From positions 48,980,001 through 49,044,000 of the forward strand of contig CM060733.1 of assembly GCA_030704615.1 (NCBI GenBank): a DNA stretch of 64,000 nt. The letters are read 5' to 3'. Every line of letters begins with the position of its first letter. Within the stretch, counting starts at the first letter, position 1. The notes beneath the pieces were generated by a model. That model saw only the letters and a list, made by a program, of their open reading frames with translations, did not search any database and was not told where the DNA came from. Shown piece after piece: positions 1 through 64,000 of the stretch. The position numbers and the translations under genes were made by a program. The DNA comes from Takakia lepidozioides. Taxonomy: Eukaryota > Plantae > Bryophyta.

Positions 1-346
1 GAAAAAACTATTTGATCCAAGACACATCACAAGTCATCAGTCTCTCAGTTAAGAGTCTTTCTCACATCTCCCTCCACTGTCTTCTCACAGATAGTCCGTC
101 CTTGGCAGAAGACTCCAGCTACAAGGACCTGAAGTGCTTAGCAGCTTACCTGCAATCTCAGCAATGTTTGGGGTGCAGTTCTATTTTGTCTGGCTGTCAC
201 AGGCCCTCTGGTCCTCTGGGGTAGCAAGTCAGTTGAGCTTCAATGGTTGTCTAGGAGTCAAACACACTGCAACTGGTACAATCTCTAAATAAAATTAGGA
301 CAGCAGATAGGCTGAAAATAGTCAAGAGATCAAGGTAACTTGCTAC

Positions 347-3300
347 CTTTAGTATCCATTTTGTCATATTTCTCTGCCTTGGTCCAGAGAAGCCCGGCAT
401 ATCGCTTTTTACTGATGAGCAAGTACGGAAAGTACACCTTTTCAAACTCCAATTTAATGGGCTGTATTTCAAAACCACCACATGAAGCACAGGAAAATTC
501 ACCAACCAAGAAAGCGTCAGTCTCCTCTTTCTTCTCTTTGGCAAGGAAGGGACCATCCTAGAAGAACAGAACTCTGGGAAAACATTCATTTCCCCATAGG
601 CCTCCTTTCTTCTCTTTCCCCGTCTGTAGACCGTGACTGGTCATGTGACAAAATTGGGGACTACAGCTGTACGGCTGGAACCAACATATCAGCTTGTACA
701 TCACATGCGTAATACACTGTGACGAGAATTGACATTGGCATGCAAGCACAAAGAATTTTTTTGAGTTGAGCCTCAAATGTACCCTGGTAGGCTGAAACCC
801 CCCAGCTGGCTCCAGGAGGGTTAGCAGACTGTGCCCTCAAGGGAAGCCCATAGCCAATGTTTGCAGGAGCCAACAACATGTACTTCTCTCTCCAACAAAC
901 CTATGGGTACAACCACCCCTCTCCACCTCCCATACCAAAGACTGTAAACTTCCAGTACAAACCTTGGACCCGGACTGCTACGTCCCTGATAGAAAATTCT
1001 CAAAACAGACCCACTGTGCAGTTAGTGGCAAATTGTACCTTGGTAAATGTGTTGCTGATATGCTCAGCTGCTTCCCTTCCCAGCTTCATGGACTCTTCTA
1101 CAGTGGGAACTCCAAACTGTACCATTACCGAATCTGTGTCTCCATACACTACCTGATCCCTCAAACCCCACAAGCACTAAGAAGATGAGAACATGCCTTG
1201 ATATCACCAGGCCAGAACATCAATACTTCAACTTTATGTACATGTCTGTATCTTCCATAGTCCTTTCTGGTCAAGGATGTAACAGAAGTCGAATGCACAA
1301 GAAAACCTCAACTTCCAACTGTTTCTCTACCCCACTCCCTTGCTACCTTTCCATGACCCTCTGCTCTGTCTTCCCATGTTCAGGCATTGGTCATGAAAGA
1401 AATGGCATGTAAACTAAGGTATTGAACCTGCCAGGGGCACACAAACCTCAGCATCATGACCATAGCCATTGCTTATGCTGAAACGCTCTTGCACAAGCTT
1501 TTTAGTGTGTTCAATCATCTGTCGCCCTACCACCAATCCATGTACACACCTGTTAATCGTCAGAAGGCAAGGCAAAATCTGTTGCAATGGTCAACAAAAC
1601 AAACATCTATTTGTTTCACAGCCATTGAGACCTGTGCTGGTAAAATCTCGGAATTGACTCAGTTTGATGACATTCCGGCCAATCACTCTGGTTCACGTTC
1701 AGGCATACTAATCCAGGGAGGTATGAACACATGGCGTCACTCTAATAAGGGCGTCATTCTGTGGTGTAAGATATGTCATCATTATAACTCAATTCCATGA
1801 TACATTGATAAGAGTAATTAGAGGACATTGGGTTTCTTGGGCCAAGAAATCTCTTTAGTTACGTACTCAACTGTTTGCAAGTGGCTTCACATTACTGTAA
1901 GACTACCTGTGAGTAGTTAATTACCATAGCTGGTCACACTGGAGGAGATCTCAAGGCAAGGAAGCTGCCCAATAGTTGCTCCAGTGAATCCGTACACTGA
2001 GTTTGCACTAATCTGCATTGCACAAGAAAAATGGGAAGAAAAATTGTTTAAAACAAACTGGGTAAGGTCATAATCCTTCACCAGTCCTCTCTGGCCACCC
2101 TCTACTTGCCATCAGCTGTCTCCTCTATAAAACTGCTAGATCATTCTGACTCTGTGGATGTTATAGAGTTCCGTTTATTATGGATCTTATGTCTATTGCT
2201 TTCAGTTGCCTCTGTGCGACTAACCCCCAACGACAAGAATATACTCTCTTTTAGTCAGTACCTAAGAACGTGTAGAGATCAAGAGAGCTATTTCCTGATC
2301 AGGCCAGTTGTATTTAATAAGGGGGGCTTCTGCAAACACCTTAAGGGCAAGCTGCCGACCATCCAACACAGCTTTCTCAAGTGGGTCCGTTGCTTCCTGT
2401 CATCAAGCACACATGATTCTCAAAACCAATGATGTACGGCCAGCCACTCAGTCCAGCCATCAGGGCATTTCTAAGCAGCCAAGGTGCATTTTTTTATGGG
2501 ATCGTCCCCCAAGAAAACAAAATGGTGTTGGCTTTTCAAAAAGGTCAAACCGTCCAATATGCAGTAATAAAACCAACAACAGGGTCATTGATAGAGCTTC
2601 AAACTGTCAAGCAAGATGAACAGATTCTTTTGACAAAATAGCCGTCCAATGTAATATCACATTTTTCCTTTCTGGATCAAGTCACTATTCCAAAATACAT
2701 CACAAATAAACACAAGTGATAGCATATTAAAAATACCTTCAAAGCAGCTTTGGCTCGTTTGCGGGCAGCCAAAAGCTCCTCTAGAATCTCTGGCAATATC
2801 CCCTAAGAAATTTGAAGTGTCCCAATGTCAATAAAGACTTCGAAAGACTCAGATTTGAACCCAAACCAGGCTTGAATGGAGCAAAAGGGGGTAACACGTG
2901 AGAGTGGGGATGGCAGGGGGAAGGGTAGATTGTGTGCACTTAAAATATTTTACAGTAGTGGTGTACCAACAAACGTTGCTTCTGGCCTTCCAGAATTCCT
3001 CAAGGGAGTTCTTCACATTGCATTAATTTGATGGGGGGATTTACCCAGGAGATCAGACACAATAAGGGCCACGGCTTTTGGATTCATTTCGATCTCCTTG
3101 GACTGCTGTGCCCATAGGAATCTTAGTCATTAGGGGAGGACTCAAATCACAATCTTGCCTTCATTGCACTGAGTGTCCAGTTTCGGGAAGCCCCCATCTA
3201 CTAAATCGAGGCGGTGGCCCACTTTACCAAGCAAAAAGAGGTACTCCTCTACTGCATAAGGATACCCATAGCCATGCTATCGTCCCCATCCTATGCCCCA

Positions 3301-6300
3301 CAGATCGGGTACAAAGGTCCTTTTCAAGCAGCTTGGTGATTGTACAGAGGTTTGGCCAGATGTAGAACTTCAGGCTAGTGCCCAGCATGGAAGGTCCATC
3401 AGCTAGTCGTTTAGTCCCACTTGTAAATCAGAGCCAGTGAAGAACTGATGGTAGATGTGTGCAGAACTTCAACTCCTCTCTCTCAGTTTTCACCACCTTT
3501 GTATCTAGCCTCAATCTCCTCCAGTTACTTCTGTATGAATTGAAAATGAAAGAAAACCAAACCCAACCCAAGAAAAAACAGAGCCGAACAAAAAATTATG
3601 ACTTTTAGGATTGGTTTCAATTGCTGCAGCTAGCTGGCCTGGTAAGCTTGGTCTGAGTTTGCCTCCAGATGCCTTTCAGGATTATGGCCATACAAGGTGG
3701 TTAGCTCGACCACCAACCCCTGGCTAGGCCGCACTCTATGTGCATCTATGGTCGTAGACAGCTCTGGGTAGGCATCTCTCAGTTTTCAGGATTTGAGCAT
3801 TAATCAGTTCCCTAATAAGGTTCATTTTACAAAACAACAAAACCATGAGGTGCCCTTATCTCCATGCTAGACAGAGAGGCATCCCTCAAAGGAGCAATTG
3901 AGAAGCAGAGCTTTTGGTGGGGGCAGACCTTCTCAAGTGAGGGCTTCACAAAAATTTCGCCAGAGGGAGTCTTCGTTATGCTTTCCGGGGGCAGATTTAG
4001 CTTGTGCTGGTCCTCTGCTCGTACCTGTCCAACAGGTACTCATAGTCAGACTGGAGCTTTCAATACATAGACCCGTGGTTTGGGCACTCTGGCCAAACAG
4101 GTTGCGGTCTCAGGTTTAAATCCACAGCACCAATGTTGGAGCTTGTTTTGCTTGGAGAACCTAACCCATGAATGGGGCTATTGATTTCCTGAAGGCAATT
4201 TCAGTCTCTGGGGACCAATCAGGTGACAAAATGCCCTGGTCATAAACTAATTGGCCATTAGAAAACGCCCACGTCCAAAAGGAAGTAGGAGCCCTCACAA
4301 GTGAAGAAGTCATGCAGAATGGCTAGCACAGTACAGGCATCATTCTTCTGTTCTTAGTTGACAGGTGGCATAGTGCTAACCACCTTCTCAAAACAACTAT
4401 GTGTTAATTGGGATGGCTGGCCACATTGAACCATGAGCAACACAGCGGTCAAATTTTGCCATCAGATCAGTGTATCTCTTTGACTGTTACAGCAACTCCA
4501 TTGAATTCATTGACTTGTTTGGCATCATGTGAATAAAGTTTTGTTTGAGAATCCCATTGATGTTTTCTGCATTACAGTGAAAAAGATGTATGCAAGAATC
4601 TCTGGAATGGTGATCATATCTAAGCACAGCATTCCAGGATATGCACAAGATCTGAGCCAGAAGCCCTGTAGTAGTACAGATGCAAATAAACCACCCCTTT
4701 CTCCACAAAAGGAGGTCGCCATATTAGAAGGAAAATTTGAAGAGCCAGAAAACCAAGAAAGGATAGAAGGAGAGTACCAGGGTGCAGTAACAAAGGTTGT
4801 AGGCCATCATAATGGAGGGATATAGTGACGCAAAATCCAGGGTTGCAATTGGCTTCTCAAAATACCCAGATTTTGCATCCAACACCTGTCATTGTGAAGA
4901 AAGAGAAACATTGTTGCGGAGATGTTAATAGAAACCCAGGCGAGGACACATATCACACTCTATAAACGTTGCTTAGGACATCAATGAGTCTCAATTTCCT
5001 TATATCATCATTTACAAGGCTTCCTGAAGTTCAAGAGGGACAGGAAGAGGAGCAGCAAGGTCTGCAGGAGAAGATATATTACATCCAATGGAGACATAAA
5101 GGGCCTATGGAAACAAAAGAAAGTTCCAAAAATAAGGTGCCCAAAGCCGAACTAAGATTTTGAGTTTTGACTGACTCAGAATTTTCCACCAGCATGTGTC
5201 TGGAGACAGTATACCTCCTGCACATTTACTCTTGCACTTCTCAAACATAACTTGAGACCTCTGACAATCATTAGCAGTCTCTATATAGTCAGCTCCTCGT
5301 GTACCAGAGAGGAGAAACAGAAACATGGTGTGTCTCACTCAGAGAAGTGCAAAACACACAGAATTTATGTCTGTGAGAGGCTCATGGAATATGCCTAGAA
5401 AAACACAGAACCACTCAACAAACAGTAAAACCAAAGGAATCGAAGAGAAGAAAGAGAAGGGAAAGGATATGTGCTTTCAGGTTTCTCTGTGGCTCCATAA
5501 CCCTCTGCATTCTGTGGACGACAAAGTTCTCTTCAAATAAAAGACTGACTAGGAGATGCTGTTCCTCATGCCGGTACGCCCAAAGAGTGCAAAAGAAGAG
5601 ACTGAGAAAGAGAAAGAAAGACAGAAGGCCTTTTTTAAGTCTGAAGGAGGCCCAAAAAAGAACAAAAGAAACAAGAAAATTTATGATGCTCCAGACCCCA
5701 AGGTGCAATGGGACTACGTGGGAGAGTAAGAAACCACCTCATAAAACATCAACTGATGCAGAAGACGAGGAGACTTGTGTAGGTAGGCTAGATGAGACAG
5801 CATGTCACACATGAAGGTAGTCCCTGCAGATTATTCATATATACAGAATAAAGTAAGAGACGGTTGTAACTCACAGTGGCTCCTTCAAACCCTTCTCCTT
5901 GGCCAGCCCCTTGCGATTTCACATTGGGCAGCACCAAGTTACGCTGCTTTGACTTTCGCAGAAGTTGTGATAAAACCTGCAAAGGTTGCAACCAACCAAC
6001 GGAATTAGCTCCAACCCAAAGGAAAGCTTTTGACAAGATACGCTCAAACAAGTACGCATTATCCTACTGGTTCTTTCAGTCGATCCACACGCAATCTTTG
6101 AAGCAAGGCAGGGACTTCAACTTTCCCCCCACAAGAAAAGTCATACCTTGATGCTTTGACCCCTGGCAAGAAGGAAGGAGATAGGAACGCCTGTGACACG
6201 TGCCATCTCGACATAGTTATAGACGTACATCAGCTTGTCCAGTAGCCGTTGTGGAAGATAGGCGTCCTGCAGGGAGCAACCATCACGAGTCGTTGGATTT

Positions 6301-9300
6301 ACTTCAACTTTTGGATGACTGCATGTCCCAATCTCTCCTTCACGATATGTGAGCAATAATCAGTCTGCTGGAAGCATGAGAAAAGAAAGAAGAAGGTAGA
6401 GGGGAAATTAATTGAAAAGCAAAGATGCAAGAACAAGAGAAAAATGCAAAACGGGGAGATTGTACGGAGAGCCAAAATCTCCCCGCAGAAGTGGCTTGTC
6501 ATAGCTTTGCCCCATGGAAACTTCCCCTTCCGAAGCCAATTGCGAGTTTGCACCTACTAAACTTCGGTTTTAGCTTACCCTTTGCACACAGGTAACAACT
6601 ATTGGTCAAGTTGAATTAGGCTGGGAATTGCCAACTTGACCACAGTAGACTGCTGAGTCTGTACCATAAATCTATCCAAATCTGAAGATGTGATTGAAAG
6701 CCACAAAGCCAATTTCTGCCACATGCGTCTCAGAAGGCATCAAGGACAGACACACAAAAAGAAATGGAGCTGACTTTGCACTGAGCAGAATCTCAATGGA
6801 TTGACCAGTGGATAGAGCAGACCTTAAGACAATAGACAGCCAATCTCCGCCGTGTTTCATGGTTACCATTTTGCAGGTCGGAGATAATAGAATGGTGCAC
6901 GTCCTCTTTCTGCATTCCATGCGACAAAAATATCCCTCCTTCCTCAGATTGTAACAAGCCCCATTGATGCTTCCCAGACTGCACCTCTGCTCCTTGTTGA
7001 TCTACTAATTCATCCCATGGGGCCTCCAGATCCCCAGTGCAAGTTATGAAGTCTCTTTCTCACCCTCTGGGCCTCTCGTGATGTCACAAGTTTCTTATCT
7101 GCGGTCGCTCACATCCCCCACCCTTAAATATTAACATACCCACTGTACCAGAAAAGATGGGGAGAAGTTCACCTGCTCTCCAAGAAAGTGCGCAGACACA
7201 GCGTTCAATGAATATGAGCTCAGCTTGTAGTCCCTCTGGATTGCCTGCATGCTCAGCCAAATATGAAGGGATGTACTCAGTAGACCATTCGTGCCATCCC
7301 CCGAGGTAACCTACATCAGATTGTCTGCTGTCAACAAACAGAGAGCCGACCAAACAAAACCTCGCATTTTATGAACTCCAATTTTCCTGCTTTAACTCTC
7401 ACAAGTTGAGGTCTCAATCCTCTCTGTGATTCTGTGGGCACATTACAAGATCGCAACCTCATAGCATCTGTAGCTAAGTCCTGTAACTGTGATACAGTCA
7501 GAAATATTGAACTACCTGAAGAAGATCAAATTGAACCCGGCCTTCAATCGTTACTTCTTTGCTTTCTCTGGTGCCGTACTGTCTGTACACAGAGATATAC
7601 ATAGAATGATTACCAGGTAGCCATTGCACCACAGATTGGCTGCATTTAGCCTTCAGACCTGCAAACTTGATAAGCAATGTGCACCGGTGGTCAACAATGT
7701 CAGTCACATGTAAAGCAGATCTTGACGACAAGGTGGGACTTGGCATGTCATGTTAGTGACTGAGGGGGTTAAAAGCTAGTGCAGTAAACCAAAGATGCAA
7801 TTATGTGAAGGAAAAGACTGCACCTTGAGGAGAAAGATGTGTCCCTCATACGGAGCCGGCTATTTTTTATACGGCCCAAAATTGGAAACTCATGAACATT
7901 CAATGTTTGTGCCCTCTGCACAACAATAATCAGAGATGCAGGGAAGATTAAAACAAACGTTCTCATAAACCCAATTCGATTGAGGGGTTTTAATGAAGTT
8001 GTTGACTGCAAGGGGGGTTTTAACAAGAAAAGAGAAAACAGGGATGAGAAACTGACAGACAGCAGAGAAAAGACCTCAAATTGAGGGGTTCAAAAGAGAG
8101 GCATTGACAGTAATCAATTCTTAGCAACCAGTTGGGACGAAAACACAGAGGTATCGCCAAAGGGATAGAACATTGCACCAGGAACCTAGCACAATGCATA
8201 AGTAAGGGTGTCTTGTACCTCAATCAGATAGGGTAGATCAAACTTGCAAATATTGTAGCCAATTATCAAGTCAGGATCGACTTCTCGCACCAAGTCCTGA
8301 ACACACCATAAGTCAAAATGATTGATCAATATCTGGCAGCAGAAAGAGGTAACATTCTTGTCATTCAAGGTGATCAGGTAGGTCTCGGAGGGTGGCCCTC
8401 CACGAACTTTAATGATATTATTCTGCATTCTAATTTCCTGCAACCAACGCTAACCCTTTCCTGAAAATCTCCCTCCACTGATCTCAACCCCTTGATCTGA
8501 CAAAATGCTACAGCTTCTTTTGCACTTGAGGGGTTGATGTCCAAAACATTGTTGGATTTGGCAAGAACCAGGTAGTACCTTGTGACAGTATTTAAAACCT
8601 GCTAGCACTTACCCTCCAAGCCAGCAAAACCTCCCTCTCCGATTCAAAGGACATGACATCAGCACCCACAATGGCTGAACATGATTTCAGAGTCATCACA
8701 TTGCGCACTATTGGTCGATCTTCCCCCTGCACCGTGACCAGGTTGGCGATCTGGCCACCAATCCACCAACATAGCTTTCACTTCAGGTATACACACGCAC
8801 ACACACACACACACACACACCCCTCTTACCTGTAGGTGAAATGTTCCACACTAAGGAAGAACTTCGGGAAACAATTTAACACACTAAAAGCTGAACACGC
8901 TGCAGTCCTTATGAGCGCATGCTATGACACATTTATGGACTGGAGAAAGAAGAAGTTGCTCAGTTTATTTCATATAACTAAGCAATGTTCTCACGATGCA
9001 ACAGCAGTGAGGTCAAAAGATGACCCTAGTTCATGAGTATCCACATTGCAGTTCTTCTACACAATTAAAAGTAAGACTTCCATCTTCTGCGCCATTAACA
9101 GTTAGCTCCATCAGACAATCGCAAGTGAGAGACAGGATACTGATTGCAACATAGATAACTGGATGCCAGCCTCCTATCTGGAATGACCTGTTCATGTTGA
9201 AATGTGAAACCTGACACTACCTGAATGACAGGATCCTGTTCAGGCTCGGGAAAATGACCCTTCCTGCCCGCACATTCAATGTCAAAGCTCAGAATTCGAA

Positions 9301-12300
9301 ATGGTGCCATCTTGGAGTATTGACCCACTGGAGAGTGGCTAATCAGCTTGCTGTAGCTGTAGATGATGTCAAGGAGCTTCCCATGGTTCAGTCAATCTCA
9401 TGAAGCCTTCCAATATATAATTTCATTCACTCGTCAAATACTCCTTTGTTTTCCCACACCCCCTACACAACAACACTCTGCCAAGAGTTTCGTTTCTTGT
9501 ATCCTGCTTTCTTCTGTCCCATAAACTCTTTGAGATTCGCGTGTACATTATTAAATTCCATTGATTCTTTCTCTCATAAGGGACTTTCCCGCTCAAACTG
9601 GGCACGGGGTCAATGGCCACAAGGCTACGGCAAACAACGTCTTATGAGTACAATCTCATAAGGGACTTTAAAGTTTGGAAGGTTTTGATGTGGGTTTTTC
9701 TTCTTTTGAGCTTCCGGACAGGACACACTTTGTTCTTTCCTTCTTTCAATTCTCATGTAACACTGAGCTTTAAGTTGTTCTTCATTCATATCATATTGTT
9801 GAACTTGGTGTTCCTGTAGCTGGTTTTCCTTCCATCTGCTGCGCACTGCATTCTCTCTCTGTCTCTCTCATTTCATTTCATCTCTGGCAGTAATAAACTC
9901 GTTCCTAAGAACCCTTCAAACATTGTCTCAGGAGTCCTTATCTGTGGCCAAATTGAGGGCTGCACAGCTGTGCTGGAATCAATCTTATGCAATAGCACAA
10001 TATCTTACCAACCCATGCACCAAACTCTCCATTCCCTTTAACCAAATTGTAGTCTGGCACAAGCACTATGTCAATTCCAGGCTGAGTTTCCATACCCTGA
10101 CAGGTGGAAAGCCCACAACTGCATCCTGGGAGGGTTGAAATTCCACGGGTACTGCTGTTACCTCACAGTCAACACAGTTGGAAATTCAATGAGTACATTC
10201 GCTCTCTCCTCCCTTATCCTGCCCCAAACTGTATGACCTCAACTTGGTGTTCCTGGAACTCTAAATGAACTCCGTTCACTGCTGCAGTAAATTGAACAAC
10301 TGAGACTCGCATGATCAGCTCAACAAATGCACAATTCATGGAACTCAAAAGCTGGATACAGGATGTCAAACTCCAGCTGACAGTAAGACATTTGCCTCTT
10401 GCTCTCTCGGTAGTTCCCAGCCGGAAGCTCGACCCAGTTGCCACCAACAATGTCACGATCAATCATAAATCGTAAAGCAAAAAGCACATTGCTCTCGTAT
10501 GTCAAAAAGCATCTTTGTCCCAACCCATCAATAGTTATTCCTCTTTCCAGAATGCCTGCAACCCCAACACCCAGTTGCAGCACGGGTTCTCGGTCATCAG
10601 AGTTGCTCAAATAAGCAGAAGGCAAACATAAAGTATCTAATTAGGCGTGCTTTTCTCACTTGGGTGACACACTCATGCAAACAGCTTTCTCCCAAGCCAC
10701 AATCTATTTCAGCTATACACATGTTGTGTCTGCTTTCCCAAGTGGCTTAACCGGCCATTCTGGACATCCAATTCTTCCCGCAGGAGCCAAAATACATACA
10801 GCAAGAAATTACGAAGTGTTTTCCCAGACTCCTAGAAATAAGACCTTACCAGAACAGAGAAAGAAGAAAGGGGAGAGGGTTTCCGTGTCGAATTACAATA
10901 CCTCTACATCCAGCTACCATGGTTGGGAGAGAAACAAAAATCTTCAAAAAAGAGCGAGCTTTTTGCAGTTGAAAATACATAAGGCTACGCTTCTGCACAA
11001 TTTCGATCCTGGTCACGAAAACTTGAGATCGGCTGTTCCTGTTGGCCTCCCGCATGCGTGTCTGCAATCCATTCATAATATCCGTCAGAGTATCCTTAAC
11101 CAGGCTTCTCCGTGTTACATTGTGCCCCAGCCCCATGAACATTTTCATGTCATGGTGTCTACCAGTTGAGGAGTTTTTTAATTTGATCTGTAAAGTACAA
11201 AAAAAGGTCCAGATCCCTCACCTCCAGCGTACTGCGAAACTTCGGGACATCATCGGGACCAATGCCATCAACACAACTGATGTAAAAGTAGGGTTCAAAC
11301 CCATGCACTTGACAGCAGACACTGTTTCCTGCCCACCATTTAAGCCCGACATGACCCACCACATCAATAGACCACAATGTAGGGAAAGATTAGGAAGAGA
11401 AAGGAACAGGGAGGGCAGAGAGGAAGCAGAAAAACACAAAAGTGCTCTGCAGTAAAGATTCTTACTTCATGGAAAAAGTGAGCCCATAATTCCACAGAAC
11501 CACTCCAAACTATCTGAGCCAGCATGGTTTGGTTATGCATTCGAGCCAGGACATAACTCGGTTTGGAGGCTGTTTCAAAATACTGATACTTCAGCTCATA
11601 GAAATTCGATTGAGCAAGGAGTACATGACCATGGCTTATTTCCTCAAAGCTTAACATAGTGCAACGGACATCTTCACGTGAGAGAGAATGTACTCAAAAG
11701 ACGTTGTTTGCCGTAGCCTTGTGGCCATTGACCCCGCGCCCAGTTTGAGCGGAAAGAGAGAGACAGGGGTAGAGAGAGTGAGAAGAAACAAACTATATAC
11801 TGACAGAAATTCTCGTACAGGTGAGCTGCCAAAACAGGTGAGCTGCCAAAAAGAGCCCCAGTGCGATGTGCACCTTCTTGGGTGACGCCAAACATTCGCA
11901 AAACTGCAGCCGGTCCTGTCCTATTGCGGCACCAATCCTGGTCACTTTCTCCTATAACATAATCTATTTCCAGCTGTTGAAACACTGTCACACCACATTA
12001 AGTTTGTCCATTAGTGTGGAGCCCATGCTTCAAACAGTAAACCCACCAGAAGACAGGATGCTCTTGCTTATGCTAAGCTCCTACCAGTGTCAAGTTTTAT
12101 GAGAACAGCAGCTCTATCTTTAGTCTGAAAATTTTGCTGTGCAGAATTCCAACCCGAAACTTGTGGGATTGAAGTACGTGACAACTCTTGTCAAACAGAT
12201 GTTGCAATTTGCATACCAGACTCTGTTCTGTCTATTATATCATCATCGATCAAATTTTCCACTGCCATGAGTTGGCTTAGCCCTCTCTCCCGGTTCTTAA

Positions 12301-12675
12301 TTTTGCAGAACGCGCGAGACTTATAGCTTGGAAGCTCTCTAAATCCTTCTAGCTGCCATTTCACATTATGAACAGTGACAGAGATAAAGCGAGGGGGGAG
12401 CACACATGCAAGCGGCAGCACTCCATACCAATACTTCGGGAATGAGAATTGCAAGTGGGAACGGCAGGTCGCCTCCATTTGGATAATCGCGCTGCCACGC
12501 CGTCAACCCCAGAATCATGGAGAAGCTCTTCATCACGTAGCAGATTTTCTTCGAGAAAAACATCCTCATCCTCCTCTTCCATAGGCTCGCCCAGTGCTGG
12601 AGGCCCAGCCCCTGCCTGTAGCCGCTTCGACGGTGGTAGATTCGACGGCAGACCCGTCCTACGTTTCCCATCCAT
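347..12675 (-). CDS. POLD1: DNA polymerase delta catalytic subunit (B-family); 22 exons in window, 3' end lies beyond window start
   Basis: Exons read with GT-AG boundaries in consistent phase: 12675-12429, 11984-11874, 11328-11222, 11061-10902, 10555-10360, 9356-9221, 8750-8613, 8296-8219, 7915-7824, 7582-7516, 7244-7173, 6909-6823, 6266-6147, 5976-5875, 4885-4778, 4024-3929, 2802-2737, 2396-2340, 2012-1925, 1526-1447, 1152-1039, 461-347. Motifs: ExoI SFDIEC, Exo[10 protein letters not shown], ExoIII YCLKD, motif A DFASLYPS, motif [14 protein letters not shown], motif C YGDTDS, KKRYAG. Confidence 0.97.
8790..8821. repeat. (CA)n microsatellite in POLD1 intron
   Basis: acacacgcacacacacacac... 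run. Confidence 0.85.
9588..9653 (+). mobile_element. ~66-bp short interspersed element flanked by a 16-bp direct repeat (copy 1)
   Basis: TCTCATAAGGGACTTT occurs at 9572-9587 and 9654-9669. A second, inverted copy of the insert lies at ~11686-11755. Confidence 0.7.
11686..11755 (-). mobile_element. ~66-bp short interspersed element (copy 2)
   Basis: Reverse complement TTCCGCTCAAACTGGGCGCGGGGTCAATGGCCACAAGGCTACGGCAAACAACGTCTTTTGAGTACA is nearly identical to 9586-9652. Confidence 0.7.
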
Positions 12676-13007
12676 TCCCCCTCTCTGCCACTGCCAATGT
12701 CTCTGTCTCGCTCTCCCTCTCTCTCTCGGGCTGAAAGCCTACAGCCTGCGTCGCAATGGCGAGTTCAATCGCTGGGAGATAGTTACAAACCTACACATCC
12801 CCCACGATCGAGCAGCTTATTAAGCAAATCCTTCTACACCCGGATTCAAACAAAGCCAGGTTCAGCTAACAAACTCCATTTTCGCAGTAACGAAATCGGA
12901 TCGGAAGCACAGCTCCTGCAAATTCTGCAACACATACACAATCCGTGTCGCAAGTAATCCAAGAATCCAACACGAACACAGCAACGATCCATCGATCGAT
13001 CACGAAT

Positions 13008-13043
13008 GCGGGAAACCCTGTGCCCTAATGCCAGATTTCCCGC
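13008..13043. promoter_or_regulatory. Pair of inverted E2F-binding sites upstream of POLD1
   Basis: GCGGGAAA at 13008-13015 and TTTCCCGC at 13036-13043 match the E2F consensus TTTSSCGC, about 330-370 bp upstream of the POLD1 ATG. This is typical of DNA-replication genes. Confidence 0.75.
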
Positions 13044-13591
13044 CATTTGCCCCTCGTTACCGGCTTCTCCAGTCGCGAGTATTTTCGTATTTTCCACACA
13101 CACAGCATTCATGTTATTGACCGGTTGAACCGGACGAGCCTCGACCGATCTAGCCCGTCGCTTCCACATGTGAATATTTTTTTTTAAATATTTTTTAATA
13201 TTGATAAGTAGCAGTTTCTGCCACTTTTTAGGTGTCATTCTTGAGGTGCGTTCAGACCTGGAGATAGCGGCTATAATAAATCAGCTATAATATATCGACG
13301 TTCAGACCTGCCCTCACTTGTTACTATTTATCGACGGTATTTGCAGACGTGGCACCACTATCACCGGCCTTAACTTCTAGAGATAATTTATCATTGTTGG
13401 TAACAGCGTAATGGCAGGGTGTAACATGTTTCAAAATTCGTTGATGCTCGCGCCTAAATGCATCGATAGACTATCACTCCCAAATCCTATCTGATAGCTA
13501 TCAATAGATCGTCGTCTTCTTACGCTCCTCGCCTTTCTGCTCTTCCACACTTGCAACAAGCACCTCGACGTGATCAGAGTAGTTTTGCAGG

Positions 13592-14798
13592 ATGGAAAGT
13601 TCACAGACAAATACCATTTCACATTCACTGACTGGGCAAGATGACAGTGGTGCAAGAGGGAACATTACTGGGCGAGGAAGAGGGCGAGGAGAGGGAGGGG
13701 AACCGGGGGTACCTCGCGGCAAAGGCAGACTAATTGGCATCGTGATGAGGTACTCGCGCTCATTGCCTGCAAGCATAAGGAGCATGTTGCACAGAAGCAA
13801 GTCGTTGATCCAAGGGCGAACATGGTACCTGTATGCAAAAATGGAAAAAAGATTTCAGAGCAACTGCACGCCATGACACAATCCAAGACCCCAAGGAACG
13901 GCAAAATGTGCAAGGACAAGTGGAATTGTATTAATGGAGAGTACAAGAAATCAGCGACTATCATAAAGGTACCGGTCACAACACCTCCTACTGGGATATG
14001 AACACAGAAGAGAGAGATAGATATCATTTGCCGAGGTCATTCAACGAGGAATTCTATGATGGGATGGAGGCCTTCCAAGGGGAGAAAAGAGTCCATGCTC
14101 CACCCCATGTGAGAGATATCCATGCACAAAGTGAACCTACACTAGCCAAGGGAAGAATAGGAAGACAATCATTCTTTCATGCAAGAGCGGAATGGCGACA
14201 AGATGCTCCCGTGGATCGGACTAGTGAGGATGGAATTCGGCAAGTTAACAATAATCACGGTGTTGAGAACGTTGTGCCAGCAAATGTGATCAATCTTCAT
14301 GATTTCTCCCAGTCCTTTGGCCAGCCACAGAATCCTAATATCATCATTTTAGATGATCCATCTGTGGGTACAACACCAGTAAGAGGTGCAACCATTCCTC
14401 AAGTACCAACAGATGCACAGCCAACGGCTCCAGTGAGCACGGGGGTCAAAAGAAAGCGGTCATCTATTTTTTTGCCAGCCATCGAGGCGACGGATAGAAA
14501 TAGTAAGGTGCTCGTAGATGCTATGGACCGGATCAATTCGACTCAGGTAGACATTGACAAGAACAGGCAGAAAGCTAATGCAGAAACTTTCAAGGAGAAT
14601 CTCTTGTATATGAAGAGCAGAGACAAAAAGACTCAGAAGATGAGCAAAAGCATGATCAGTGTCCTGGCAAATTTGAGCACTGCAATGTGTCATGCCTTCA
14701 TTAAAGACCAGTCACTAATGCCTCCACCAGTCCACTTGTCTGATTCTTCAAATGACCAGGAAGACCCAACAGTGAACGAAGCCAACAATGATATCTGA
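13592..14798 (+). pseudogene. Harbinger Myb/SANT (trihelix-like) DNA-binding protein, frameshifted
   Basis: Across frameshifts reads NWHRDEVLALIACK...KWKKISEQL...RNGKMCKDKWNCINGEYKK...TSYWDMNTEERDRYHLPRSF, then the 266-aa ORF 13998-14798. Confidence 0.85.
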
Positions 14799-15038
14799 TT
14801 CAATAGATATGCCACTAGAATAGCTGATCTGCACGTCAAATTTCTACTCAATTTACCAGCTAGTAGGCACTTCAATCTTTTACTCATGCTAGCTCTGCAC
14901 TTCAATTTGTAGTTCCAATTCTTTGTCACTGGGCGATGCAATCATCTGCCAAACATTTAGGTGAACTTCATTTGTTTCAATTCAAGCAACATTTTGCTCT
15001 CTGTATGGCCGTCTATTGCCCAAAAATGTCTCAAGGGC

Positions 15039-17420
15039 CTATTGTTGGTTGAGTCCCGACATTTCAATGCCTTCAAGTACTGGTTCTGCTTCATTTAGAA
15101 CTGGTTGATCTACCATGTTGTTTAGCTGGTGTCTTCTAGCACCTTGAGGTTGACCATGCTCAGGTTGTCCTTCTTGTTCCAACTGATGCAGCAAAGCATC
15201 GACGTCAATGTCTCGGCCATCTAAAATCAGATTATACAACATGCAACAGCATACTACAACATCAGGAAGAAAATTGATGTGAAGGTTGCTCTGGTGCAAT
15301 AGTTCTCTGAATGTCTTCTCCAGTATGCCAAATGCGTTCTCAACAACACTCCTCCTTCTGCATAGGTGTCTGTTGAATAAGATTTCTAAAACTGTGTGAT
15401 TCACATTTGCATTGTATTTGTGCGGTACTATCAGCCATGGCAACAGGGGGTAACCCTTATCGCCTATTATGTAAGGCCGGATGCCGAGAGCCACGTTCGA
15501 TGTTAAACAGTCCATCATATGTGGCCTTATGGTAAATGCTAGACAATCTCAAAATCTTGGAGTCGTTCATTGACCCAGGCATGCCGATGTAAATGTCCCT
15601 GAATCGTTTGTCATGGTCAACCACGGCCTGTAACTGCATATTGTGCCTTACTTTTATATGAGTAGTAATCCGCTGCGAAGGGACCCCGTGGTTTAGGCAA
15701 TCCACAGAATTGTTTGAACCCTGTCATGACTTGAAGCAAGTCATTGCCTTGTGGCCACCTAATCTGGTTTTTGAAGACCACGTTTACAGCTTGAACGAAT
15801 TCACGTAGTACCATGTTCACCGATGATTTTCCAATTGCAAACATCTCACTGGAGATATTCAGCTCCATGGGATAGTTTATACAAGGATCATGCTACCTGT
15901 ATACTTACGGCAATCTGGCATTTGTAGGATTGGGTGTCTCACTTTTTGCGTAACATGGCAATTTATGTAGTGACCTTCAGACACGGACATGCCGAACACG
16001 AATATGGCAGAATCGGTCCACTCCTCCTGGCGAGCGTCTTCTGCCGCACATCTGGTGGACGTAGTGACGGCCACAACGGAGGACATCGACAGAGCAATCA
16101 TGTAGCAAGCCACGTACTACAAGTTCCTGAGCGGCAAACAATGGGGCTTTGGGCCGGACAGGGAGGAATTATTGGTACGAACATTCGAGGTCCAAGAATC
16201 CAGTGAAATGGGCGACAGCATTACCCATATCTGTTCAACAACTCAATATTTCATCTAAATTTATATGATGTAGGGTTTCTAACTACAATAGATATGTGTA
16301 CCAATTGTTAGATTGCAAAAACAATCATGTACCATAGAGCCATGGACTTTTAAAGTTGATTACTATGGACTGCAGATGTTACACATAAAATCTTATGGAC
16401 TGAAAAAACATCATATACACTCATACAATGACACAAAGGAAAACACACTAGGGGTGCCATTTTTAAATCCAACCCAAATCCACTTTTATGTGGACTAATT
16501 ATCTTAAGAATTGAGAGCTATGGACTATTTTGTACCTAAAAACAAGTTAATTTGCTCTAGTCCATAGCATCTTATGTTTTGGGTTTTTGAGGTGTATTCT
16601 TTTACTAAAAAGGCATACAAACCTATAATCTAGAGGTGTTAGGTGGTATATGGACAAATGGTTGTAAACTCTAGATTTTGATGTCTAAATGTTTTTTCAA
16701 ATTAAAGATTAAAATATTTAGTAAAGAATGTTTTCAATCTTTGAGGAGGACTCTTTACTAAAAATGCTATATATACTACTATCTATTTTTAAACAAATAA
16801 ACTGAAAGCAATAGATTCAAAAAAAAAAAATCCATGGACTTCCAATGGACTCAACATATGCCTCTTTTGATCCACCCAATCTTGCAATTGCCCAACCGCT
16901 AACCTATATTTCGTGTTTTGCTTCACAATCAAAGGTCTTACTTTCTGTATAATCTGCTCAACTACCTCCCGACAGCCTCCCGAGTAACACGGAAATGCTC
17001 AATCCATCTCTGATTATCATACTCTGTCACCAGAAAGTGCGAGTACCAGGTGGTACTCCTGGCCTTCACCCAGTCTCCAAGTTCTTGATTCATGAGTAGT
17101 TCGAACACACATGAGACTCGATATTGATGCAAGATGATATAATTTCGCATAGCTTCAAATATCAATCTGTTCTGAGGCTCAAATTCAATAATCTGATCAT
17201 CGTTTTCGACTTCATGGCACATCAATAACTGCTCTTGAGCTTGAAAAAAAACATGTAAGAACTGTGCCAAGAGGACTATCTTGATTGGCCTCATGACACT
17301 GAGCAGCGAGCAAAAAATGAGCAAGAAGTGAGCAAAAACGAGCAAGAAATGAGCAAGACACGATCTGAAGTCTGAAGCGACGAAGTGAAAAAGACTGAGA
17401 CAACGATCCTGGGCAGCCAA
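15039..17420 (-). pseudogene. Harbinger/HARBI1-like DDE transposase, disrupted and interrupted by a nested insertion (~15975-16890)
   Basis: Motifs WIEHFRVTR, SLYKLSHG, FAIGKSSV, LQAVVDHDKRF..GMPGSMND, IIGDKGYPLLPWL, FNRHLCRRRSVVENAFGIL, CCMLYN. The first catalytic GAIDG segment is missing and there are several frameshifts. Confidence 0.88.
15977..16228 (+). pseudogene. Fragment of a MULE transposase (same family as 47693-51231) nested in the Harbinger
   Basis: Reads DTDMPNTNMAESVHSSW...VDVVTATTEDIDRAIM*QATYYKFLSGKQWGFGPDREELLVR. This aligns with DADMPTTNLSEAVHSAW...VDLYEATMHDMSRALLQQATFYRHTTGKTWGTGPDKEELMLR at 48890-49110 (-). Confidence 0.85.
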
Positions 17421-19376
17421 ACTATCTAGATCGTGCTAGATCATCATGAACAGAGATAGCAAGCTCATAATAATTAGGTATCGACGTGATATTATCTCTG
17501 CTGTATCTGCGTATGTGTGAACATAGATAGTTACGTATAGAAAGTTAAGTAACCCCGGTGATTAGTTTATTTTTATGTAAACTAATCACTAGGATATACG
17601 CTATCGCAAGGGCCTCTATCACAGGCCGATATCTCCAGGTCTGAACGTACCTTTGGCATAAAAGGCGCGTTCACATCACCTGCCCTTTTTTTCGTCTCGG
17701 GCAAGTCGAGTAGTTGCCATCTGTAAATATTTACTCTGGGCAGATGACATTCTGGCCTTTGAGCTACATGTGAGGAAAATTCGCGAACCTCTTCCATCTA
17801 TTATATTAAATGAACATTGGCACGCAGCCTGCTGCGAAAAAAATGTTACATTTTCATCCATCTTTATTTTTCGTCTATAATATTTCATCCATGAATAATC
17901 TGCAGTGGGCAGTGGACATGGAAGCGGGTGTCTGAAAGTCGAGGAAGATGGAGCGTGGCTATTGCGTGGCGGTTCACCTTGGCATTACATGCCCAATAGA
18001 TAGGTGCGCCAAGCATGCAGTGGCTATTGCTCAAAGGAGCACATGGCTATTACTGCATATGTCCCAGCCAAGTTTGGTGAAAGTTCTAGACTAGAAGGTT
18101 CTAGAGTAGAGGGAGTAAGGAGCAGTGTGGTAGTGGTTCGATAGCCGCTTGTGGCTCTGCGGCGAAGTACCTATCATAGGTACTTCGCCCCAATGGGGTG
18201 ATTGGTGGTAGAGCTTGTGGGGGGGAGGTCCAGGGAGGCTTGGTATGGTCAAAAACCAAGTTTTCTAGTTCATTCCATACTATCTATTCTTTATGTCCCT
18301 GGATGACAGGAGGGTGGAAATTCTAAAACTATGTTATACGAAGAATATGATCGGAGTGGCGAGTTATATGTCAACATATTATTTTATTATGTTGCAGGAT
18401 CGGTACGTGACTATGACTTTTCTGCCCAACCAGCCCCAAGGGCAAAAGTTTTTTTTGTTTTCTTTTGTGCCTTTTCTCCTAATAATCAAATTAGAGGACA
18501 GGAAAAAATAACCTCGCCGGGGACCAATAAGGCAATACGATCATGGGAAACCTCCCAAAACACCACTACGGGGAGCAAAAGGACATGGTTCACCGATAAA
18601 AATCAGCTACTGAGAACCAGGCTACAAAGGACAGCCAGGACATAAATCTAGGAAAAAAGTCTGCTATCTATGGAACCTGACTACAAGGCGAGCCTGCCAA
18701 ACTAAGAAAATCAAGAAAAGGTAGGGAAGAGAGGGGGGAGACAGCCAAGAATCCATCGCTTGGATCGAAGGGCCTCAAAATTGAGGTGTGCTTTAATTTT
18801 GGAGTTCCTATTCTTCATGCGTTCCCAATTAATGTTATCCTCGAACTCCAGAGGCAAGGGCCAATATGGACTAGACGGGCCACCATTGATCGGGGACTGC
18901 ATAATGGAAAGGACATTGTTCTCCATTTCTTGAACAGATAATGTCGCGCCATCCCCACGTAGAGTAGAGTTGATTGAAGTAGCTCGGACTATTTTTCTTC
19001 AGAACATCTACAAATAATATTTGCAATGAAGTGATTATGATTGTGAAGCACAAAAATCAACACCCTTGCATATTTGTCTCTAAATTTTAGTCAGACTGTA
19101 GTTGGCTATGTACATCCGAGCAACGACTCTCCTCTTCAATATGGTAAATGTTATAGATGAGTCAAAGAAACAACCGAAGAATCTCATAGTGTAGTACTTG
19201 CTCTTACCCATGGTATTTCCATGGATGAAAATCCTATAGATGAGGTGTAGCCCAATGGTAATGGGCACATACCACCACGGAAGTGGTGGTTCAATCCACC
19301 GATTGGTGTCACAAAGGTGTCCACGAGTGTTGTGCGGTTATTTGATTTTTTCTATATCCGCCAGTTACGTACTAGA

Positions 19377-19487
19377 GAACGCGCCCCCTAGGGCTCATTA
19401 TGGCTCCTAGTGAGTCACTAGCGCGAGGCCGGTAGGCCGAGACCTAGGACGAACTAGGTGCTATAATGCGCCCTAGGGGGCGCGTTC
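19377..19487. mobile_element. Fold-back MITE-like element, 35-bp arms
   Basis: GAACGCGCCCCCTAGGGCTCATTATGGCTCCTAGT ... ACTAGGTGCTATAATGCGCCCTAGGGGGCGCGTTC (3 mismatches). Confidence 0.7.
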
Positions 19488-19501
19488 CCTGGCGTAATGG
19501 A

Positions 19502-19662
19502 ATTTTGGGGGCAGATTCTGCGAGGCCCTGATTGGCTGCAGGCCATAATGAGCCAATAAAAGTCAAACTGCCGATTAGGAATGCAGAATGCGCCAGCGCC
19601 GTGGAGCGTCGATCTTTTGCATTTTAATTTGCCTCAAAAAAGGCAGAATCTGCCCCCAAAAT
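19502..19662. mobile_element. MITE-like element with ~20-bp TIR
   Basis: ATTTTGGGGGCAGATTCTGC ... GCAGAATCTGCCCCCAAAAT. Confidence 0.65.
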
Positions 19663-19978
19663 CCTTTACAGGATGTTTAACTTTAACTTGGTTTTCACAT
19701 CCTTCGGCTCCAAGGTTTTGGAGCTTTCACATTTCTGATATCCCGCCGGTTTGCAACAAATACAAAATGTAACCCTATGCGATTATGGACAAATGGAGTT
19801 TATGTGAGGATGGCATCCGGCGGTTCAGTATCCGGTTATCAAACAAATCCAAGCTTATTTTAATAAAATAAAATAAGCCAAACTTAAAAATCTAATGTAT
19901 TAAAAGTACTAATAAAAATAGTTACAACAATTATTAGTGTAGAACATAGAAGAGTGCTATGGGAGACTTTCTATTGTA

Positions 19979-20250
19979 AATATCGTACTTGCCTATGTTA
20001 TTCGTCTCGGATTAATAATTTTTTCTCAAAGAAGGGGTTCGACAAGCTTTTGGAATTTCTGCAGTTCCGGCAATGATCTTCATAAATGTTTTTTTTTTTT
20101 TTTAAATGTTAATATCGTACTTGCCTATGTTATTCGTCTCGGATTAATAATTTTTTCTCGAATAAGGGGTTCGACAGGCTTTTGGAATTTCTACAGTTCC
20201 GGCAATGATCTTCATAAATGTTTTTTTTTTTTTTTTTTTTATAAATGTTA
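19979..20250. repeat. Tandem duplication, ~130-140 bp x2 with poly-T
   Basis: AATATCGTACTTGCCTATGTTATTCG...CATAAATGTTTTT repeated at 19979 and 20111. Confidence 0.85.
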
Positions 20251-20587
20251 TTGTTACATGTGTATGTGGCTAGCGCAATGGTATCATGCTAGAATTTGGT
20301 AGGGCAGGTCTCGGAGTTGAATGGAGAGTCCATGCTTAATTCATATGAACAGAAACAAACAGTGTTCACCAAAGTAGGTCAAAAAGTGCCCTATAGCTGC
20401 AAAAGAGATATCTTTGAGTTCACTATCAGAAGAAAACAAATATATAACTTGAAGCTTGACCCAACCTTCCTAATGCACTTTTTGACCCATATGACTACCG
20501 TACTTCCCTACTTTTATTAGGCAATAATTAATTCAAAATCAAGTGCATATTTAAATTTAGAACATTTTTGGAAAATGTGCTTAAAAC

Positions 20588-21191
20588 TGTCAAGGACGAG
20601 AGCATGACTGAACACAAACAAGAGATCAGACTAGAGGTACAAGACTAGACAAGAAATCAAGGTTGGCGTGGCCGAATGCATGATGGGTATACATGAATCA
20701 AGATGATCTTTATAACAATGGACAAGAGTACAAGATACTGGAACTTGACTTAGATATTGGAATGCAGGAAACTGGACTGGAGTACTAGATACTGGAAACT
20801 GGAGTAGAGTACTGGAAGCTAGACTGGAGTACTAGGACTGGAAACAATAGTAGCTTGAACTTCTGTTGGCGAGACTAAAGAGTGTCCAGTCTTGCCTCAT
20901 ATATATACTGGCTACTAAGAAGTTCCCTAAGAAGGTTCTCCTATGGAGGTTTCTTGATGGAAAAGCTTCCTTAAACAAATGAGGTATGTTGATGGAGAAG
21001 TTTCTTCCAAATGAAGCTTCTTTAGCAGTTTCCCAAGTTACTCTTGGTAATTTGGTAAACTCTCGGTAACTTGGTAAGTACTGGTAAATCATGATAAATC
21101 ACGGTAAGTCATGGTAACTTCTGGTAATATGGTAACTTGATAACTTCTAATATTTATTCCTGATAAGTTCCTCTGGGTTATGTCCATGACA
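20588..21191 (-). mobile_element. 3' LTR of a Ty3/Gypsy chromovirus
   Basis: TGTCA...TGACA termini. A polypurine tract (GCTAGAGGAGGGGGTGA on minus) is immediately adjacent at ~21192-21208, downstream of the integrase/chromodomain. Confidence 0.85.
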
Positions 21192-21829
21192 TCACCCCCT
21201 CCTCTAGCGCCGAGTTCCTCGATGAGCGGTAAAATCTTGGACTTGCTTAGAGTTGGAGAAAATCCAAAATCCGGCGAATGATACTTGTCAAGTATTCGGC
21301 TCTTCGTTCTTGACTCAAATGATTTATAGGTCCCTGCAACCATTGATAATGTCCAACACCTTGAATTTGGGACCACGCAGTGATTTGAGCATTCTGATTT
21401 TCGAAGCTGCCTTCAAACATGATTTCGTTGTCATCTAGGTCCGAAGCCTCAACCTCCAACAGAATTATCAGACTTCGAGTAGGCTCTACTTGCCGTCGTA
21501 TGGGGTCCAGACGAGGAAGTACGCGTCGCATTGGTGGCCCATCATCTCGAGAGCGTCGGCGTGATGTTGAAGGTCGTGAGAGTCGGAACGGCTGATCTGG
21601 TAGTTGCGTAAGCGACAATTCCAATGTATCTGATTTCTGTGACTTCATGCTGTCAATACAAGATGCAAGAGTGTTGAAAGTGTAGTTATATATACTGATG
21701 TGTGGTGTTCTTCCCTCATTAGCGTGTATCAGGTACATTGAATGTATAGTTTTCACCTTGAAGCTAACTTGGCTGACATCATCGTTGTGACGTCTTATTG
21801 ACGTATAGCTCGGGGCTTAGTTGGATATC

Positions 21830-22865
21830 GTTGATGAAACTCTTGGACTTTGTCAGATGCATTGGCGAGGTTGGATGAAGGTTCACACGTTCATTCGCTG
21901 ATGTCGTAGCTTTTCCGATGTATGAAATACTCAAGACGTTTATACTTGATGCGAGAGTCTAGGACTTCGTCGACTTCATACTCAATTTCTTGATTGACTT
22001 CGATTGGTGGAGGTCGGAGACTCTCCCTGAAATATTCGATGGATGATACAACTCCAATAATGAAACATGAAATATTCGATGGATGATACAACTCCAATAA
22101 TGAAACATGAAAGACTGGATGGATGCGCATACTTCGTGGGAGTTCAAGCCGAAAATTGACCGGATTTATTTGTCGAATAATTTTGAATGGTCCCAGTCGT
22201 TGATAATCCAACTTCATTGATGGTCGCGAGGTTTGTATGTCCCGTCGAAGAAACCATACACGATCTCCGACCTTAAACTGGGGTTGGAGTTGGCGACGTT
22301 GATCTGCATACTCCTTGTATTGTTTTTGAGCTTCTGCGAGCTGGAATGTAAGCTCATTGTGAATCGTAGCAAGATGAGTAGCAAGGTTTTCTCCAGCAAG
22401 GCTTCCAACAGTCTTCATGTTGAAAGGGTTTGCTCGAGGATGATGACCATAATTGGAGAAAAATTGAGTTTGTTTGGTCGAAGAATATATAGTGTTGTTA
22501 TAGGCAAACTCAGCCAATGATAGAAGGTCCGTCCAATTATCTTGGTGATAATTTATCGTACAGCGAAGATACTGCTCTAAAATCTGGTTTACACGTTCGG
22601 TTTGACCATCAGTCTGTGGATGATTAGCTGTAGAGATTTTGATCTTAGTATCCAATATGTGCAATAATCCCCTCCATAAATTTGATATGAACTGTGGTCC
22701 TCGATCAAATACGATGTCCTTCGGGAGTCCATGATGCGGTAGATATTATTGAGGAAGAGTCTTGTAGTTTTTTCGCTGGTAACCGTCTTATTACATGGAA
22801 TGAAATGTGACATCTTCGTAAAACGATCTACAATAACAATGATTGAATCGGTGGTCTTGGAAATA
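21830..22865 (-). pseudogene. Gypsy (Tcn1-like) integrase core, GPF/Y motif and chromodomain
   Basis: IVDRFTKMSHFIPC, STANHPQTDGQTERVNQILE, LGPFKI, IHPVFHVSLL, EYEVDEVLDSR..RLEYFIHRKSY. Frameshifts and a 40-bp tandem duplication at 22029-22108. Confidence 0.93.
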
Positions 22866-23764
22866 TGACGATGCAGAGATCATAAAGGAGATTCAGGAAG
22901 CACTGAAGAGCGACCAATCACTAGAAACATTCGTGTCTTTTCCGAATCGACTGCATGTCCAAAACCACTGAGGGAACAACTTTGAGATGTTTGTTACTAC
23001 TGCACAGTCGTAACGGGTAAATTCATATTTCTAATGGCGGATAGAAGTTGCATCAATGACTCCGCAGTCGGCACAATATTCGCGGCGATTTAATTCAATT
23101 ACGTAATTTATTTATTTATTTTTAAACAGCAATTACAAGTGGTTTTAAGCACTAGAGAACGACTCTTAACAACTAGGCATTCATTGCACACCCTATTCAA
23201 AAATGGAATTTTTATAAGTGCTCCACATGGCTCATGACGTGGAATATTTTAATGTATTTTAGGGCTTGTGTGGCTCGTAGAGATTGTTCTAATCGTCGGA
23301 TATAAAATGATCTAAGGGTGGAAGAGTAACTTTGTCCTTTGCCTGAATTTGTCTAAGTGTTGGGAGAGGGATGGAGGCTTGAGAGAGAGACGAACAAGTG
23401 ATGCGAGAAGGACGAAGACCAAATCGAGGCCCATGTCCTGTTGTTGCAAGCGTTTATGGCGTCAAGGGCGCATTATGTGCAAATGTGGGCTCTTGGCTCC
23501 CCTTTGTACCATGATTTGGTATTCTTCCTGATGATCACAAGGTTCTTGGGGGAATCAGCTTGGTCTTAGCAACCCATATTTCAATCTCTGCCCGCTCAGC
23601 TGCACCGTGGTGGTTCTTACGAACCAATCCCACATTACCTGACTAGAGATACAAGCAGCACGCACAAGAGGTCTTCTTGGGTTCATGGTCAGTCTAATCC
23701 ACAATGGGTCATGACACAAGGTAGAGGACAATATGGTGAGGGCACCTTCTTCTTCGAGCTATTT

Positions 23765-24588
23765 CAGCATGTTTTGCCGAGATGTAGTGTCGTGGAGTGC
23801 GATGCTTGCAGGGTATGCACAGCAGGGACGTGGGATGGAGGCTTTGGAGACCTATGAAGTTGCGAAGGGAGAGTTTGATAACATAGCTGAACAAGATGTT
23901 GTCTCAAGGAATACGCTGAATCTCGCAAGATATGGCCAGCATGTGTGCGGGATGAGGGCATTGGAGACATATGAGCAAATGTTGAGAAGAGGTGCAGCCT
24001 GACCGGGTCACGTTCATTTGTGTTTGCAATGCATGTGCAAACCTGGCAGCCCTGGAGACTTGGTAAAGGCCAAAGAGGTCCATCGTGACATTGTCAAAGC
24101 TGGAACTGTACCAGATGTAACAATACCTCGTCGACATGTATGCCAAACGTGGGAGCATTCCCCTGTGGACAAAGGAGTGTTTAACAATATGGCTGAGCGA
24201 AATGTGGTGTGGTGGAACGTGATGATCGCAGGACATGCACAACATGGGCGGGGATTGCGGGTTTTGGAGACCTATGAGCAAATGATGTGGGTCTAGGGGG
24301 TGAAGCCCGAGCATATTACGTTTGTTTGTGTTTGTAGTGCATGTGCGAGCCTGTTGGAGAAGGGCAAAGAGGTCCATGGTTGCATCGTCAAAGCTGGAAT
24401 TGTGGTAGATGTCATTCTAAACATGAATACCCTTCTAGATAGGGAGTGTTCAACAATATGGCTGAGCGAAATGTGGTGTCGTGGAAAGTGATGATCGCAG
24501 GACATGCACAACAGGGGCGGGGATTGCAGGTTTTGGAGACCTATGAGCAGTTGATGTGGGAGGGGGTGAAGTCCGACCACATTACGTT
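23765..24588 (+). pseudogene. Degenerate PLS-class PPR repeat fragment
   Basis: RDVVSWSAMLAGYAQQGRGMEALETYE; GVKPEHITFVCVCSAC..LEKGKEVHGCI; VFNNMAERNVVSW. Multiple frameshifts and stops. Confidence 0.88.
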
Positions 24589-27251
24589 CAGAGAGTTCAA
24601 ATGCCTCTCCACCATGACCTTGCTTAGCTAACCATGCCTTGCTGATGTTGTTGTCTTGCACTTGAGCTGTTTTTGGACACTGGCTGGAACATCCACAAGG
24701 CGGCTCTGCTCGAGAGAGAAATCAGCTTGAATGCAGGGGCAGATTTTGAGATCACAATCGCCACTCAGAACGTTGTTCTTTGCACCGGCATGGCATGTCA
24801 GCATGCATATCAGCCCAAACTCATTACTCCGTGAGCCTTCCACTGCCGCAGTGTGCCCATTCAAGCCAGATCTTCGAAACGCAGGGATGGAACGGGGTTT
24901 TGAAACCAGCATTGCCTAACTGGATACCCAATTCAGCTCCGCATCTTGGTCCATTAATCTGCTGCACATTGTGAAGTTTTCTGCCCGTTCACCGCAAGTT
25001 GAAGAAGGAGTATTCTTAAAACATGGGTACTCATAATCTGAAAATGGCTCCAGCTTATGTTGCTTGAGTGCGTGTGGTTGGCTTGGCAGCTTTACATCTG
25101 GTCCATCCCACTCGATATGATGAGCAGGTTCAGCTTGACTTCTCTCACACAAAAGACGCTGCCAAGATGGGGTTTGCTGCCCTACATGACTTCCCGTCGT
25201 TGTTCTGGGCTGCAACATACAATTAATGTGGCCCATGGCGAGGGGCCTTGCCTTCCACCAATCATCTGTAAGTCCTGTGAAACTGTTTTTGTGGCAGTTT
25301 GTAAGCAGTGGGCAGCGATGGTGGGCTGTTGTAGGGTTTGATGAACTCAATGCCGTGTACTGACAACAACCCCTCATCTCTTATGCAAGCATTCAACAAG
25401 CCAAGTTGACTGCAGAGCATACTCAGCCCCTCACGTTTCTAGTTGCCTAATGTTCTTCATCTCCTGGGCAGAGCATTTTCCAGGGTCTCCATCTGTGATG
25501 ACACACTATCTTCTCATGTGGTTCAGCTTCTGGTCTTGCTCTTGTTTGCACCACCCCAATGAAGGGCAGTTCCCACCTGCTTGATTCTCTCTATATGGTT
25601 GTCTTGGGTCTTGGCAGGGTTTCCCACAACCGCCTTTCCTTTTCAGACTGCCAGTCATCAGCCTCGTTCTCCAATGCTTCACTTTCTTCCCAAGTGAAGT
25701 GCTCTCTTCTTTTATGCTTCAACGTCCCTGCAGGTGTCTTTTCCTTCATCTCCCGTGGTGCTTTCGAATGAATGAGCACTGATTTACATCTGTTGGCAAC
25801 ATTTACGGTGTCCCTTTCCTTGCATGCCACTACAGGCCCGCATTGACTTTCTTGGCACGGAAGTCTCCTCCTTCTCCCTCATTTTCTGGCTCTGTTGGTG
25901 CCCCACTCACCATGCTATCAGGGCTGCACTTATTTTGTGGTGTTGCGCCAGCCAAGGGCGATCTCCGATTGTTGGCAACAGCTGATTGGAGTCTTCTTGG
26001 CAGAGTCTCCCACGAGCTCCCATCAATTTCAGGCATCAAGTTTTCTACCCTGCCCTTCCACTTTTCATAAGCGAGGTGCCTGTCTTCCTCCCTTTCACTC
26101 TTCAGCGTCTCAGGCAGATTTTTCTTCATGCGATTGCTGCTCCCATACTTCCAGTCCTTGTTTAATTTTCTCCAGCCATCACCCTCAGATTTGACAAGGT
26201 ATTGCTGCCCTTCCTTGTGTCTTTCCTCACTCCCAGCTGCTGGTTTTATCCCAGATTCACCTCTCATCCTTGCCTGGGGTTTTGCTTGCCAAACAGCCCT
26301 TGTGTGGGGAACTTCAACGAAAGGCAACATCTCATTCTCAGCTCCTGTCTTTGTACCTCTTTGCAGCAGTCCAGCCTCGGGTGCCTCACTTTCTGATTGC
26401 TGGGTTGCATTCTTCGCCGCCAACCTTTGACAAGAAAGTGTGTTCCATCTTCCTCATCTCCTACTGGTTCCCTTGATGCTTCACCTCGTATGTCTTCCTC
26501 CTCATGTTTTAGCAGCAACTCCCATGCTTGAATTGCTACTTTTCCTCGTAGTTGATCTTGTGCTTTCCTTTTTCTCCGTAGCCTCATCAACAGTTTTGTC
26601 TTGGCAGCTCCCTTGCCATGAGTGCCTTGTCTCATTGCATCTCCCTTGGCTGCCCACCATCCGTGGAGTCTTTCTTGCACTATTCTGACCCTCGTTGGCA
26701 TGCACTTTGCTGCGATGCCCCACATGTATTTGCTGCTCCCTTTAATCATCAACATAGTGCTCCAGAGCCAGTTCCTCATTGTTGACCAGTTGACCTTCTC
26801 AGCCCTTGGACCCCATTTTCCCTTCTCCCATGTTGCCTCGTCTTTCTGCTTCATCGTTTGCTTTACTTGCACAATGTTGCTTCTTCCCTACAGCTCATCA
26901 TGTGTTGTGGCTCTTTCCCATGTTGCACTCACTCCCATCATACGTTGTGCAGTTGATAAGACTGAGATGAGTTGATGCAGGATAGGGGGAGGGCTTGCTG
27001 GTGTATGTTGTCCGATAGGCCCCATGCACAGAGTCAAAGCTGGAAGTCAGCCTTGCAAGGACCCAAGTGAGAGAAGTTTGGTGGGGGTAGCATCTTGGGG
27101 GATGGCAGTTAGGGCAATGTGTGTCTAGGGCAATATATGTCATAGCAGCGGATGATGTGCTACCAATTTTGAGGATAGAGACAGCCTGTAAGCTGTAGAT
27201 TTGTACAAGTGGTTTCTTCTGACACATATTGCTCCCAGTTTGCCACAACCA
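24589..27251. mobile_element. 2.66-kb unclassified insertion splitting a PPR motif
   Basis: The PPR motif ...SDHITF breaks at 24588 and resumes as VCVCSAC at ~27252. The insert has degenerate low-complexity minus-strand ORFs. Confidence 0.55.
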
Positions 27252-27399
27252 GTTGTTTGCGTTTGTAGTGCATGTGCGAGCCTGCTGGGGAAGGGCAAAG
27301 AGGTCCATGGTTGCATCGTCAAAGCTAGAATTGTGGCAGATGTCATTCTGAACAATACCCTTGTGGACAGGGAGTGTTCAACAATATGGCTGAGCGAAG
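27252..27399 (+). pseudogene. PPR fragment (continuation)
   Basis: VCVCSACASLLGKGKEVHGCIVKARIVADVILNNTLVD; near-duplicate of 24320-24469. Confidence 0.8.
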
Positions 27400-27417
27400 G
27401 ATAGAGTGTAATGACTG

Positions 27418-28500
27418 CTAATGAAGGCACCTTCTTCAATTTCACCTTGTTTTCCCCTCTTATCAGAATCGCCCCTAATTATTCATGTCTGAATTCTGCA
27501 AGTTAGCTGGTTGAGTGAAGCTTTGATAGTTTGGAGTGACTTTGACATGATTCTACCAATGTGTCAACAGGAAAGTATCAGAAACAGGTAACACAGACGA
27601 GGAGAAGTTGTGGAATGAATATTTTTCTGACCCCAGTCAATGGTGGGACAATCGAGGCAAGAAGGTGAATGTTTGTTGGATTATAGAGAGTAGCAGATGC
27701 AATTGAGCGTAGGAACTAGTGTGATAAGTTGAGTTGGGTGCTTCCTAGAACAAGTCTAGGCTGTCATCGTCAACTACTAGCAACAAGGCAAGGTTGTATG
27801 CATGATTCGTGCGAGGCATGGATAGTTGAAGGAGCAAGGATAGAGTGTGGGTGCAGATTCACCCAAGAGGGCCAGACTTCAAGCTCCAGATTAACTATGA
27901 AGCTACAAGAAACCTGCATGGGTAGATGGTCAACTGGCAGCAACGGCACAATTGATAAAATCAGACATTGTTAATGAAGGCATCTTCTTCAGCACATTTC
28001 ACCCTGTTTTTCCCTCTTATTAGAATCGGTCCAAAATTTCCATGTTGAATTATGCAAGTTAACTGGTTGAGTGAATCTAGTTTGGAATGACTTTGACATG
28101 ATACTGCTATGTGACAACAGGAAAGTATCAAAAAACAAGTAATAGACATGAGGAGAAGTTGTGGAATGAATACTTTTCTGCCCCCAGTCAATGATATGGA
28201 CAACCGAGGCAAAAAGGTGAATGCCTGCTACATTTCAGAGAGTAGCAGACGCAATTGAGCATAGGAACTAGTGTGATAAGCTGAGTTGGGTGTTTCCTAG
28301 AACAAATGTAGGTTGTCATTGTCAGCTACTAGCAGCAAGGCAAGGATGAATGCATGATTTGTGCAGGGGCATGGATAGCTGAAGGAGCAGGGATAGAGTG
28401 TGGTCCAGATTCATCCTAGAGGGCCAAATTTCAAACACAAGATTTACCTATGATTCCCTGTGGATCAATAACTACAAGAAACCTCTATGGGTAGATGGTC
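27418..28500. repeat. Diverged tandem duplication, ~550 bp x2; parts recur at 37515-37730 and 39735-39885
   Basis: AATGAAGGCA(C/T)CTTCTTCA...GGGTAGATGGTC repeated at ~27420 and ~27973. Confidence 0.8.
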
Positions 28501-29319
28501 TATTCCGTGGAACTCACTGAAGTCTTGCATTATGAGGATCAGAACTGCTTGACTTGCACGAGGCCTTGACCCTTAGGCAATCCCCAGAGCAGCAGTAGCT
28601 TTTGGGCTGCTTTTTTACTTTGTGTTTTTTATTTTGTCCCATAAGCTCTTTGAGCTTTCCGCAGATGTAATAAAGTACCATTTTGTTTCATTTCATTCAT
28701 TTTCATTTCATTTTGTTTCATGGCATGTCTTTCATCGTTTGTGCATTTCTAATGCATGATTAGTTCTCTTGTATGGCAGTACTAGTCGACTCACTACAAA
28801 CACCAAAACTCCAAAGCATGAATCACTATGAATGATTGTTCAAGTAATTTCGAGCACTTCATGTAAAGTAGTAAAGCAGTGGTTGCGCCAACTTCCGCAG
28901 TCGCAATTGCCACTGGGCATGTAGCACTGCAAGTTATGTGGTCTACTACCACGTGGCGCCCCGGGCCCGTGGCCACGTGGCAGCAGTGGTGCTCGTCGTG
29001 GCGCCGCCACGTTAGCATCCACATCGTCGTCCACATCCGCGTCCATGTGTCACCGCGCTTCAGTGAGTCGGTCCACTCATCCGGAGGGAAAAGTCAAAGT
29101 CAGCCCAAAAGGTCAAACACACGGGCGGCTCGCCTGGTTACGCCACGTGGTTCTTCAGCATTAATCGCTGAGCAGTTGTTCGCGCGTCTGCGTCCTTTAC
29201 CACTCCAATCATTGGATGTCCAACCCAACTACCATATCTGTTGTAACTAGTCTGTTGTAACTTCCAGTCGATCCCAGTTTTTTGACTTTTACGACTCAAA
29301 ATGAGTCGTTACCCCAGTG

Positions 29320-29740
29320 GTAAATGACAAGAAAGCTTCTAGTGAATTTGTTACGACACTACGAAGTCAACTAAATCAACCTCGAGACAATCTACAGGTT
29401 ACAAACGACTTCGAATTCAAAGATGACTTACTTTATTTCAAGGGACTTCTCTATGTACCTCCAAGACCTACACGACTTCGAATTCTTCAAACATGTCATG
29501 ATCTTCCGGTTGCAGGACATTTCGGCTTCAACAAAACAATGGAATTGGTATCCAGAGTTCGTGAGGATAGATATTGGTGGCCGCAGATGTGAAAACTCGT
29601 GAAAATTTTTATAAAATCTTGCAACACGTGTATTAGAGCGAAGGGACCACGACATCGACCTTATGGCCTTCTTCAACCATTACCCATTCCCAAGGGTCCA
29701 TGGTCGTCCGTGTCTATGTACTTTATTACGAATCTTCCAA
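29320..29740 (+). pseudogene. Gypsy integrase zinc-binding (HHCC) domain fragment
   Basis: LLYFKGLLYVP..LRILQTCHDLPVAGHFG...SCNTC...YGLLQPLPIPKGPWSSVSM.FITNLP. Confidence 0.9.
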
Positions 29741-30317
29741 AAATTACATCTGCAACGGCGTTTGCTATTTTCCATTACGACGTCATATGCGTCTACGCAG
29801 ATTTTATAAGGGATTCAAGGTAAATATGAAATATGTGCCCCAACATGAAAACACCAAACTAATTTTCATCTATAATATTTCATCCATAGTATTATCCATG
29901 GATAAGATCAAGTCCTTGCCTAATATACTATGAGATCCTTTAGGTGCTTCTTTGACTCATCTATAGTATTTCTATCCATAGAAATACCATGGGTAAGAGC
30001 AAACTGTACTACACTGTGAGATTCTTTGGTTGATTCTTTGACTCATCTATAACATCTATCATATTGAAGAAGAGAGTCATTGCTGGGATGTACGTAGCCA
30101 ACTACGGTCTCACTAAAATTTAGAGACAAATATGTATAAGGAAGTGGAGGGTGTTCTTGGATTTGAGGGACTTAGTCCAAGGGAAGCAACCCAAGGCGCG
30201 GGCCCAAAAATCTAAGAAAGCCCGACAAGAGGGGCCTTCCCTGCGTAAAGAAGAGAGAGAAGACTCCAGTCAGTGGACCGGCGTAACTAAGAGCCACTTC
30301 GCCTTACAGCTACTACC

Positions 30318-30623
30318 TCATTTCAAGGAGGATACCACGACAACGGGGGTGGATCCGAGCCACAGGTACATGAGAGGGCCATACTTCGCAGCCAGGCATG
30401 CCGATGCCTGGTGGGGCCGCTCACCCAAAAATAGAAGATTGCCCAGGATCGGCCATAGGCGCGGTCCCAGTGGTAGCCTCATTCGTAACCTTCTTAGAAA
30501 GAAATAGTGCGCTGCAACAGCGCAGAGTATACCTGCCAGCGCTAGCAGCCCCACACTGTCATGAGTCAACCACATGGTTGCAGGTTGATCTAGCTTGGTG
30601 GATGCTTCCATGCCTTCCATCAC
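30318..30623 (-). pseudogene. Cytochrome P450 (CYP71-clan-like) N-terminal fragment
   Basis: Membrane anchor followed by LPLGPRLWPILGNL...PHQ...LAAKYGPLMYLWLGSTPVVVVSS, then a stop. No downstream P450 sequence found. Confidence 0.85.
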
Positions 30624-31145
30624 CTTCAGTGAAGCTGCAACAGCGACTCAAGCTCAGCTCAATTCTTCATGTTCTCATTCTTCCTCTCGCTCCACCTCTA
30701 CATCTCTCACAAGTCCAGTCTCCTTGCTGTGTGTCGACATCTAGGTAATGAGGAGGAAGACGTTCACGCTGAGGACATGCCACGCTCGTGAGGCCATTTG
30801 CTGAAGCGAAGAACTTTGTACGAAGTGCTAACTTTCTCTATTGTGGAGTCATCAAACTGTAGTTTGGAATTAAGTAGATATCAAAGAGAGAGTAGAGATG
30901 CTTAGGAATAAAATGGGTCCCCCAATTCGTCGTTTCTTTAACAACAACAATAATAATAATAATATTTGACGCCTCCCAAATGAGTCGTTTATTTAGATCT
31001 CTATCATCCTTGCAAAATCAACGCCATCATTTAAAACTCTAACAGTGATACATGGTTTGTGTCATAGCTTGATTTCTACCCTTTCCCTTGGGGCTTGAGC
31101 CATGTGCTCCGCGCTTCATGGTGAGGTTGCTTTGAAAGAGGTTAT

Positions 31146-31340
31146 ACCGTCCCTGGACAACGGATTAGGCATTTTTGCGCCTGATAATAAAATCAATCAA
31201 TCAAAAAATTAGGCATGTTTTGAAAACATTTTCTCAAATTAGGCATCTTCATGCTATAAGTTTTTATAATTAGGCACATGAGAAGATAAAACATTTATTT
31301 TCTTAAGAATAAAATAATTTTATAACAAATTTGCCTAAAT
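31146..31340. mobile_element. Truncated end of a TTAGGCA-repeat Tc1/pogo-type MITE
   Basis: TACCGT...GGATTAGGCA followed by spaced TTAGGCA copies, as in 60812-61643. Confidence 0.5.
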
Positions 31341-31359
31341 TGTTCTTTAGTTAGTTAAG

Positions 31360-34300
31360 ATGGAAGACACATTTGCGGAAATAGTCGCCACATTACAGAG
31401 TCTTCAGCTCCAGATGCAAGAACTTCGTACCTCTACCGCCCAATTGTAACCTGATCAGTCTCAAGATCTTGGTAACGCTCTCCATAATTTGCAACAACAA
31501 ATTTCAGAGTTAAAGGAGTCGAACAATAGATCTTCAACCATACGAGTCCCTACTGTAACAGCTCCTACTGCAATGGTTCTTCTTCAACAGATTACGAGAG
31601 AACAGAAAATCAGCATGCCAGAGAAATTTGATGGGACGATATCAAGATTTCGCGGTTTTGTTCAACAAGTACGATTGTTCCTACGACTACATCCACAACG
31701 CTACCCCGATGAATGTATTCAAGTGGGATTTGTGGGCACCCTTCTATCAGGCACTGCCCTATCTAGGTTTGCACCGCTATTAAAAAAAAAATCGCATTTA
31801 CTATATAATTTTGAAGCATTCATGTCCGAGTTCACTGTAATGTTTGGAGAGAATGATAGAGAGAGAGTTGCAGAGACAAAGATGCGAAATCTACGACAAG
31901 GAGAACGTCATGCTTCCGTTTATGCTGCCGAATTTCGACAACTTGCGTGCGACCTCGAATGGAATGAGAAGAGCCTCATTAGTCAGTTTTGATGTGGACT
32001 AAAAGATGAAGATTTGTTGCTGATAATGCCAAACGTGAGCACACTGAGTGAATTCATCACCCAAGTCATTGCATGCGATAATCGTTTGTTCAAAAGACGT
32101 CAAGAGAAGGGATCTAGATGGTCGAAGACGCATCATGCCGATGCTACTACGGCACCAAACACAATGATCCATTAGACATCTGGTAGTGATCATATACAAA
32201 TTGATGTTGTCCGATTCAAGCCATTGACGCCACAAGAAAAACAAAGACGGCGCTCGAATAGATTATGTCTCTATTGCGGAGAAGAAGATCATATAGCATT
32301 TAATTGTCCCAACAAGAGAAGATTCAAAGCTCGGGGCGCAACTCAAGTGTTCGATACGAGGAGGTCGGAAAACGAAGATGTCCAGTCATAGTAGGGACCA
32401 TGCGGCTGGACACCACAAATTCCTCAAAAAAAAAATGTCTCTTTCTATCTCCAGACCCTGCACCTTGCTTCACAGTGTAAAAATCAGAGTGCAAAATCGA
32501 GATATCTCTGTAGAAGCACTTTTGGACTTAAGGGCTTCAGCTTGTTTTATGGACAAAAACTTTGCGAAGCAACACAATTTAACGCTCGTAAAGAAGAAAC
32601 TCTCAGCTCCCGTTGAAGTCATCGATGGACGACCGTTAGCATGAGGAAATGTGGACCATGAAACTCGACCACTTGAAGTGAAGCTTAAAGATCAAGCATC
32701 ACATATTGTTTTCAATGTCATCCAGTCTTCAATGAATCCTATGATCCTTGAACTTCCCTGGTTCGTACTTTATAATCTCGACATCGACTGGCGATTGCGG
32801 AAAATTTCTGTAAGACAAAAATGTAGAAATATCAAAGGTATTCAACCCCTGTTCCTTGGAGCTAGAGCTTTCATGAGAGCTACCAAAACTGAGATGACAT
32901 TTGCACTTTATGCGACTCTGATCAAGACCACAACAGACAAAGGTACTTCAACATTACCCGCTCATATCAAGATTTCAAATATGTCTTCGAGAAGAAAAAT
33001 GCAGACATATTGCCCAAACATCGATCTTATGACTGCGCAATTGAGTTACAAGAAGGAGCCCAACCACCATTCAGCCCAATCTATAACTTATCCCAGACAG
33101 AATTGGCTGCATTACGTGAATACATTGATGATAATTTGTCGAAACACTTCATCTGACATTCAAAATCACCTGCGGGGGCGCCTATCTTGTTTGTGAAAAA
33201 AAAGACGGATCATTACGCATGTGTGTCGATTATCACGGTCTCAACAAAGTCACAATCAAGAATCGTTATCCGTTGCCGCTGATTTCTGGGTTTCTCGACC
33301 AACTGGGACGAACGAAGATTTTCACCAAAATTGACTTGAGATGAGCTTATAACCTTGTACGGATAAAAGAAGGAGACGAATGGAAAACAACTTTTCGAAC
33401 AAGGTATGGACATTTTGAATACAGTGTTATGCCTTTCGGTCTTACAAATGCTCCAGCAATTTTCCAACATATGATGAATGACATCTTTCGAGAATTTTTA
33501 GATTACTTTGTAGTCATCTATTTGGACGACATTTTGATATTTTCACAGAATGAAGAAGAACATGGTCGCCATGTACGCCTTGTCATTGATAAATTAAGAG
33601 AAAGATGACTATATGTCAAGTTGGAGAAATGTCTTTTCCATCAATCTGAGGTCGAATTTCTGGACTACATTATTTCTGACAAAGACGTCTTTATAGATAA
33701 GAAGACAATACAAACCATTATCGAGTGGATTAAACCAACTTCGGTCCGAGATATACAATGTTTTCTGGGTTTTGCAAATTTCTATAGAATCTTCATAAAT
33801 GACTACTCCAAAATTGCTGCACCATTGACACGACTCACAGGGATGGACAAATTTGTATAGGATGAGAAGGCTGACCAGACATTTGAAAGGCTAAAGCAGG
33901 CATTTACAACGGCTCCAATACTGGTAAATGCAGACCCATCTAAATCATTCTTCTTGGAAGCAGATGCATCGGACTTTGCACTTGGCGCTATACTATCTCA
34001 ATACGGTACGGATGGCCGACTTCACACTATTGGTTTTCGTTCTCACAAATTTTCCGCTGTAGAGATCAATTATGAATTCCATGACAAAGAAATTCTAGCA
34101 ATCATCGATGTTTTTGAGGATAGCGTCATCTACTGGAGGGAGCTAAACATTATGTCACTGTCTACACCGATCACAAAAAACCTTGAATATTTTATGAGTG
34201 CTCGTGTTTTGAATCGACGTTAAGCCAGATGGGGTATGTCACTAGCAAGGTTTGATTTTGTTATTACCTATCGCCCTGGACATCTTCAAAGGAAACCCGA

Positions 34301-34410
34301 TGCTCTTTCTCGACGATTGTATCTTGCGCCGAAAAAAAAAATGACAGCTTTCAACCAACAAAAATCCATCATCTTGAAACCAGCAAATCTCCAATTGAAT
34401 ATGTTATCCA
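31360..34410 (+). mobile_element. Ty3/Gypsy (Tcn1-like) gag-protease-RT-RNase H, degenerate, lacking LTR and integrase
   Basis: gag MPEKFDG, CCHC CLYCGEEDHIAFNC, protease [39 protein letters not shown], RNase H EADASDFALGAIL, KPDALSR. Many stops. Confidence 0.95.
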
Positions 34411-34804
34411 TGTGCTACCGATCGTTCGCGATGTTATGCCTCATGGCCCTCGGTACTGGTTATTGTTTCTACGACACCTTTTTTTAAATATGAATTACAC
34501 CCCCTCTTCTCCCCTTAATGTTTTTTAAGAAAAAAGAGAATAAGGTGTCCACCTACCAATGGAAGGGAAGATAATAGGAATAATGTAAGAACTTAATGCA
34601 AGCGCGTCAGGATGGTCCAGCCCTGACACCCGTACCGCCGGTTCTTCGCCTCCGGCAGACATCGAAAGGCAGCCGGCTGGGCTCGGTCAATCCCTCCCCA
34701 CCCCCGCCCTCATCCCATCGGCGTCGTCGTCCCAGGCGCGTCGTCGCCCCCTGCGTCGTCGTTTTGCGACACCAGTCCGCCGCTTCCAGCAGTCCGCCAG
34801 TTCC

Positions 34805-36180
34805 CTGTAACCCCCGCCCCGGGTTCAACCATCACCCCCATGTAACCCTCTGTAACTCCGCCGAGTGTAACCCACACCACCATGTAACCCTTTGTAACCC
34901 ATATAACCCCATGATCCTCTGTAACCCTCACCACCATGTAACCCTATGTAACCCATGTAACCCTCTATAACACCGCAGAGTGTCACCCCCACCCCTATGT
35001 AACCCTCACTACATGTAATCCTCTATAACACTTTGCAACCCATGTAACCCTATGTAACCCTCTGTAACCCATGTAACCCTCTGTAACACCGCAGAGTGTA
35101 ACCCTCACTCCATGTAACCCTCTGTAACCCTTTGTAACCCATGTAATCCTCTGTGACCCTCTATAACCCATGTAACCCTCTGTCACCCTTTGTAACCCTC
35201 ACCACCATGTAACCCTCTGTAACACCGCAGAGTGTCACCCTCACCACCATGTAACCCTCTGTAACCCATGTAACCCTCTGTGACCCTCTATATCCCTCAC
35301 CAGGTGTAACCCTTACCACCATGTAACCCTCTGTAACACCGCAGAGTGTCACCCTCGCCACCATGTAACCCTCCGTAACCCTCACAAACCCTCTGTGACA
35401 CCGCAGAGTGTCACCCTCATCCCCATGTAACCCTCTATGGCTCTTTAACCCATGTAACCCTCTGTAACACCGCAAAGTGTCACCCTCACCCCTTATGTAA
35501 CCCTCACTCCATGTAACCCTATGTAACCCATGTAACCCTCTGTGACCCTTTGTAACCCTCACCACCATGTAACCCTCTGTAACACCGCAGAGTGTCACCC
35601 TCACCCCTATGTAACCCTCATTCCATGTAACCCTTTCTGACCCTCTGTAACCCTCACCACCATGTAATCCTCTGTAACCCATGTAACCCTCTGTGACCCT
35701 CTATATCCCTCACCAGGTGTAACCCTTACCACCATGTAACCCTCTGTAACACCACAGAGTGTCACCCTCGCCACCATGTAATCCTCACTCCATGTAACCC
35801 TCACAAACCCTCTGTGGCTCTGTAACCCATGTAACCCTCTGTAACACCGCAGAGTGTCGCCCTCACCCCTTATGTAACCCTCACTCCATGTAACCATATG
35901 TAACCCATGTAACCCTCTGTCACCCTTTGTAACCCTCACCACGATGTAACCCTCTGTAACACCGCAGAGTGTCACCCTCACCCCTATGTAACCCTCATTC
36001 CATGTAACCCTCTCTGACCCTCTGTAACCCTCACCACCATGTAACCCATGTAACCTTCTGTGACCCTCTATATCCCTCACCAGGTGTAACCCTTACCACC
36101 ATGTAACCCTCTGTAACACCGCAGAGTGTCACCCTCGCCACCATGTAACCCTCACTCCATATAACCCTCACAAACCCTCT
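34805..36180 (+). repeat. Subterminal TGTAACCC/TGTCACCC motif array A
   Basis: Dense CATGTAACCC(TC) units with the recurrent block TAACACCGCAGAGTGTCACCC. Higher-order marker TATATCCCTCACCAGG at 35289, 35702, 36069. Confidence 0.95.
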
Positions 36181-36301
36181 GGTTACACTCCGCTATTCCG
36201 GGTGACACCGGGATTGCAACTCATACACGTGTGAGTCAGTGCGGATATAATTGATTGCAAGCCGCCAGATTTTAATGAACCCCCGTCTTTCACTTAACCG
36301 A

Positions 36302-36745
36302 CACTACAAGAGATGAGTGTTTTAGGACTACGGATTTGGCGGAGTCATAAAAACGGCACTAGGTATACGACTACAGAGCGCTGAAATGCGTTGCAGTCAT
36401 AGTTTTATCACTTTATAGTAATGGATATCACTACATGACTCCGGAAAATTAAGGAGCATTGGTCAAACATTGTTGACCATGATGACAAGGATGGTTTTAT
36501 GACTAGTGTGATATGTTTGACTAGACGTGGACGACGTTTCATGGAATCTTGTGACTCCATGACTGAAGATGGTTTTACAGCTCTATTTATACGACTACAT
36601 CCCTACACGTGTCATTTTGAAAGCACATACATGAATGTATTCATCCATTGGATGAGTTTATCCATCGATGACATGGCATGTAAACTTATGAGTCCCTTAC
36701 TGCAAATTGTTTCATAACTCTATATATATGACTACATCACTACAC
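36302..36745 (+). mobile_element. CACTA-like terminal fragment
   Basis: Begins CACTACAAGAGATGAG, followed by many ATGACTA/TAGTCAT-type subterminal repeats. Similar to 59645. Confidence 0.55.
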
Positions 36746-37064
36746 ATGTCATTTAAAAGGCATATACATTAATGAATTCATTCAATGGATGGGTTCATCC
36801 ATCCGCCTATACGGTGTGTCGATTTGATATATGTTCAATAAATTGGACCTGGATGGACGTGGCTTAACAAGGATCGCAAGATATATGAGATTAAAATACG
36901 TTGTTGTACAAGGTTAGATCATGTGATGGAAATTATTTTGAATCATTAGATTTTACAGGATCTAACGGTCTAGATTGTTTAAGATCTAACGGTTTAAGAT
37001 TACACCGCCGAACTTTACACCGGGCTGGGACTTAGGCTCTTTTGTCTCCTGCGTTTCACCATCT

Positions 37065-38035
37065 ATTTGATGTTGTGTCATGGAACGCGATGATCGCAAG
37101 ATATGCAGGGGCGTGGGATGGAGGCTTTGCAGACCTTCCTACTCTTGAGCAAATGATGCAGGAAGGAGAAAAGGAGGAGGAGAGGAGACGAGGAGAAGAT
37201 CCCAACATTCTTGTGAGCTCGTCGTTTTTGGGAGAGAGACGAGACGAGGAGACGCTCGTCGTTCTTGGGAGAGTCAGCTTGGTCTTAGTAGGCCGTGTTT
37301 CAATCTCTGCCTGCTCAGCTGCACCGTGGTGGTTCGATCTCACATACCAATCCAACATTACCTGACTACAGATACAAACAGCACACACAAGGGGTCCTTT
37401 TGGGCTGATGGTCAGTCAAATCCTCTATGGGTCATGATACAAGGTAAAGGACAATGTGGTGAGGATACCTTCTTCTTTGACCTATTTCAGCCTATTTTGC
37501 TCTGTTTGGCAGCATGAAAGTATCCAAAAACAGGTAATAGAGATGAGGAGAAGCTTTGGAATGAACACTTTTCCGACCCCAGTCAATGGCGAGACAATGG
37601 AGACAAAAAGGTGAATGCATGTTGGACTACACTAGAGAGAAGTAGATGCAATTTAGAATTAGAACTACTGTAATAATTAGGGTTGGGGTTTGCTGGAAGA
37701 ACTTCACGCCGTCAGTGTCAGCTGCTAGCAGCAAGTATTCATGATTTGAGGGATGGAGGCTTTGGAGACCTATGAGCAAATTATGAGGGAAGGGATACTG
37801 AAGCCCGACCACATAACGTGTGTATGTGTTTGCAATGCGTGTGCAAGCCTGGCAGCCCTGGAAAAGGGCAGAAGGTCTATGGTTGCATCATCAAAGCTGC
37901 AAATGTACCAGATGTCATTTTGAACACTCCCCTGGTGGACAATATGTATGCCAAATGTAGGTGTAGCAAGGATGCAAAGGGAGTGTTCAACAACATGGCT
38001 GAACAAGATGTGGTGTCTTGGAGTACCATGATGAC
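37065..38035 (+). pseudogene. Captured PPR fragments and host-derived patchwork inside the MULE
   Basis: DVVSWNAMIARYA; ILNTPLVDNMYAKCRCSKDAKGVFNNMAEQDVVSWSTM. 37273-37490 matches 23555-23768. Confidence 0.8.
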
Positions 38036-39661
38036 CACCTTCCCCGGTGACTCTCTCTCTCTCTCCCTCTCTCTCCCTCTCTCCAACTACTTGTTTGGGA
38101 TTATCAATTTTTTTCCATAATACTTATTTTGGAAATACTATATATTTTTAATCCCAATTTTTAAGGTTTCATCCATACTGAATGAAATTTCTGTTATAAC
38201 CATAACTGGATGATTTATAGGCAGATATGCATTTCAATGCATTTTAGGTTTATGCTCCTTTGATTTAAACCTATTGAATGCCCATTTTTCATCCTAGTCT
38301 GATACCATCCATACCGGATGGTGGATGAAATCGCGGGTGGTTTTCCTTTAAGTGTCTCTCTGCCCTAGACACAGCACGATGTCGTGCGTGTTTTTTTTCT
38401 CTGGAAGAATGCAATGGCGGACGAATGCTCGATGGCGGCTGAATGCCCGAGCAGCAAGATCCGAACGGGTGTGTTCTTGTTTTTTGAACGCGCGATGATG
38501 GCAGACACTTTCATCTCCCGGATGGCAAATGACATACTGGTATGTTTGCCTACGTTTTTTCCTCATTGATGAAGCAACGGCGGTTATGGAGGTGGGGAAG
38601 CGGCCTGTATTACAAGATACAACCTGTCCTCAACTCTCCTCCCGTTGCATTCTGTTGTGCTCGTTCAAATTCAGATGATGAACACTGCAGCGTCCTACTC
38701 CACAAAAGATTGAGGTTCTTTGTGGTGTCACATCTATGCTTTCTTCTGCTGGTTCTGTGATCTTTGCATGCTTTATGGCTCATACCTGACATGGATAGCA
38801 ACTGTGAAATCCTATAATTCACCTTGCGCATCCTCACTAACGCACAAAACATTTTTTGTGTTTGTTTTTGGGACGGGCGCAGGTGAGGGATTTCACTTGG
38901 CATGAACTCTTTGGCTTGCAGATGATCTGGTTACTGTAGGAGGGATAAGATATGCTGCAAGCTGCCGTTGTTGCAATTTTCTGCTTCAAAGCTGCTTCAA
39001 GGGGGATATGCCTTAAACCTACTTTGATTTCTGGTTCTTGGTAACCAAATCTGTTAAGTCAGGGAAGTAAATGGGCTGGGCCTCCTAGAAATCAGACCTT
39101 ATTGTGAAGGTTCGGGCTGGTTGTGATGACAAGGGTTTGGTGATGCAAGTGTGACATTGGATGCATTTTTCCAAACCTGTTTTCTGGCCTTTTGGAGAGT
39201 CAGACAGTGCTGTTTATGCCTCACCAATTTAGAATGTATTAAGTAAGGCATTGGGTAAGCCTTTTTAAGAACACATACATTCTTTCAGGCTCCCCCATGG
39301 AGATTATAACCTGATTACAAACTGGTATTTTTGAGGATCTCTCTAAAACTTGGCAGAGTGACTGGATAAGGCCCTGGGATACATACCATAGCCCTGCATC
39401 TACTTATGGAAGTACAATCAGTTCAGCTTGTGCTTTTAGGAACATACAAGTCCTTTAAAGCTGTAATAGGGAATTGTTTTCATCAAAGCTCTCACTCTTA
39501 GGCCTGCTGGAATGGTTTTCTCAAAGACCTGTTGAGCTTACAACATACTTGTTTAAGCTATTTGAACCCAAGAATTACCAAGCCAGTATTTTTAAAGGGT
39601 TTTTTTTATTACGAACTGTATTCTTAAGCTCCCCCCAGAGATTGGGAATGTGACATGGTAA

Positions 39662-39664
<3 letters not shown>

Positions 39665-39706
<42 letters not shown>
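39665..39706. repeat. (CT)n microsatellite
   Basis: Perfect CT run. Confidence 0.9.
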
Positions 39707-39709
<3 letters not shown>

Positions 39710-40147
39710 TCCTCTGATACATGATACATATATACATGATTTGTGCAGAGACATGGATAGCTGAAGGAGCAGGGATAGAGTGCCTGGGTCCAGATTCATC
39801 CAAGAGGGCCGGATTTCAATCTCCAGATTACATATGATTCCCTGTGGAAGGATAGCTACAAGAAACCTGCATGGATAGATGATCAATTGGTTGGTCTTGA
39901 GCTGAAGAGCACGACCCCTGCAGGGATGTCTCTCCATCTGTAGATCTTTTAGGAAGTGGAAGGCTAGGCCTAGGGCCCAGCTTTCTTATGACATTGTTAG
40001 CTGATTTTCAGTTCTTCTCCTTAGCTCGGTGCCTTTCTGTTTCCAAGTTATGGCAGTAGTTTCTGGCTGTAGTCTCTTTTCCTGCTAGACTCTTTAGCTC
40101 TATGCAGACCCCCTTCTTTGCTTGCCTTCCTTCTTATGTCTGTGTCT

Positions 40148-42860
40148 TCACTACATGTAACCCTTTATAACACCGCAGAGTGTCACCCCCACCCCTATGT
40201 AACCCTCTGTAACACTTTGCAACCCATGTAACCCTATGTAACCCTCTGTAACCCATGTAACCCTCTGTAACACCGCAGAGTGTAACCCTCACTCCATGTA
40301 ACCCTCTGTAACCCTTTGTAACCCATGTAATCCTTTGTGACCCTCTGTAACCCATGTAACCCTCTGTGACCCTTTGTAACCCTCACCACCATGTAACCCT
40401 CTGTAACACCGCAGAGTGTCACCCTCACCCGTATGTAACCCTCACTCCATGTAACCCTCTCTGACCCTCTATATCCCTCACCAGGTGTAACCCTTTCCAC
40501 CATGTAACCCTCTGTAACACCGCAGAGTGTCACCCTCGCCACCATATAACCCTCTGCAACCCTCACAAACCCTCTGTGACACCGCAGAGTGTCACCCTCA
40601 TCCCCATGTAACCCTCACTCCATGTAACCCTCACAAACCCTCTGTGGCTCTGTAACCCATGTAACCCTCTGTAACACCACAGAGTGTCGCCCTCACCCCT
40701 TATGTAACCCTCATTCCATGTAACCCTCTGTAACACCACAGAGTGTCGCCCTCACCCCTTATGTAACCCTCACTCCATGTAACCCTCTGTAACCCATATA
40801 ACCCTCTGTGACCCTTTGTAACCCTCACCACCATGTAACCCTCTGTAACACCGCAGAGTGTCACCCTCACCCCTATGTAACCCTCATTCCATGTAACCCT
40901 CTCTGACCCTCTGTAACCCTCACCGCCATGTAACCCTCTGTAACCCATGTAACCCTCTGTGACCCTCTATATCCCTCACCAGGTGTAACCCTTACCACCA
41001 TGTAACCCTCTGTAACACCGCAGAGTGTCACCCTCGCCACCATGTAACCCTCCGTAACCCTCACAAACCCTCTGTGACACCGTAGAGTGTCACCTCACTC
41101 CATGTAACCCTCACAAACCCTCTGTGGCTCTGTAACCCATGTAACCCTCTGTAACACTGCAGAGTGTCGCCCTCACCCCTTATGTAACCCTCACTCCATG
41201 TAACCCTCTGTAACCCATGTAACCCTTTGTGACCCTTTGTAACCCTCACCACCATGTAACCCTCTGTAACACCGCAGAGTGTAACCCTCACTCCATGTAA
41301 CCCTCTGTAACCCTTTGTAACCCATGTAATCCTCTGTGACCCTCTGTAACCCATGTAACCCTCTGTGACCCTTTGTAACCCTCACCACCATGTAACCCTC
41401 TGTAACACCGCAGAGTGTCACCCTCACCCGTATGTAACCCTCACTCCATGTAACCCTCTCTGACCCTCTATATCCCTCACCAGGTGTAACCCTTTCCACC
41501 ATGTAACCCTCTGTAATACCGCAGAGTGTCACCCTCGCCACCATATAACCCTCTGTAACCCTCACAAACCCTCTGTGGCTCTGTAACCCATGTAACCCTC
41601 TGTAACACCACAGAGTGTCGCCCTCACCCCTTATGTAACCCTCATTCCATGTAACCCTCTGTAACACCACAGAGTGTCGCCCTCACCCCTTATGTAACCC
41701 TCACTCCATGTAACCCTCTGTAACCCATGTAACCCTCTGTGACCCTTTGTAACCCTCACCACCATGTAACCCTCTGTAACACCGCAGAGTGTCACCCTCA
41801 CCCCTATGTAACCCTCATTCCATGTAACCCCTCTCTGACCCTCTGTAACCCTCACCGCCATGTAACCCTCTGCAACCCATGTAACCCTCTGTGACCCTCT
41901 ATATCCCTCACCAGGTGTAACCCTTACCACCATGTAACCCTTTGTAACACCGCAGAGTGTCACCCTCGCCACCATGTAACCCTCTCTGACCCTCTGTAAC
42001 CCTCTGTGACCCTCTATATCCTTCACTAGGTGTAACCCTTACCACCATGTAATCCTTTGTAACACCGCAGAGTGTCACCCCCATCCCTATGTATCCCTCA
42101 CTCCTTGTAACCCATGTAATCCTTGGTGACCCTATGTAACCCGTGTAACCCTCTGTGACCCTGTGTAACCTATGTAACCCCATGTAACCCTCTCTGACCC
42201 TCTGTAACCCATGTAACCCTCTGTGACCCTCTATAACCCTCACCAGGTGTAACCTTCACCACCATGTAACCCTTAGTAACCCTCTGTAATACTGTAGAGT
42301 GTCACCCTCACCCCTGTGTAACCTCACTCCATGTAACCCTCTGTGACCCTCTGTGACCCTCTGTAACCCTCATCAGGTATAACCCTCACCACCATGTAAC
42401 CCTCCATAACCCGTTTATCCCTCTGTAACACCGCTGAGTGTCACCCTCACTCCATGTAACCCTCCCATGTAACCCTATGTCACCCTCTGTAACCCATGTA
42501 ACCCCATGACCCTCTGTAACCCTTTGTAACCCATGTAACCCTCTGTTACTCCGCGGGGTGTAACCCTCACTCCATGTTATCCTGCATCGTGTAACCCCAA
42601 TGTAAGCTTGTATCATGTTATCCCATATACCCCTCTCCGTGTAACTCCAGTTCCTCGTAACCCCATCATCCCTGTAACCCTCTGCACGTCAGCCCTTTAG
42701 CTCCGCCTCGTGTAACCCTCATTGTGCAACTCTCACATTGTAACCCCACCATGTAACCCCGATACTGTATCAATCCCCTCCGTGTAACCCCCGATTGTGT
42801 CACTCATAGCTCGTGTCACCCCGGATCATTTATCCCCAACGCATGTCACCCCTGTTCGTG
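40148..42860 (+). repeat. TGTAACCC/TGTCACCC motif array B
   Basis: Same units as array A, with marker at 40470, 40968, 41469, 41900. Degenerates toward 42860. Confidence 0.95.
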
Positions 42861-43084
42861 TAGCCCCTTGGTGCCCGGCAAAAATTGGCGGGCTCCAAGA
42901 GGTGTCAGATATTTTGAATTCAAACCTGGGTTACACGATTCGGTGACATCAAAACCCACGTGTAACTCCATCATCGCTCGTCATTTTCACCAGGTGCGTA
43001 GACGACGTGCAGTCCCGAGGGCTCCGCTGCGTTGCCCGCGTGTGTTATGCGATTTGTACTGTACTGGTGGTACTGTTGCTGCTA

Positions 43085-46000
43085 ATGGCATGTGTTGCCG
43101 CGAAGGTGCTAGACGAGGAACGCAAAGCAGCATTGGAATCAAATGGTTTGAAAGATGAGGCGGGAGAACTCTGTCATTTGCAGCATTTGGTATCTCATTT
43201 GAAATGCATCCTACAGCTGCCCATAGACGGGCTTTTCAATCACACAAACCTCCGTTGGATACGCCAGGTTTCCCAGGGAAAAGGGAAACGGATATCCATC
43301 GAAATAGCTGTCGTTCCATGGTCTCGCATTCCTGATTTTCTGGAGGGAGAAAGGAGTAGAGTGGATGGGAAGACCCAATTTTATGTTCAAGATTGAAGGT
43401 ACCGTGAGTTGCCAGATTTGACAACACCGCGTGCAAACAGTTATCGTCAGTGGCATAAGTAAGTCATTTATGAGGGTTGTATAACATTCCCAGCCCCACT
43501 TCTTTCTGCTGGCCTAGCAAAGTCGTATATGGCGATAACCCTCCTCGCTTTATATGCTTTTTTTGCAGGTACCACTGCTGCTACGGCCCAATAGATAGGC
43601 GCACAGACCCGCCGATTGTGAAGAAGAAAGAAAAACCGATAGCAGCCTCCGATAATCAAAAACCAGTCAAGCAAATCAGACGTAAGGCAGCGGATTTCGG
43701 AGAGTCATACAAACGTGGGTGTACGTGTAGCTTCAAAGTTGGCCAGTGTTTTCTAGATTCAGAGTTGGCAATCATCACATACTTCCAGAAACAGTATGTG
43801 GATGCAAAAGGAAAGCCATGTCATGGTTCAGCTGACCCCTCTTCCCATTTCTCGCGATTCGTGCATGCCCCTCGTCTCAGCCAAGATATGAAACAGTGGA
43901 TCGTCGATAGTCTTCGCAGTGGCCTATCTCCAGCTATGATTATGACACAACACACTCAATAGCTCCAGGAAGCTTGTGCGTCTGAGCCAGGCATGGAGTG
44001 GAGTCGCGATTGTTTCTTGTTCGAGTACGACGTGAGAAACATTGCCGACAAGCTTGCGATTGAGAGTTACAAAAAACGATGCACAAAGTGTACGTATGTG
44101 GGTCGATAGCAATCCTGAAAGCGTCTTCTTCTACCATGAAGAGATAGCGCCAGTGGCGGGTGATTTGAAGTTTGTAATTGGAATACAAACGGAGTGGCAA
44201 AAACAGAAAATGATCGACCTGGGACACAACCGTGTGGTATCCTGCGATGCAACATTTGGGACCAACGAAAATAAGGTATTCGTGTCACGCTTTACCTTTC
44301 TTTGCATTTTGAAATGTGAGTGCCATGCAACTGTTGCCAATATTATAACACTCACCTTATTCATTTTTGTACCATTGCGACATTGCAGTTCCCAATGTAT
44401 ACCATGATGGTGTTCGACGAATGGCTCAACGGCATACCTGTTGCTTATATTATATCAGCGAGAAACAAAACGACTGACCTGAGCCTCTGGATGAAACGTC
44501 TTCGCGACCGACTTCTTCAGAGCAAACCAGATTGGAGGCCAAATGCTTTTGTTGTCGACGATGCAGACGCAGAAATCAATGCTATCAGGTACACGGCTAG
44601 AAGTTATAATGTTCTGAGTCACACAGTAATTCACACTACAAGTTGCATGCACGAGGGGTTTCATGGATCGGGCTACACTGCTGCTAGTTACACTGAGAAT
44701 CACAATAAGAGTTAAACTGCCAGTTACACGAGGGGGTGCATTGCTGCCTGTAACACTTGGAGTTATATTGTCAGTTGCTTGAGGGGTTACATGGATTGGG
44801 TTGCAGTGCTGTCTGTTACACTGAGGGTTACACTATCAGTTAGACAGATGGTTATACTGCCTTGAGTTGGACGGAGGGTTACATTGCTGTGAGTTAGACC
44901 GAGGGTTACACTGCTGTGAGTTAGACCGAGGGTTTACACTGCTATGAGGTAGACAGAGGGTTACACTGCGAGTTACACTGGGAGTTACACGGCGTGTCAT
45001 CCGCAATCCTGCATGGATTAGGTTGCACTGCTATAGCCTGTGAGTTATACTGGGAGCATCGCAGAGGGTTGTATGGGTTGGGTCGCTCTGAGAGTTACAC
45101 GGTGTAACATGGATTGCGTTACAGCGCTGCGAGGGGTTATATGTGTTGGGTTACACTGCTGTGAGTTTCACTGATAGTTACATGACCAGATGCACGAGGG
45201 GTTACATGAGTCACACTACTAAGAGTGACACTTTGAAGAGTTACACTTCTACGAGTTACACTGCGAAGAGTTCCTCTGATAAGAGTTACACTGACAAGAG
45301 TTACACTGATGGATTGGGTGGCATTTGATGTGTGTGCGTGCAGGGAATCGTTTGCAGACGTAGCGATATTTCTATGCCTTTGGCATGTTCGCCGCGCTTG
45401 GCTGAAACATTCGTGGCGTAAGATGCCCGATCCATACACTCGCAATGCTGTTTTAAAACAACTTGGCGACGTAATGTACGGCATTAACGCCTGTGTGGGA
45501 GTCACCCCAGAAGAGTGGGCACTGGAGCGACTGGAAGATTTGAATTATTCCTATCCGCTTGCGCGTGACTTCCTACATTACATCAGAATGGAATGGGTCC
45601 CAAAACTGAGCATGTGGATCACGGGGCTCGTTATATTCCCCACGCAAGTCAGGATACTAATGCCGCATTGAATCTTGGCACGGAAATTTGAAGGCTCGTT
45701 TACGCTCGGGAAAGCAAAGGCTTGATGGCAGGAGAATCGATTGGCTGATCAGCAAACTCGTGGGTCCTGTTCTAACCCACTATTGGTATAGAGATAACTT
45801 GAAATCGAAAGGCTTCAAAAGGAATGTACAACAGGAGGAATTTATCAGTAATGTTGTTTGGACTGCAAGGGAGATCCCTGATGTCAATGTTCATTTGCCC
45901 ACTGTTCCTGGTCATCCGGCGATTGTGGATAGTGTTCAAACGGCCGATCGAAGCTACACAATCTATGCACCTGCAACCACCTGGGCTTGTTGTGATTGTC

Positions 46001-46404
46001 CATGGGCTTTGAAGGGTAACTTGTGCAAACATCAAATCCGCGTTCTTCAATTGATGAAGCCAAATCTGAAGGAAGGGCTTATTGTGAAGCTCTGTGGCAC
46101 AAAGCTCGGGACCATTCATGGAGGTCTTCACATGTTGATGAAATCGGAACTTCCAGATATTGATGCAGAGGAGGAAGTTGTGAATCTAGCAGAGCCTACG
46201 GAGTGCTCAGCGAGTGAAACAATGCGCAAACATCTGCTTGCCGAGCTTCGTTGTGTTCGTGGGAGGCTGTCCACTTTACAAGTTAGAATCAACAAAGGTC
46301 TGTTGCACCCTCTTCAAGCAGTTCCATTCATAAAAAATGATGATGGAAACAACATGTCCCTTGCCAGGAAAGTAGATTTTGTAGACCGGTTCCGTAGTAA
46401 GTGA
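43085..46404 (+). pseudogene. MULE transposase 1 with SWIM zinc finger (4 exons; stops and frameshifts)
   Basis: Exons 43085-43458, 43569-44275, 44389-44588, 45344-46404 (GT-AG). Motifs YHCCYGP, KRGCTCSF, GKPCHG, CDATFGTN (D1), FVVDD (D2), CLWH, DTNA.ESWH (E), SWIM CDCPWALKGNLCKH. Confidence 0.92.
44589..45343. repeat. Transposase intron filled with GG/AGTTACAC motif
   Basis: Dozens of (G/A)GTTACAC copies between the GT donor at 44589 and the AG acceptor at 45343. Confidence 0.85.
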
Positions 46405-47692
46405 CCATTGAGTCCATTGGCAATGACACTTATTTTGTGATCACCAAGTTTAATATGAAGTACATGTCTGTTCATGGGTTGTTATTCACTTTGCCATTCC
46501 ATCCACATTCAACCTATGTAACCCACTCAATGGGATACCCATGGGCCGGGGTGACACACCGCAGGGTTACACCGTCTGGGGTTTCATAACGTAACATAGC
46601 TCTACTTAGTGTAACTCGCATCTGTGGTACTCCACACAGTGTAACACAGATGAGTGTAAACCTCTTTAGTGTAACTCATTGTGGTGTAACTCCAAGTGTA
46701 ACTGCAATGTAACTATCAACAGTGTAACCCAGTATGTAACCCCATAGAATATTGCTGTCAGTGGTGTAACTCTGAGAATTATAAGTCGATGACTACAATG
46801 TGACTACAGGGTCTGGGTTAGTCTGTCGGGGTTACATGACCCTTCAATACAGAGTGGGAAGATGCTGAAGTCGAGCACCTTTAGTCACCAACACTAGCCC
46901 CTGTATGTGTAACCCCTCTATGTGTAACCCAATTTGTGTGTAACCCATGGACGTGTAATCCATGAGATAGATAATCATTCCGTTCAACCTATGTTATGGA
47001 CCAGTGTAGCCCTCCGGAGTGTAACTTGTTGTTGTGTAACCCCAAGAAGTATGTATCCCGACCACATGTAACCCCCATTGGGGGTTGCTATTCCATATGC
47101 ACAGGTTGCGTGCATGCATGCACAAAATCCCTTATTATATATGCATGTGACAAATTTGTATGCACACATTGTAGATTGTATGCAGTGGAGTTATATAACA
47201 TAGAATACGACGTATTTATTGCATATGCAAATGTTACATCATATGTATATAGAAAAAAATAAAATAAAAATCTTAGCTAACAAAATCAGTAGTCAATGGT
47301 CAAAGATGCATGTGACCACTAACTCCAACTAATGCACCACCTTAAACTGAAGAGAATACAAGATCCTTGGCCAAAGTAATAGTTTGCAAACTTGTGTTCA
47401 AGGAAAACAGTTTCATATTAACCAAAATATGGACTTTTGTACTAACAAATGCATATGTGTCATGTTTGGAACCACCACATTGTATGTCTGTTTGTAATGC
47501 CAAGCAGTTCTATAATTTGAAAACTTGTATGACAGGTACACAAGTTCCATTTTAACCAAAATAGGAACTTTTGTACTAACAAATGCTATGTGTCATGTTT
47601 GGAATAAAGTAGTAACAAGATAATTACATGTCACATGCATGAAAATGAACGGCACAAGTTAGAGGTTCTTTTTTTGTGCATTTCATGTGTCA

Positions 47693-50600
47693 CTAAGAAG
47701 TTGAACTAGGGTCCTTCTTTAGCATAGCCCTAACCTCTAACTGGCTAAGGGAAGGTTGGTGGATCTCATAAGCCCCGGCGCATCCTATATGCACGTTGTA
47801 CATGAAGTACATGTGCTTACAAGGTAGATATGTTTGTTTTTTCTTCTTGACAGATAGCTCATCAAAGTCGGGACAATCACAAGATGGAAACTGACCAATG
47901 TATACATTGTAAACCAATCCTGCTCTGGTAGATCCCTCTGTTTGTAGCTGGTAAATTCTCCCATAACCTGGCTGAGGCACGTTTCTGAATCCACGAACCT
48001 CAGCAATAAGAGTCTCCGCTGACTCTTGGCGACTCAAGTGTCGAGGAGTCGGATCCCGACGCCGAATGCGCACCCCATAGCGTGTAGTGGGATACTTACC
48101 CACAGGAAGGACAACACCTTGATGCATATGTTGTTCCACTGGAAGTGGTCCCACTGGAAAGTTCGGATCAGGAACGTTGGGAGGATGGACTAGTCAAAAA
48201 CCTGCAAGGGTCAAGTTGTCCACCTCTTCTTGTTTAAGGTTGGTTCCAACCTTCACAGGCCACACGTTAGGTATACCCGGTTTTCCCAAGCAATAGGATG
48301 GCACGGTCCCTCCAACACACGACAAAACATCTGTGGGGCAAAACCAAAAAACTTGCAGTTTTGGTTCTTTCATGTTCGGTGCTAGTAACTTGCCAGTGAA
48401 GCAAGGTGCAGGACTTCCTTTACCTTTCCTGATGAGCGCTTTGCATTTATCTTTAGAAACTCCAACCAAGGCAGAACAACGAACCATGGAAGCAGGACCT
48501 GTCCGCTGAATCCTGAACAATGCATCGGAAAAGTCTTGTGTCTCTCTCACTGGATTTCCCCATTGCATTGGCTGAGGAGGGATAGCAACATGTGGATTTG
48601 TCTCACAGAAAGTCGAAGAACCAGGAATGTCATGACTTGATTTGGAGCTGACGAACCTAGATGGCTGGTGTGGACTGGGCATCCTAGTGGCGCGCACTGG
48701 AACAGTCTTTACATTCATATCACACCTCCAAGATTCGTTTGGCCCACCATGCTCATCGCCTAACTTGCGTTTGACTGGAATAGTGCGATTGTCTCCCTCC
48801 AATTGAACCCCCCTTGTGTGCATGGGTGTTCCAGCTACTATGCCACGTACAACCTTACCCATTTTTGCTGGGCTATTAGATCTAGCTGCTTGACGCAACA
48901 TGAGCTCCTCTTTGTCGGGCCCCGTCCCCCATGTCTTTCCTGTGGTGTGCCTGTAAAATGTTGCCTGCTGCAAAAGAGCTCGTGACATGTCATGCATGGT
49001 GGCCTCATATAGATCCACCTTCATTTTTTTCCCATTGCCTGCTGTCTTCCACCAAGCAGAATGGACTGCCTCAGACAAATTAGTGGTAGGCATATCTGCA
49101 TCTGCCTCCACATCCATGTCCTCTCTCATCCATTGGCCCCACATTCGATATCTGTAGTGCCACCATGCAAGCCATGAATCTAGTTTTGGCAGACTCTTTT
49201 CTGTGCATGCTCCTGAAGAGAGCCACCAAGCCCGAATTGCAATGTATGTGTGGCATCCTCCAAGGTAGCACTATCTTTCCATTCATAACAGAGCTGAGTG
49301 TGCCTTTCACGGAAGTCCTCCAAGATATAGTCGTTGGTGTGTCTTCGGAGGCTTTCAGCCCAATGATATAAACATGTTCTTTCTTTACCTTCCATTGGGA
49401 CATTGGGATCAGATCCATAAACCCTTCGAACAGCAGCCCAATTCGCTCCTGCTGCATCCGCCATGAAGCCAGCAAAATTTGGTTTGTTCAAGCCAGCAAG
49501 TTTTGCTTGTTCATTGATCATCTCCCAGAATAACACCTGAGCATCTGCATCCTCTGTTTTCATATCGCAAATGGCAATGGTCATCATTCGCTTGACATAT
49601 GGTTCATAGACATGACACGCAAGAGTTGTCCAATCCTTGATGCGTTTGACATGGTCAAATACTACCCAACTTGTGCGTAGATCCCCCTCACTCATGCGAC
49701 GCACAAGATCAACACCACTCCCGGGACCAGCAACAGACATCTTGAAAACATGGGGGAGATGAGAAGTATGCTGGCCTGGAAGGAGATTGCTGTGAATGAA
49801 ATGGTATGTACTCAGACGCTTCAACTCCAATATGGACATGATGGAATTGACACGTGCAGATGCGACCTTGTTTTTCACATTGGGGCTACAAACATGGGCA
49901 AACTCTTCAAGAATATCTTCCAAAGCCTCTCCCTCAAGACGTACTGTCTCTGTGCCATCAGCCACAAGAACTCGATCAATCAAGAGCTTTTGGGCCATTG
50001 ACAAGGAAATAGCTCCCGGGGTCGACCATGGCTTCATCTTAACGTGCTCTTGAATCATGCTTGATGCATTTTCCGCAGCCTCTCTATTCTCGCCCTTGGC
50101 ACATGGATGGTTATGAAACCCAACGTGAACTGCAACACGTGTATATGTTGGAAGGGAACTTGTGACATAGTACATTCTTGCCCCACAATGCGCCTCACAG
50201 AAAGGTCTTTCTTTGCAGAAACTACACTTGAACTGGTTGAATGGAACTTGGGCTCCTGCAATGAACACCTTGTCTGCATTGCCTTCCCAATAGCGGTCAT
50301 TCCGTTCTCCTTCTTTCTTGAAGAAGGGGCAAGTGCTGCTTTGACATATGAGCTTTCCAACACAAAGAACCTTACTACATTTCACATGATCTGGAACACC
50401 AGACATATTGTAGGTATTGGTCTTGCACCAAGGATGACCATCAAACTTGCGGTCCATGCCTTGGAGGGACTGTGAACCACGGTCCGTACGTAGTTTGACC
50501 ACGGGGGGGAGTTCGTGGATCACTTTTCCATCAAAAGCTCGAGGAAGACACCGAACACGATGCACTGGAATGTGACTATAGTCCAAGGTAGAAAGCTCTC

Positions 50601-51231
50601 CTTTTGATCCATTCCTCCGAGCAATGGCCAAGATACTCAAAATGGACAACACACCAGAAGGAAATGCAGATGTAGCCTCCCTTGCTAGTCGTGGAGATGA
50701 AGATAAACCCCTCGCAGATTCGCAACAATCAGACGTGGTGTTGTCCAATGGAGTTTTCCGAGGCTTCATGTCGTGAAGCAAGACCGTATGAGCAGATGAG
50801 GAAGGTTGAGATCCACAAAATACACTCTTAGAAACCTCAACACAATCCGAATTATGAGACCCCAAGCTCGCCGAATCTGCAACCTCCTCCTTCAATTTAC
50901 AACTCCCATTTGTCGCAGCTTGATCGTTCTTTCTTGCAATAGAAGTGTGCCTCTCATCATGTGACTGTGTATAGCTCGTACCTGTGACACGGTACTTGGA
51001 GAAAGTGTCTGGAAACAACTCCCATTGCTTTTGGCCGTCATTGAAAACTGGAAGCAACACTGTGGAGGCATCATCATCTCCATCATCCTCCAAAAAAACT
51101 GAACCCGGAACAAGTTTGAATCTATTGCATAACCAAGGTTCTGGGATAATGCACTTGTTTCCATTGCAAGGATAACGAACCACTTTTGCATCAGGTGGAC
51201 ATGAAAGCACTGCATATTTTGGTGTAGACAT
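47693..51231 (-). pseudogene. MULE-like transposase 2 with Cys/His-rich (GCM/WRKY-like) N-terminal domain and SWIM finger
   Basis: ORFs 51231-49180, 49144-48194 and 48154-47693 join via one frameshift and one in-frame TGA. Motifs CVGKLICQSSTC..CSFC..HCGAR..GFHNHP, VFDHVKR (D1), FMADAAGAN (D2), CLYHW, TNLSEAVH (E), SWIM CDCPDF...PCKH. Confidence 0.88.
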
Positions 51232-52454
51232 TTGGCAATGCCCTCAAAGTTTGAGAGAAGATGCAAAATGAATGAAAGCGCACATCTTGCAAGACCTTAT
51301 GCAAATACATTAAATGGCTTACATTACTTATGTGTATCATCAATCCAGAAGGTCCAAATTTTTTGAGGCATGTGCTCCATCCATATTATTCTCTGACAGA
51401 AACAACTAAATGGACTATCCCCATTTTTTAAGACGACGGCGCCGTTGTTGAGATCTTAGAATCCAATGTACTGCCTTCTTCTTATGAGCATATGAAACAT
51501 AAATGCTCTGCATGTTTCCATTTATTTTACAACCAATCGTTGATTAATCGTCCAACTATGAACTGACACACTAGACGGCACAATTTATTTACAATCAAAT
51601 CCCATGACATGTATGTTGATTTGTTCTTTGATTACTCATGTATGAGTAATGAGTACAAGTATTTGTGGCGACAATTGGACTCTAAAACCAATAAATTGAT
51701 TAAGACACCCATAACAAAATATTTAGTTACTTTATCACTTACTTTATATTGTATTATGAAGGCGCCGCCACAAAGTAACATGTCAATCGTACAACCATCT
51801 TCTGAGGATCCACGTGTAACCCATGTAGTCCAAAAAACACTAACGCCAGAGTGTATAAAAAATGTTCACATTTCAGATTTGGCCAATTTGGCCTTAGCCT
51901 TCGCTCTCGCCCCCATTTCCCCCCGCTCTCCTTGGCGGGGGCAGGTTTGAACCCGCAACCTTGTGGAAAATACACCTCAACCTTACCAACAAGCCATGCT
52001 CTATTCAATGAAACAACCTCTACTTTTTTGTTAATAAACTGTTTCTTTCAGTTAAACTTGTTGCCATTACTACATGACTAACCCGGTATCATTACTACAC
52101 TAACGTAGTCTAGTATACTTGCACATTATCCCTTGCCACTCCCCCAAACAAACACACACAAACTACACAAGCACTTAACACGTCTCTAGTCTCTACACCC
52201 TGGAGACTCCCGTTGCGAAGAGGAGACGGAGGCGCCGCATCTCGGCTTTATACTATACCACCCCGAGGCAACGAGCTGTTGCGGCGATGGGGAGGAAGAA
52301 GGACACTCGAGGGGGAGGCGTTGCTGGTGGTGGTGGTGGTAGAGGCAAGCTGCGGACGGAGAAGGTAAGCTGTAGTTTTGTTTTTTTTCATGACCTGCAC
52401 TTAGGCATATGCGCCATCGCATAAGCCCCACCAAGCTGCTCCTTATCTAGCACA

Positions 52455-53555
52455 TCCGCCGGCGCAGATGCCTAAGTCACTTCAAGTCTCACAAGTTTGC
52501 GAATCTCCACACATACACACAACCGTCTCCGCCGGCGGAGACAGCTCATTCCCCTTGGTTTTTTCTGATGCTTGGAAGGGCTGGGCTGCCACCTCCGCCG
52601 GCGCATACCGTTGGAGCTGGGATGCTCGCATGTTTCAGGAAGTGCTCCTCTACTCCCATCCCGTTTATTTTTTTGCATGCTCATACGTTGCTGATGCTCC
52701 GAGCGGGTTGGGCTGGCGTATCCGCTGGCGCATACCTGTGCAGCAGGGCTGCTCAAATGTTTCAGGAAGTTCTCCCCTTTTCCATCTTCTTTGTTTTTCC
52801 GCATGCTGATGCTCCGAGTGGGCTGCGCTGGCATATCGCCGGCGCATACCCATTGAGTACATTCTTTTTTGCTCAGATCATAGGTTTCAGGAACCTCCTG
52901 CAAGCGTCTCCACCGGCGGAGACACTTGGAGCTTGGTTTTTTTTTGCATATTCCCTGTGTTACGGAAGCTCCAAAGCGCCAAGGCTGCCACCTCTGTCAA
53001 CACAGACCCGTGCAGCAGGGCTGCTCACATATTTCAGGAAGTTCTCCCCCCCTTCCATCTCTTTTGTTTCTCCGCATTCTCATAAGTTGTTGATGCTTCG
53101 AGCGGGCTGGGCTGCCATATCCGCCGGCGCATACCCATTGAGCACAATCTTTTTTTGCTTAGCTCCTAGGTTTCAGGAACCTCATGCAAGATCTCCGCCG
53201 GCGGAGATGCTTGGAGCTTGGTTTTTGTTGTATATTCCTTGTGTTACGTAAGCTCCAAAGTGTCGAGGCTGCCACCTCCGTCGGCGCAGACGCTTGGGGA
53301 ACCTTCCCTATTTTGGTTGATCACAGTATTCAAGTATCTCAAAGCTTCTACGTTGCCACCTCCACAACTCCACATGCTTCCATAGGCCTAGTTTGATCTT
53401 TCAAGGTGCTCCTGTATGTTTGGCTACAACCTCCCTTCCATGGTATGCGCCGGCGCATATGCTTGGAGCTCCTTGAGCAAAATTTCTTCAAGGGCCTCAA
53501 ATCTTGTCAAATTTTGAGTTGGTTGCACATATGTGTCATATGCGCCGGCGTAGGT
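52455..53555. repeat. Dispersed CGCCGGCG motif array within degenerate repeats
   Basis: About a dozen copies including variants, e.g. 52458, 52530, 52596, 52837, 53123, 53195, 53448, 53543. Confidence 0.8.
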
Positions 53556-53786
53556 GGTCGGAGGTCCTCTGTTGGGATGCTCACGCCTGTATTCTGCTGC
53601 AAGTTGTAAGCTTTGAAAGACAAGGATATTCATGGAATTAGTTGACTATCCAAATTCATTTGTTTTCTTCATGCAACCATGACACTGAACTGCTCTTTTT
53701 ACATATTATACATTCACACATGTGCTCTTCTCATACACTGACATCTTGAACTGTTTTGGTCTATGGAATTAGGAAATTACTACTAC

Positions 53787-54286
53787 NNNNNNNNNNNNNN
53801 NNNNNNNNNNNNNNNNNNNNNNNNNNNNNNNNNNNNNNNNNNNNNNNNNNNNNNNNNNNNNNNNNNNNNNNNNNNNNNNNNNNNNNNNNNNNNNNNNNNN
53901 NNNNNNNNNNNNNNNNNNNNNNNNNNNNNNNNNNNNNNNNNNNNNNNNNNNNNNNNNNNNNNNNNNNNNNNNNNNNNNNNNNNNNNNNNNNNNNNNNNNN
54001 NNNNNNNNNNNNNNNNNNNNNNNNNNNNNNNNNNNNNNNNNNNNNNNNNNNNNNNNNNNNNNNNNNNNNNNNNNNNNNNNNNNNNNNNNNNNNNNNNNNN
54101 NNNNNNNNNNNNNNNNNNNNNNNNNNNNNNNNNNNNNNNNNNNNNNNNNNNNNNNNNNNNNNNNNNNNNNNNNNNNNNNNNNNNNNNNNNNNNNNNNNNN
54201 NNNNNNNNNNNNNNNNNNNNNNNNNNNNNNNNNNNNNNNNNNNNNNNNNNNNNNNNNNNNNNNNNNNNNNNNNNNNNNNNNNNNNN
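53787..54286. other. Assembly gap (N run)
   Basis: 500 N. Confidence 1.
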
Positions 54287-57044
54287 TTATTTTATACATC
54301 GGCTCAAAATCTGTCTCTTCCAAGTAAAACTGTAACGGACTAGAAGCCAGGAAGGCATCGCCATAATAAAACTTCACTTCGAGCGCCCCAGGAGGGTCCG
54401 ACACCATTCTGAACTTTGTCAAGTACCGTTGTTTTAGTCTGCACAACAAACCACACATTACGAACATTACGATGCATCATACAAGAGTTATAATCAATAT
54501 TCAAAATCAGAGAGGATCAAAGTACAATGAGGTACCTCGAACGCTCCCGCAAGTGCTTGGCAAGGACCTCTTGCTGCTGGACAACGTCAACCTCCGAGAC
54601 CCCTGCACTTTTGCCTTTCGGTTTGGTTCGCTGTTTTTTGGGTGCGACAAGAACAGATACTTCTTTGTCAGCGCTAGGGGGTTCAGCCAACCGCTTTCTT
54701 TGAGCAGGCGGCCGTTTTGACCTCCTGGAATTCTCTGCAACCCTGACAATGCCGCCGGTAGGGGGAATTTCTGAGCCAGAGGTGCCTTGTTCTGAGTTTG
54801 CTGCAAGTGCTGAAGACTGCACTCCCTCGTCTGAGACGTGCTGGGGAGGTGATTGACCAAGGGCAGAAGTGTCACAGCTCACCTCCTCGGTGCTACCCCT
54901 ATCAGTGTCACCCTTCTGTTCAAACCCCTTGTCAGAGTCACGCTTCTTAGTGTCACCCTTCTCTTCGGCTACCTCCTCAGTGTCACGATTCTCAGTGTCA
55001 CCCTTCTCTTCGGCTTCCTTCTCAATGTCACCCTTCTCTTCGGCTACCTCCTCAGAGTAACTGTCGCGCACCTCACTTCGGTAAGCTCCCCTTCAAGTCA
55101 TAGTTACTCGCTTTGATGCGCGCGCCTGACTCCCAACCTGGCCGCCGGGCCAACTTGGAGCTTCGGCTGCTCACCGGGACATAACGGTCCCCCTTCGCTC
55201 TCCCACTAAAACTACTCCCCTTATATATACTTCTGTAGCTGTCCGCGGGGGTTTCATAACCAGCCATGCCATTTTATGGCGAACCACCACGAAAACCCTC
55301 GACTCCCGGTGATGAGTCGCGGTGAGTCTTGGCCCACTCACCACGGCCCCTATGGACCGTGATGAGTCCCAAGACTCCCCACGACTCCCACCACGAGGTC
55401 TCCGCCCCCATGGTGAGTCCTATGCCACCCCCACTAAGTCCCGCTAAGCTACCACCACCCCTTGTGGAGCCACCCCCACCGCAACCCGGTGTGCGGGGCT
55501 CCACCTAGTGAGCGCCTCCGCCTCCTTGAGTGCCTTGGGCACTCAAGGGTGCTTCAGCCCCCCATACCTATCGCTGCCGCTGCCCCCACCACAGGGGCAG
55601 CCCCTCATGTGTCCCGACCCCCTGCCCTCAAGGCAAAGGGCCGCGACAGTCACGCATCTCAGTGTCACCCTTCTCTCCGGCTACCTTCTCAGTGTCACTG
55701 GTCTCATGTCACCCTTCTCTTTGGCCGCATTAATAGTGTCACTCTTCGCAGTGTCACCCTTCTCATCGGGTTCCTTCCCAGTGTCACTCTGCTGAGTAAC
55801 AATCTTATGTGTGTCACCCTTGGCAGTGTCACTCTTCTCAGTGTCTAGATGCTCCGCAACATCCTTCTCTTCGTGACTCTCCACAGTGAAACGCTTCTCA
55901 GTGTGACCCTGCTTTGTGTCACCCTTCCAACTGACAACCTCCTCGGTGACACCCTTCCCCGTGTCACGCATGTCGATGTCACTCTTCTTTGCATCAACCT
56001 CCTCAATGCCATCCTTGATTGTGTCGCCCTTCTCCGCACCCTCCAAGACCATGTTGACTAGCAGAAGACCGTCATCCGTCGCGACTAGTGGCCGTGGCAA
56101 AGGAGTGTCACCTTCCACGACTAGTGGTAGTGGAATGTCATCCATGGCAGTGTTACACTCACTGACATCTGCCATGTGGGTTGGCTGTGGGGTGTCACCC
56201 CTATCAGTGTAACCCATGTCAATGTCACTCTCAACGGAAGTTGCAGTGTTCACGGGCAATGGTGTGTCACCCACGACAATGTCTCTCACGGCATTGTCAG
56301 CCACACCGGTATCCGCAGTGTCACCCTGAGGTGCAGTGTAACCCTCCTTCCCTGTTGCTCCTCTCTGCACAGTGTCACCCTCAGGTGCAGTGTAACCCTC
56401 GGTTTCAGGGCATCCTCCCCTTGCAGTGTCACCCTACGCATCAATGGGACCCACGAAGGCTGGGTCATTCTGAGAGAGGTTGACCACATGATCCTGACAA
56501 ATACTTACATTGCTGCATCGAGGGTTCAACCCAACATCTCCAGATTCAAAGTCATACACAGACTCTGGGTCAAGCAGGTCCCCGATTCTTCGATTAAGAC
56601 CTTCAAAAGAAATGACTGGGGCTGCGGACAAAGAGGTTCGCACTTGGGTGTTCCACCTTGATGTATCATCTTCAGTATTAGTATCAGAATTCATGGGCAA
56701 ATCCCGCGTCAAGTCTGCTAGGTTCACCCCTAAGTGCAGCTGGGTTGAGTACAATTCACCAACCTGCGACAAAGATACAACGGCAGATTGACTTGGAATG
56801 ATGTCCTCGTCATGTACATCGTCGCTCTGCGGGGCGGAAATTGGCCCATCGCTCGTCTGCGCGCCCCCTGCGCCCTCTGTATCGCATTGTGGAGGGGCCC
56901 CATACACAACTTCGTGAAGCTCACGTTGAGCCTCAAAAAGGTTTTTGAACGCATTGGCGACTTGATTGGTCATGAGCTCGGACTCATCTGCATCGGGGAA
57001 AAGACAAAGGTTTTTAGTCGTGGAAAGAGGTTTTTGAAAGTGCA

Positions 57045-57455
57045 AGGGTTACACTATGTAAGGGTTACACTGACTAGGACAAGACAGTGGTTCGGATTAT
57101 ACGATGTGGGTTATACCACCCTGTTTGAGATAGTAGTTTGCAATGGGTTACACTACCATGGGTTACACTACTGAGATTACACAACGAGAGGGTAACAAAT
57201 CTAGGGTAACACAGCGAGGGGTACCATTAGGGGTACACTGATTACAGGGTTACATACTCCGAGGGTTACACTGATTACAGGGTTACACACAGCGAGGGTT
57301 ACACTGAGTACAAGGTTCCACATAGCGAGGGTTACACTGATTACAGGGTTACACACAACGAGGGTTACACTGAGTTACAAGGTTCCACATAGCGAGGGTT
57401 ACAATGATTACAAGATTACACAGAAATGGGTTACACGACGAGAGGGGTGACAGTG
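57045..57455. repeat. Intronic GGGTTACAC array
   Basis: Tandem GAGGGTTACACTGATTACAGGGTTACAC units. Confidence 0.9.
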
Positions 57456-58369
57456 GATGGAGTAACACTTACAGAGATACCAAGGCACTACAGACCCAAG
57501 GTCTCTCATGTACTAGATGCCCAAACGCGCATTGAAGTCCATTTCTGTTGGTGATTCGCTGAAGAGGCCACAACACCAAAGCTGGATAAACGATTCTCTC
57601 TGTTGGATCGCAAAGTGATGGGCGGCGCGACGACGGCTTGCCTTGCAAAACTGTATAGCTCCGTTGATCTTAATTGACCGGTCACCCCACTCTTCTGTAC
57701 TCAAACTCGATCTTAAGTCTTCGAGCTCAGAATCCAAGGTCGCAATTCCGTCACCAGGTTGTGCAAAGTACATCAGACTAAAGCCGTAATACTCATCGAC
57801 CAGGTCCTTCACCTTTGAGGCCGTAAGAGCACTTTCCAGAAGTTCAGTCGTGAACCCCAACCTGGGATGCGTTTGGGAAACTGACCTGCCATGATTTCTT
57901 ACATCGTTGTGGGCCAGAATTCTCAAAAGGAGTGGTGGCGGTCCAATGTGCGGTTTGGTGAGATTCTCCATTTGACTGATCAATCCTTCGGCAAAACCAC
58001 GAGTGAATTCCAACGGATCTGGAACAACCAAACCTTTGATTCCATCTACAGTAATAGTGATGACAAGAGGATTTGAAGTTCTGGCATCGTCAAGGTCGGT
58101 ATTGCCAACAGCTAGTTCGTCCATCGTGTCATCATCATGTGAGGCTTGGCTCTCTCGATGGACTCGTGTAAGTCTCCCACCTTTTTTCTTTTTCTGCTTT
58201 GGCATGTCAGGATGCCCAATGCTCTCTAAATACTCCTTCACCCGATTCAATTCCTCTATCATTAACGGACCATGATCCGGCTGGGCAGTAAACGCCTTGT
58301 GGGCAGCAACAACACTGTCCATATCATCGCTTCTAAGATGATATCGAGCTCCCTGCGCAATACAACGTG

Positions 58370-58570
58370 AAGGGTTACACCAGAGAAAAAGGTTACAACA
58401 CGAGGGGTTACACATGAAAATGGGTTACAAACAAGATGGGCTACACGGGGTTACACAGAGGTAGGTTACACACCATAGGGGTTTTTAAAAGGGGTCCTCT
58501 GTAGGTGGGTTACACTCTGGGTTACACGCCACAGGAGAGACAGGGGGGGTAACACAAGGGGTTACATGGA
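58370..58570. repeat. Intronic GGGTTACAC array
   Basis: About 10 GGGTTACA copies between 58353 and 58620. Confidence 0.85.
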
Positions 58571-59644
58571 TAGACAACAGCCCAAAATTTGAAAAACAGA
58601 GAAATGGCAGGGAATCCAACTTGATTGTCTGTCGATAGAACCCAACTTGATTTTGCAGCTGTCGCATGGACTGTGCCCTCGCCTCGCGCAACAAATTCTT
58701 GGAATGCCGGCCAAAACCCCTTCTCATTGACATTCGGAAATGGGAACTGAGGAATAAGGCCATGCGGTAGCAAGAGGATTGAACTTGGAGTTCGCTTTCG
58801 CAAGATGAACCTTGAGCTCCGGTTTCCCCGGTTTCCAATGTTGATTTTCTTTGCAATAGGGACAGGTAGAGGTGGGCTCAATCGCCGCTTGTCTCTCTCG
58901 TTAGAAACCTGCCGAATAGAAGGACCAGGGACAGAAACAGCAGGAGCACCAGAAGATGGAACCTCTGTAGCAGAAATAGCCGAAGAAGGTACAATAGCAG
59001 GCACTTCAATAGGATCTGCAATCTCACCCAAAGCCACCCTATTTTGCAGAATCCATGCATGATATGCATCAACAGAAGAAGCTGGAACATAATTCATCAC
59101 ATTTTCAATAGCCATGGCATGCTTGAGCTCCTCATCAGGAAACGGTTTTGTTCCTTTCGGTCTGGCCATACATGCGCCTGTTCCTTCGACAATATGCCGA
59201 TTCAATCTGCTCTTATCTACCTTTACTGCCCCACATTAAGGACATTTGAACTTAGGCCGGCCCTTTGATCCCTCCACCTTGGCCTCTCTACACCTGGTGT
59301 GGCAGTACGCGATCATTGTAGCATGCTCATGCTCAGTGTGCCAGAAGCGAACTCGTTCGCCATCCCTTTTCAAGTGATCAAATGGAATAGTAGCCTCTCC
59401 AGGGAACAAATAACAATCAGCCATGACAAAAGAAAAAGCTGACAGAAGAGAAGAGAAGAGCAAGAGCAAGAAAAGACAAGACAAGAAAAGACCAAGACCA
59501 AGAGAATTCCGAAGAACGCACAACAGGGAGCACGCACAGCAAGGAGTGCAGGAAGAATAGGAAAGGCTGCGAGAAGGGGAAAATTGAACAATGATCAAAG
59601 AACGAAGAACGAAGCTAGCTAGATGTCACCCGTAAGGCATGTCG

Positions 59645-60050
59645 CACTACAACAGATGAGCGTTTTTATGACTGCACATATGACTATTTTTTCAGTCCTA
59701 TATGCGTTCATGACTATATCACTTTGTAGTGAAAAACGCCCTGTCATAGCGACTAGTCTTTAGGACTGTGTTTTGCAAGTCATAGCCGTGACTGCGTGCG
59801 TGGCACCTGGAGTCATGCTGTAGAGAGGATGTAGTCACAACTATATGATTTATATATGACTAACTATATGACTACATGTCCACAAAGTATAACTCCATTG
59901 GAGAGGCGTCAGAGAGACATATGTAGCACTCCGGATGTGACACGTGTCCACATGGACAACATATATAACCCACACGTGGGAAAGAAATATCGTATCATAT
60001 AATGCCACGTTGCCATGATGTAGTCATGAGTATATAACTTCATGACTAAA
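59645..60050 (+). mobile_element. CACTA-like terminal fragment
   Basis: CACTACAACAGATGAG followed by dense ATGACTA/TAGTCAT repeats. Confidence 0.55.
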
Positions 60051-60811
60051 GTGGTTTTTTAATAATATTTTAATTTAATACATTAAATCATACAATTATA
60101 ATATTTAGATTATTAATTGATTTAAATTCTCATTAGGTTTCTAGGAAAATAGAATGGAAACCATTGTTGTCTTTTTTTATTATTTTTATTTTTGTTAACA
60201 AAGAGGGACAGTGGGGGACAGTGGCCTCTAGAACTTTATAGGTAATTGACATAAAATGTCCTTGGATACAAAGAGGAAAAATAACCTCTGGATAGAGTGC
60301 CATAGAGGCTGAAAGAGGAGGGTTACATAGGGGTGGGGGTGACACTCTGCGTTGTTATAGAGGGTTACATGGGTTACAGAGGGTTACATGGTGGTGTGGG
60401 TTACACTCGACGGAGTTACAGAGGTTACATGGGGGTGATGGTTGAACCCGGGGCGGGGGTTACAGGGAACTAGCGGACTGCTGGAAGCGGCGGACTAGTG
60501 TCGCAGAACGACGACGACGCCGATGGGATGAGGGCGGGGGTGGGGAGGGATTGACCGAGCCCAGCCGGCTGCCTTTCGGAGGCGAAGAACCGGCGGTACG
60601 GGTGTCAGGGCTGGACCGTCCTGACGCGCTTGCATTAAGTTCTTACATTATTCCTATTATCTTCCCAATGGAAGCCAATAGTGACTCCCTTTGGGATGAA
60701 GATACACCATAATTTACATTCCCTTTTCTTTTTTAAAACATAGACCAATTTGGCTACCATGCACATACATAAATGAAATTGTGATTGTTGGCAATGGGTT
60801 CCGTCTTTATA

Positions 60812-61643
60812 CCGTAGTGGGATAGCCGGTTAGGCACTTGGCTGCCTAATAATTATATTTGGCAGTTAGGCACTTTCAAGAAAAGTTTCTAAATTAGGCA
60901 TCTTGGATGGGTAAAATTTTAAAATTAGGGAACTAAAAATAATGACCATAAAACAAAAATACAAAACTGAAAAATAGAATACAAACTCAACCACCTACAG
61001 GCTGCCTGTCACCTGCATAAGTGGGCAACTCTTTGGTTGTGGGAGGCTTGGTGTCATGTTGGATTTCATACAGAGGTGATTGTGTTTGGTTGGGAACAAT
61101 GTCATTCTACGTGCATTTGAACACATGTTTCAAGGAGAGGCTATAAGAGCTCACTTTGCAAGTGACTTGTTTGCCACAACTGATGATGTCTTGGAAAGTT
61201 GTTATGGAAGATGTCCCAGATATCTATCTTGATCTTAGTGTAGTTGACAGCATGGCATATTGAAGACAAAGAGCTTTTTAATCTCAATGATAGTTCAGAA
61301 TCTGAGGAAAGCTTGAGGGATGCGAGGCAAACTATGATGAAATAGGATGAAATAGTTGAGTCAATGCAAAGACCTCTGGAGATTATCTGGAGCTAGTACA
61401 CGCATCAAATAAGATGAAGTAGAAAGAAACTGGATATCATTTTAGATTTTTTTCATTTATATTTTTTCTAATTTAAATTCAAGTTTTTATACTATTAGGC
61501 ACTTTTGGGATTGTTTTTTGAAAATTCAATAGGCACTCTTTGAAGATATTTCCTAAATTAGGCACTCTTGTCAAAATTTATTTATTTTGGTTAGACATTT
61601 TCTTTTCGAATTAATTTCTGCCTAACCGGCTATCCCACTACAT
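60812..61643 (+). mobile_element. Non-autonomous Tc1/pogo-like element
   Basis: TIR GTAGTGGGATAGCCGGTTAGGCA (60814-60836) / TGCCTAACCGGCTATCCCACTAC (61619-61641). TA on both flanks, internal TTAGGCA repeats, remnant WLWEAWCHV..VIVFGWEQC resembling a DDE_1 C-terminus. Confidence 0.75.
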
Positions 61644-62663
61644 TAGTACATAAAATGGCATGATAAGCATGTCCCATATCAACAAAGAAAGATGTGCATG
61701 TTTTGAGATCATACTTGGATCTCTATGGATGTCTAGATGTTGGTCCGAGCTTGGTTGGGTAGCATGTGCGCAAGCTCATGCCACTCTGAGCATCACACAG
61801 TGAATATTCAGTATATTTAATATCAAACATTGCTTGAAGATACTATGACGAAACGAGAAAGTTGGGCTCACGACAAATTGCAAAAGCATTTCAAAAGTCT
61901 GCTGCAGTTAAGTTAAGGGAAATTAATTGAATACAATTTGGGCTTTGTTCCTTTTTCTCTAAGACTTTTTTAAGAAAACGAGTCGGGTGACCTTCTATAT
62001 GAAGAAATGCTCAAAATAACGAAATTCCATCCCCAAATAGTAGTAAATGACCTGTGAATGAAACCATTTTTCATTCATCCCTAATATTTCACCTTTTAAA
62101 AAACATTTGGAAGAATTTGTTTTTTAAAGGGAACAGAGGGGACAGAGGCCCTGATGAAACTTATTTAGAATTATTAGAGGGGGAAAATTAATCGAGTACA
62201 CCATTCAAAGGCACACACATATTTCACCTTTCTGTCGACGGTTAAGTTAGTTAATTGGCCACAAAATCGTCCCATAAAATTTTGTTAAAGTAAAGGTTGG
62301 ACGGAATACTTGTCTAGACCCATCCAAATCCCACAGAATGTCTCGTATCCCGAAATAGATATTCGAGTTTCGGACGTGCAGTTTCTGTGTGCCACCGTCT
62401 CCAGGTGTCCAACATGTCATCACAGAAATAGAGTAAGAGAATGTCGGCGATGCCTCGGGACTGCAGCCTGCTCTGCACCGTCCACCTGTGCCTGCCTCTG
62501 CTTTTGCATTCTTCACGATTTTTCTGCGCCTTCCGTGGACGGTGTTGCTGATGGACGATCCGAAGCTCCCGCATGTCCTGTACTTATGAGCGTCGGACAG
62601 AACAAGGGGCTCCACGCATCCTTGAATTGAATGAGGGAACGAGTTTTGTCTCTAAGCTCTCGT

Positions 62664-62850
62664 TCATTTCAGCTCTCGTCCTCTCTCTCCCGCTACATGC
62701 ATTTCGCTCCAGCGAGCAGCCACGGAGGCATAGGACAGGTATTGTTTCTACTTAGGATTGCTTAGGAGATGCATTTCAGCTCTCGTTCTCTCTCTCCCGT
62801 TACATGCATTTCGCTCCGGCCAGCAGCCATGGAGGCATAGGACGGGTATG
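62664..62850. repeat. ~75-bp direct duplication
   Basis: CATTTCAGCTCTCGT...GGAGGCATAGGAC at ~62664 and ~62772. Confidence 0.8.
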
Positions 62851-64000
62851 GTGCATTTCAAAGTAGATGAGGAAGAGTATTTTTTGTTCGGAGGTTTCAG
62901 GAGAGTGGCAAGCTGAATCGTGAAATCGGACACAGCCATAGGCTTTTGTCTCCAGCTCTTCCAACCGAGAGCTGAAAGAGTGTCTATCGAGGATTTTCAA
63001 TGTTGTAGCATTCAGTCGCGCTGAGTTACTTTCTTTATTAGGTGTATGTTGTGTGAGAGTCGATTGTCATTTGTCGTTGAAGTATCTTGTCTTTCCGTTT
63101 CGAAGGATTACCTCCTTGGTTGCTGCCCGATCTGAGCTGGCACCACTCCCGGCGTTCTTTTGGATGTGACGCTATACGGTTCCGTCATCTTCTTCCCCGG
63201 TTGCGCTGTTAATCTCTCGCAGGTACCTACCCCGCCAGTCCATGCTCTCATTCTCTCTTCGGAGTGAATATTGCTTAGGATTGCTGGCCGCGTTGGCCTG
63301 AACAACATATCCATTTCTCTATCAGTCTCGAGTCTCTCTGTTTCCTTTTCCTGTACAGTTGAATCAGTTTGTATGCCAGCCGTATGCGCTTCTTCTAACT
63401 CCTGTTTCTAGCATTTCAATGAATTACAACTGCAATAGGCTCGGTGCAATCCACACTGCAATTAGCTTACTTGTGAGTCGTAGCCATTGCTTTGTTGCTC
63501 TCGTCATGGTTTCCGTTGCACAGCGATGGCAACGCCATCCGCCTGTCTCCTAAGCGGGCACGGAGAGCCAAGATATGCCACAACTACTTGGCTTTGTGTT
63601 TAAAACGTCTGTGGTGTGGGGCGAGTAGTAAGTGTATTCATTGAATATGCCAGTCATTGCATACTTGCAGGCCCGGGCTCTGTTGCGAGTACAAGTAGAC
63701 TACTTGAGACTAGTAGCGCTTCTTTCTCTTTGCCGTTTGCAAATGCAGGTTTGAGTCTTGAACGGTGTGTGAGAGAATAAATGTACTCTGACTTTGCCTA
63801 AAGCAAGTTGCATCTTGCGGCCATTTCAAAGGATATACTTTAGCTCCCTCCATTACTCGTTTGTCTTACGCCTCAACATGTGATCTGTCGACAACGCGTT
63901 GCCGCTTCATGAGTCCTCCATTTGCTCAAAATCGACACATGGATCACGTGCGTTGCATCACATGGCAGTCTATGATCCCTTGCTTTGCAGGCCCACTAAG

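Follow-up and report, generated by a model that had tools for sequence, protein, structure and literature searches.

The 64,000 nucleotides of Takakia lepidozioides contig CM060733.1 analysed here (positions 48,980,001 to 49,044,000, hereafter called the window) contain a genuine DNA transposon of the Mutator type; it measures at least 26 kb, its ends match, and it is flanked by a perfect target-site duplication. It appears rather likely that this is a decayed Mutator-like element (MULE) of the type of its transposase gene Tnp1, with a native part of about 14 kb that was enlarged by nested or captured DNA. The element would then probably be an unusually large, otherwise ordinary dead transposon copy, parts of which are other DNA lodged inside. 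Ends, duplication, homologies, lesions and the distribution of a family motif are directly observed.

As assembled, one pair of terminal inverted repeats (TIRs) encloses a unit of 26.1 kb. The left TIR (34566..35007, plus strand, about 442 bp) begins GGAAGATAATAGG and comprises blocks that are 96-100% complementary to the right TIR (60318..60665, minus strand, about 348 bp): 34565-34661/60570-60666 (97 nt, 96%), 34663-34731/60510-60578 (69 nt, 100%), 34754-34847/60423-60516 (94 nt, 97%), and 34920-35007/60318-60405 (88 nt, 97%). The termini are TGTAACCC ends, their outermost 25 nt are identical to each other and found nowhere else in the window, and the TIR orientation is the one expected for a single element. 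Directly outside both termini lies the 9-mer CAATGGAAG (34557..34565 and 60666..60674), which occurs three times in the window with both strands counted; the chance of such a match at the right place is about 4e-6. G34565 pairs with C60666, and a 7-bp duplication (AATGGAA) with repeats that are one base longer fits the letters equally well. MULEs are known to have TIRs of 14-500 bp and duplications of 8-11 bp (PMC6446971), typically 9 bp. The terminal 24-mer has no match in JGI metagenome contigs, and the reconstructed empty site has neither a paralogue in the window nor an ORF crossing it. An earlier note on this DNA had proposed TIRs at 34566 and 60665 with a perfect 9-bp duplication, and both are confirmed by the block alignment and the 9-mer count. 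Its assignment to Mutator is backed by the long TIRs, the 9-bp duplication, and the MULE and SWIM transposase homologies described below, and the single bounded unit it described is present in the assembly.

A 10-bp motif, TGTAACCCTC, has 117 copies in the window, every one of them within the element, as compared to 0.1 expected. Copies lie at the two ends of the element, within and behind the Tnp1 gene (in its intron and downstream), and in the right-hand ORF region, so that the ends, Tnp1 and the right-hand orphan ORFs are linked by a common motif. The left subterminal array (34840..36183, plus strand) consists of TGTAACCCTC and its variants, all in plus orientation, and a second stretch (40154..42720, plus strand) displays the same motif in the same orientation; this one-sided array totals about 3.9 kb. 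A motif-rich spacer downstream of Tnp1 (46500..47090) is the final stretch with the family motif before block B, and a 33-bp tandem repeat (57229..57422, minus strand) carries the motif in minus orientation. Motif searches thus corroborate the arrays listed in the earlier note, and we consider TGTAACCCTC copies to be putative transposase-binding sites. The motif is absent from three internal blocks, at 36184-40153 (block A), from about 47.1 kb to the assembly gap (block B), and at 55056-55647 (block C).

Tnp1 (43190..46404, plus strand) is a multi-exon MULE/SWIM transposase pseudogene according to its Pfam SWIM and MULE matches and its exon map. Its C-terminal SWIM zinc finger (PF04434, E = 6e-4) is placed just above the gathering score. 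The Tnp1 exon alone remains below threshold for Pfam MULE (PF10551, E = 0.024), and its homologue L004 (41-55% identical) reaches 28.5 bits versus a gathering score of 27.6; together with the D..D..CxxH..E signature readable in the transposase translations, this homologue score identifies the MULE DDE domain. The gene is broken by an in-frame stop (43960-43962) and by three frameshifts, close to positions 44075, 45625, and 45662, and its intron at 44.8-45.3 kb holds motif arrays. Over 44914-46424, part of Tnp1 exists in a second copy (L006), which is 98.5-99% identical and has an open ORF of 393 aa; the Tnp1 family has open copies, as judged over this one compared stretch.

Block B (47100..53786) is at least 7 kb long, contains a second transposase gene and a palindrome array, and has its right edge hidden in the gap. 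Tnp2 (47693..51231, minus strand, about 1180 codons) is a transposase pseudogene of the Mutator superfamily and has no introns. Its N-terminal region is rich in Cys and His and is followed by a DDE core and, at the C-terminus, a SWIM finger (PF04434, E = 4e-4, just above the gathering score). Two lesions interrupt the gene, a frameshift at about 49250 and an in-frame stop codon (48194-48196). The transposase core has no Pfam MULE match. A homologue search returned 994 relatives, liverwort proteins among them. The structure model (pLDDT 82) has as its top PDB match ISCth4, an IS256-family transposase (E = 4.6e-4), and PF10551 is present in nine of the ten family sets of the nearest Atlas models, the top set being a SWIM-domain cluster. 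By its modelled fold, Tnp2 is thus predicted to belong to the Mutator superfamily. Upstream of Tnp2, at 52400..53560, there are about 10 CGCCGGCG-centred palindromes (e.g. TCTCCGCCGGCGGAGA), in which two 9-mers have 7 exact matches each as compared to 0.02-0.09 expected. Two loci with Tnp2 homologues, L002 and L009 (the latter from Riccia), also carry palindrome arrays. With these 994 relatives, the Tnp2 clade is large; it has no Pfam model, and in bryophyte-grade plants it is accompanied by palindrome arrays.

The Tnp2-family HMM matches Tnp1 pieces only marginally, at the second catalytic Asp. Among 8 related loci from other assemblies the two types never occur together: there is no Tnp1 homologue in the Tnp2-homologue loci L001-L003 and L009, and no Tnp2 homologue in the Tnp1-homologue loci L004, L005, and L007. 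Inverted-repeat and short-word searches of 46.4-47.75 kb versus 51.2-54.9 kb found no TIRs or duplications above chance that would belong to block B itself. A shared CAATCAG-type 9-mer, CAAAATCAG (47281 and 54502), was considered as marking its edges and rejected; no inverted termini adjoin it, and such a match would be expected at random. Both transposase genes announced in the earlier note are present, but neither is intact, and no uninterrupted transposase frame is left in either Tnp1 or Tnp2. Errors of the assembly might account for the single-base frameshifts, but not for the two stop codons. Since both genes are broken, this copy is no longer capable of moving on its own.

Block A (36184..40153) is a motif-free insert of 4 kb in the array, containing two (CT)n tracts and fragments resembling PPR genes at about 37042-38120. 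The host fragments described earlier are recovered here as PPR-type peptides such as DVVSWNAMI and as 71-85% DNA identity to a PPR-like region at 23.5-28.5 kb of the window; the fragments have no match in Pfam. The register of the motif array nearly resumes on the far side of block A, in which no inverted repeats, duplications or ends of its own were detected. Block C (55056..55647, 592 bp) is a nested dispersed repeat of very high copy number, with a read depth of 100-400 times that of its flanks in all four runs and heterogeneous loose ends at its edges (55062 and 55648). One contig of run X1 joins 55055 to 55648 without block C, its short side of 30 nt being one under the 31-nt bar. The RNA-like run X10 covers solely the high-copy repeat.

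To the right of the gap, the region at 54287..59598 (minus strand) contains the family motif and ORFs of 120, 227, 300, 203, 229, and 184 aa, some of which are split only by single in-frame stops, and some of which are translated motif arrays. No homologue, mudrB included, was found for them in Pfam, two Atlas searches and a homologue search, and a single-sequence fold (pLDDT 38) was too poor for use. Nothing beyond these ORFs speaks for the multi-exon accessory gene that had been suggested for the element. Rfam and tRNA scans, as well as exact-protein look-ups of the window ORFs, were blank.

Based on these data, we hypothesize that a Tnp1-family element entered this site by cut-and-paste transposition, which would have produced the 9-bp duplication. 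Its native parts would be the TIRs of about 440 bp, the one-sided motif array, Tnp1 reading inward from the left, and the orphan ORFs reading inward from the right, altogether about 14 kb. At least 12 kb would then be foreign to the Tnp1 family, with block A as a 4-kb piece of PPR-gene-like host DNA within the array, block B as a stretch of at least 7 kb that derives from another lineage of the Mutator superfamily and extends into the gap, and block C as a 592-bp high-copy repeat. The secondary status of these blocks and the times of their arrival are inferred; nesting is deduced from composition and not from junctions, because blocks A and B have no ends of their own and the right edge of block B lies in the gap. 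This reading is drawn from one copy. That the whole is one cargo-carrying transposon, as the earlier note had it, holds for the bounded unit but is unproven for the cargo, given the motif-free blocks, the lack of co-occurrence of Tnp1 and Tnp2, and a palindrome array that block B has of its own.

The blocks may, on the other hand, already have been aboard when the element last moved, such that a nest of at least 26 kb was truly transposed. Six lesions in the genes contrast with a flawless duplication and flawless outermost 25 nt, which fits a defective copy mobilized in trans, and L006 provides a copy elsewhere that is open over the one stretch compared. However, with a divergence between copies of about 1-1.5%, the 18 duplicated bases should have accumulated only about 0.1 changes, so that little about age can be read from a perfect duplication, and the contig lacking block C suggests another copy without it. 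We regard this course of events as unlikely.

Slightly less likely still is a true giant family, in which all of the 26 kb or more (including the two transposase genes, the PPR-like block and the arrays of either kind) would be canonical and transpose as a unit. It would agree with the single TIR pair and perfect duplication that bound everything, with internal element ends not having been found, and with the interior at 51.2-57.1 kb, which is multi-copy in run X1 and collinear at about 99% in the independent run X5, although this collinearity might just as well come from one and the same locus sampled in a different plant. Against it stand the lack of the family motif in blocks A, B, and C, the separation of the two transposase types in the 8 related loci, the nature of block C as a separate dispersed repeat, and the X1 read depth, which is 3-5 times as high at 51.4-53.8 kb as at 54.3-57.1 kb. 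In a specific form of this idea, to which we assign a slightly smaller chance again, an undescribed giant Mutator family of land plants of at least 27 kb would stably join a classical MULE with a deep-branching module (the intronless transposase with its palindrome array and, perhaps concealed in the gap, a DNA-modifying partner), mobilized by the outer ends. As it stands, the element documents an uncatalogued MULE family whose one-sided motif array is exceptionally long.

The assembly gap (53787..54286, 500 N) calls for caution about the assembly, as it is probably larger than written. Contigs of X5 reach 1095 nt beyond 53786 and 1728 nt ahead of 54287; because these two independent-run contigs extend so far into it, the gap probably measures 1.7 kb or more and thus far exceeds the 500 bp shown. 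Among the read-derived contigs of four runs over 51200-57100 (5901 letters), no record spanned the gap. ORFs running through it are artefacts of X residues. The earlier argument that the join is real because the duplications match is sound, as the chance for two unrelated contig ends to share the flanking 9-mer is about 4e-6. It is very improbable that the sides are not contiguous and the element consists of halves of two copies, as might be thought from an unspanned gap whose length is merely an estimate and into which the motif-free block B extends, since the outer flanks share the exact 9-mer at the termini, which places both contig ends in one insertion, and the TIRs are oriented as expected.

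Among known systems, MuDR and the MULEs of plants are similar to the present element in their 9-bp duplication, TIRs of hundreds of bp, and a DDE transposase with MULE domain, CxxH motif and C-terminal SWIM finger. As in MuDR, a second inward-reading ORF region is located at the opposite end, in the position of mudrB. MuDR is about 5 kb long, whereas the element described here has at least 26 kb, a one-sided array of about 3.9 kb, right-hand ORFs without homologue, and two broken transposases. The MULEs of arthropods span 1.4-10 kb (PMC13359780), and the Pack-MULEs of rice reach up to 7 kb, most being 1-2 kb and without transposase genes (PMC6431247). Pack-MULEs are comparable in that host-gene-like fragments, here of PPR type, lie between Mutator TIRs and in that they are not self-mobile. 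In contrast, two transposase remnants are present here, the size is 26 kb, and the fragment is located inside a motif array.

Rehavkus elements have a 9-bp duplication, long TIRs and, beside one of their ends, a minisatellite (PMC6446971, Table 1). They are alike by description in these three features and unlike in their hosts (arthropods and annelids) and in their PHD finger, in place of which SWIM fingers are found here. Giant transposons of red algae, of the Mutator and Plavaka (EnSpm) kinds, are reported to carry accessory genes (ParB-like and N6-adenine methylase) together with inverted-repeat arrays in a preprint that cites Chondrus crispus elements (bioRxiv 10.1101/2025.02.11.637652). 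Block B resembles them in its transposase with a phased palindrome array; the size class, 15-20 kb, is comparable as well. No ParB or methylase is present in the visible sequence of the window (at least 1.7 kb, where one could lie, being hidden in the gap), nor in L002; in L009, the gene lying head-to-head with the Tnp2 homologue contains an exon that matches N6_N4_Mtase (E = 3.5e-4, below the gathering score). Unlike the red algal transposons, the element resides in a land plant, and the fold of Tnp2 matches MULE/IS256 and not EnSpm.

Cut-and-paste transposons are thought to become less efficient beyond a few kilobases of cargo. There are few descriptions of Mutator elements of more than 10 kb (PMC6431247). 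Bounded by one pair of ends and a perfect duplication, the present unit of at least 26 kb would be a useful test case, if further copies demonstrate that it is moved as a whole.

The Mutator-type transposon at 34566-60665 is a real feature of this sequence. Comparison of 34566-35007 with 60318-60665 displays inverted-repeat blocks of 97, 69, 94 and 88 nt (96-100% complementary) which tile both arms, the greater length of the left arm being due to a 22-nt insert and additional units of the motif. The terminal first 25 nt are present at two places only in the window, namely the two ends of the element. Directly outside both termini lies CAATGGAAG, with one further occurrence in 128 kb (window, both strands). 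The long inverted repeats and perfect 9-bp duplication claimed in the earlier note are thereby borne out, and its assignment to the Mutator superfamily is correct in view of the duplication, the inverted repeats and the MULE (Mutator-like element)/SWIM transposase homology. If the repeats are taken to extend by one more base (G34565 pairs with C60666), a duplication of 7 bp fits the letters equally; 9 bp is the natural duplication length because MULE transposases are found inside the element. The assembled unit between the duplications comprises 26,100 bp, and the predicted empty site of its insertion would read GTCCACCTAC-CAATGGAAG-CCAATAGTGA. Given the 1-1.5% divergence between copies, the perfect 9-bp duplication is uninformative on insertion age.

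The 10-mer TGTAACCCTC occurs 117 times, every copy within the element (expected 0.1). A looser form of this family motif, also written TGTAACCC, was used for mapping. It fills 34.8-36.2 and 40.15-42.7 kb (together about 240 copies, + orientation throughout), 44.8-45.3 kb in an intron of the left transposase gene (Tnp1), 46.5-47.1 kb, 54.5-56.5, 57.2-57.4 and 58-59 kb, and, in minus orientation, the right inverted repeat. All of these share the motif, which ties the outer ends to Tnp1 and to the right-hand region. The same search yielded no copies in three internal stretches, blocks A, B and C. We read the element as a Tnp1-type MULE of about 14 kb in its native state, now enclosing at least 12 kb of foreign DNA and coding-dead. 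Of the proposed single giant cargo transposon, one bounded and real Mutator unit stands, while the motif-free blocks and the lineage evidence on block B speak against the remainder. The single copy read is compatible with arrival of the foreign DNA either before or after its last transposition.

Tnp1 (43.19-46.40 kb, + strand) is a multi-exon gene with SWIM and MULE homology. Its last exon encodes a SWIM finger (E 6e-4), and one exon gives a weak MULE match (E 0.024); a homologue at locus L004, 41-55% identical, passes the Pfam MULE threshold with 28.5 bits vs 27.6. The sequence itself displays the signature D...D...CxxH...E, as DATFGTNE, VVDDADAEINAI, CLWHV and IESWH. Comparison with L004 and the Logan contig L006 displays four lesions in the window copy: one stop codon in frame (43960-43962) and three frameshifts, at about 44075, 45625 and 45662. 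L006 is 98.5-99% identical to 44914-46424 and carries an open 393-aa frame, so that a more open Tnp1 copy or allele exists. At 1300-1383, L006 holds 84 extra in-frame nt (28 aa) relative to the window copy, at 46211/46212.

Block A (36184-40153) encodes peptides typical of PPR proteins, although a Pfam search of the block gave no match. Elsewhere in the window, at 23.5-28.5 kb, lies a degenerate PPR-like region with 71-85% DNA identity to the block. The register of the motif array almost resumes from one side of block A to the other, as expected if DNA had inserted into a continuous array. The interior of the block contains two (CT)n microsatellites (38040-38090 and 39660-39715). In the PPR-like region (23500-28500), 6-11 kb from the element, segments on the downstream side are duplicated in tandem (27562-27937 and 28112-28504). 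The neighbourhood is rich in transposable elements; Ty3/gypsy remnants nearby comprise an integrase SH3 domain (21891-22664, minus strand, E 6e-19) and a gag domain (31489-31992, plus strand, E 1e-10).

Block C (55056-55647) is a GC-rich stretch of 592 bp. In four sequencing runs out of four, including the RNA-like run X10, it is covered 100-400x as deeply as its flanks, and loose ends vary at both borders, which makes it a separate dispersed repeat. One contig of run X1 joins 55055 to 55648 and lacks the block, its short side of 30 nt being just under the acceptance bar. The borders carry 9-nt inverted ends (ACTGTCGCG and CGCGACAGT), and AGT (3 bp) may be duplicated there.

Block B extends from about 47.1 kb to the assembly gap and contains palindromes and a second, intronless transposase gene, Tnp2 (51231 to 47693, minus strand, about 1180 codons). 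The N-terminal region of Tnp2 is rich in Cys and His; the protein also has a DDE core and, at the C-terminus, a SWIM finger (E 4e-4). Neither its core nor ten relatives match a Pfam family. An exhaustive search returned 994 relatives, of which the best reach 40-46% identity; annotated proteins from two liverworts, Riccia sorocarpa and Calypogeia fissa, are among the 994. As modelled by AlphaFold (pLDDT 82), the core has MULE-domain clusters as its nearest ESM Atlas neighbours and the IS256-family transposase ISCth4 as its nearest PDB structure (E 4.6e-4); within the Mutator superfamily, IS256 forms the bacterial branch. Two lesions break the window copy: the frame shifts near 49250, and a stop codon lies in frame at 48194-48196. 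Downstream of the gene, in AT-rich sequence (47400-47600), about 60 nt are directly duplicated at a spacing of about 133 nt.

A Tnp2-family HMM barely matches Tnp1, so the two transposases represent distant lineages. No Tnp1 homologue was found within roughly 4-10 kb per side of Tnp2 homologues at four loci (L001-L003 and Riccia L009), and no Tnp2 homologue near Tnp1 homologues at three (L004, L005, L007), whose short contigs (2.5-7.5 kb) extend past the gene by no more than about 1-4 kb. Palindromes accompany Tnp2: about ten, centred on CGCCGGCG, lie 1.2-2.3 kb upstream of the window copy, and seven TTCGGATCCGAA sites lie upstream of the homologue in L002, where the Tnp2-type gene has palindrome arrays around it (region 4380-6750). 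In L003, an inverted duplication of about 2 kb (7530-9581 vs 12325-14337, arms 75-90% identical) interrupts the homologue. Several palindrome families surround the gene in Riccia L009 (Riccia sorocarpa CM100801.1, 1-18200), one of which, GTCTCCGGCGGAGACCGCCGGAGA, resembles TCTCCGCCGGCGGAGA of the window. There, the neighbouring gene in head-to-head arrangement contains an exon (4574-4897, minus strand) whose match to the N6_N4 DNA methylase family has E 3.5e-4, below gathering. Transposase, palindrome and methylase together look like a conserved module in bryophytes; the visible sequence of the window yielded no ParB or methylase sequence. X1 depth over 51.4-53.8 kb is 3-5x that over 54.3-57.1 kb. 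Together with the separate occurrence of the two genes, the palindromes and the methylase-like exon, this marks block B as a fragment from a separate lineage of elements; a search for its own ends found none, and its right edge falls in the gap.

The gap (500 N, 53787-54286) was addressed by comparing four public runs with 51200-57100 (5901 letters), among which no record spans it. The argument for one insertion from the matching duplication holds nonetheless: two unrelated contig ends would have the same flanking 9-mer with a chance of about 4e-6, hence both sides of the gap belong to one insertion. In X5, a run from a different study, the first 705 nt of an 1800-nt contig match 53085-53786 and 1095 nt follow, while the last 686 nt of a 2414-nt contig match 54287-54978 and 1728 nt precede. 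If both stem from the element locus, the minimum sizes are about 1.7 kb for the gap, in place of 500 bp, and about 27.3 kb for the element; the contigs could derive from another family copy instead.

On the minus strand of the right-hand region (54.3-59.6 kb), six ORFs of 120-300 aa follow in series, some parted by single in-frame stops only and two being largely motif-array translations. Searches of Pfam, of the Atlas and for homologues gave no match for any of the six, and the multi-exon accessory gene of the earlier note is unconfirmed. The region is like mudrB of MuDR in position and orientation, by analogy only.

Duplication and repeat lengths of the element lie within the range of MULEs, with duplications of 8-11 bp and inverted repeats of 14-500 bp (PMC6446971). 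In size it far exceeds MuDR, arthropod MULEs (1.4-10 kb; PMC13359780) and Pack-MULEs (at most 7 kb; PMC6431247). Even for the architecture of block B there is a precedent in red algae, from which giant Mutator and Plavaka elements have been reported that carry ParB-like and adenine-methylase accessory genes and inverted-repeat arrays (bioRxiv 10.1101/2025.02.11.637652).

Follow-up and report, generated by a model that had tools for sequence, protein, structure and literature searches.

The motif (G)TGT[A/C]AC[C/T]C, which is concentrated within a single MULE insertion of the Takakia genome, probably serves in cis as the target of a protein from the corresponding MULE clade, with the transposase as the likeliest candidate, as in Muta1 and AtMu1c. 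This reading, made from sequence features, is based on motif clusters sharing only the core, on the enrichment of TGTAAC in four relatives of the element, in which the core is followed by differing extensions, and on a motif-filled transposase intron missing in those relatives; these three observations are new here.

The insertion occupies positions 34566-60665 (26.1 kb) of the window, i.e., the whole 64-kb stretch of DNA that was analyzed. As read from the sequence, it is bounded by long TIRs and a perfect 9-bp TSD, CAATGGAAG, present at 34557-34565 and again at 60666-60674. The left TIR (34566-35007, plus strand, 442 bp) starts with GGAAGATAATAGG, and its first 240 bp are free of the motif, copies of which appear from 34806 onward; the right TIR (60318-60665, minus strand, 348 bp) carries eight copies, so that the motif is present in both TIRs, in inverted (mirrored) orientation. 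The TIRs are ~97% identical once a gap of one base and indels of 10, 29, and 55 bp are set aside. Both consist of a unique first part of 195-240 bp followed by TGTAACCC units of ~10 bp, which is the layout of foldback-type (Muta1-like) elements, whose TIRs have a terminal segment and, next to it, short tandem repeats in subterminal position. Assignment to MULEs was based on a 9-11-bp TSD around TIRs (here 9 bp, around TIRs of 442 and 348 bp) and on a DDE transposase with a SWIM finger, which is TP1 (Pfam SWIM and a weak MULE match). The features of a CACTA (En/Spm) TnpA system, CACTA termini and a 3-bp TSD, are absent: the termini are GGAAGATAAT, and the TSD is 9 bp long. The element contains an assembly gap (53787-54286), into which a contig of run X1 continues; a search among the sequencing-run contigs found none that spans it. 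The claims concerning the motif are independent of this gap.

Strict matches to TGT[AC]ACCC / GGGT[GT]ACA numbered 258 in the window (217 + 41 by strand), which confirms that the motif occurs in both orientations, and 256 of them lie inside the element (two outside 34.8-60.5 kb); in 200 shuffles of the element, there were 1.5 matches on average and never more than 5. With the relaxed core TGTMACYC, 284 matches were found in the window, four of them outside the element. The earlier note had described the motif as not arrayed in flanking host DNA; its rarity there was borne out (2 of 258 strict matches in the 38 kb of flanks of the window), but the flanks within the window are other transposons, not host genes.

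The cluster table, in which n is the number of relaxed-core matches and orientation is recorded, recovered every array and cluster named previously, including that of the right TIR. Of the 258 strict matches, 189 (73%) fall into two tandem arrays that belong to a single higher-order repeat family, and the remainder forms seven smaller clusters. Array 1 (34806-36207; n=70, all but one in plus orientation) is composed of units of 10, 19, 59, 115, and 377 bp (TRF, cluster table), and array 2 (40148-42577, plus) belongs to a repeat family shared with array 1 at 75-84% identity (self-BLAST, TRF). Directly upstream of TP1, TRF reported no tandem array at 42578-42968, where a cluster of plus-oriented CGTGTAACCC copies with irregular 15-35-bp spacing and unique spacers was found; the table joins it with array 2 into the span 40156-42968 (n=125, plus). 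Further clusters are located inside the TP1 intron (44784-45305; n=15, every copy minus), 3' of TP1 (46517-47081, plus; 15 copies, mostly plus, of GTGTAAC[C/T]C with mixed spacing), in the accessory region (57046-57459, minus; 15 copies with a repeat unit of 33 bp and in sense orientation relative to the minus-strand ORFs, in a putative intron or intergenic DNA), in a putative accessory intron (58372-58573, minus; seven copies with unique spacers), and in the right TIR (60320-60464; n=8, minus). An additional plus-strand group at 54.9-56.4 kb comprises 22 matches in an indel-free repeat with a 15-bp period. These 22 matches had been missed by the earlier note.

The common part of the nine clusters is only the core (G)TGTMACYC, and the flanks and repeat units differ: the units measure 10/19, 27, 15, and 33 bp, and in two clusters the copies are not in tandem and have unique spacers between them. 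Since the regions 36.2-40.1, 47.7-51.2, and 51.2-53.8 kb carry only 0-1 matches each, the description of the element as saturated with the motif was overstated: 73% of the matches are in two arrays, and ~11 kb, made up of the spacer at 36.2-40.1 kb and the block holding the second transposase, are without it. A search of the non-repetitive TP1 exons, TP2, and the 4-kb spacer gave no matches. A dense, non-coding, family-private motif arranged in tandem repeats, as found here, is also a feature of VANDAL/VANC systems (in introns and upstream DNA), with privacy judged against the 38 kb flanks of the window.

The motif-free spacer between the arrays (36208-40147) contains CT microsatellites and fragments that appear PPR-like by eye only, and its Pfam search gave no match; positions 37261-37500 are 85% identical to 23542-23777 in the flank. 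The other large block contains TP2 (47693-51231, minus strand; ORFs of 683, 316, and 153 aa; Pfam SWIM), a second MULE/SWIM transposase, unrelated to TP1 and without the motif. Only two homologs of TP2 were found, it is colinear with the MULE locus L001, and it is absent from the relatives L010, L011, and L014. TP2 is probably part of a nested MULE from another family. Upstream of it (52457-53550), there is another motif, the palindrome CGCCGGCG, with eight copies and none elsewhere in the window.

TP1 (43477-46404, plus strand) is a MULE/SWIM transposase gene of several exons, in which all homologous pieces are open. Its Pfam SWIM match (E 6e-4) is just above the cut-off, at 19.7 versus 19.6 bits; the MULE domain is divided by introns, which explains its weak match (E 0.024). 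TP1 is colinear with homologs in L004-L014 (35-55% identity), whose products show faint or weak PF10551 matches. The motif filling of a transposase intron was confirmed: the intron (44590-45343, plus strand, 754 bp) has GT..AG ends, keeps the frame (AINAIR|ESFADV), and carries 15 reversed copies (GGGTTACAC / GAGTTACAC) in 27-, 15-, and 30-bp units. It is also present, 98.5% identical, in an independent contig (L003), and at this position no intron was found in any of the four relatives. A motif-built intron without counterpart in relatives may represent intron gain via turnover of the transposon's own cis elements.

The accessory region is read on the minus strand. Its 5' ORF (58574-59424, ATG at 59424) encodes a C2HC-type finger, KFKCP*CGAVKVDKSRLNRHIVEGTGAC, interrupted by TAA at 59236-59238; contigs of runs X1 and X6 have an A at 59236, giving TAT (Tyr) in place of this stop. 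The next ORF (57513-58353) encodes ~280 aa after the acceptor ...gcgcag|GG. The clusters that the earlier note assigned to two accessory-gene introns do exist (57046-57452 and 58372-58566), but the introns are putative only, as the ORF upstream of the first one ends in a stop at 57513. The 3' part (54517-57048) forms a single reading frame that includes an acidic segment and xKGDT peptide repeats; the repeats are encoded, on the minus strand, by AAGGGTGACACT DNA, which contains the 22 motif matches noted above. This frame is broken by TAG at 56434-56436 and by an inserted very-high-copy repeat (55062-55648) that has loose ends at both borders and whose contig depth is ~100-1000x the neighbouring depth in each of the four runs; in the present copy, the accessory gene is thus disrupted by two stops and the repeat insertion. 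An exhaustive search of 1.84 billion representative proteins found no homologs of the accessory protein. The ORF pieces had no match in Pfam, with an E limit of 10 for most and of 1 for 54517-55071, and therefore none matches the VANC domains DUF1985 or DUF287, both of which would be expected in a VANC accessory protein. The counterpart in the relatives shows marginal similarity at best (BLASTP E 2e-4, hhalign probability 9.6%).

In the four relatives, found on metagenome contigs (L004, L010, L011, and L014) and 35-55% identical in TP1, TGTAAC reaches 4-6x expectation (Poisson p 1e-7 to 4e-12), a modest enrichment, with expectations assuming uniform base composition. The bias of TGTAAC toward non-coding DNA is significant in three of the four (p 6e-6 to 0.02), and tests of the relatives' own flanks and of the unrelated MULE locus L001 revealed no enrichment. 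These divergent elements have the core enriched without large arrays. Its 3' extension varies by element (-ATG, -CTGCA, -AC, -CC), as expected if the site and the protein diverge together, and L004 has seven copies of YCTGTAACAC 3' of TP1, at a position matching the 46517-47081 cluster. Further copies of the exact family were also sought, and only one 1.6-kb contig was recovered. The self-recognition or anti-silencing system proposed by the earlier note is partly supported: its cis half has support (a window-private motif, mirrored in the TIRs, with core-only clusters, non-repetitive coding DNA avoided, and TGTAAC enriched in the non-coding DNA of the four relatives), and its trans and anti-silencing halves are conjectural. 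VANC domains were not found in the accessory ORF pieces.

We consider it somewhat better than an even chance that (G)TGT[A/C]AC[C/T]C is recognized, in its many copies, by a DNA-binding protein that elements of the MULE clade encode, with the N-terminal DNA-binding part of TP1 as the likeliest candidate binder, since the elements sharing the core have alignable transposases and accessory genes that are marginally alignable at best. The motif copies, found in the ends, spacers, and introns, are most likely docking sites for an element-encoded protein, an arrangement known from other Mutator elements. Many weak sites would allow high-avidity, family-specific loading of the protein; at the element ends, such loading may promote synapsis and cleavage, as with the Muta1 subterminal repeats, and binding at the internal clusters (upstream of TP1, in the intron, in the 3' region, and in accessory non-coding DNA) may keep the element genes active, as with the AtMu1c transposase, TnpA, and VANC21. 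Replication slippage and unequal exchange would account for array expansion and turnover, and the two arrays holding 73% of the matches could reflect neutral expansion. With the transposase as the binder, its loading on subterminal repeats (Muta1) or its self-activation (AtMu1c) would be the more economical model. A VANC-like anti-silencing role for the motif is possible.

That the zinc-finger/KGDT-repeat accessory protein, and not the transposase, binds the non-coding arrays and either removes DNA methylation from its family or blocks it, i.e., a VANC-like system proper, appears doubtful. The layout is that of VANDAL21, with a dense short motif in introns and upstream DNA and with tandem repeats (PMC5735166), the C2HC finger and tandem peptide repeats of the accessory ORF recall the VANC variable regions, and other copies have Tyr instead of the finger stop. 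However, the accessory protein lacks DUF1985, DUF287, any other Pfam match, and any homolog, its single-sequence AF2 model is unusable (pLDDT 38), its gene is disrupted here, and the TGTAAC core is common to relatives with a merely marginally similar accessory gene, which the conserved transposase fits better. We hold with similarly low confidence the broader proposal that a non-seed-plant MULE clade evolved its own sequence-specific self-recognition/anti-silencing independently of Arabidopsis VANC, in which a TGTAAC-core motif would be seeded in introns, of which one consists almost wholly of it, in spacers, and in TIRs and read by a lineage-specific zinc-finger protein or the transposase, the xKGDT repeats would be encoded by motif DNA, and each MULE family of the genome would have its private motif.

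It is unlikely that repeat dynamics are neutral throughout, i.e., that a TIR-internal repeat expanded by slippage or unequal exchange and its pieces were copied or inverted elsewhere and are decaying, with a function at most in the TIR. The higher-order structure with arrays 75-84% alike, the repeat gain or loss distinguishing the TIRs (55-bp indel), and the tandem repeats upstream of the transposase of the unrelated L001 are consistent with it. Moreover, across aligned array copies core conservation is 0.94-0.96 versus 0.88-0.96 for recurrent linker words, and such a slight difference gives no clear sign of selection on the core within the arrays. Against this, clusters with unrelated units and unique spacers retain the same core, enrichment of the core extends to four divergent relatives without large arrays, and ~11 kb of the element, consisting of other DNA that is non-coding or foreign, lacks the motif. 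A host-directed or structural role, in which telomere-like TAACCCT units would be bound by host Myb-type proteins, G-quadruplexes would form on the G-rich strand, or opposed arrays would yield hairpin RNA and siRNAs as silencing targets, is very improbable. As read from the sequence, the array unit contains TAACCCT, as do TTAGGG-type telomere repeats. The arrays include 20 of the window's 21 (C3N1-7)x4 tracts, their GC skew is strongly negative (-0.39 to -0.51), clusters occur in both orientations, and the matching VANDAL regions are reported to be RdDM targets (PMC10398659). Yet the CCC run is missing from the GAGTTACAC / GTGTAACTC variants of the intron and 3' clusters, and in the relatives the sequence is TGTAACA; what all of them share is therefore TGTAAC and not a G-tract or telobox.

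To our knowledge, the transposons with documented sequence-specific anti-silencing are so far all Arabidopsis elements, namely VANDAL/VANC, Spm TnpA, and AtMu1c. Here, a matching cis signature is seen in a MULE clade of a plant that is distant and apparently not a seed plant: a private short motif accumulated in TIRs, introns, and spacers, with a conserved core and family-specific extensions. This would suggest that the anti-silencing strategy is old or arose more than once. The motif together with TP1 or the zinc-finger protein is a concrete, testable candidate pair; should the motif be no more than a subterminal repeat that has expanded, the element would be a foldback-type MULE of the ordinary kind, though very large.

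Compared with VANDAL21/VANDAL6, the Takakia element is likewise a MULE with a transposase and accessory gene(s) and a family-private 8-9-bp motif, dense in introns and upstream/intergenic DNA, in fast-evolving tandem repeats (PMC5735166, PMC10398659). The accessory protein with tandem peptide repeats is a further likeness, whereas DUF1985, DUF287, and detectable VANC homology are lacking, and the arrays are far larger (1.4 and 2.8 kb), with clusters in both orientations. The long TIRs of the Takakia element contain the motif; VANDALs are not known to have TIRs. In Muta1, a foldback-type MULE of Aedes aegypti, 12-bp subterminal repeats raise transposase binding and excision (PMC5499845). Muta1 also has an 8-9-bp TSD and long TIRs in which short tandem repeats (nine of 12 bp in Muta1, ~10 bp here) come after the terminal part, in subterminal position, but its repeats lie within a 145-bp TIR, unlike the kilobase arrays, the intron and intergenic clusters, the accessory genes, and the 26-kb body of the Takakia element. 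In AtMu1c, the transposase itself binds motifs in the TIRs and brings about family-specific hypomethylation, with no accessory protein involved (bioRxiv 10.64898/2026.08.24.746577). This sets a direct precedent for binding by the transposase, although the AtMu1 sites are at the TIRs only, and AtMu1 has neither internal arrays nor an accessory gene. The Galileo THAP sites are located in TIR tandem repeats (PMC3688188). In Galileo and in En/Spm, with the 12-bp subterminal motifs of TnpA, many short subterminal sites give specificity to a short recognition sequence, as they may do in the Takakia element, but these elements belong to other superfamilies (P and CACTA, respectively), with other TSDs and termini. 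TnpA has roles in both transposition and anti-silencing.

The MULE insertion at 34566-60665 is delimited by terminal inverted repeats (TIRs) starting with GGAAGATAATAGG at 34566 and, in reverse complement, at 60665. The search for a MULE target-site duplication (TSD) showed the same 9 bp, CAATGGAAG, in direct orientation and without a mismatch beside both TIRs, at 34557-34565 and 60666-60674. It follows that the 26.1 kb transposed as a whole, which also argues that both sides of the assembly gap at 53787-54286 belong together. Membership in the CACTA/TnpA group was ruled out by these termini and the TSD. The TIRs, of 442 and 348 bp, are ~97% alike; a single-base gap and three larger indels, of 10, 29, and 55 bp, set them apart, the longest of these being motif repeats gained or lost. 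No public contig bridges the gap, into which one contig of the sequencing run X1 extends by 255 letters; it is crossed by none of the motif clusters or ORFs used in this work, and the ORFs listed over its Ns are artefacts. Rfam gave no match within 33-62 kb, and neither the TIR end nor the 19-bp array unit, when scanned exactly against metagenome contigs, found another copy of the family.

The earlier note had described arrays and clusters of the motif TGT[A/C]ACCC in the element, and this observation was borne out. The strict motif (TGT[AC]ACCC / GGGT[GT]ACA) has 217 + 41 matches in the 64-kb window, just two of which lie outside 34.8-60.5 kb, while shuffling the element left a mean of 1.5 matches and a maximum of 5. 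The commonest 8-mer within the element is GGGTTACA, with 210 copies inside and 1 outside, and the relaxed core TGTMACYC is found 284 times in the window (4 times outside the element), its matches inside forming nine clusters, which occupy the places named previously and include one that had been missed. The core is the sole part common to the clusters, their repeat units and spacers being unrelated: it reads ..TGTAACCCTC.. in the arrays, aGTGTAACtC in the intron of the transposase gene TP1, and GTGTAACCC in the accessory region. In the window's own flanks the motif count is at expectation, this control DNA being TE-rich and not genic, since the flanks are other transposons. These comprise a PIF/Harbinger-type DDE_Tnp_4 fragment as well as Ty3-type integrase, gag, and protease fragments (15039-15518, 21891-22664, 31489-33196).

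Each TIR is motif-free over its first 195-240 bp; from there on the motif is present, pointing inward at both ends. The left TIR runs on into a 1.4-kb tandem array (34806-36207), and a second array of 2.4 kb (40148-42577) belongs to the same higher-order repeat family (units of 10, 19, 59, 115, and 377 bp), at 75-84% identity. The latter passes into a non-tandem cluster (42578-42968) immediately upstream of TP1, where copies of CGTGTAACCC stand 15-35 bp apart with unique spacers between them. The 4-kb spacer separating the arrays (36208-40147) is motif-free. Besides microsatellites it holds peptide fragments of PPR-like appearance to the eye, perhaps captured host or TE DNA, for which Pfam gave no match and so no support for a PPR identity. 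A 240-bp stretch of the spacer recurs, at 85% identity, in the flank at 23542-23777.

TP1, the intron-split MULE/SWIM transposase gene of the element, lies on the + strand at 43477-46404; its pieces keep open reading frames and share 35-55% identity with homologs from metagenome contigs. Removing the stretch 44590-45343, whose boundaries are GT..AG, joins AINAIR in frame to ESFADVAIFLCLWH. This intron contains 15 motif copies, reversed, in units of 27, 15, and 30 bp, and is likewise present in an independent 1.6-kb Logan contig of 98.5% identity. In four relatives the flanking exons overlap or stand ~15 bp apart, and the motif-built intron is therefore specific to the lineage of the window's element.

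The accessory region (predicted gene models, 59424-54517, - strand) opens with a C2HC finger, KFKCP*CGAVKVDKSRLNRHIVEGTGAC, broken by a TAA at 59236-59238; contigs of X1 and of a further public run, X6, have TAT (Tyr) at this codon, which is thus intact in other copies. The finger ORF is followed by an ORF of ~280 aa that matches no Pfam family and had no homolog in a search of 1.84 billion representative proteins. For the accessory 300-aa ORF, the one match of an exhaustive search was a spurious coiled-coil/C1q protein of an animal, the ESM Atlas search returned nothing above 0.81, and the single-sequence AF2 model (pLDDT 38) was unusable. The long frame that follows this ORF contains an acidic segment as well as xKGDT repeats, and is broken both by a TAG (56434-56436) and by a very-high-copy repeat of 587 bp (55062-55648). 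In each of the four public runs, contigs of this repeat are ~100-1000 times deeper than neighbouring sequence, and Rfam has no match for it. The xKGDT peptide repeats (54902-56435, - strand) are encoded by AAGGGTGACACT, i.e., by the motif itself, and keep a 15-bp period with 0% indels, against mostly 5-23% in the non-coding arrays, which fits coding constraint. The ORF preceding the motif cluster at 57046-57459 terminates in a stop, so the accessory region may be two genes and not one spliced gene. A search of the public sequencing runs found no RNA run covering the region, and no spliced joints were found over 53500-59450.

The motif is also absent from the non-repetitive coding parts and from the block at 47.1-53.8 kb, which is free of TGTAACCC and carries TP2 (47693-51231, - strand), a MULE/SWIM transposase different from TP1 with only two database relatives, 38-39% identical. 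Within 1.1 kb upstream of TP2, at 52457-53550, there are eight copies of the palindrome CGCCGGCG, embedded in ~280-bp repeats and found nowhere else in the 64 kb; it looks like a second, private motif of a different MULE. The complete relatives of the TP1 element (L010, L011, and L014) are 9-11 kb long, with long TIRs and a transposase gene ~1 kb from a convergent accessory gene, and are devoid of TP2. Lacking TGTAACCC, having its own motif, and being missing in complete relatives, the TP2 block is therefore probably a nested MULE of another, rare family. Neither TIR nor TSD of such a nested element was found in the readable sequence, and one of its ends may be hidden in the assembly gap. The copy in the window is thus not fully intact, with a broken accessory gene and, probably, a nested element.

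In four related elements with TP1 homologs of only 35-55% identity, TGTAAC occurs in 22-27 copies versus 3.7-5.6 expected and takes rank 2 to 5 of all 6-mers, with a significant bias to non-coding DNA in three of the four. Such sites lie, e.g., in a transposase intron of L011 and directly 3' of the transposase of L004, where YCTGTAACAC is repeated seven times within 320 bp. Two controls, 6 kb of the L010 flank and the unrelated MULE locus L001, are at expectation. The extension following TGTAAC varies by element (-ATG, -CTGCA, or -AC, and -CC in the window's element).

In L004 (5790-6773, - strand), L010, L011, and L014, the convergent gene belongs to a large unannotated protein family, which is marked by an invariant WGWHPFY motif and for which the ENA, JGI, and Logan assemblies yield over 100 clusters. 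Pfam gives no match to this family (alignment A2), and AF2 models it as all-alpha (pLDDT 69), with no Foldseek match in the PDB at E <0.5. Homology to the window's accessory ORF is not claimed, the link being marginal (BLASTP E 2e-4; hhalign probability 9.6%). Immediately behind the transposase, L008, L009, and L004 have a small ORF in common (MASL.V.R.SAAVW.WF.RCP...).

The most economical reading of these patterns would be that a protein of this MULE clade recognises the motif in cis, which makes the motif a probable recognition site. As the binder, the transposase is the favoured candidate, because among the elements sharing TGTAAC clear alignments are obtained for the transposases, against marginal similarity for the accessory proteins. 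Neutral turnover of an expanded satellite would agree with the concentration of 73% of the motif matches in two arrays, and with an alignment of these arrays in which the core is not clearly better conserved than the linker words; arguing against it are the clusters of unrelated units and spacers with the core alone in common, the motif-free spacer, TP2 block, and non-repetitive coding parts, and the enrichment of TGTAAC in four relatives with controls at expectation, and we consider it unlikely. A host or structural role, through G-quadruplexes, telomere-like units, or siRNA hairpins, seems very improbable: 20 of the 21 G4-type (C3N1-7)x4 tracts of the window lie in the arrays (34692-42541), giving G-quadruplex potential on the - strand, but what the clusters and relatives share is TGTAAC and not the C-run. 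The 10-bp array unit has TAACCCT in common with TTAGGG-type telomere repeats.

The VANDAL/VANC-like anti-silencing system proposed in the earlier note finds support in part: its cis site is retained as probable, given the core-only clusters and the enrichment in relatives, and its trans factor and anti-silencing role stay hypothetical. The accessory ORFs do not show the domains that define VANC, and VANC-like action is therefore a possibility, not a finding, and a rather doubtful one; a literature search for VANC-like systems in non-seed plants found nothing relevant. Known MULEs and other transposons offer several comparisons for recognition in cis. The transposase of AtMu1c, which binds motifs in the TIRs, brings about hypomethylation specific to its family, and the THAP sites of Galileo lie within TIR tandem repeats. 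In Muta1, 12-bp subterminal repeats raise transposase binding, cleavage, and excision (PMC5499845). In VANDAL21, the YAGTATTAY arrays bound by VANC21 lie in introns and upstream regions (PMC5735166), and the motif of the element analyzed here has likewise spread into introns and intergenic DNA. The element is a foldback-type MULE, a basic kind already known, and what is new is that, in an apparently non-seed plant, it bears VANDAL-like internal motif clusters.
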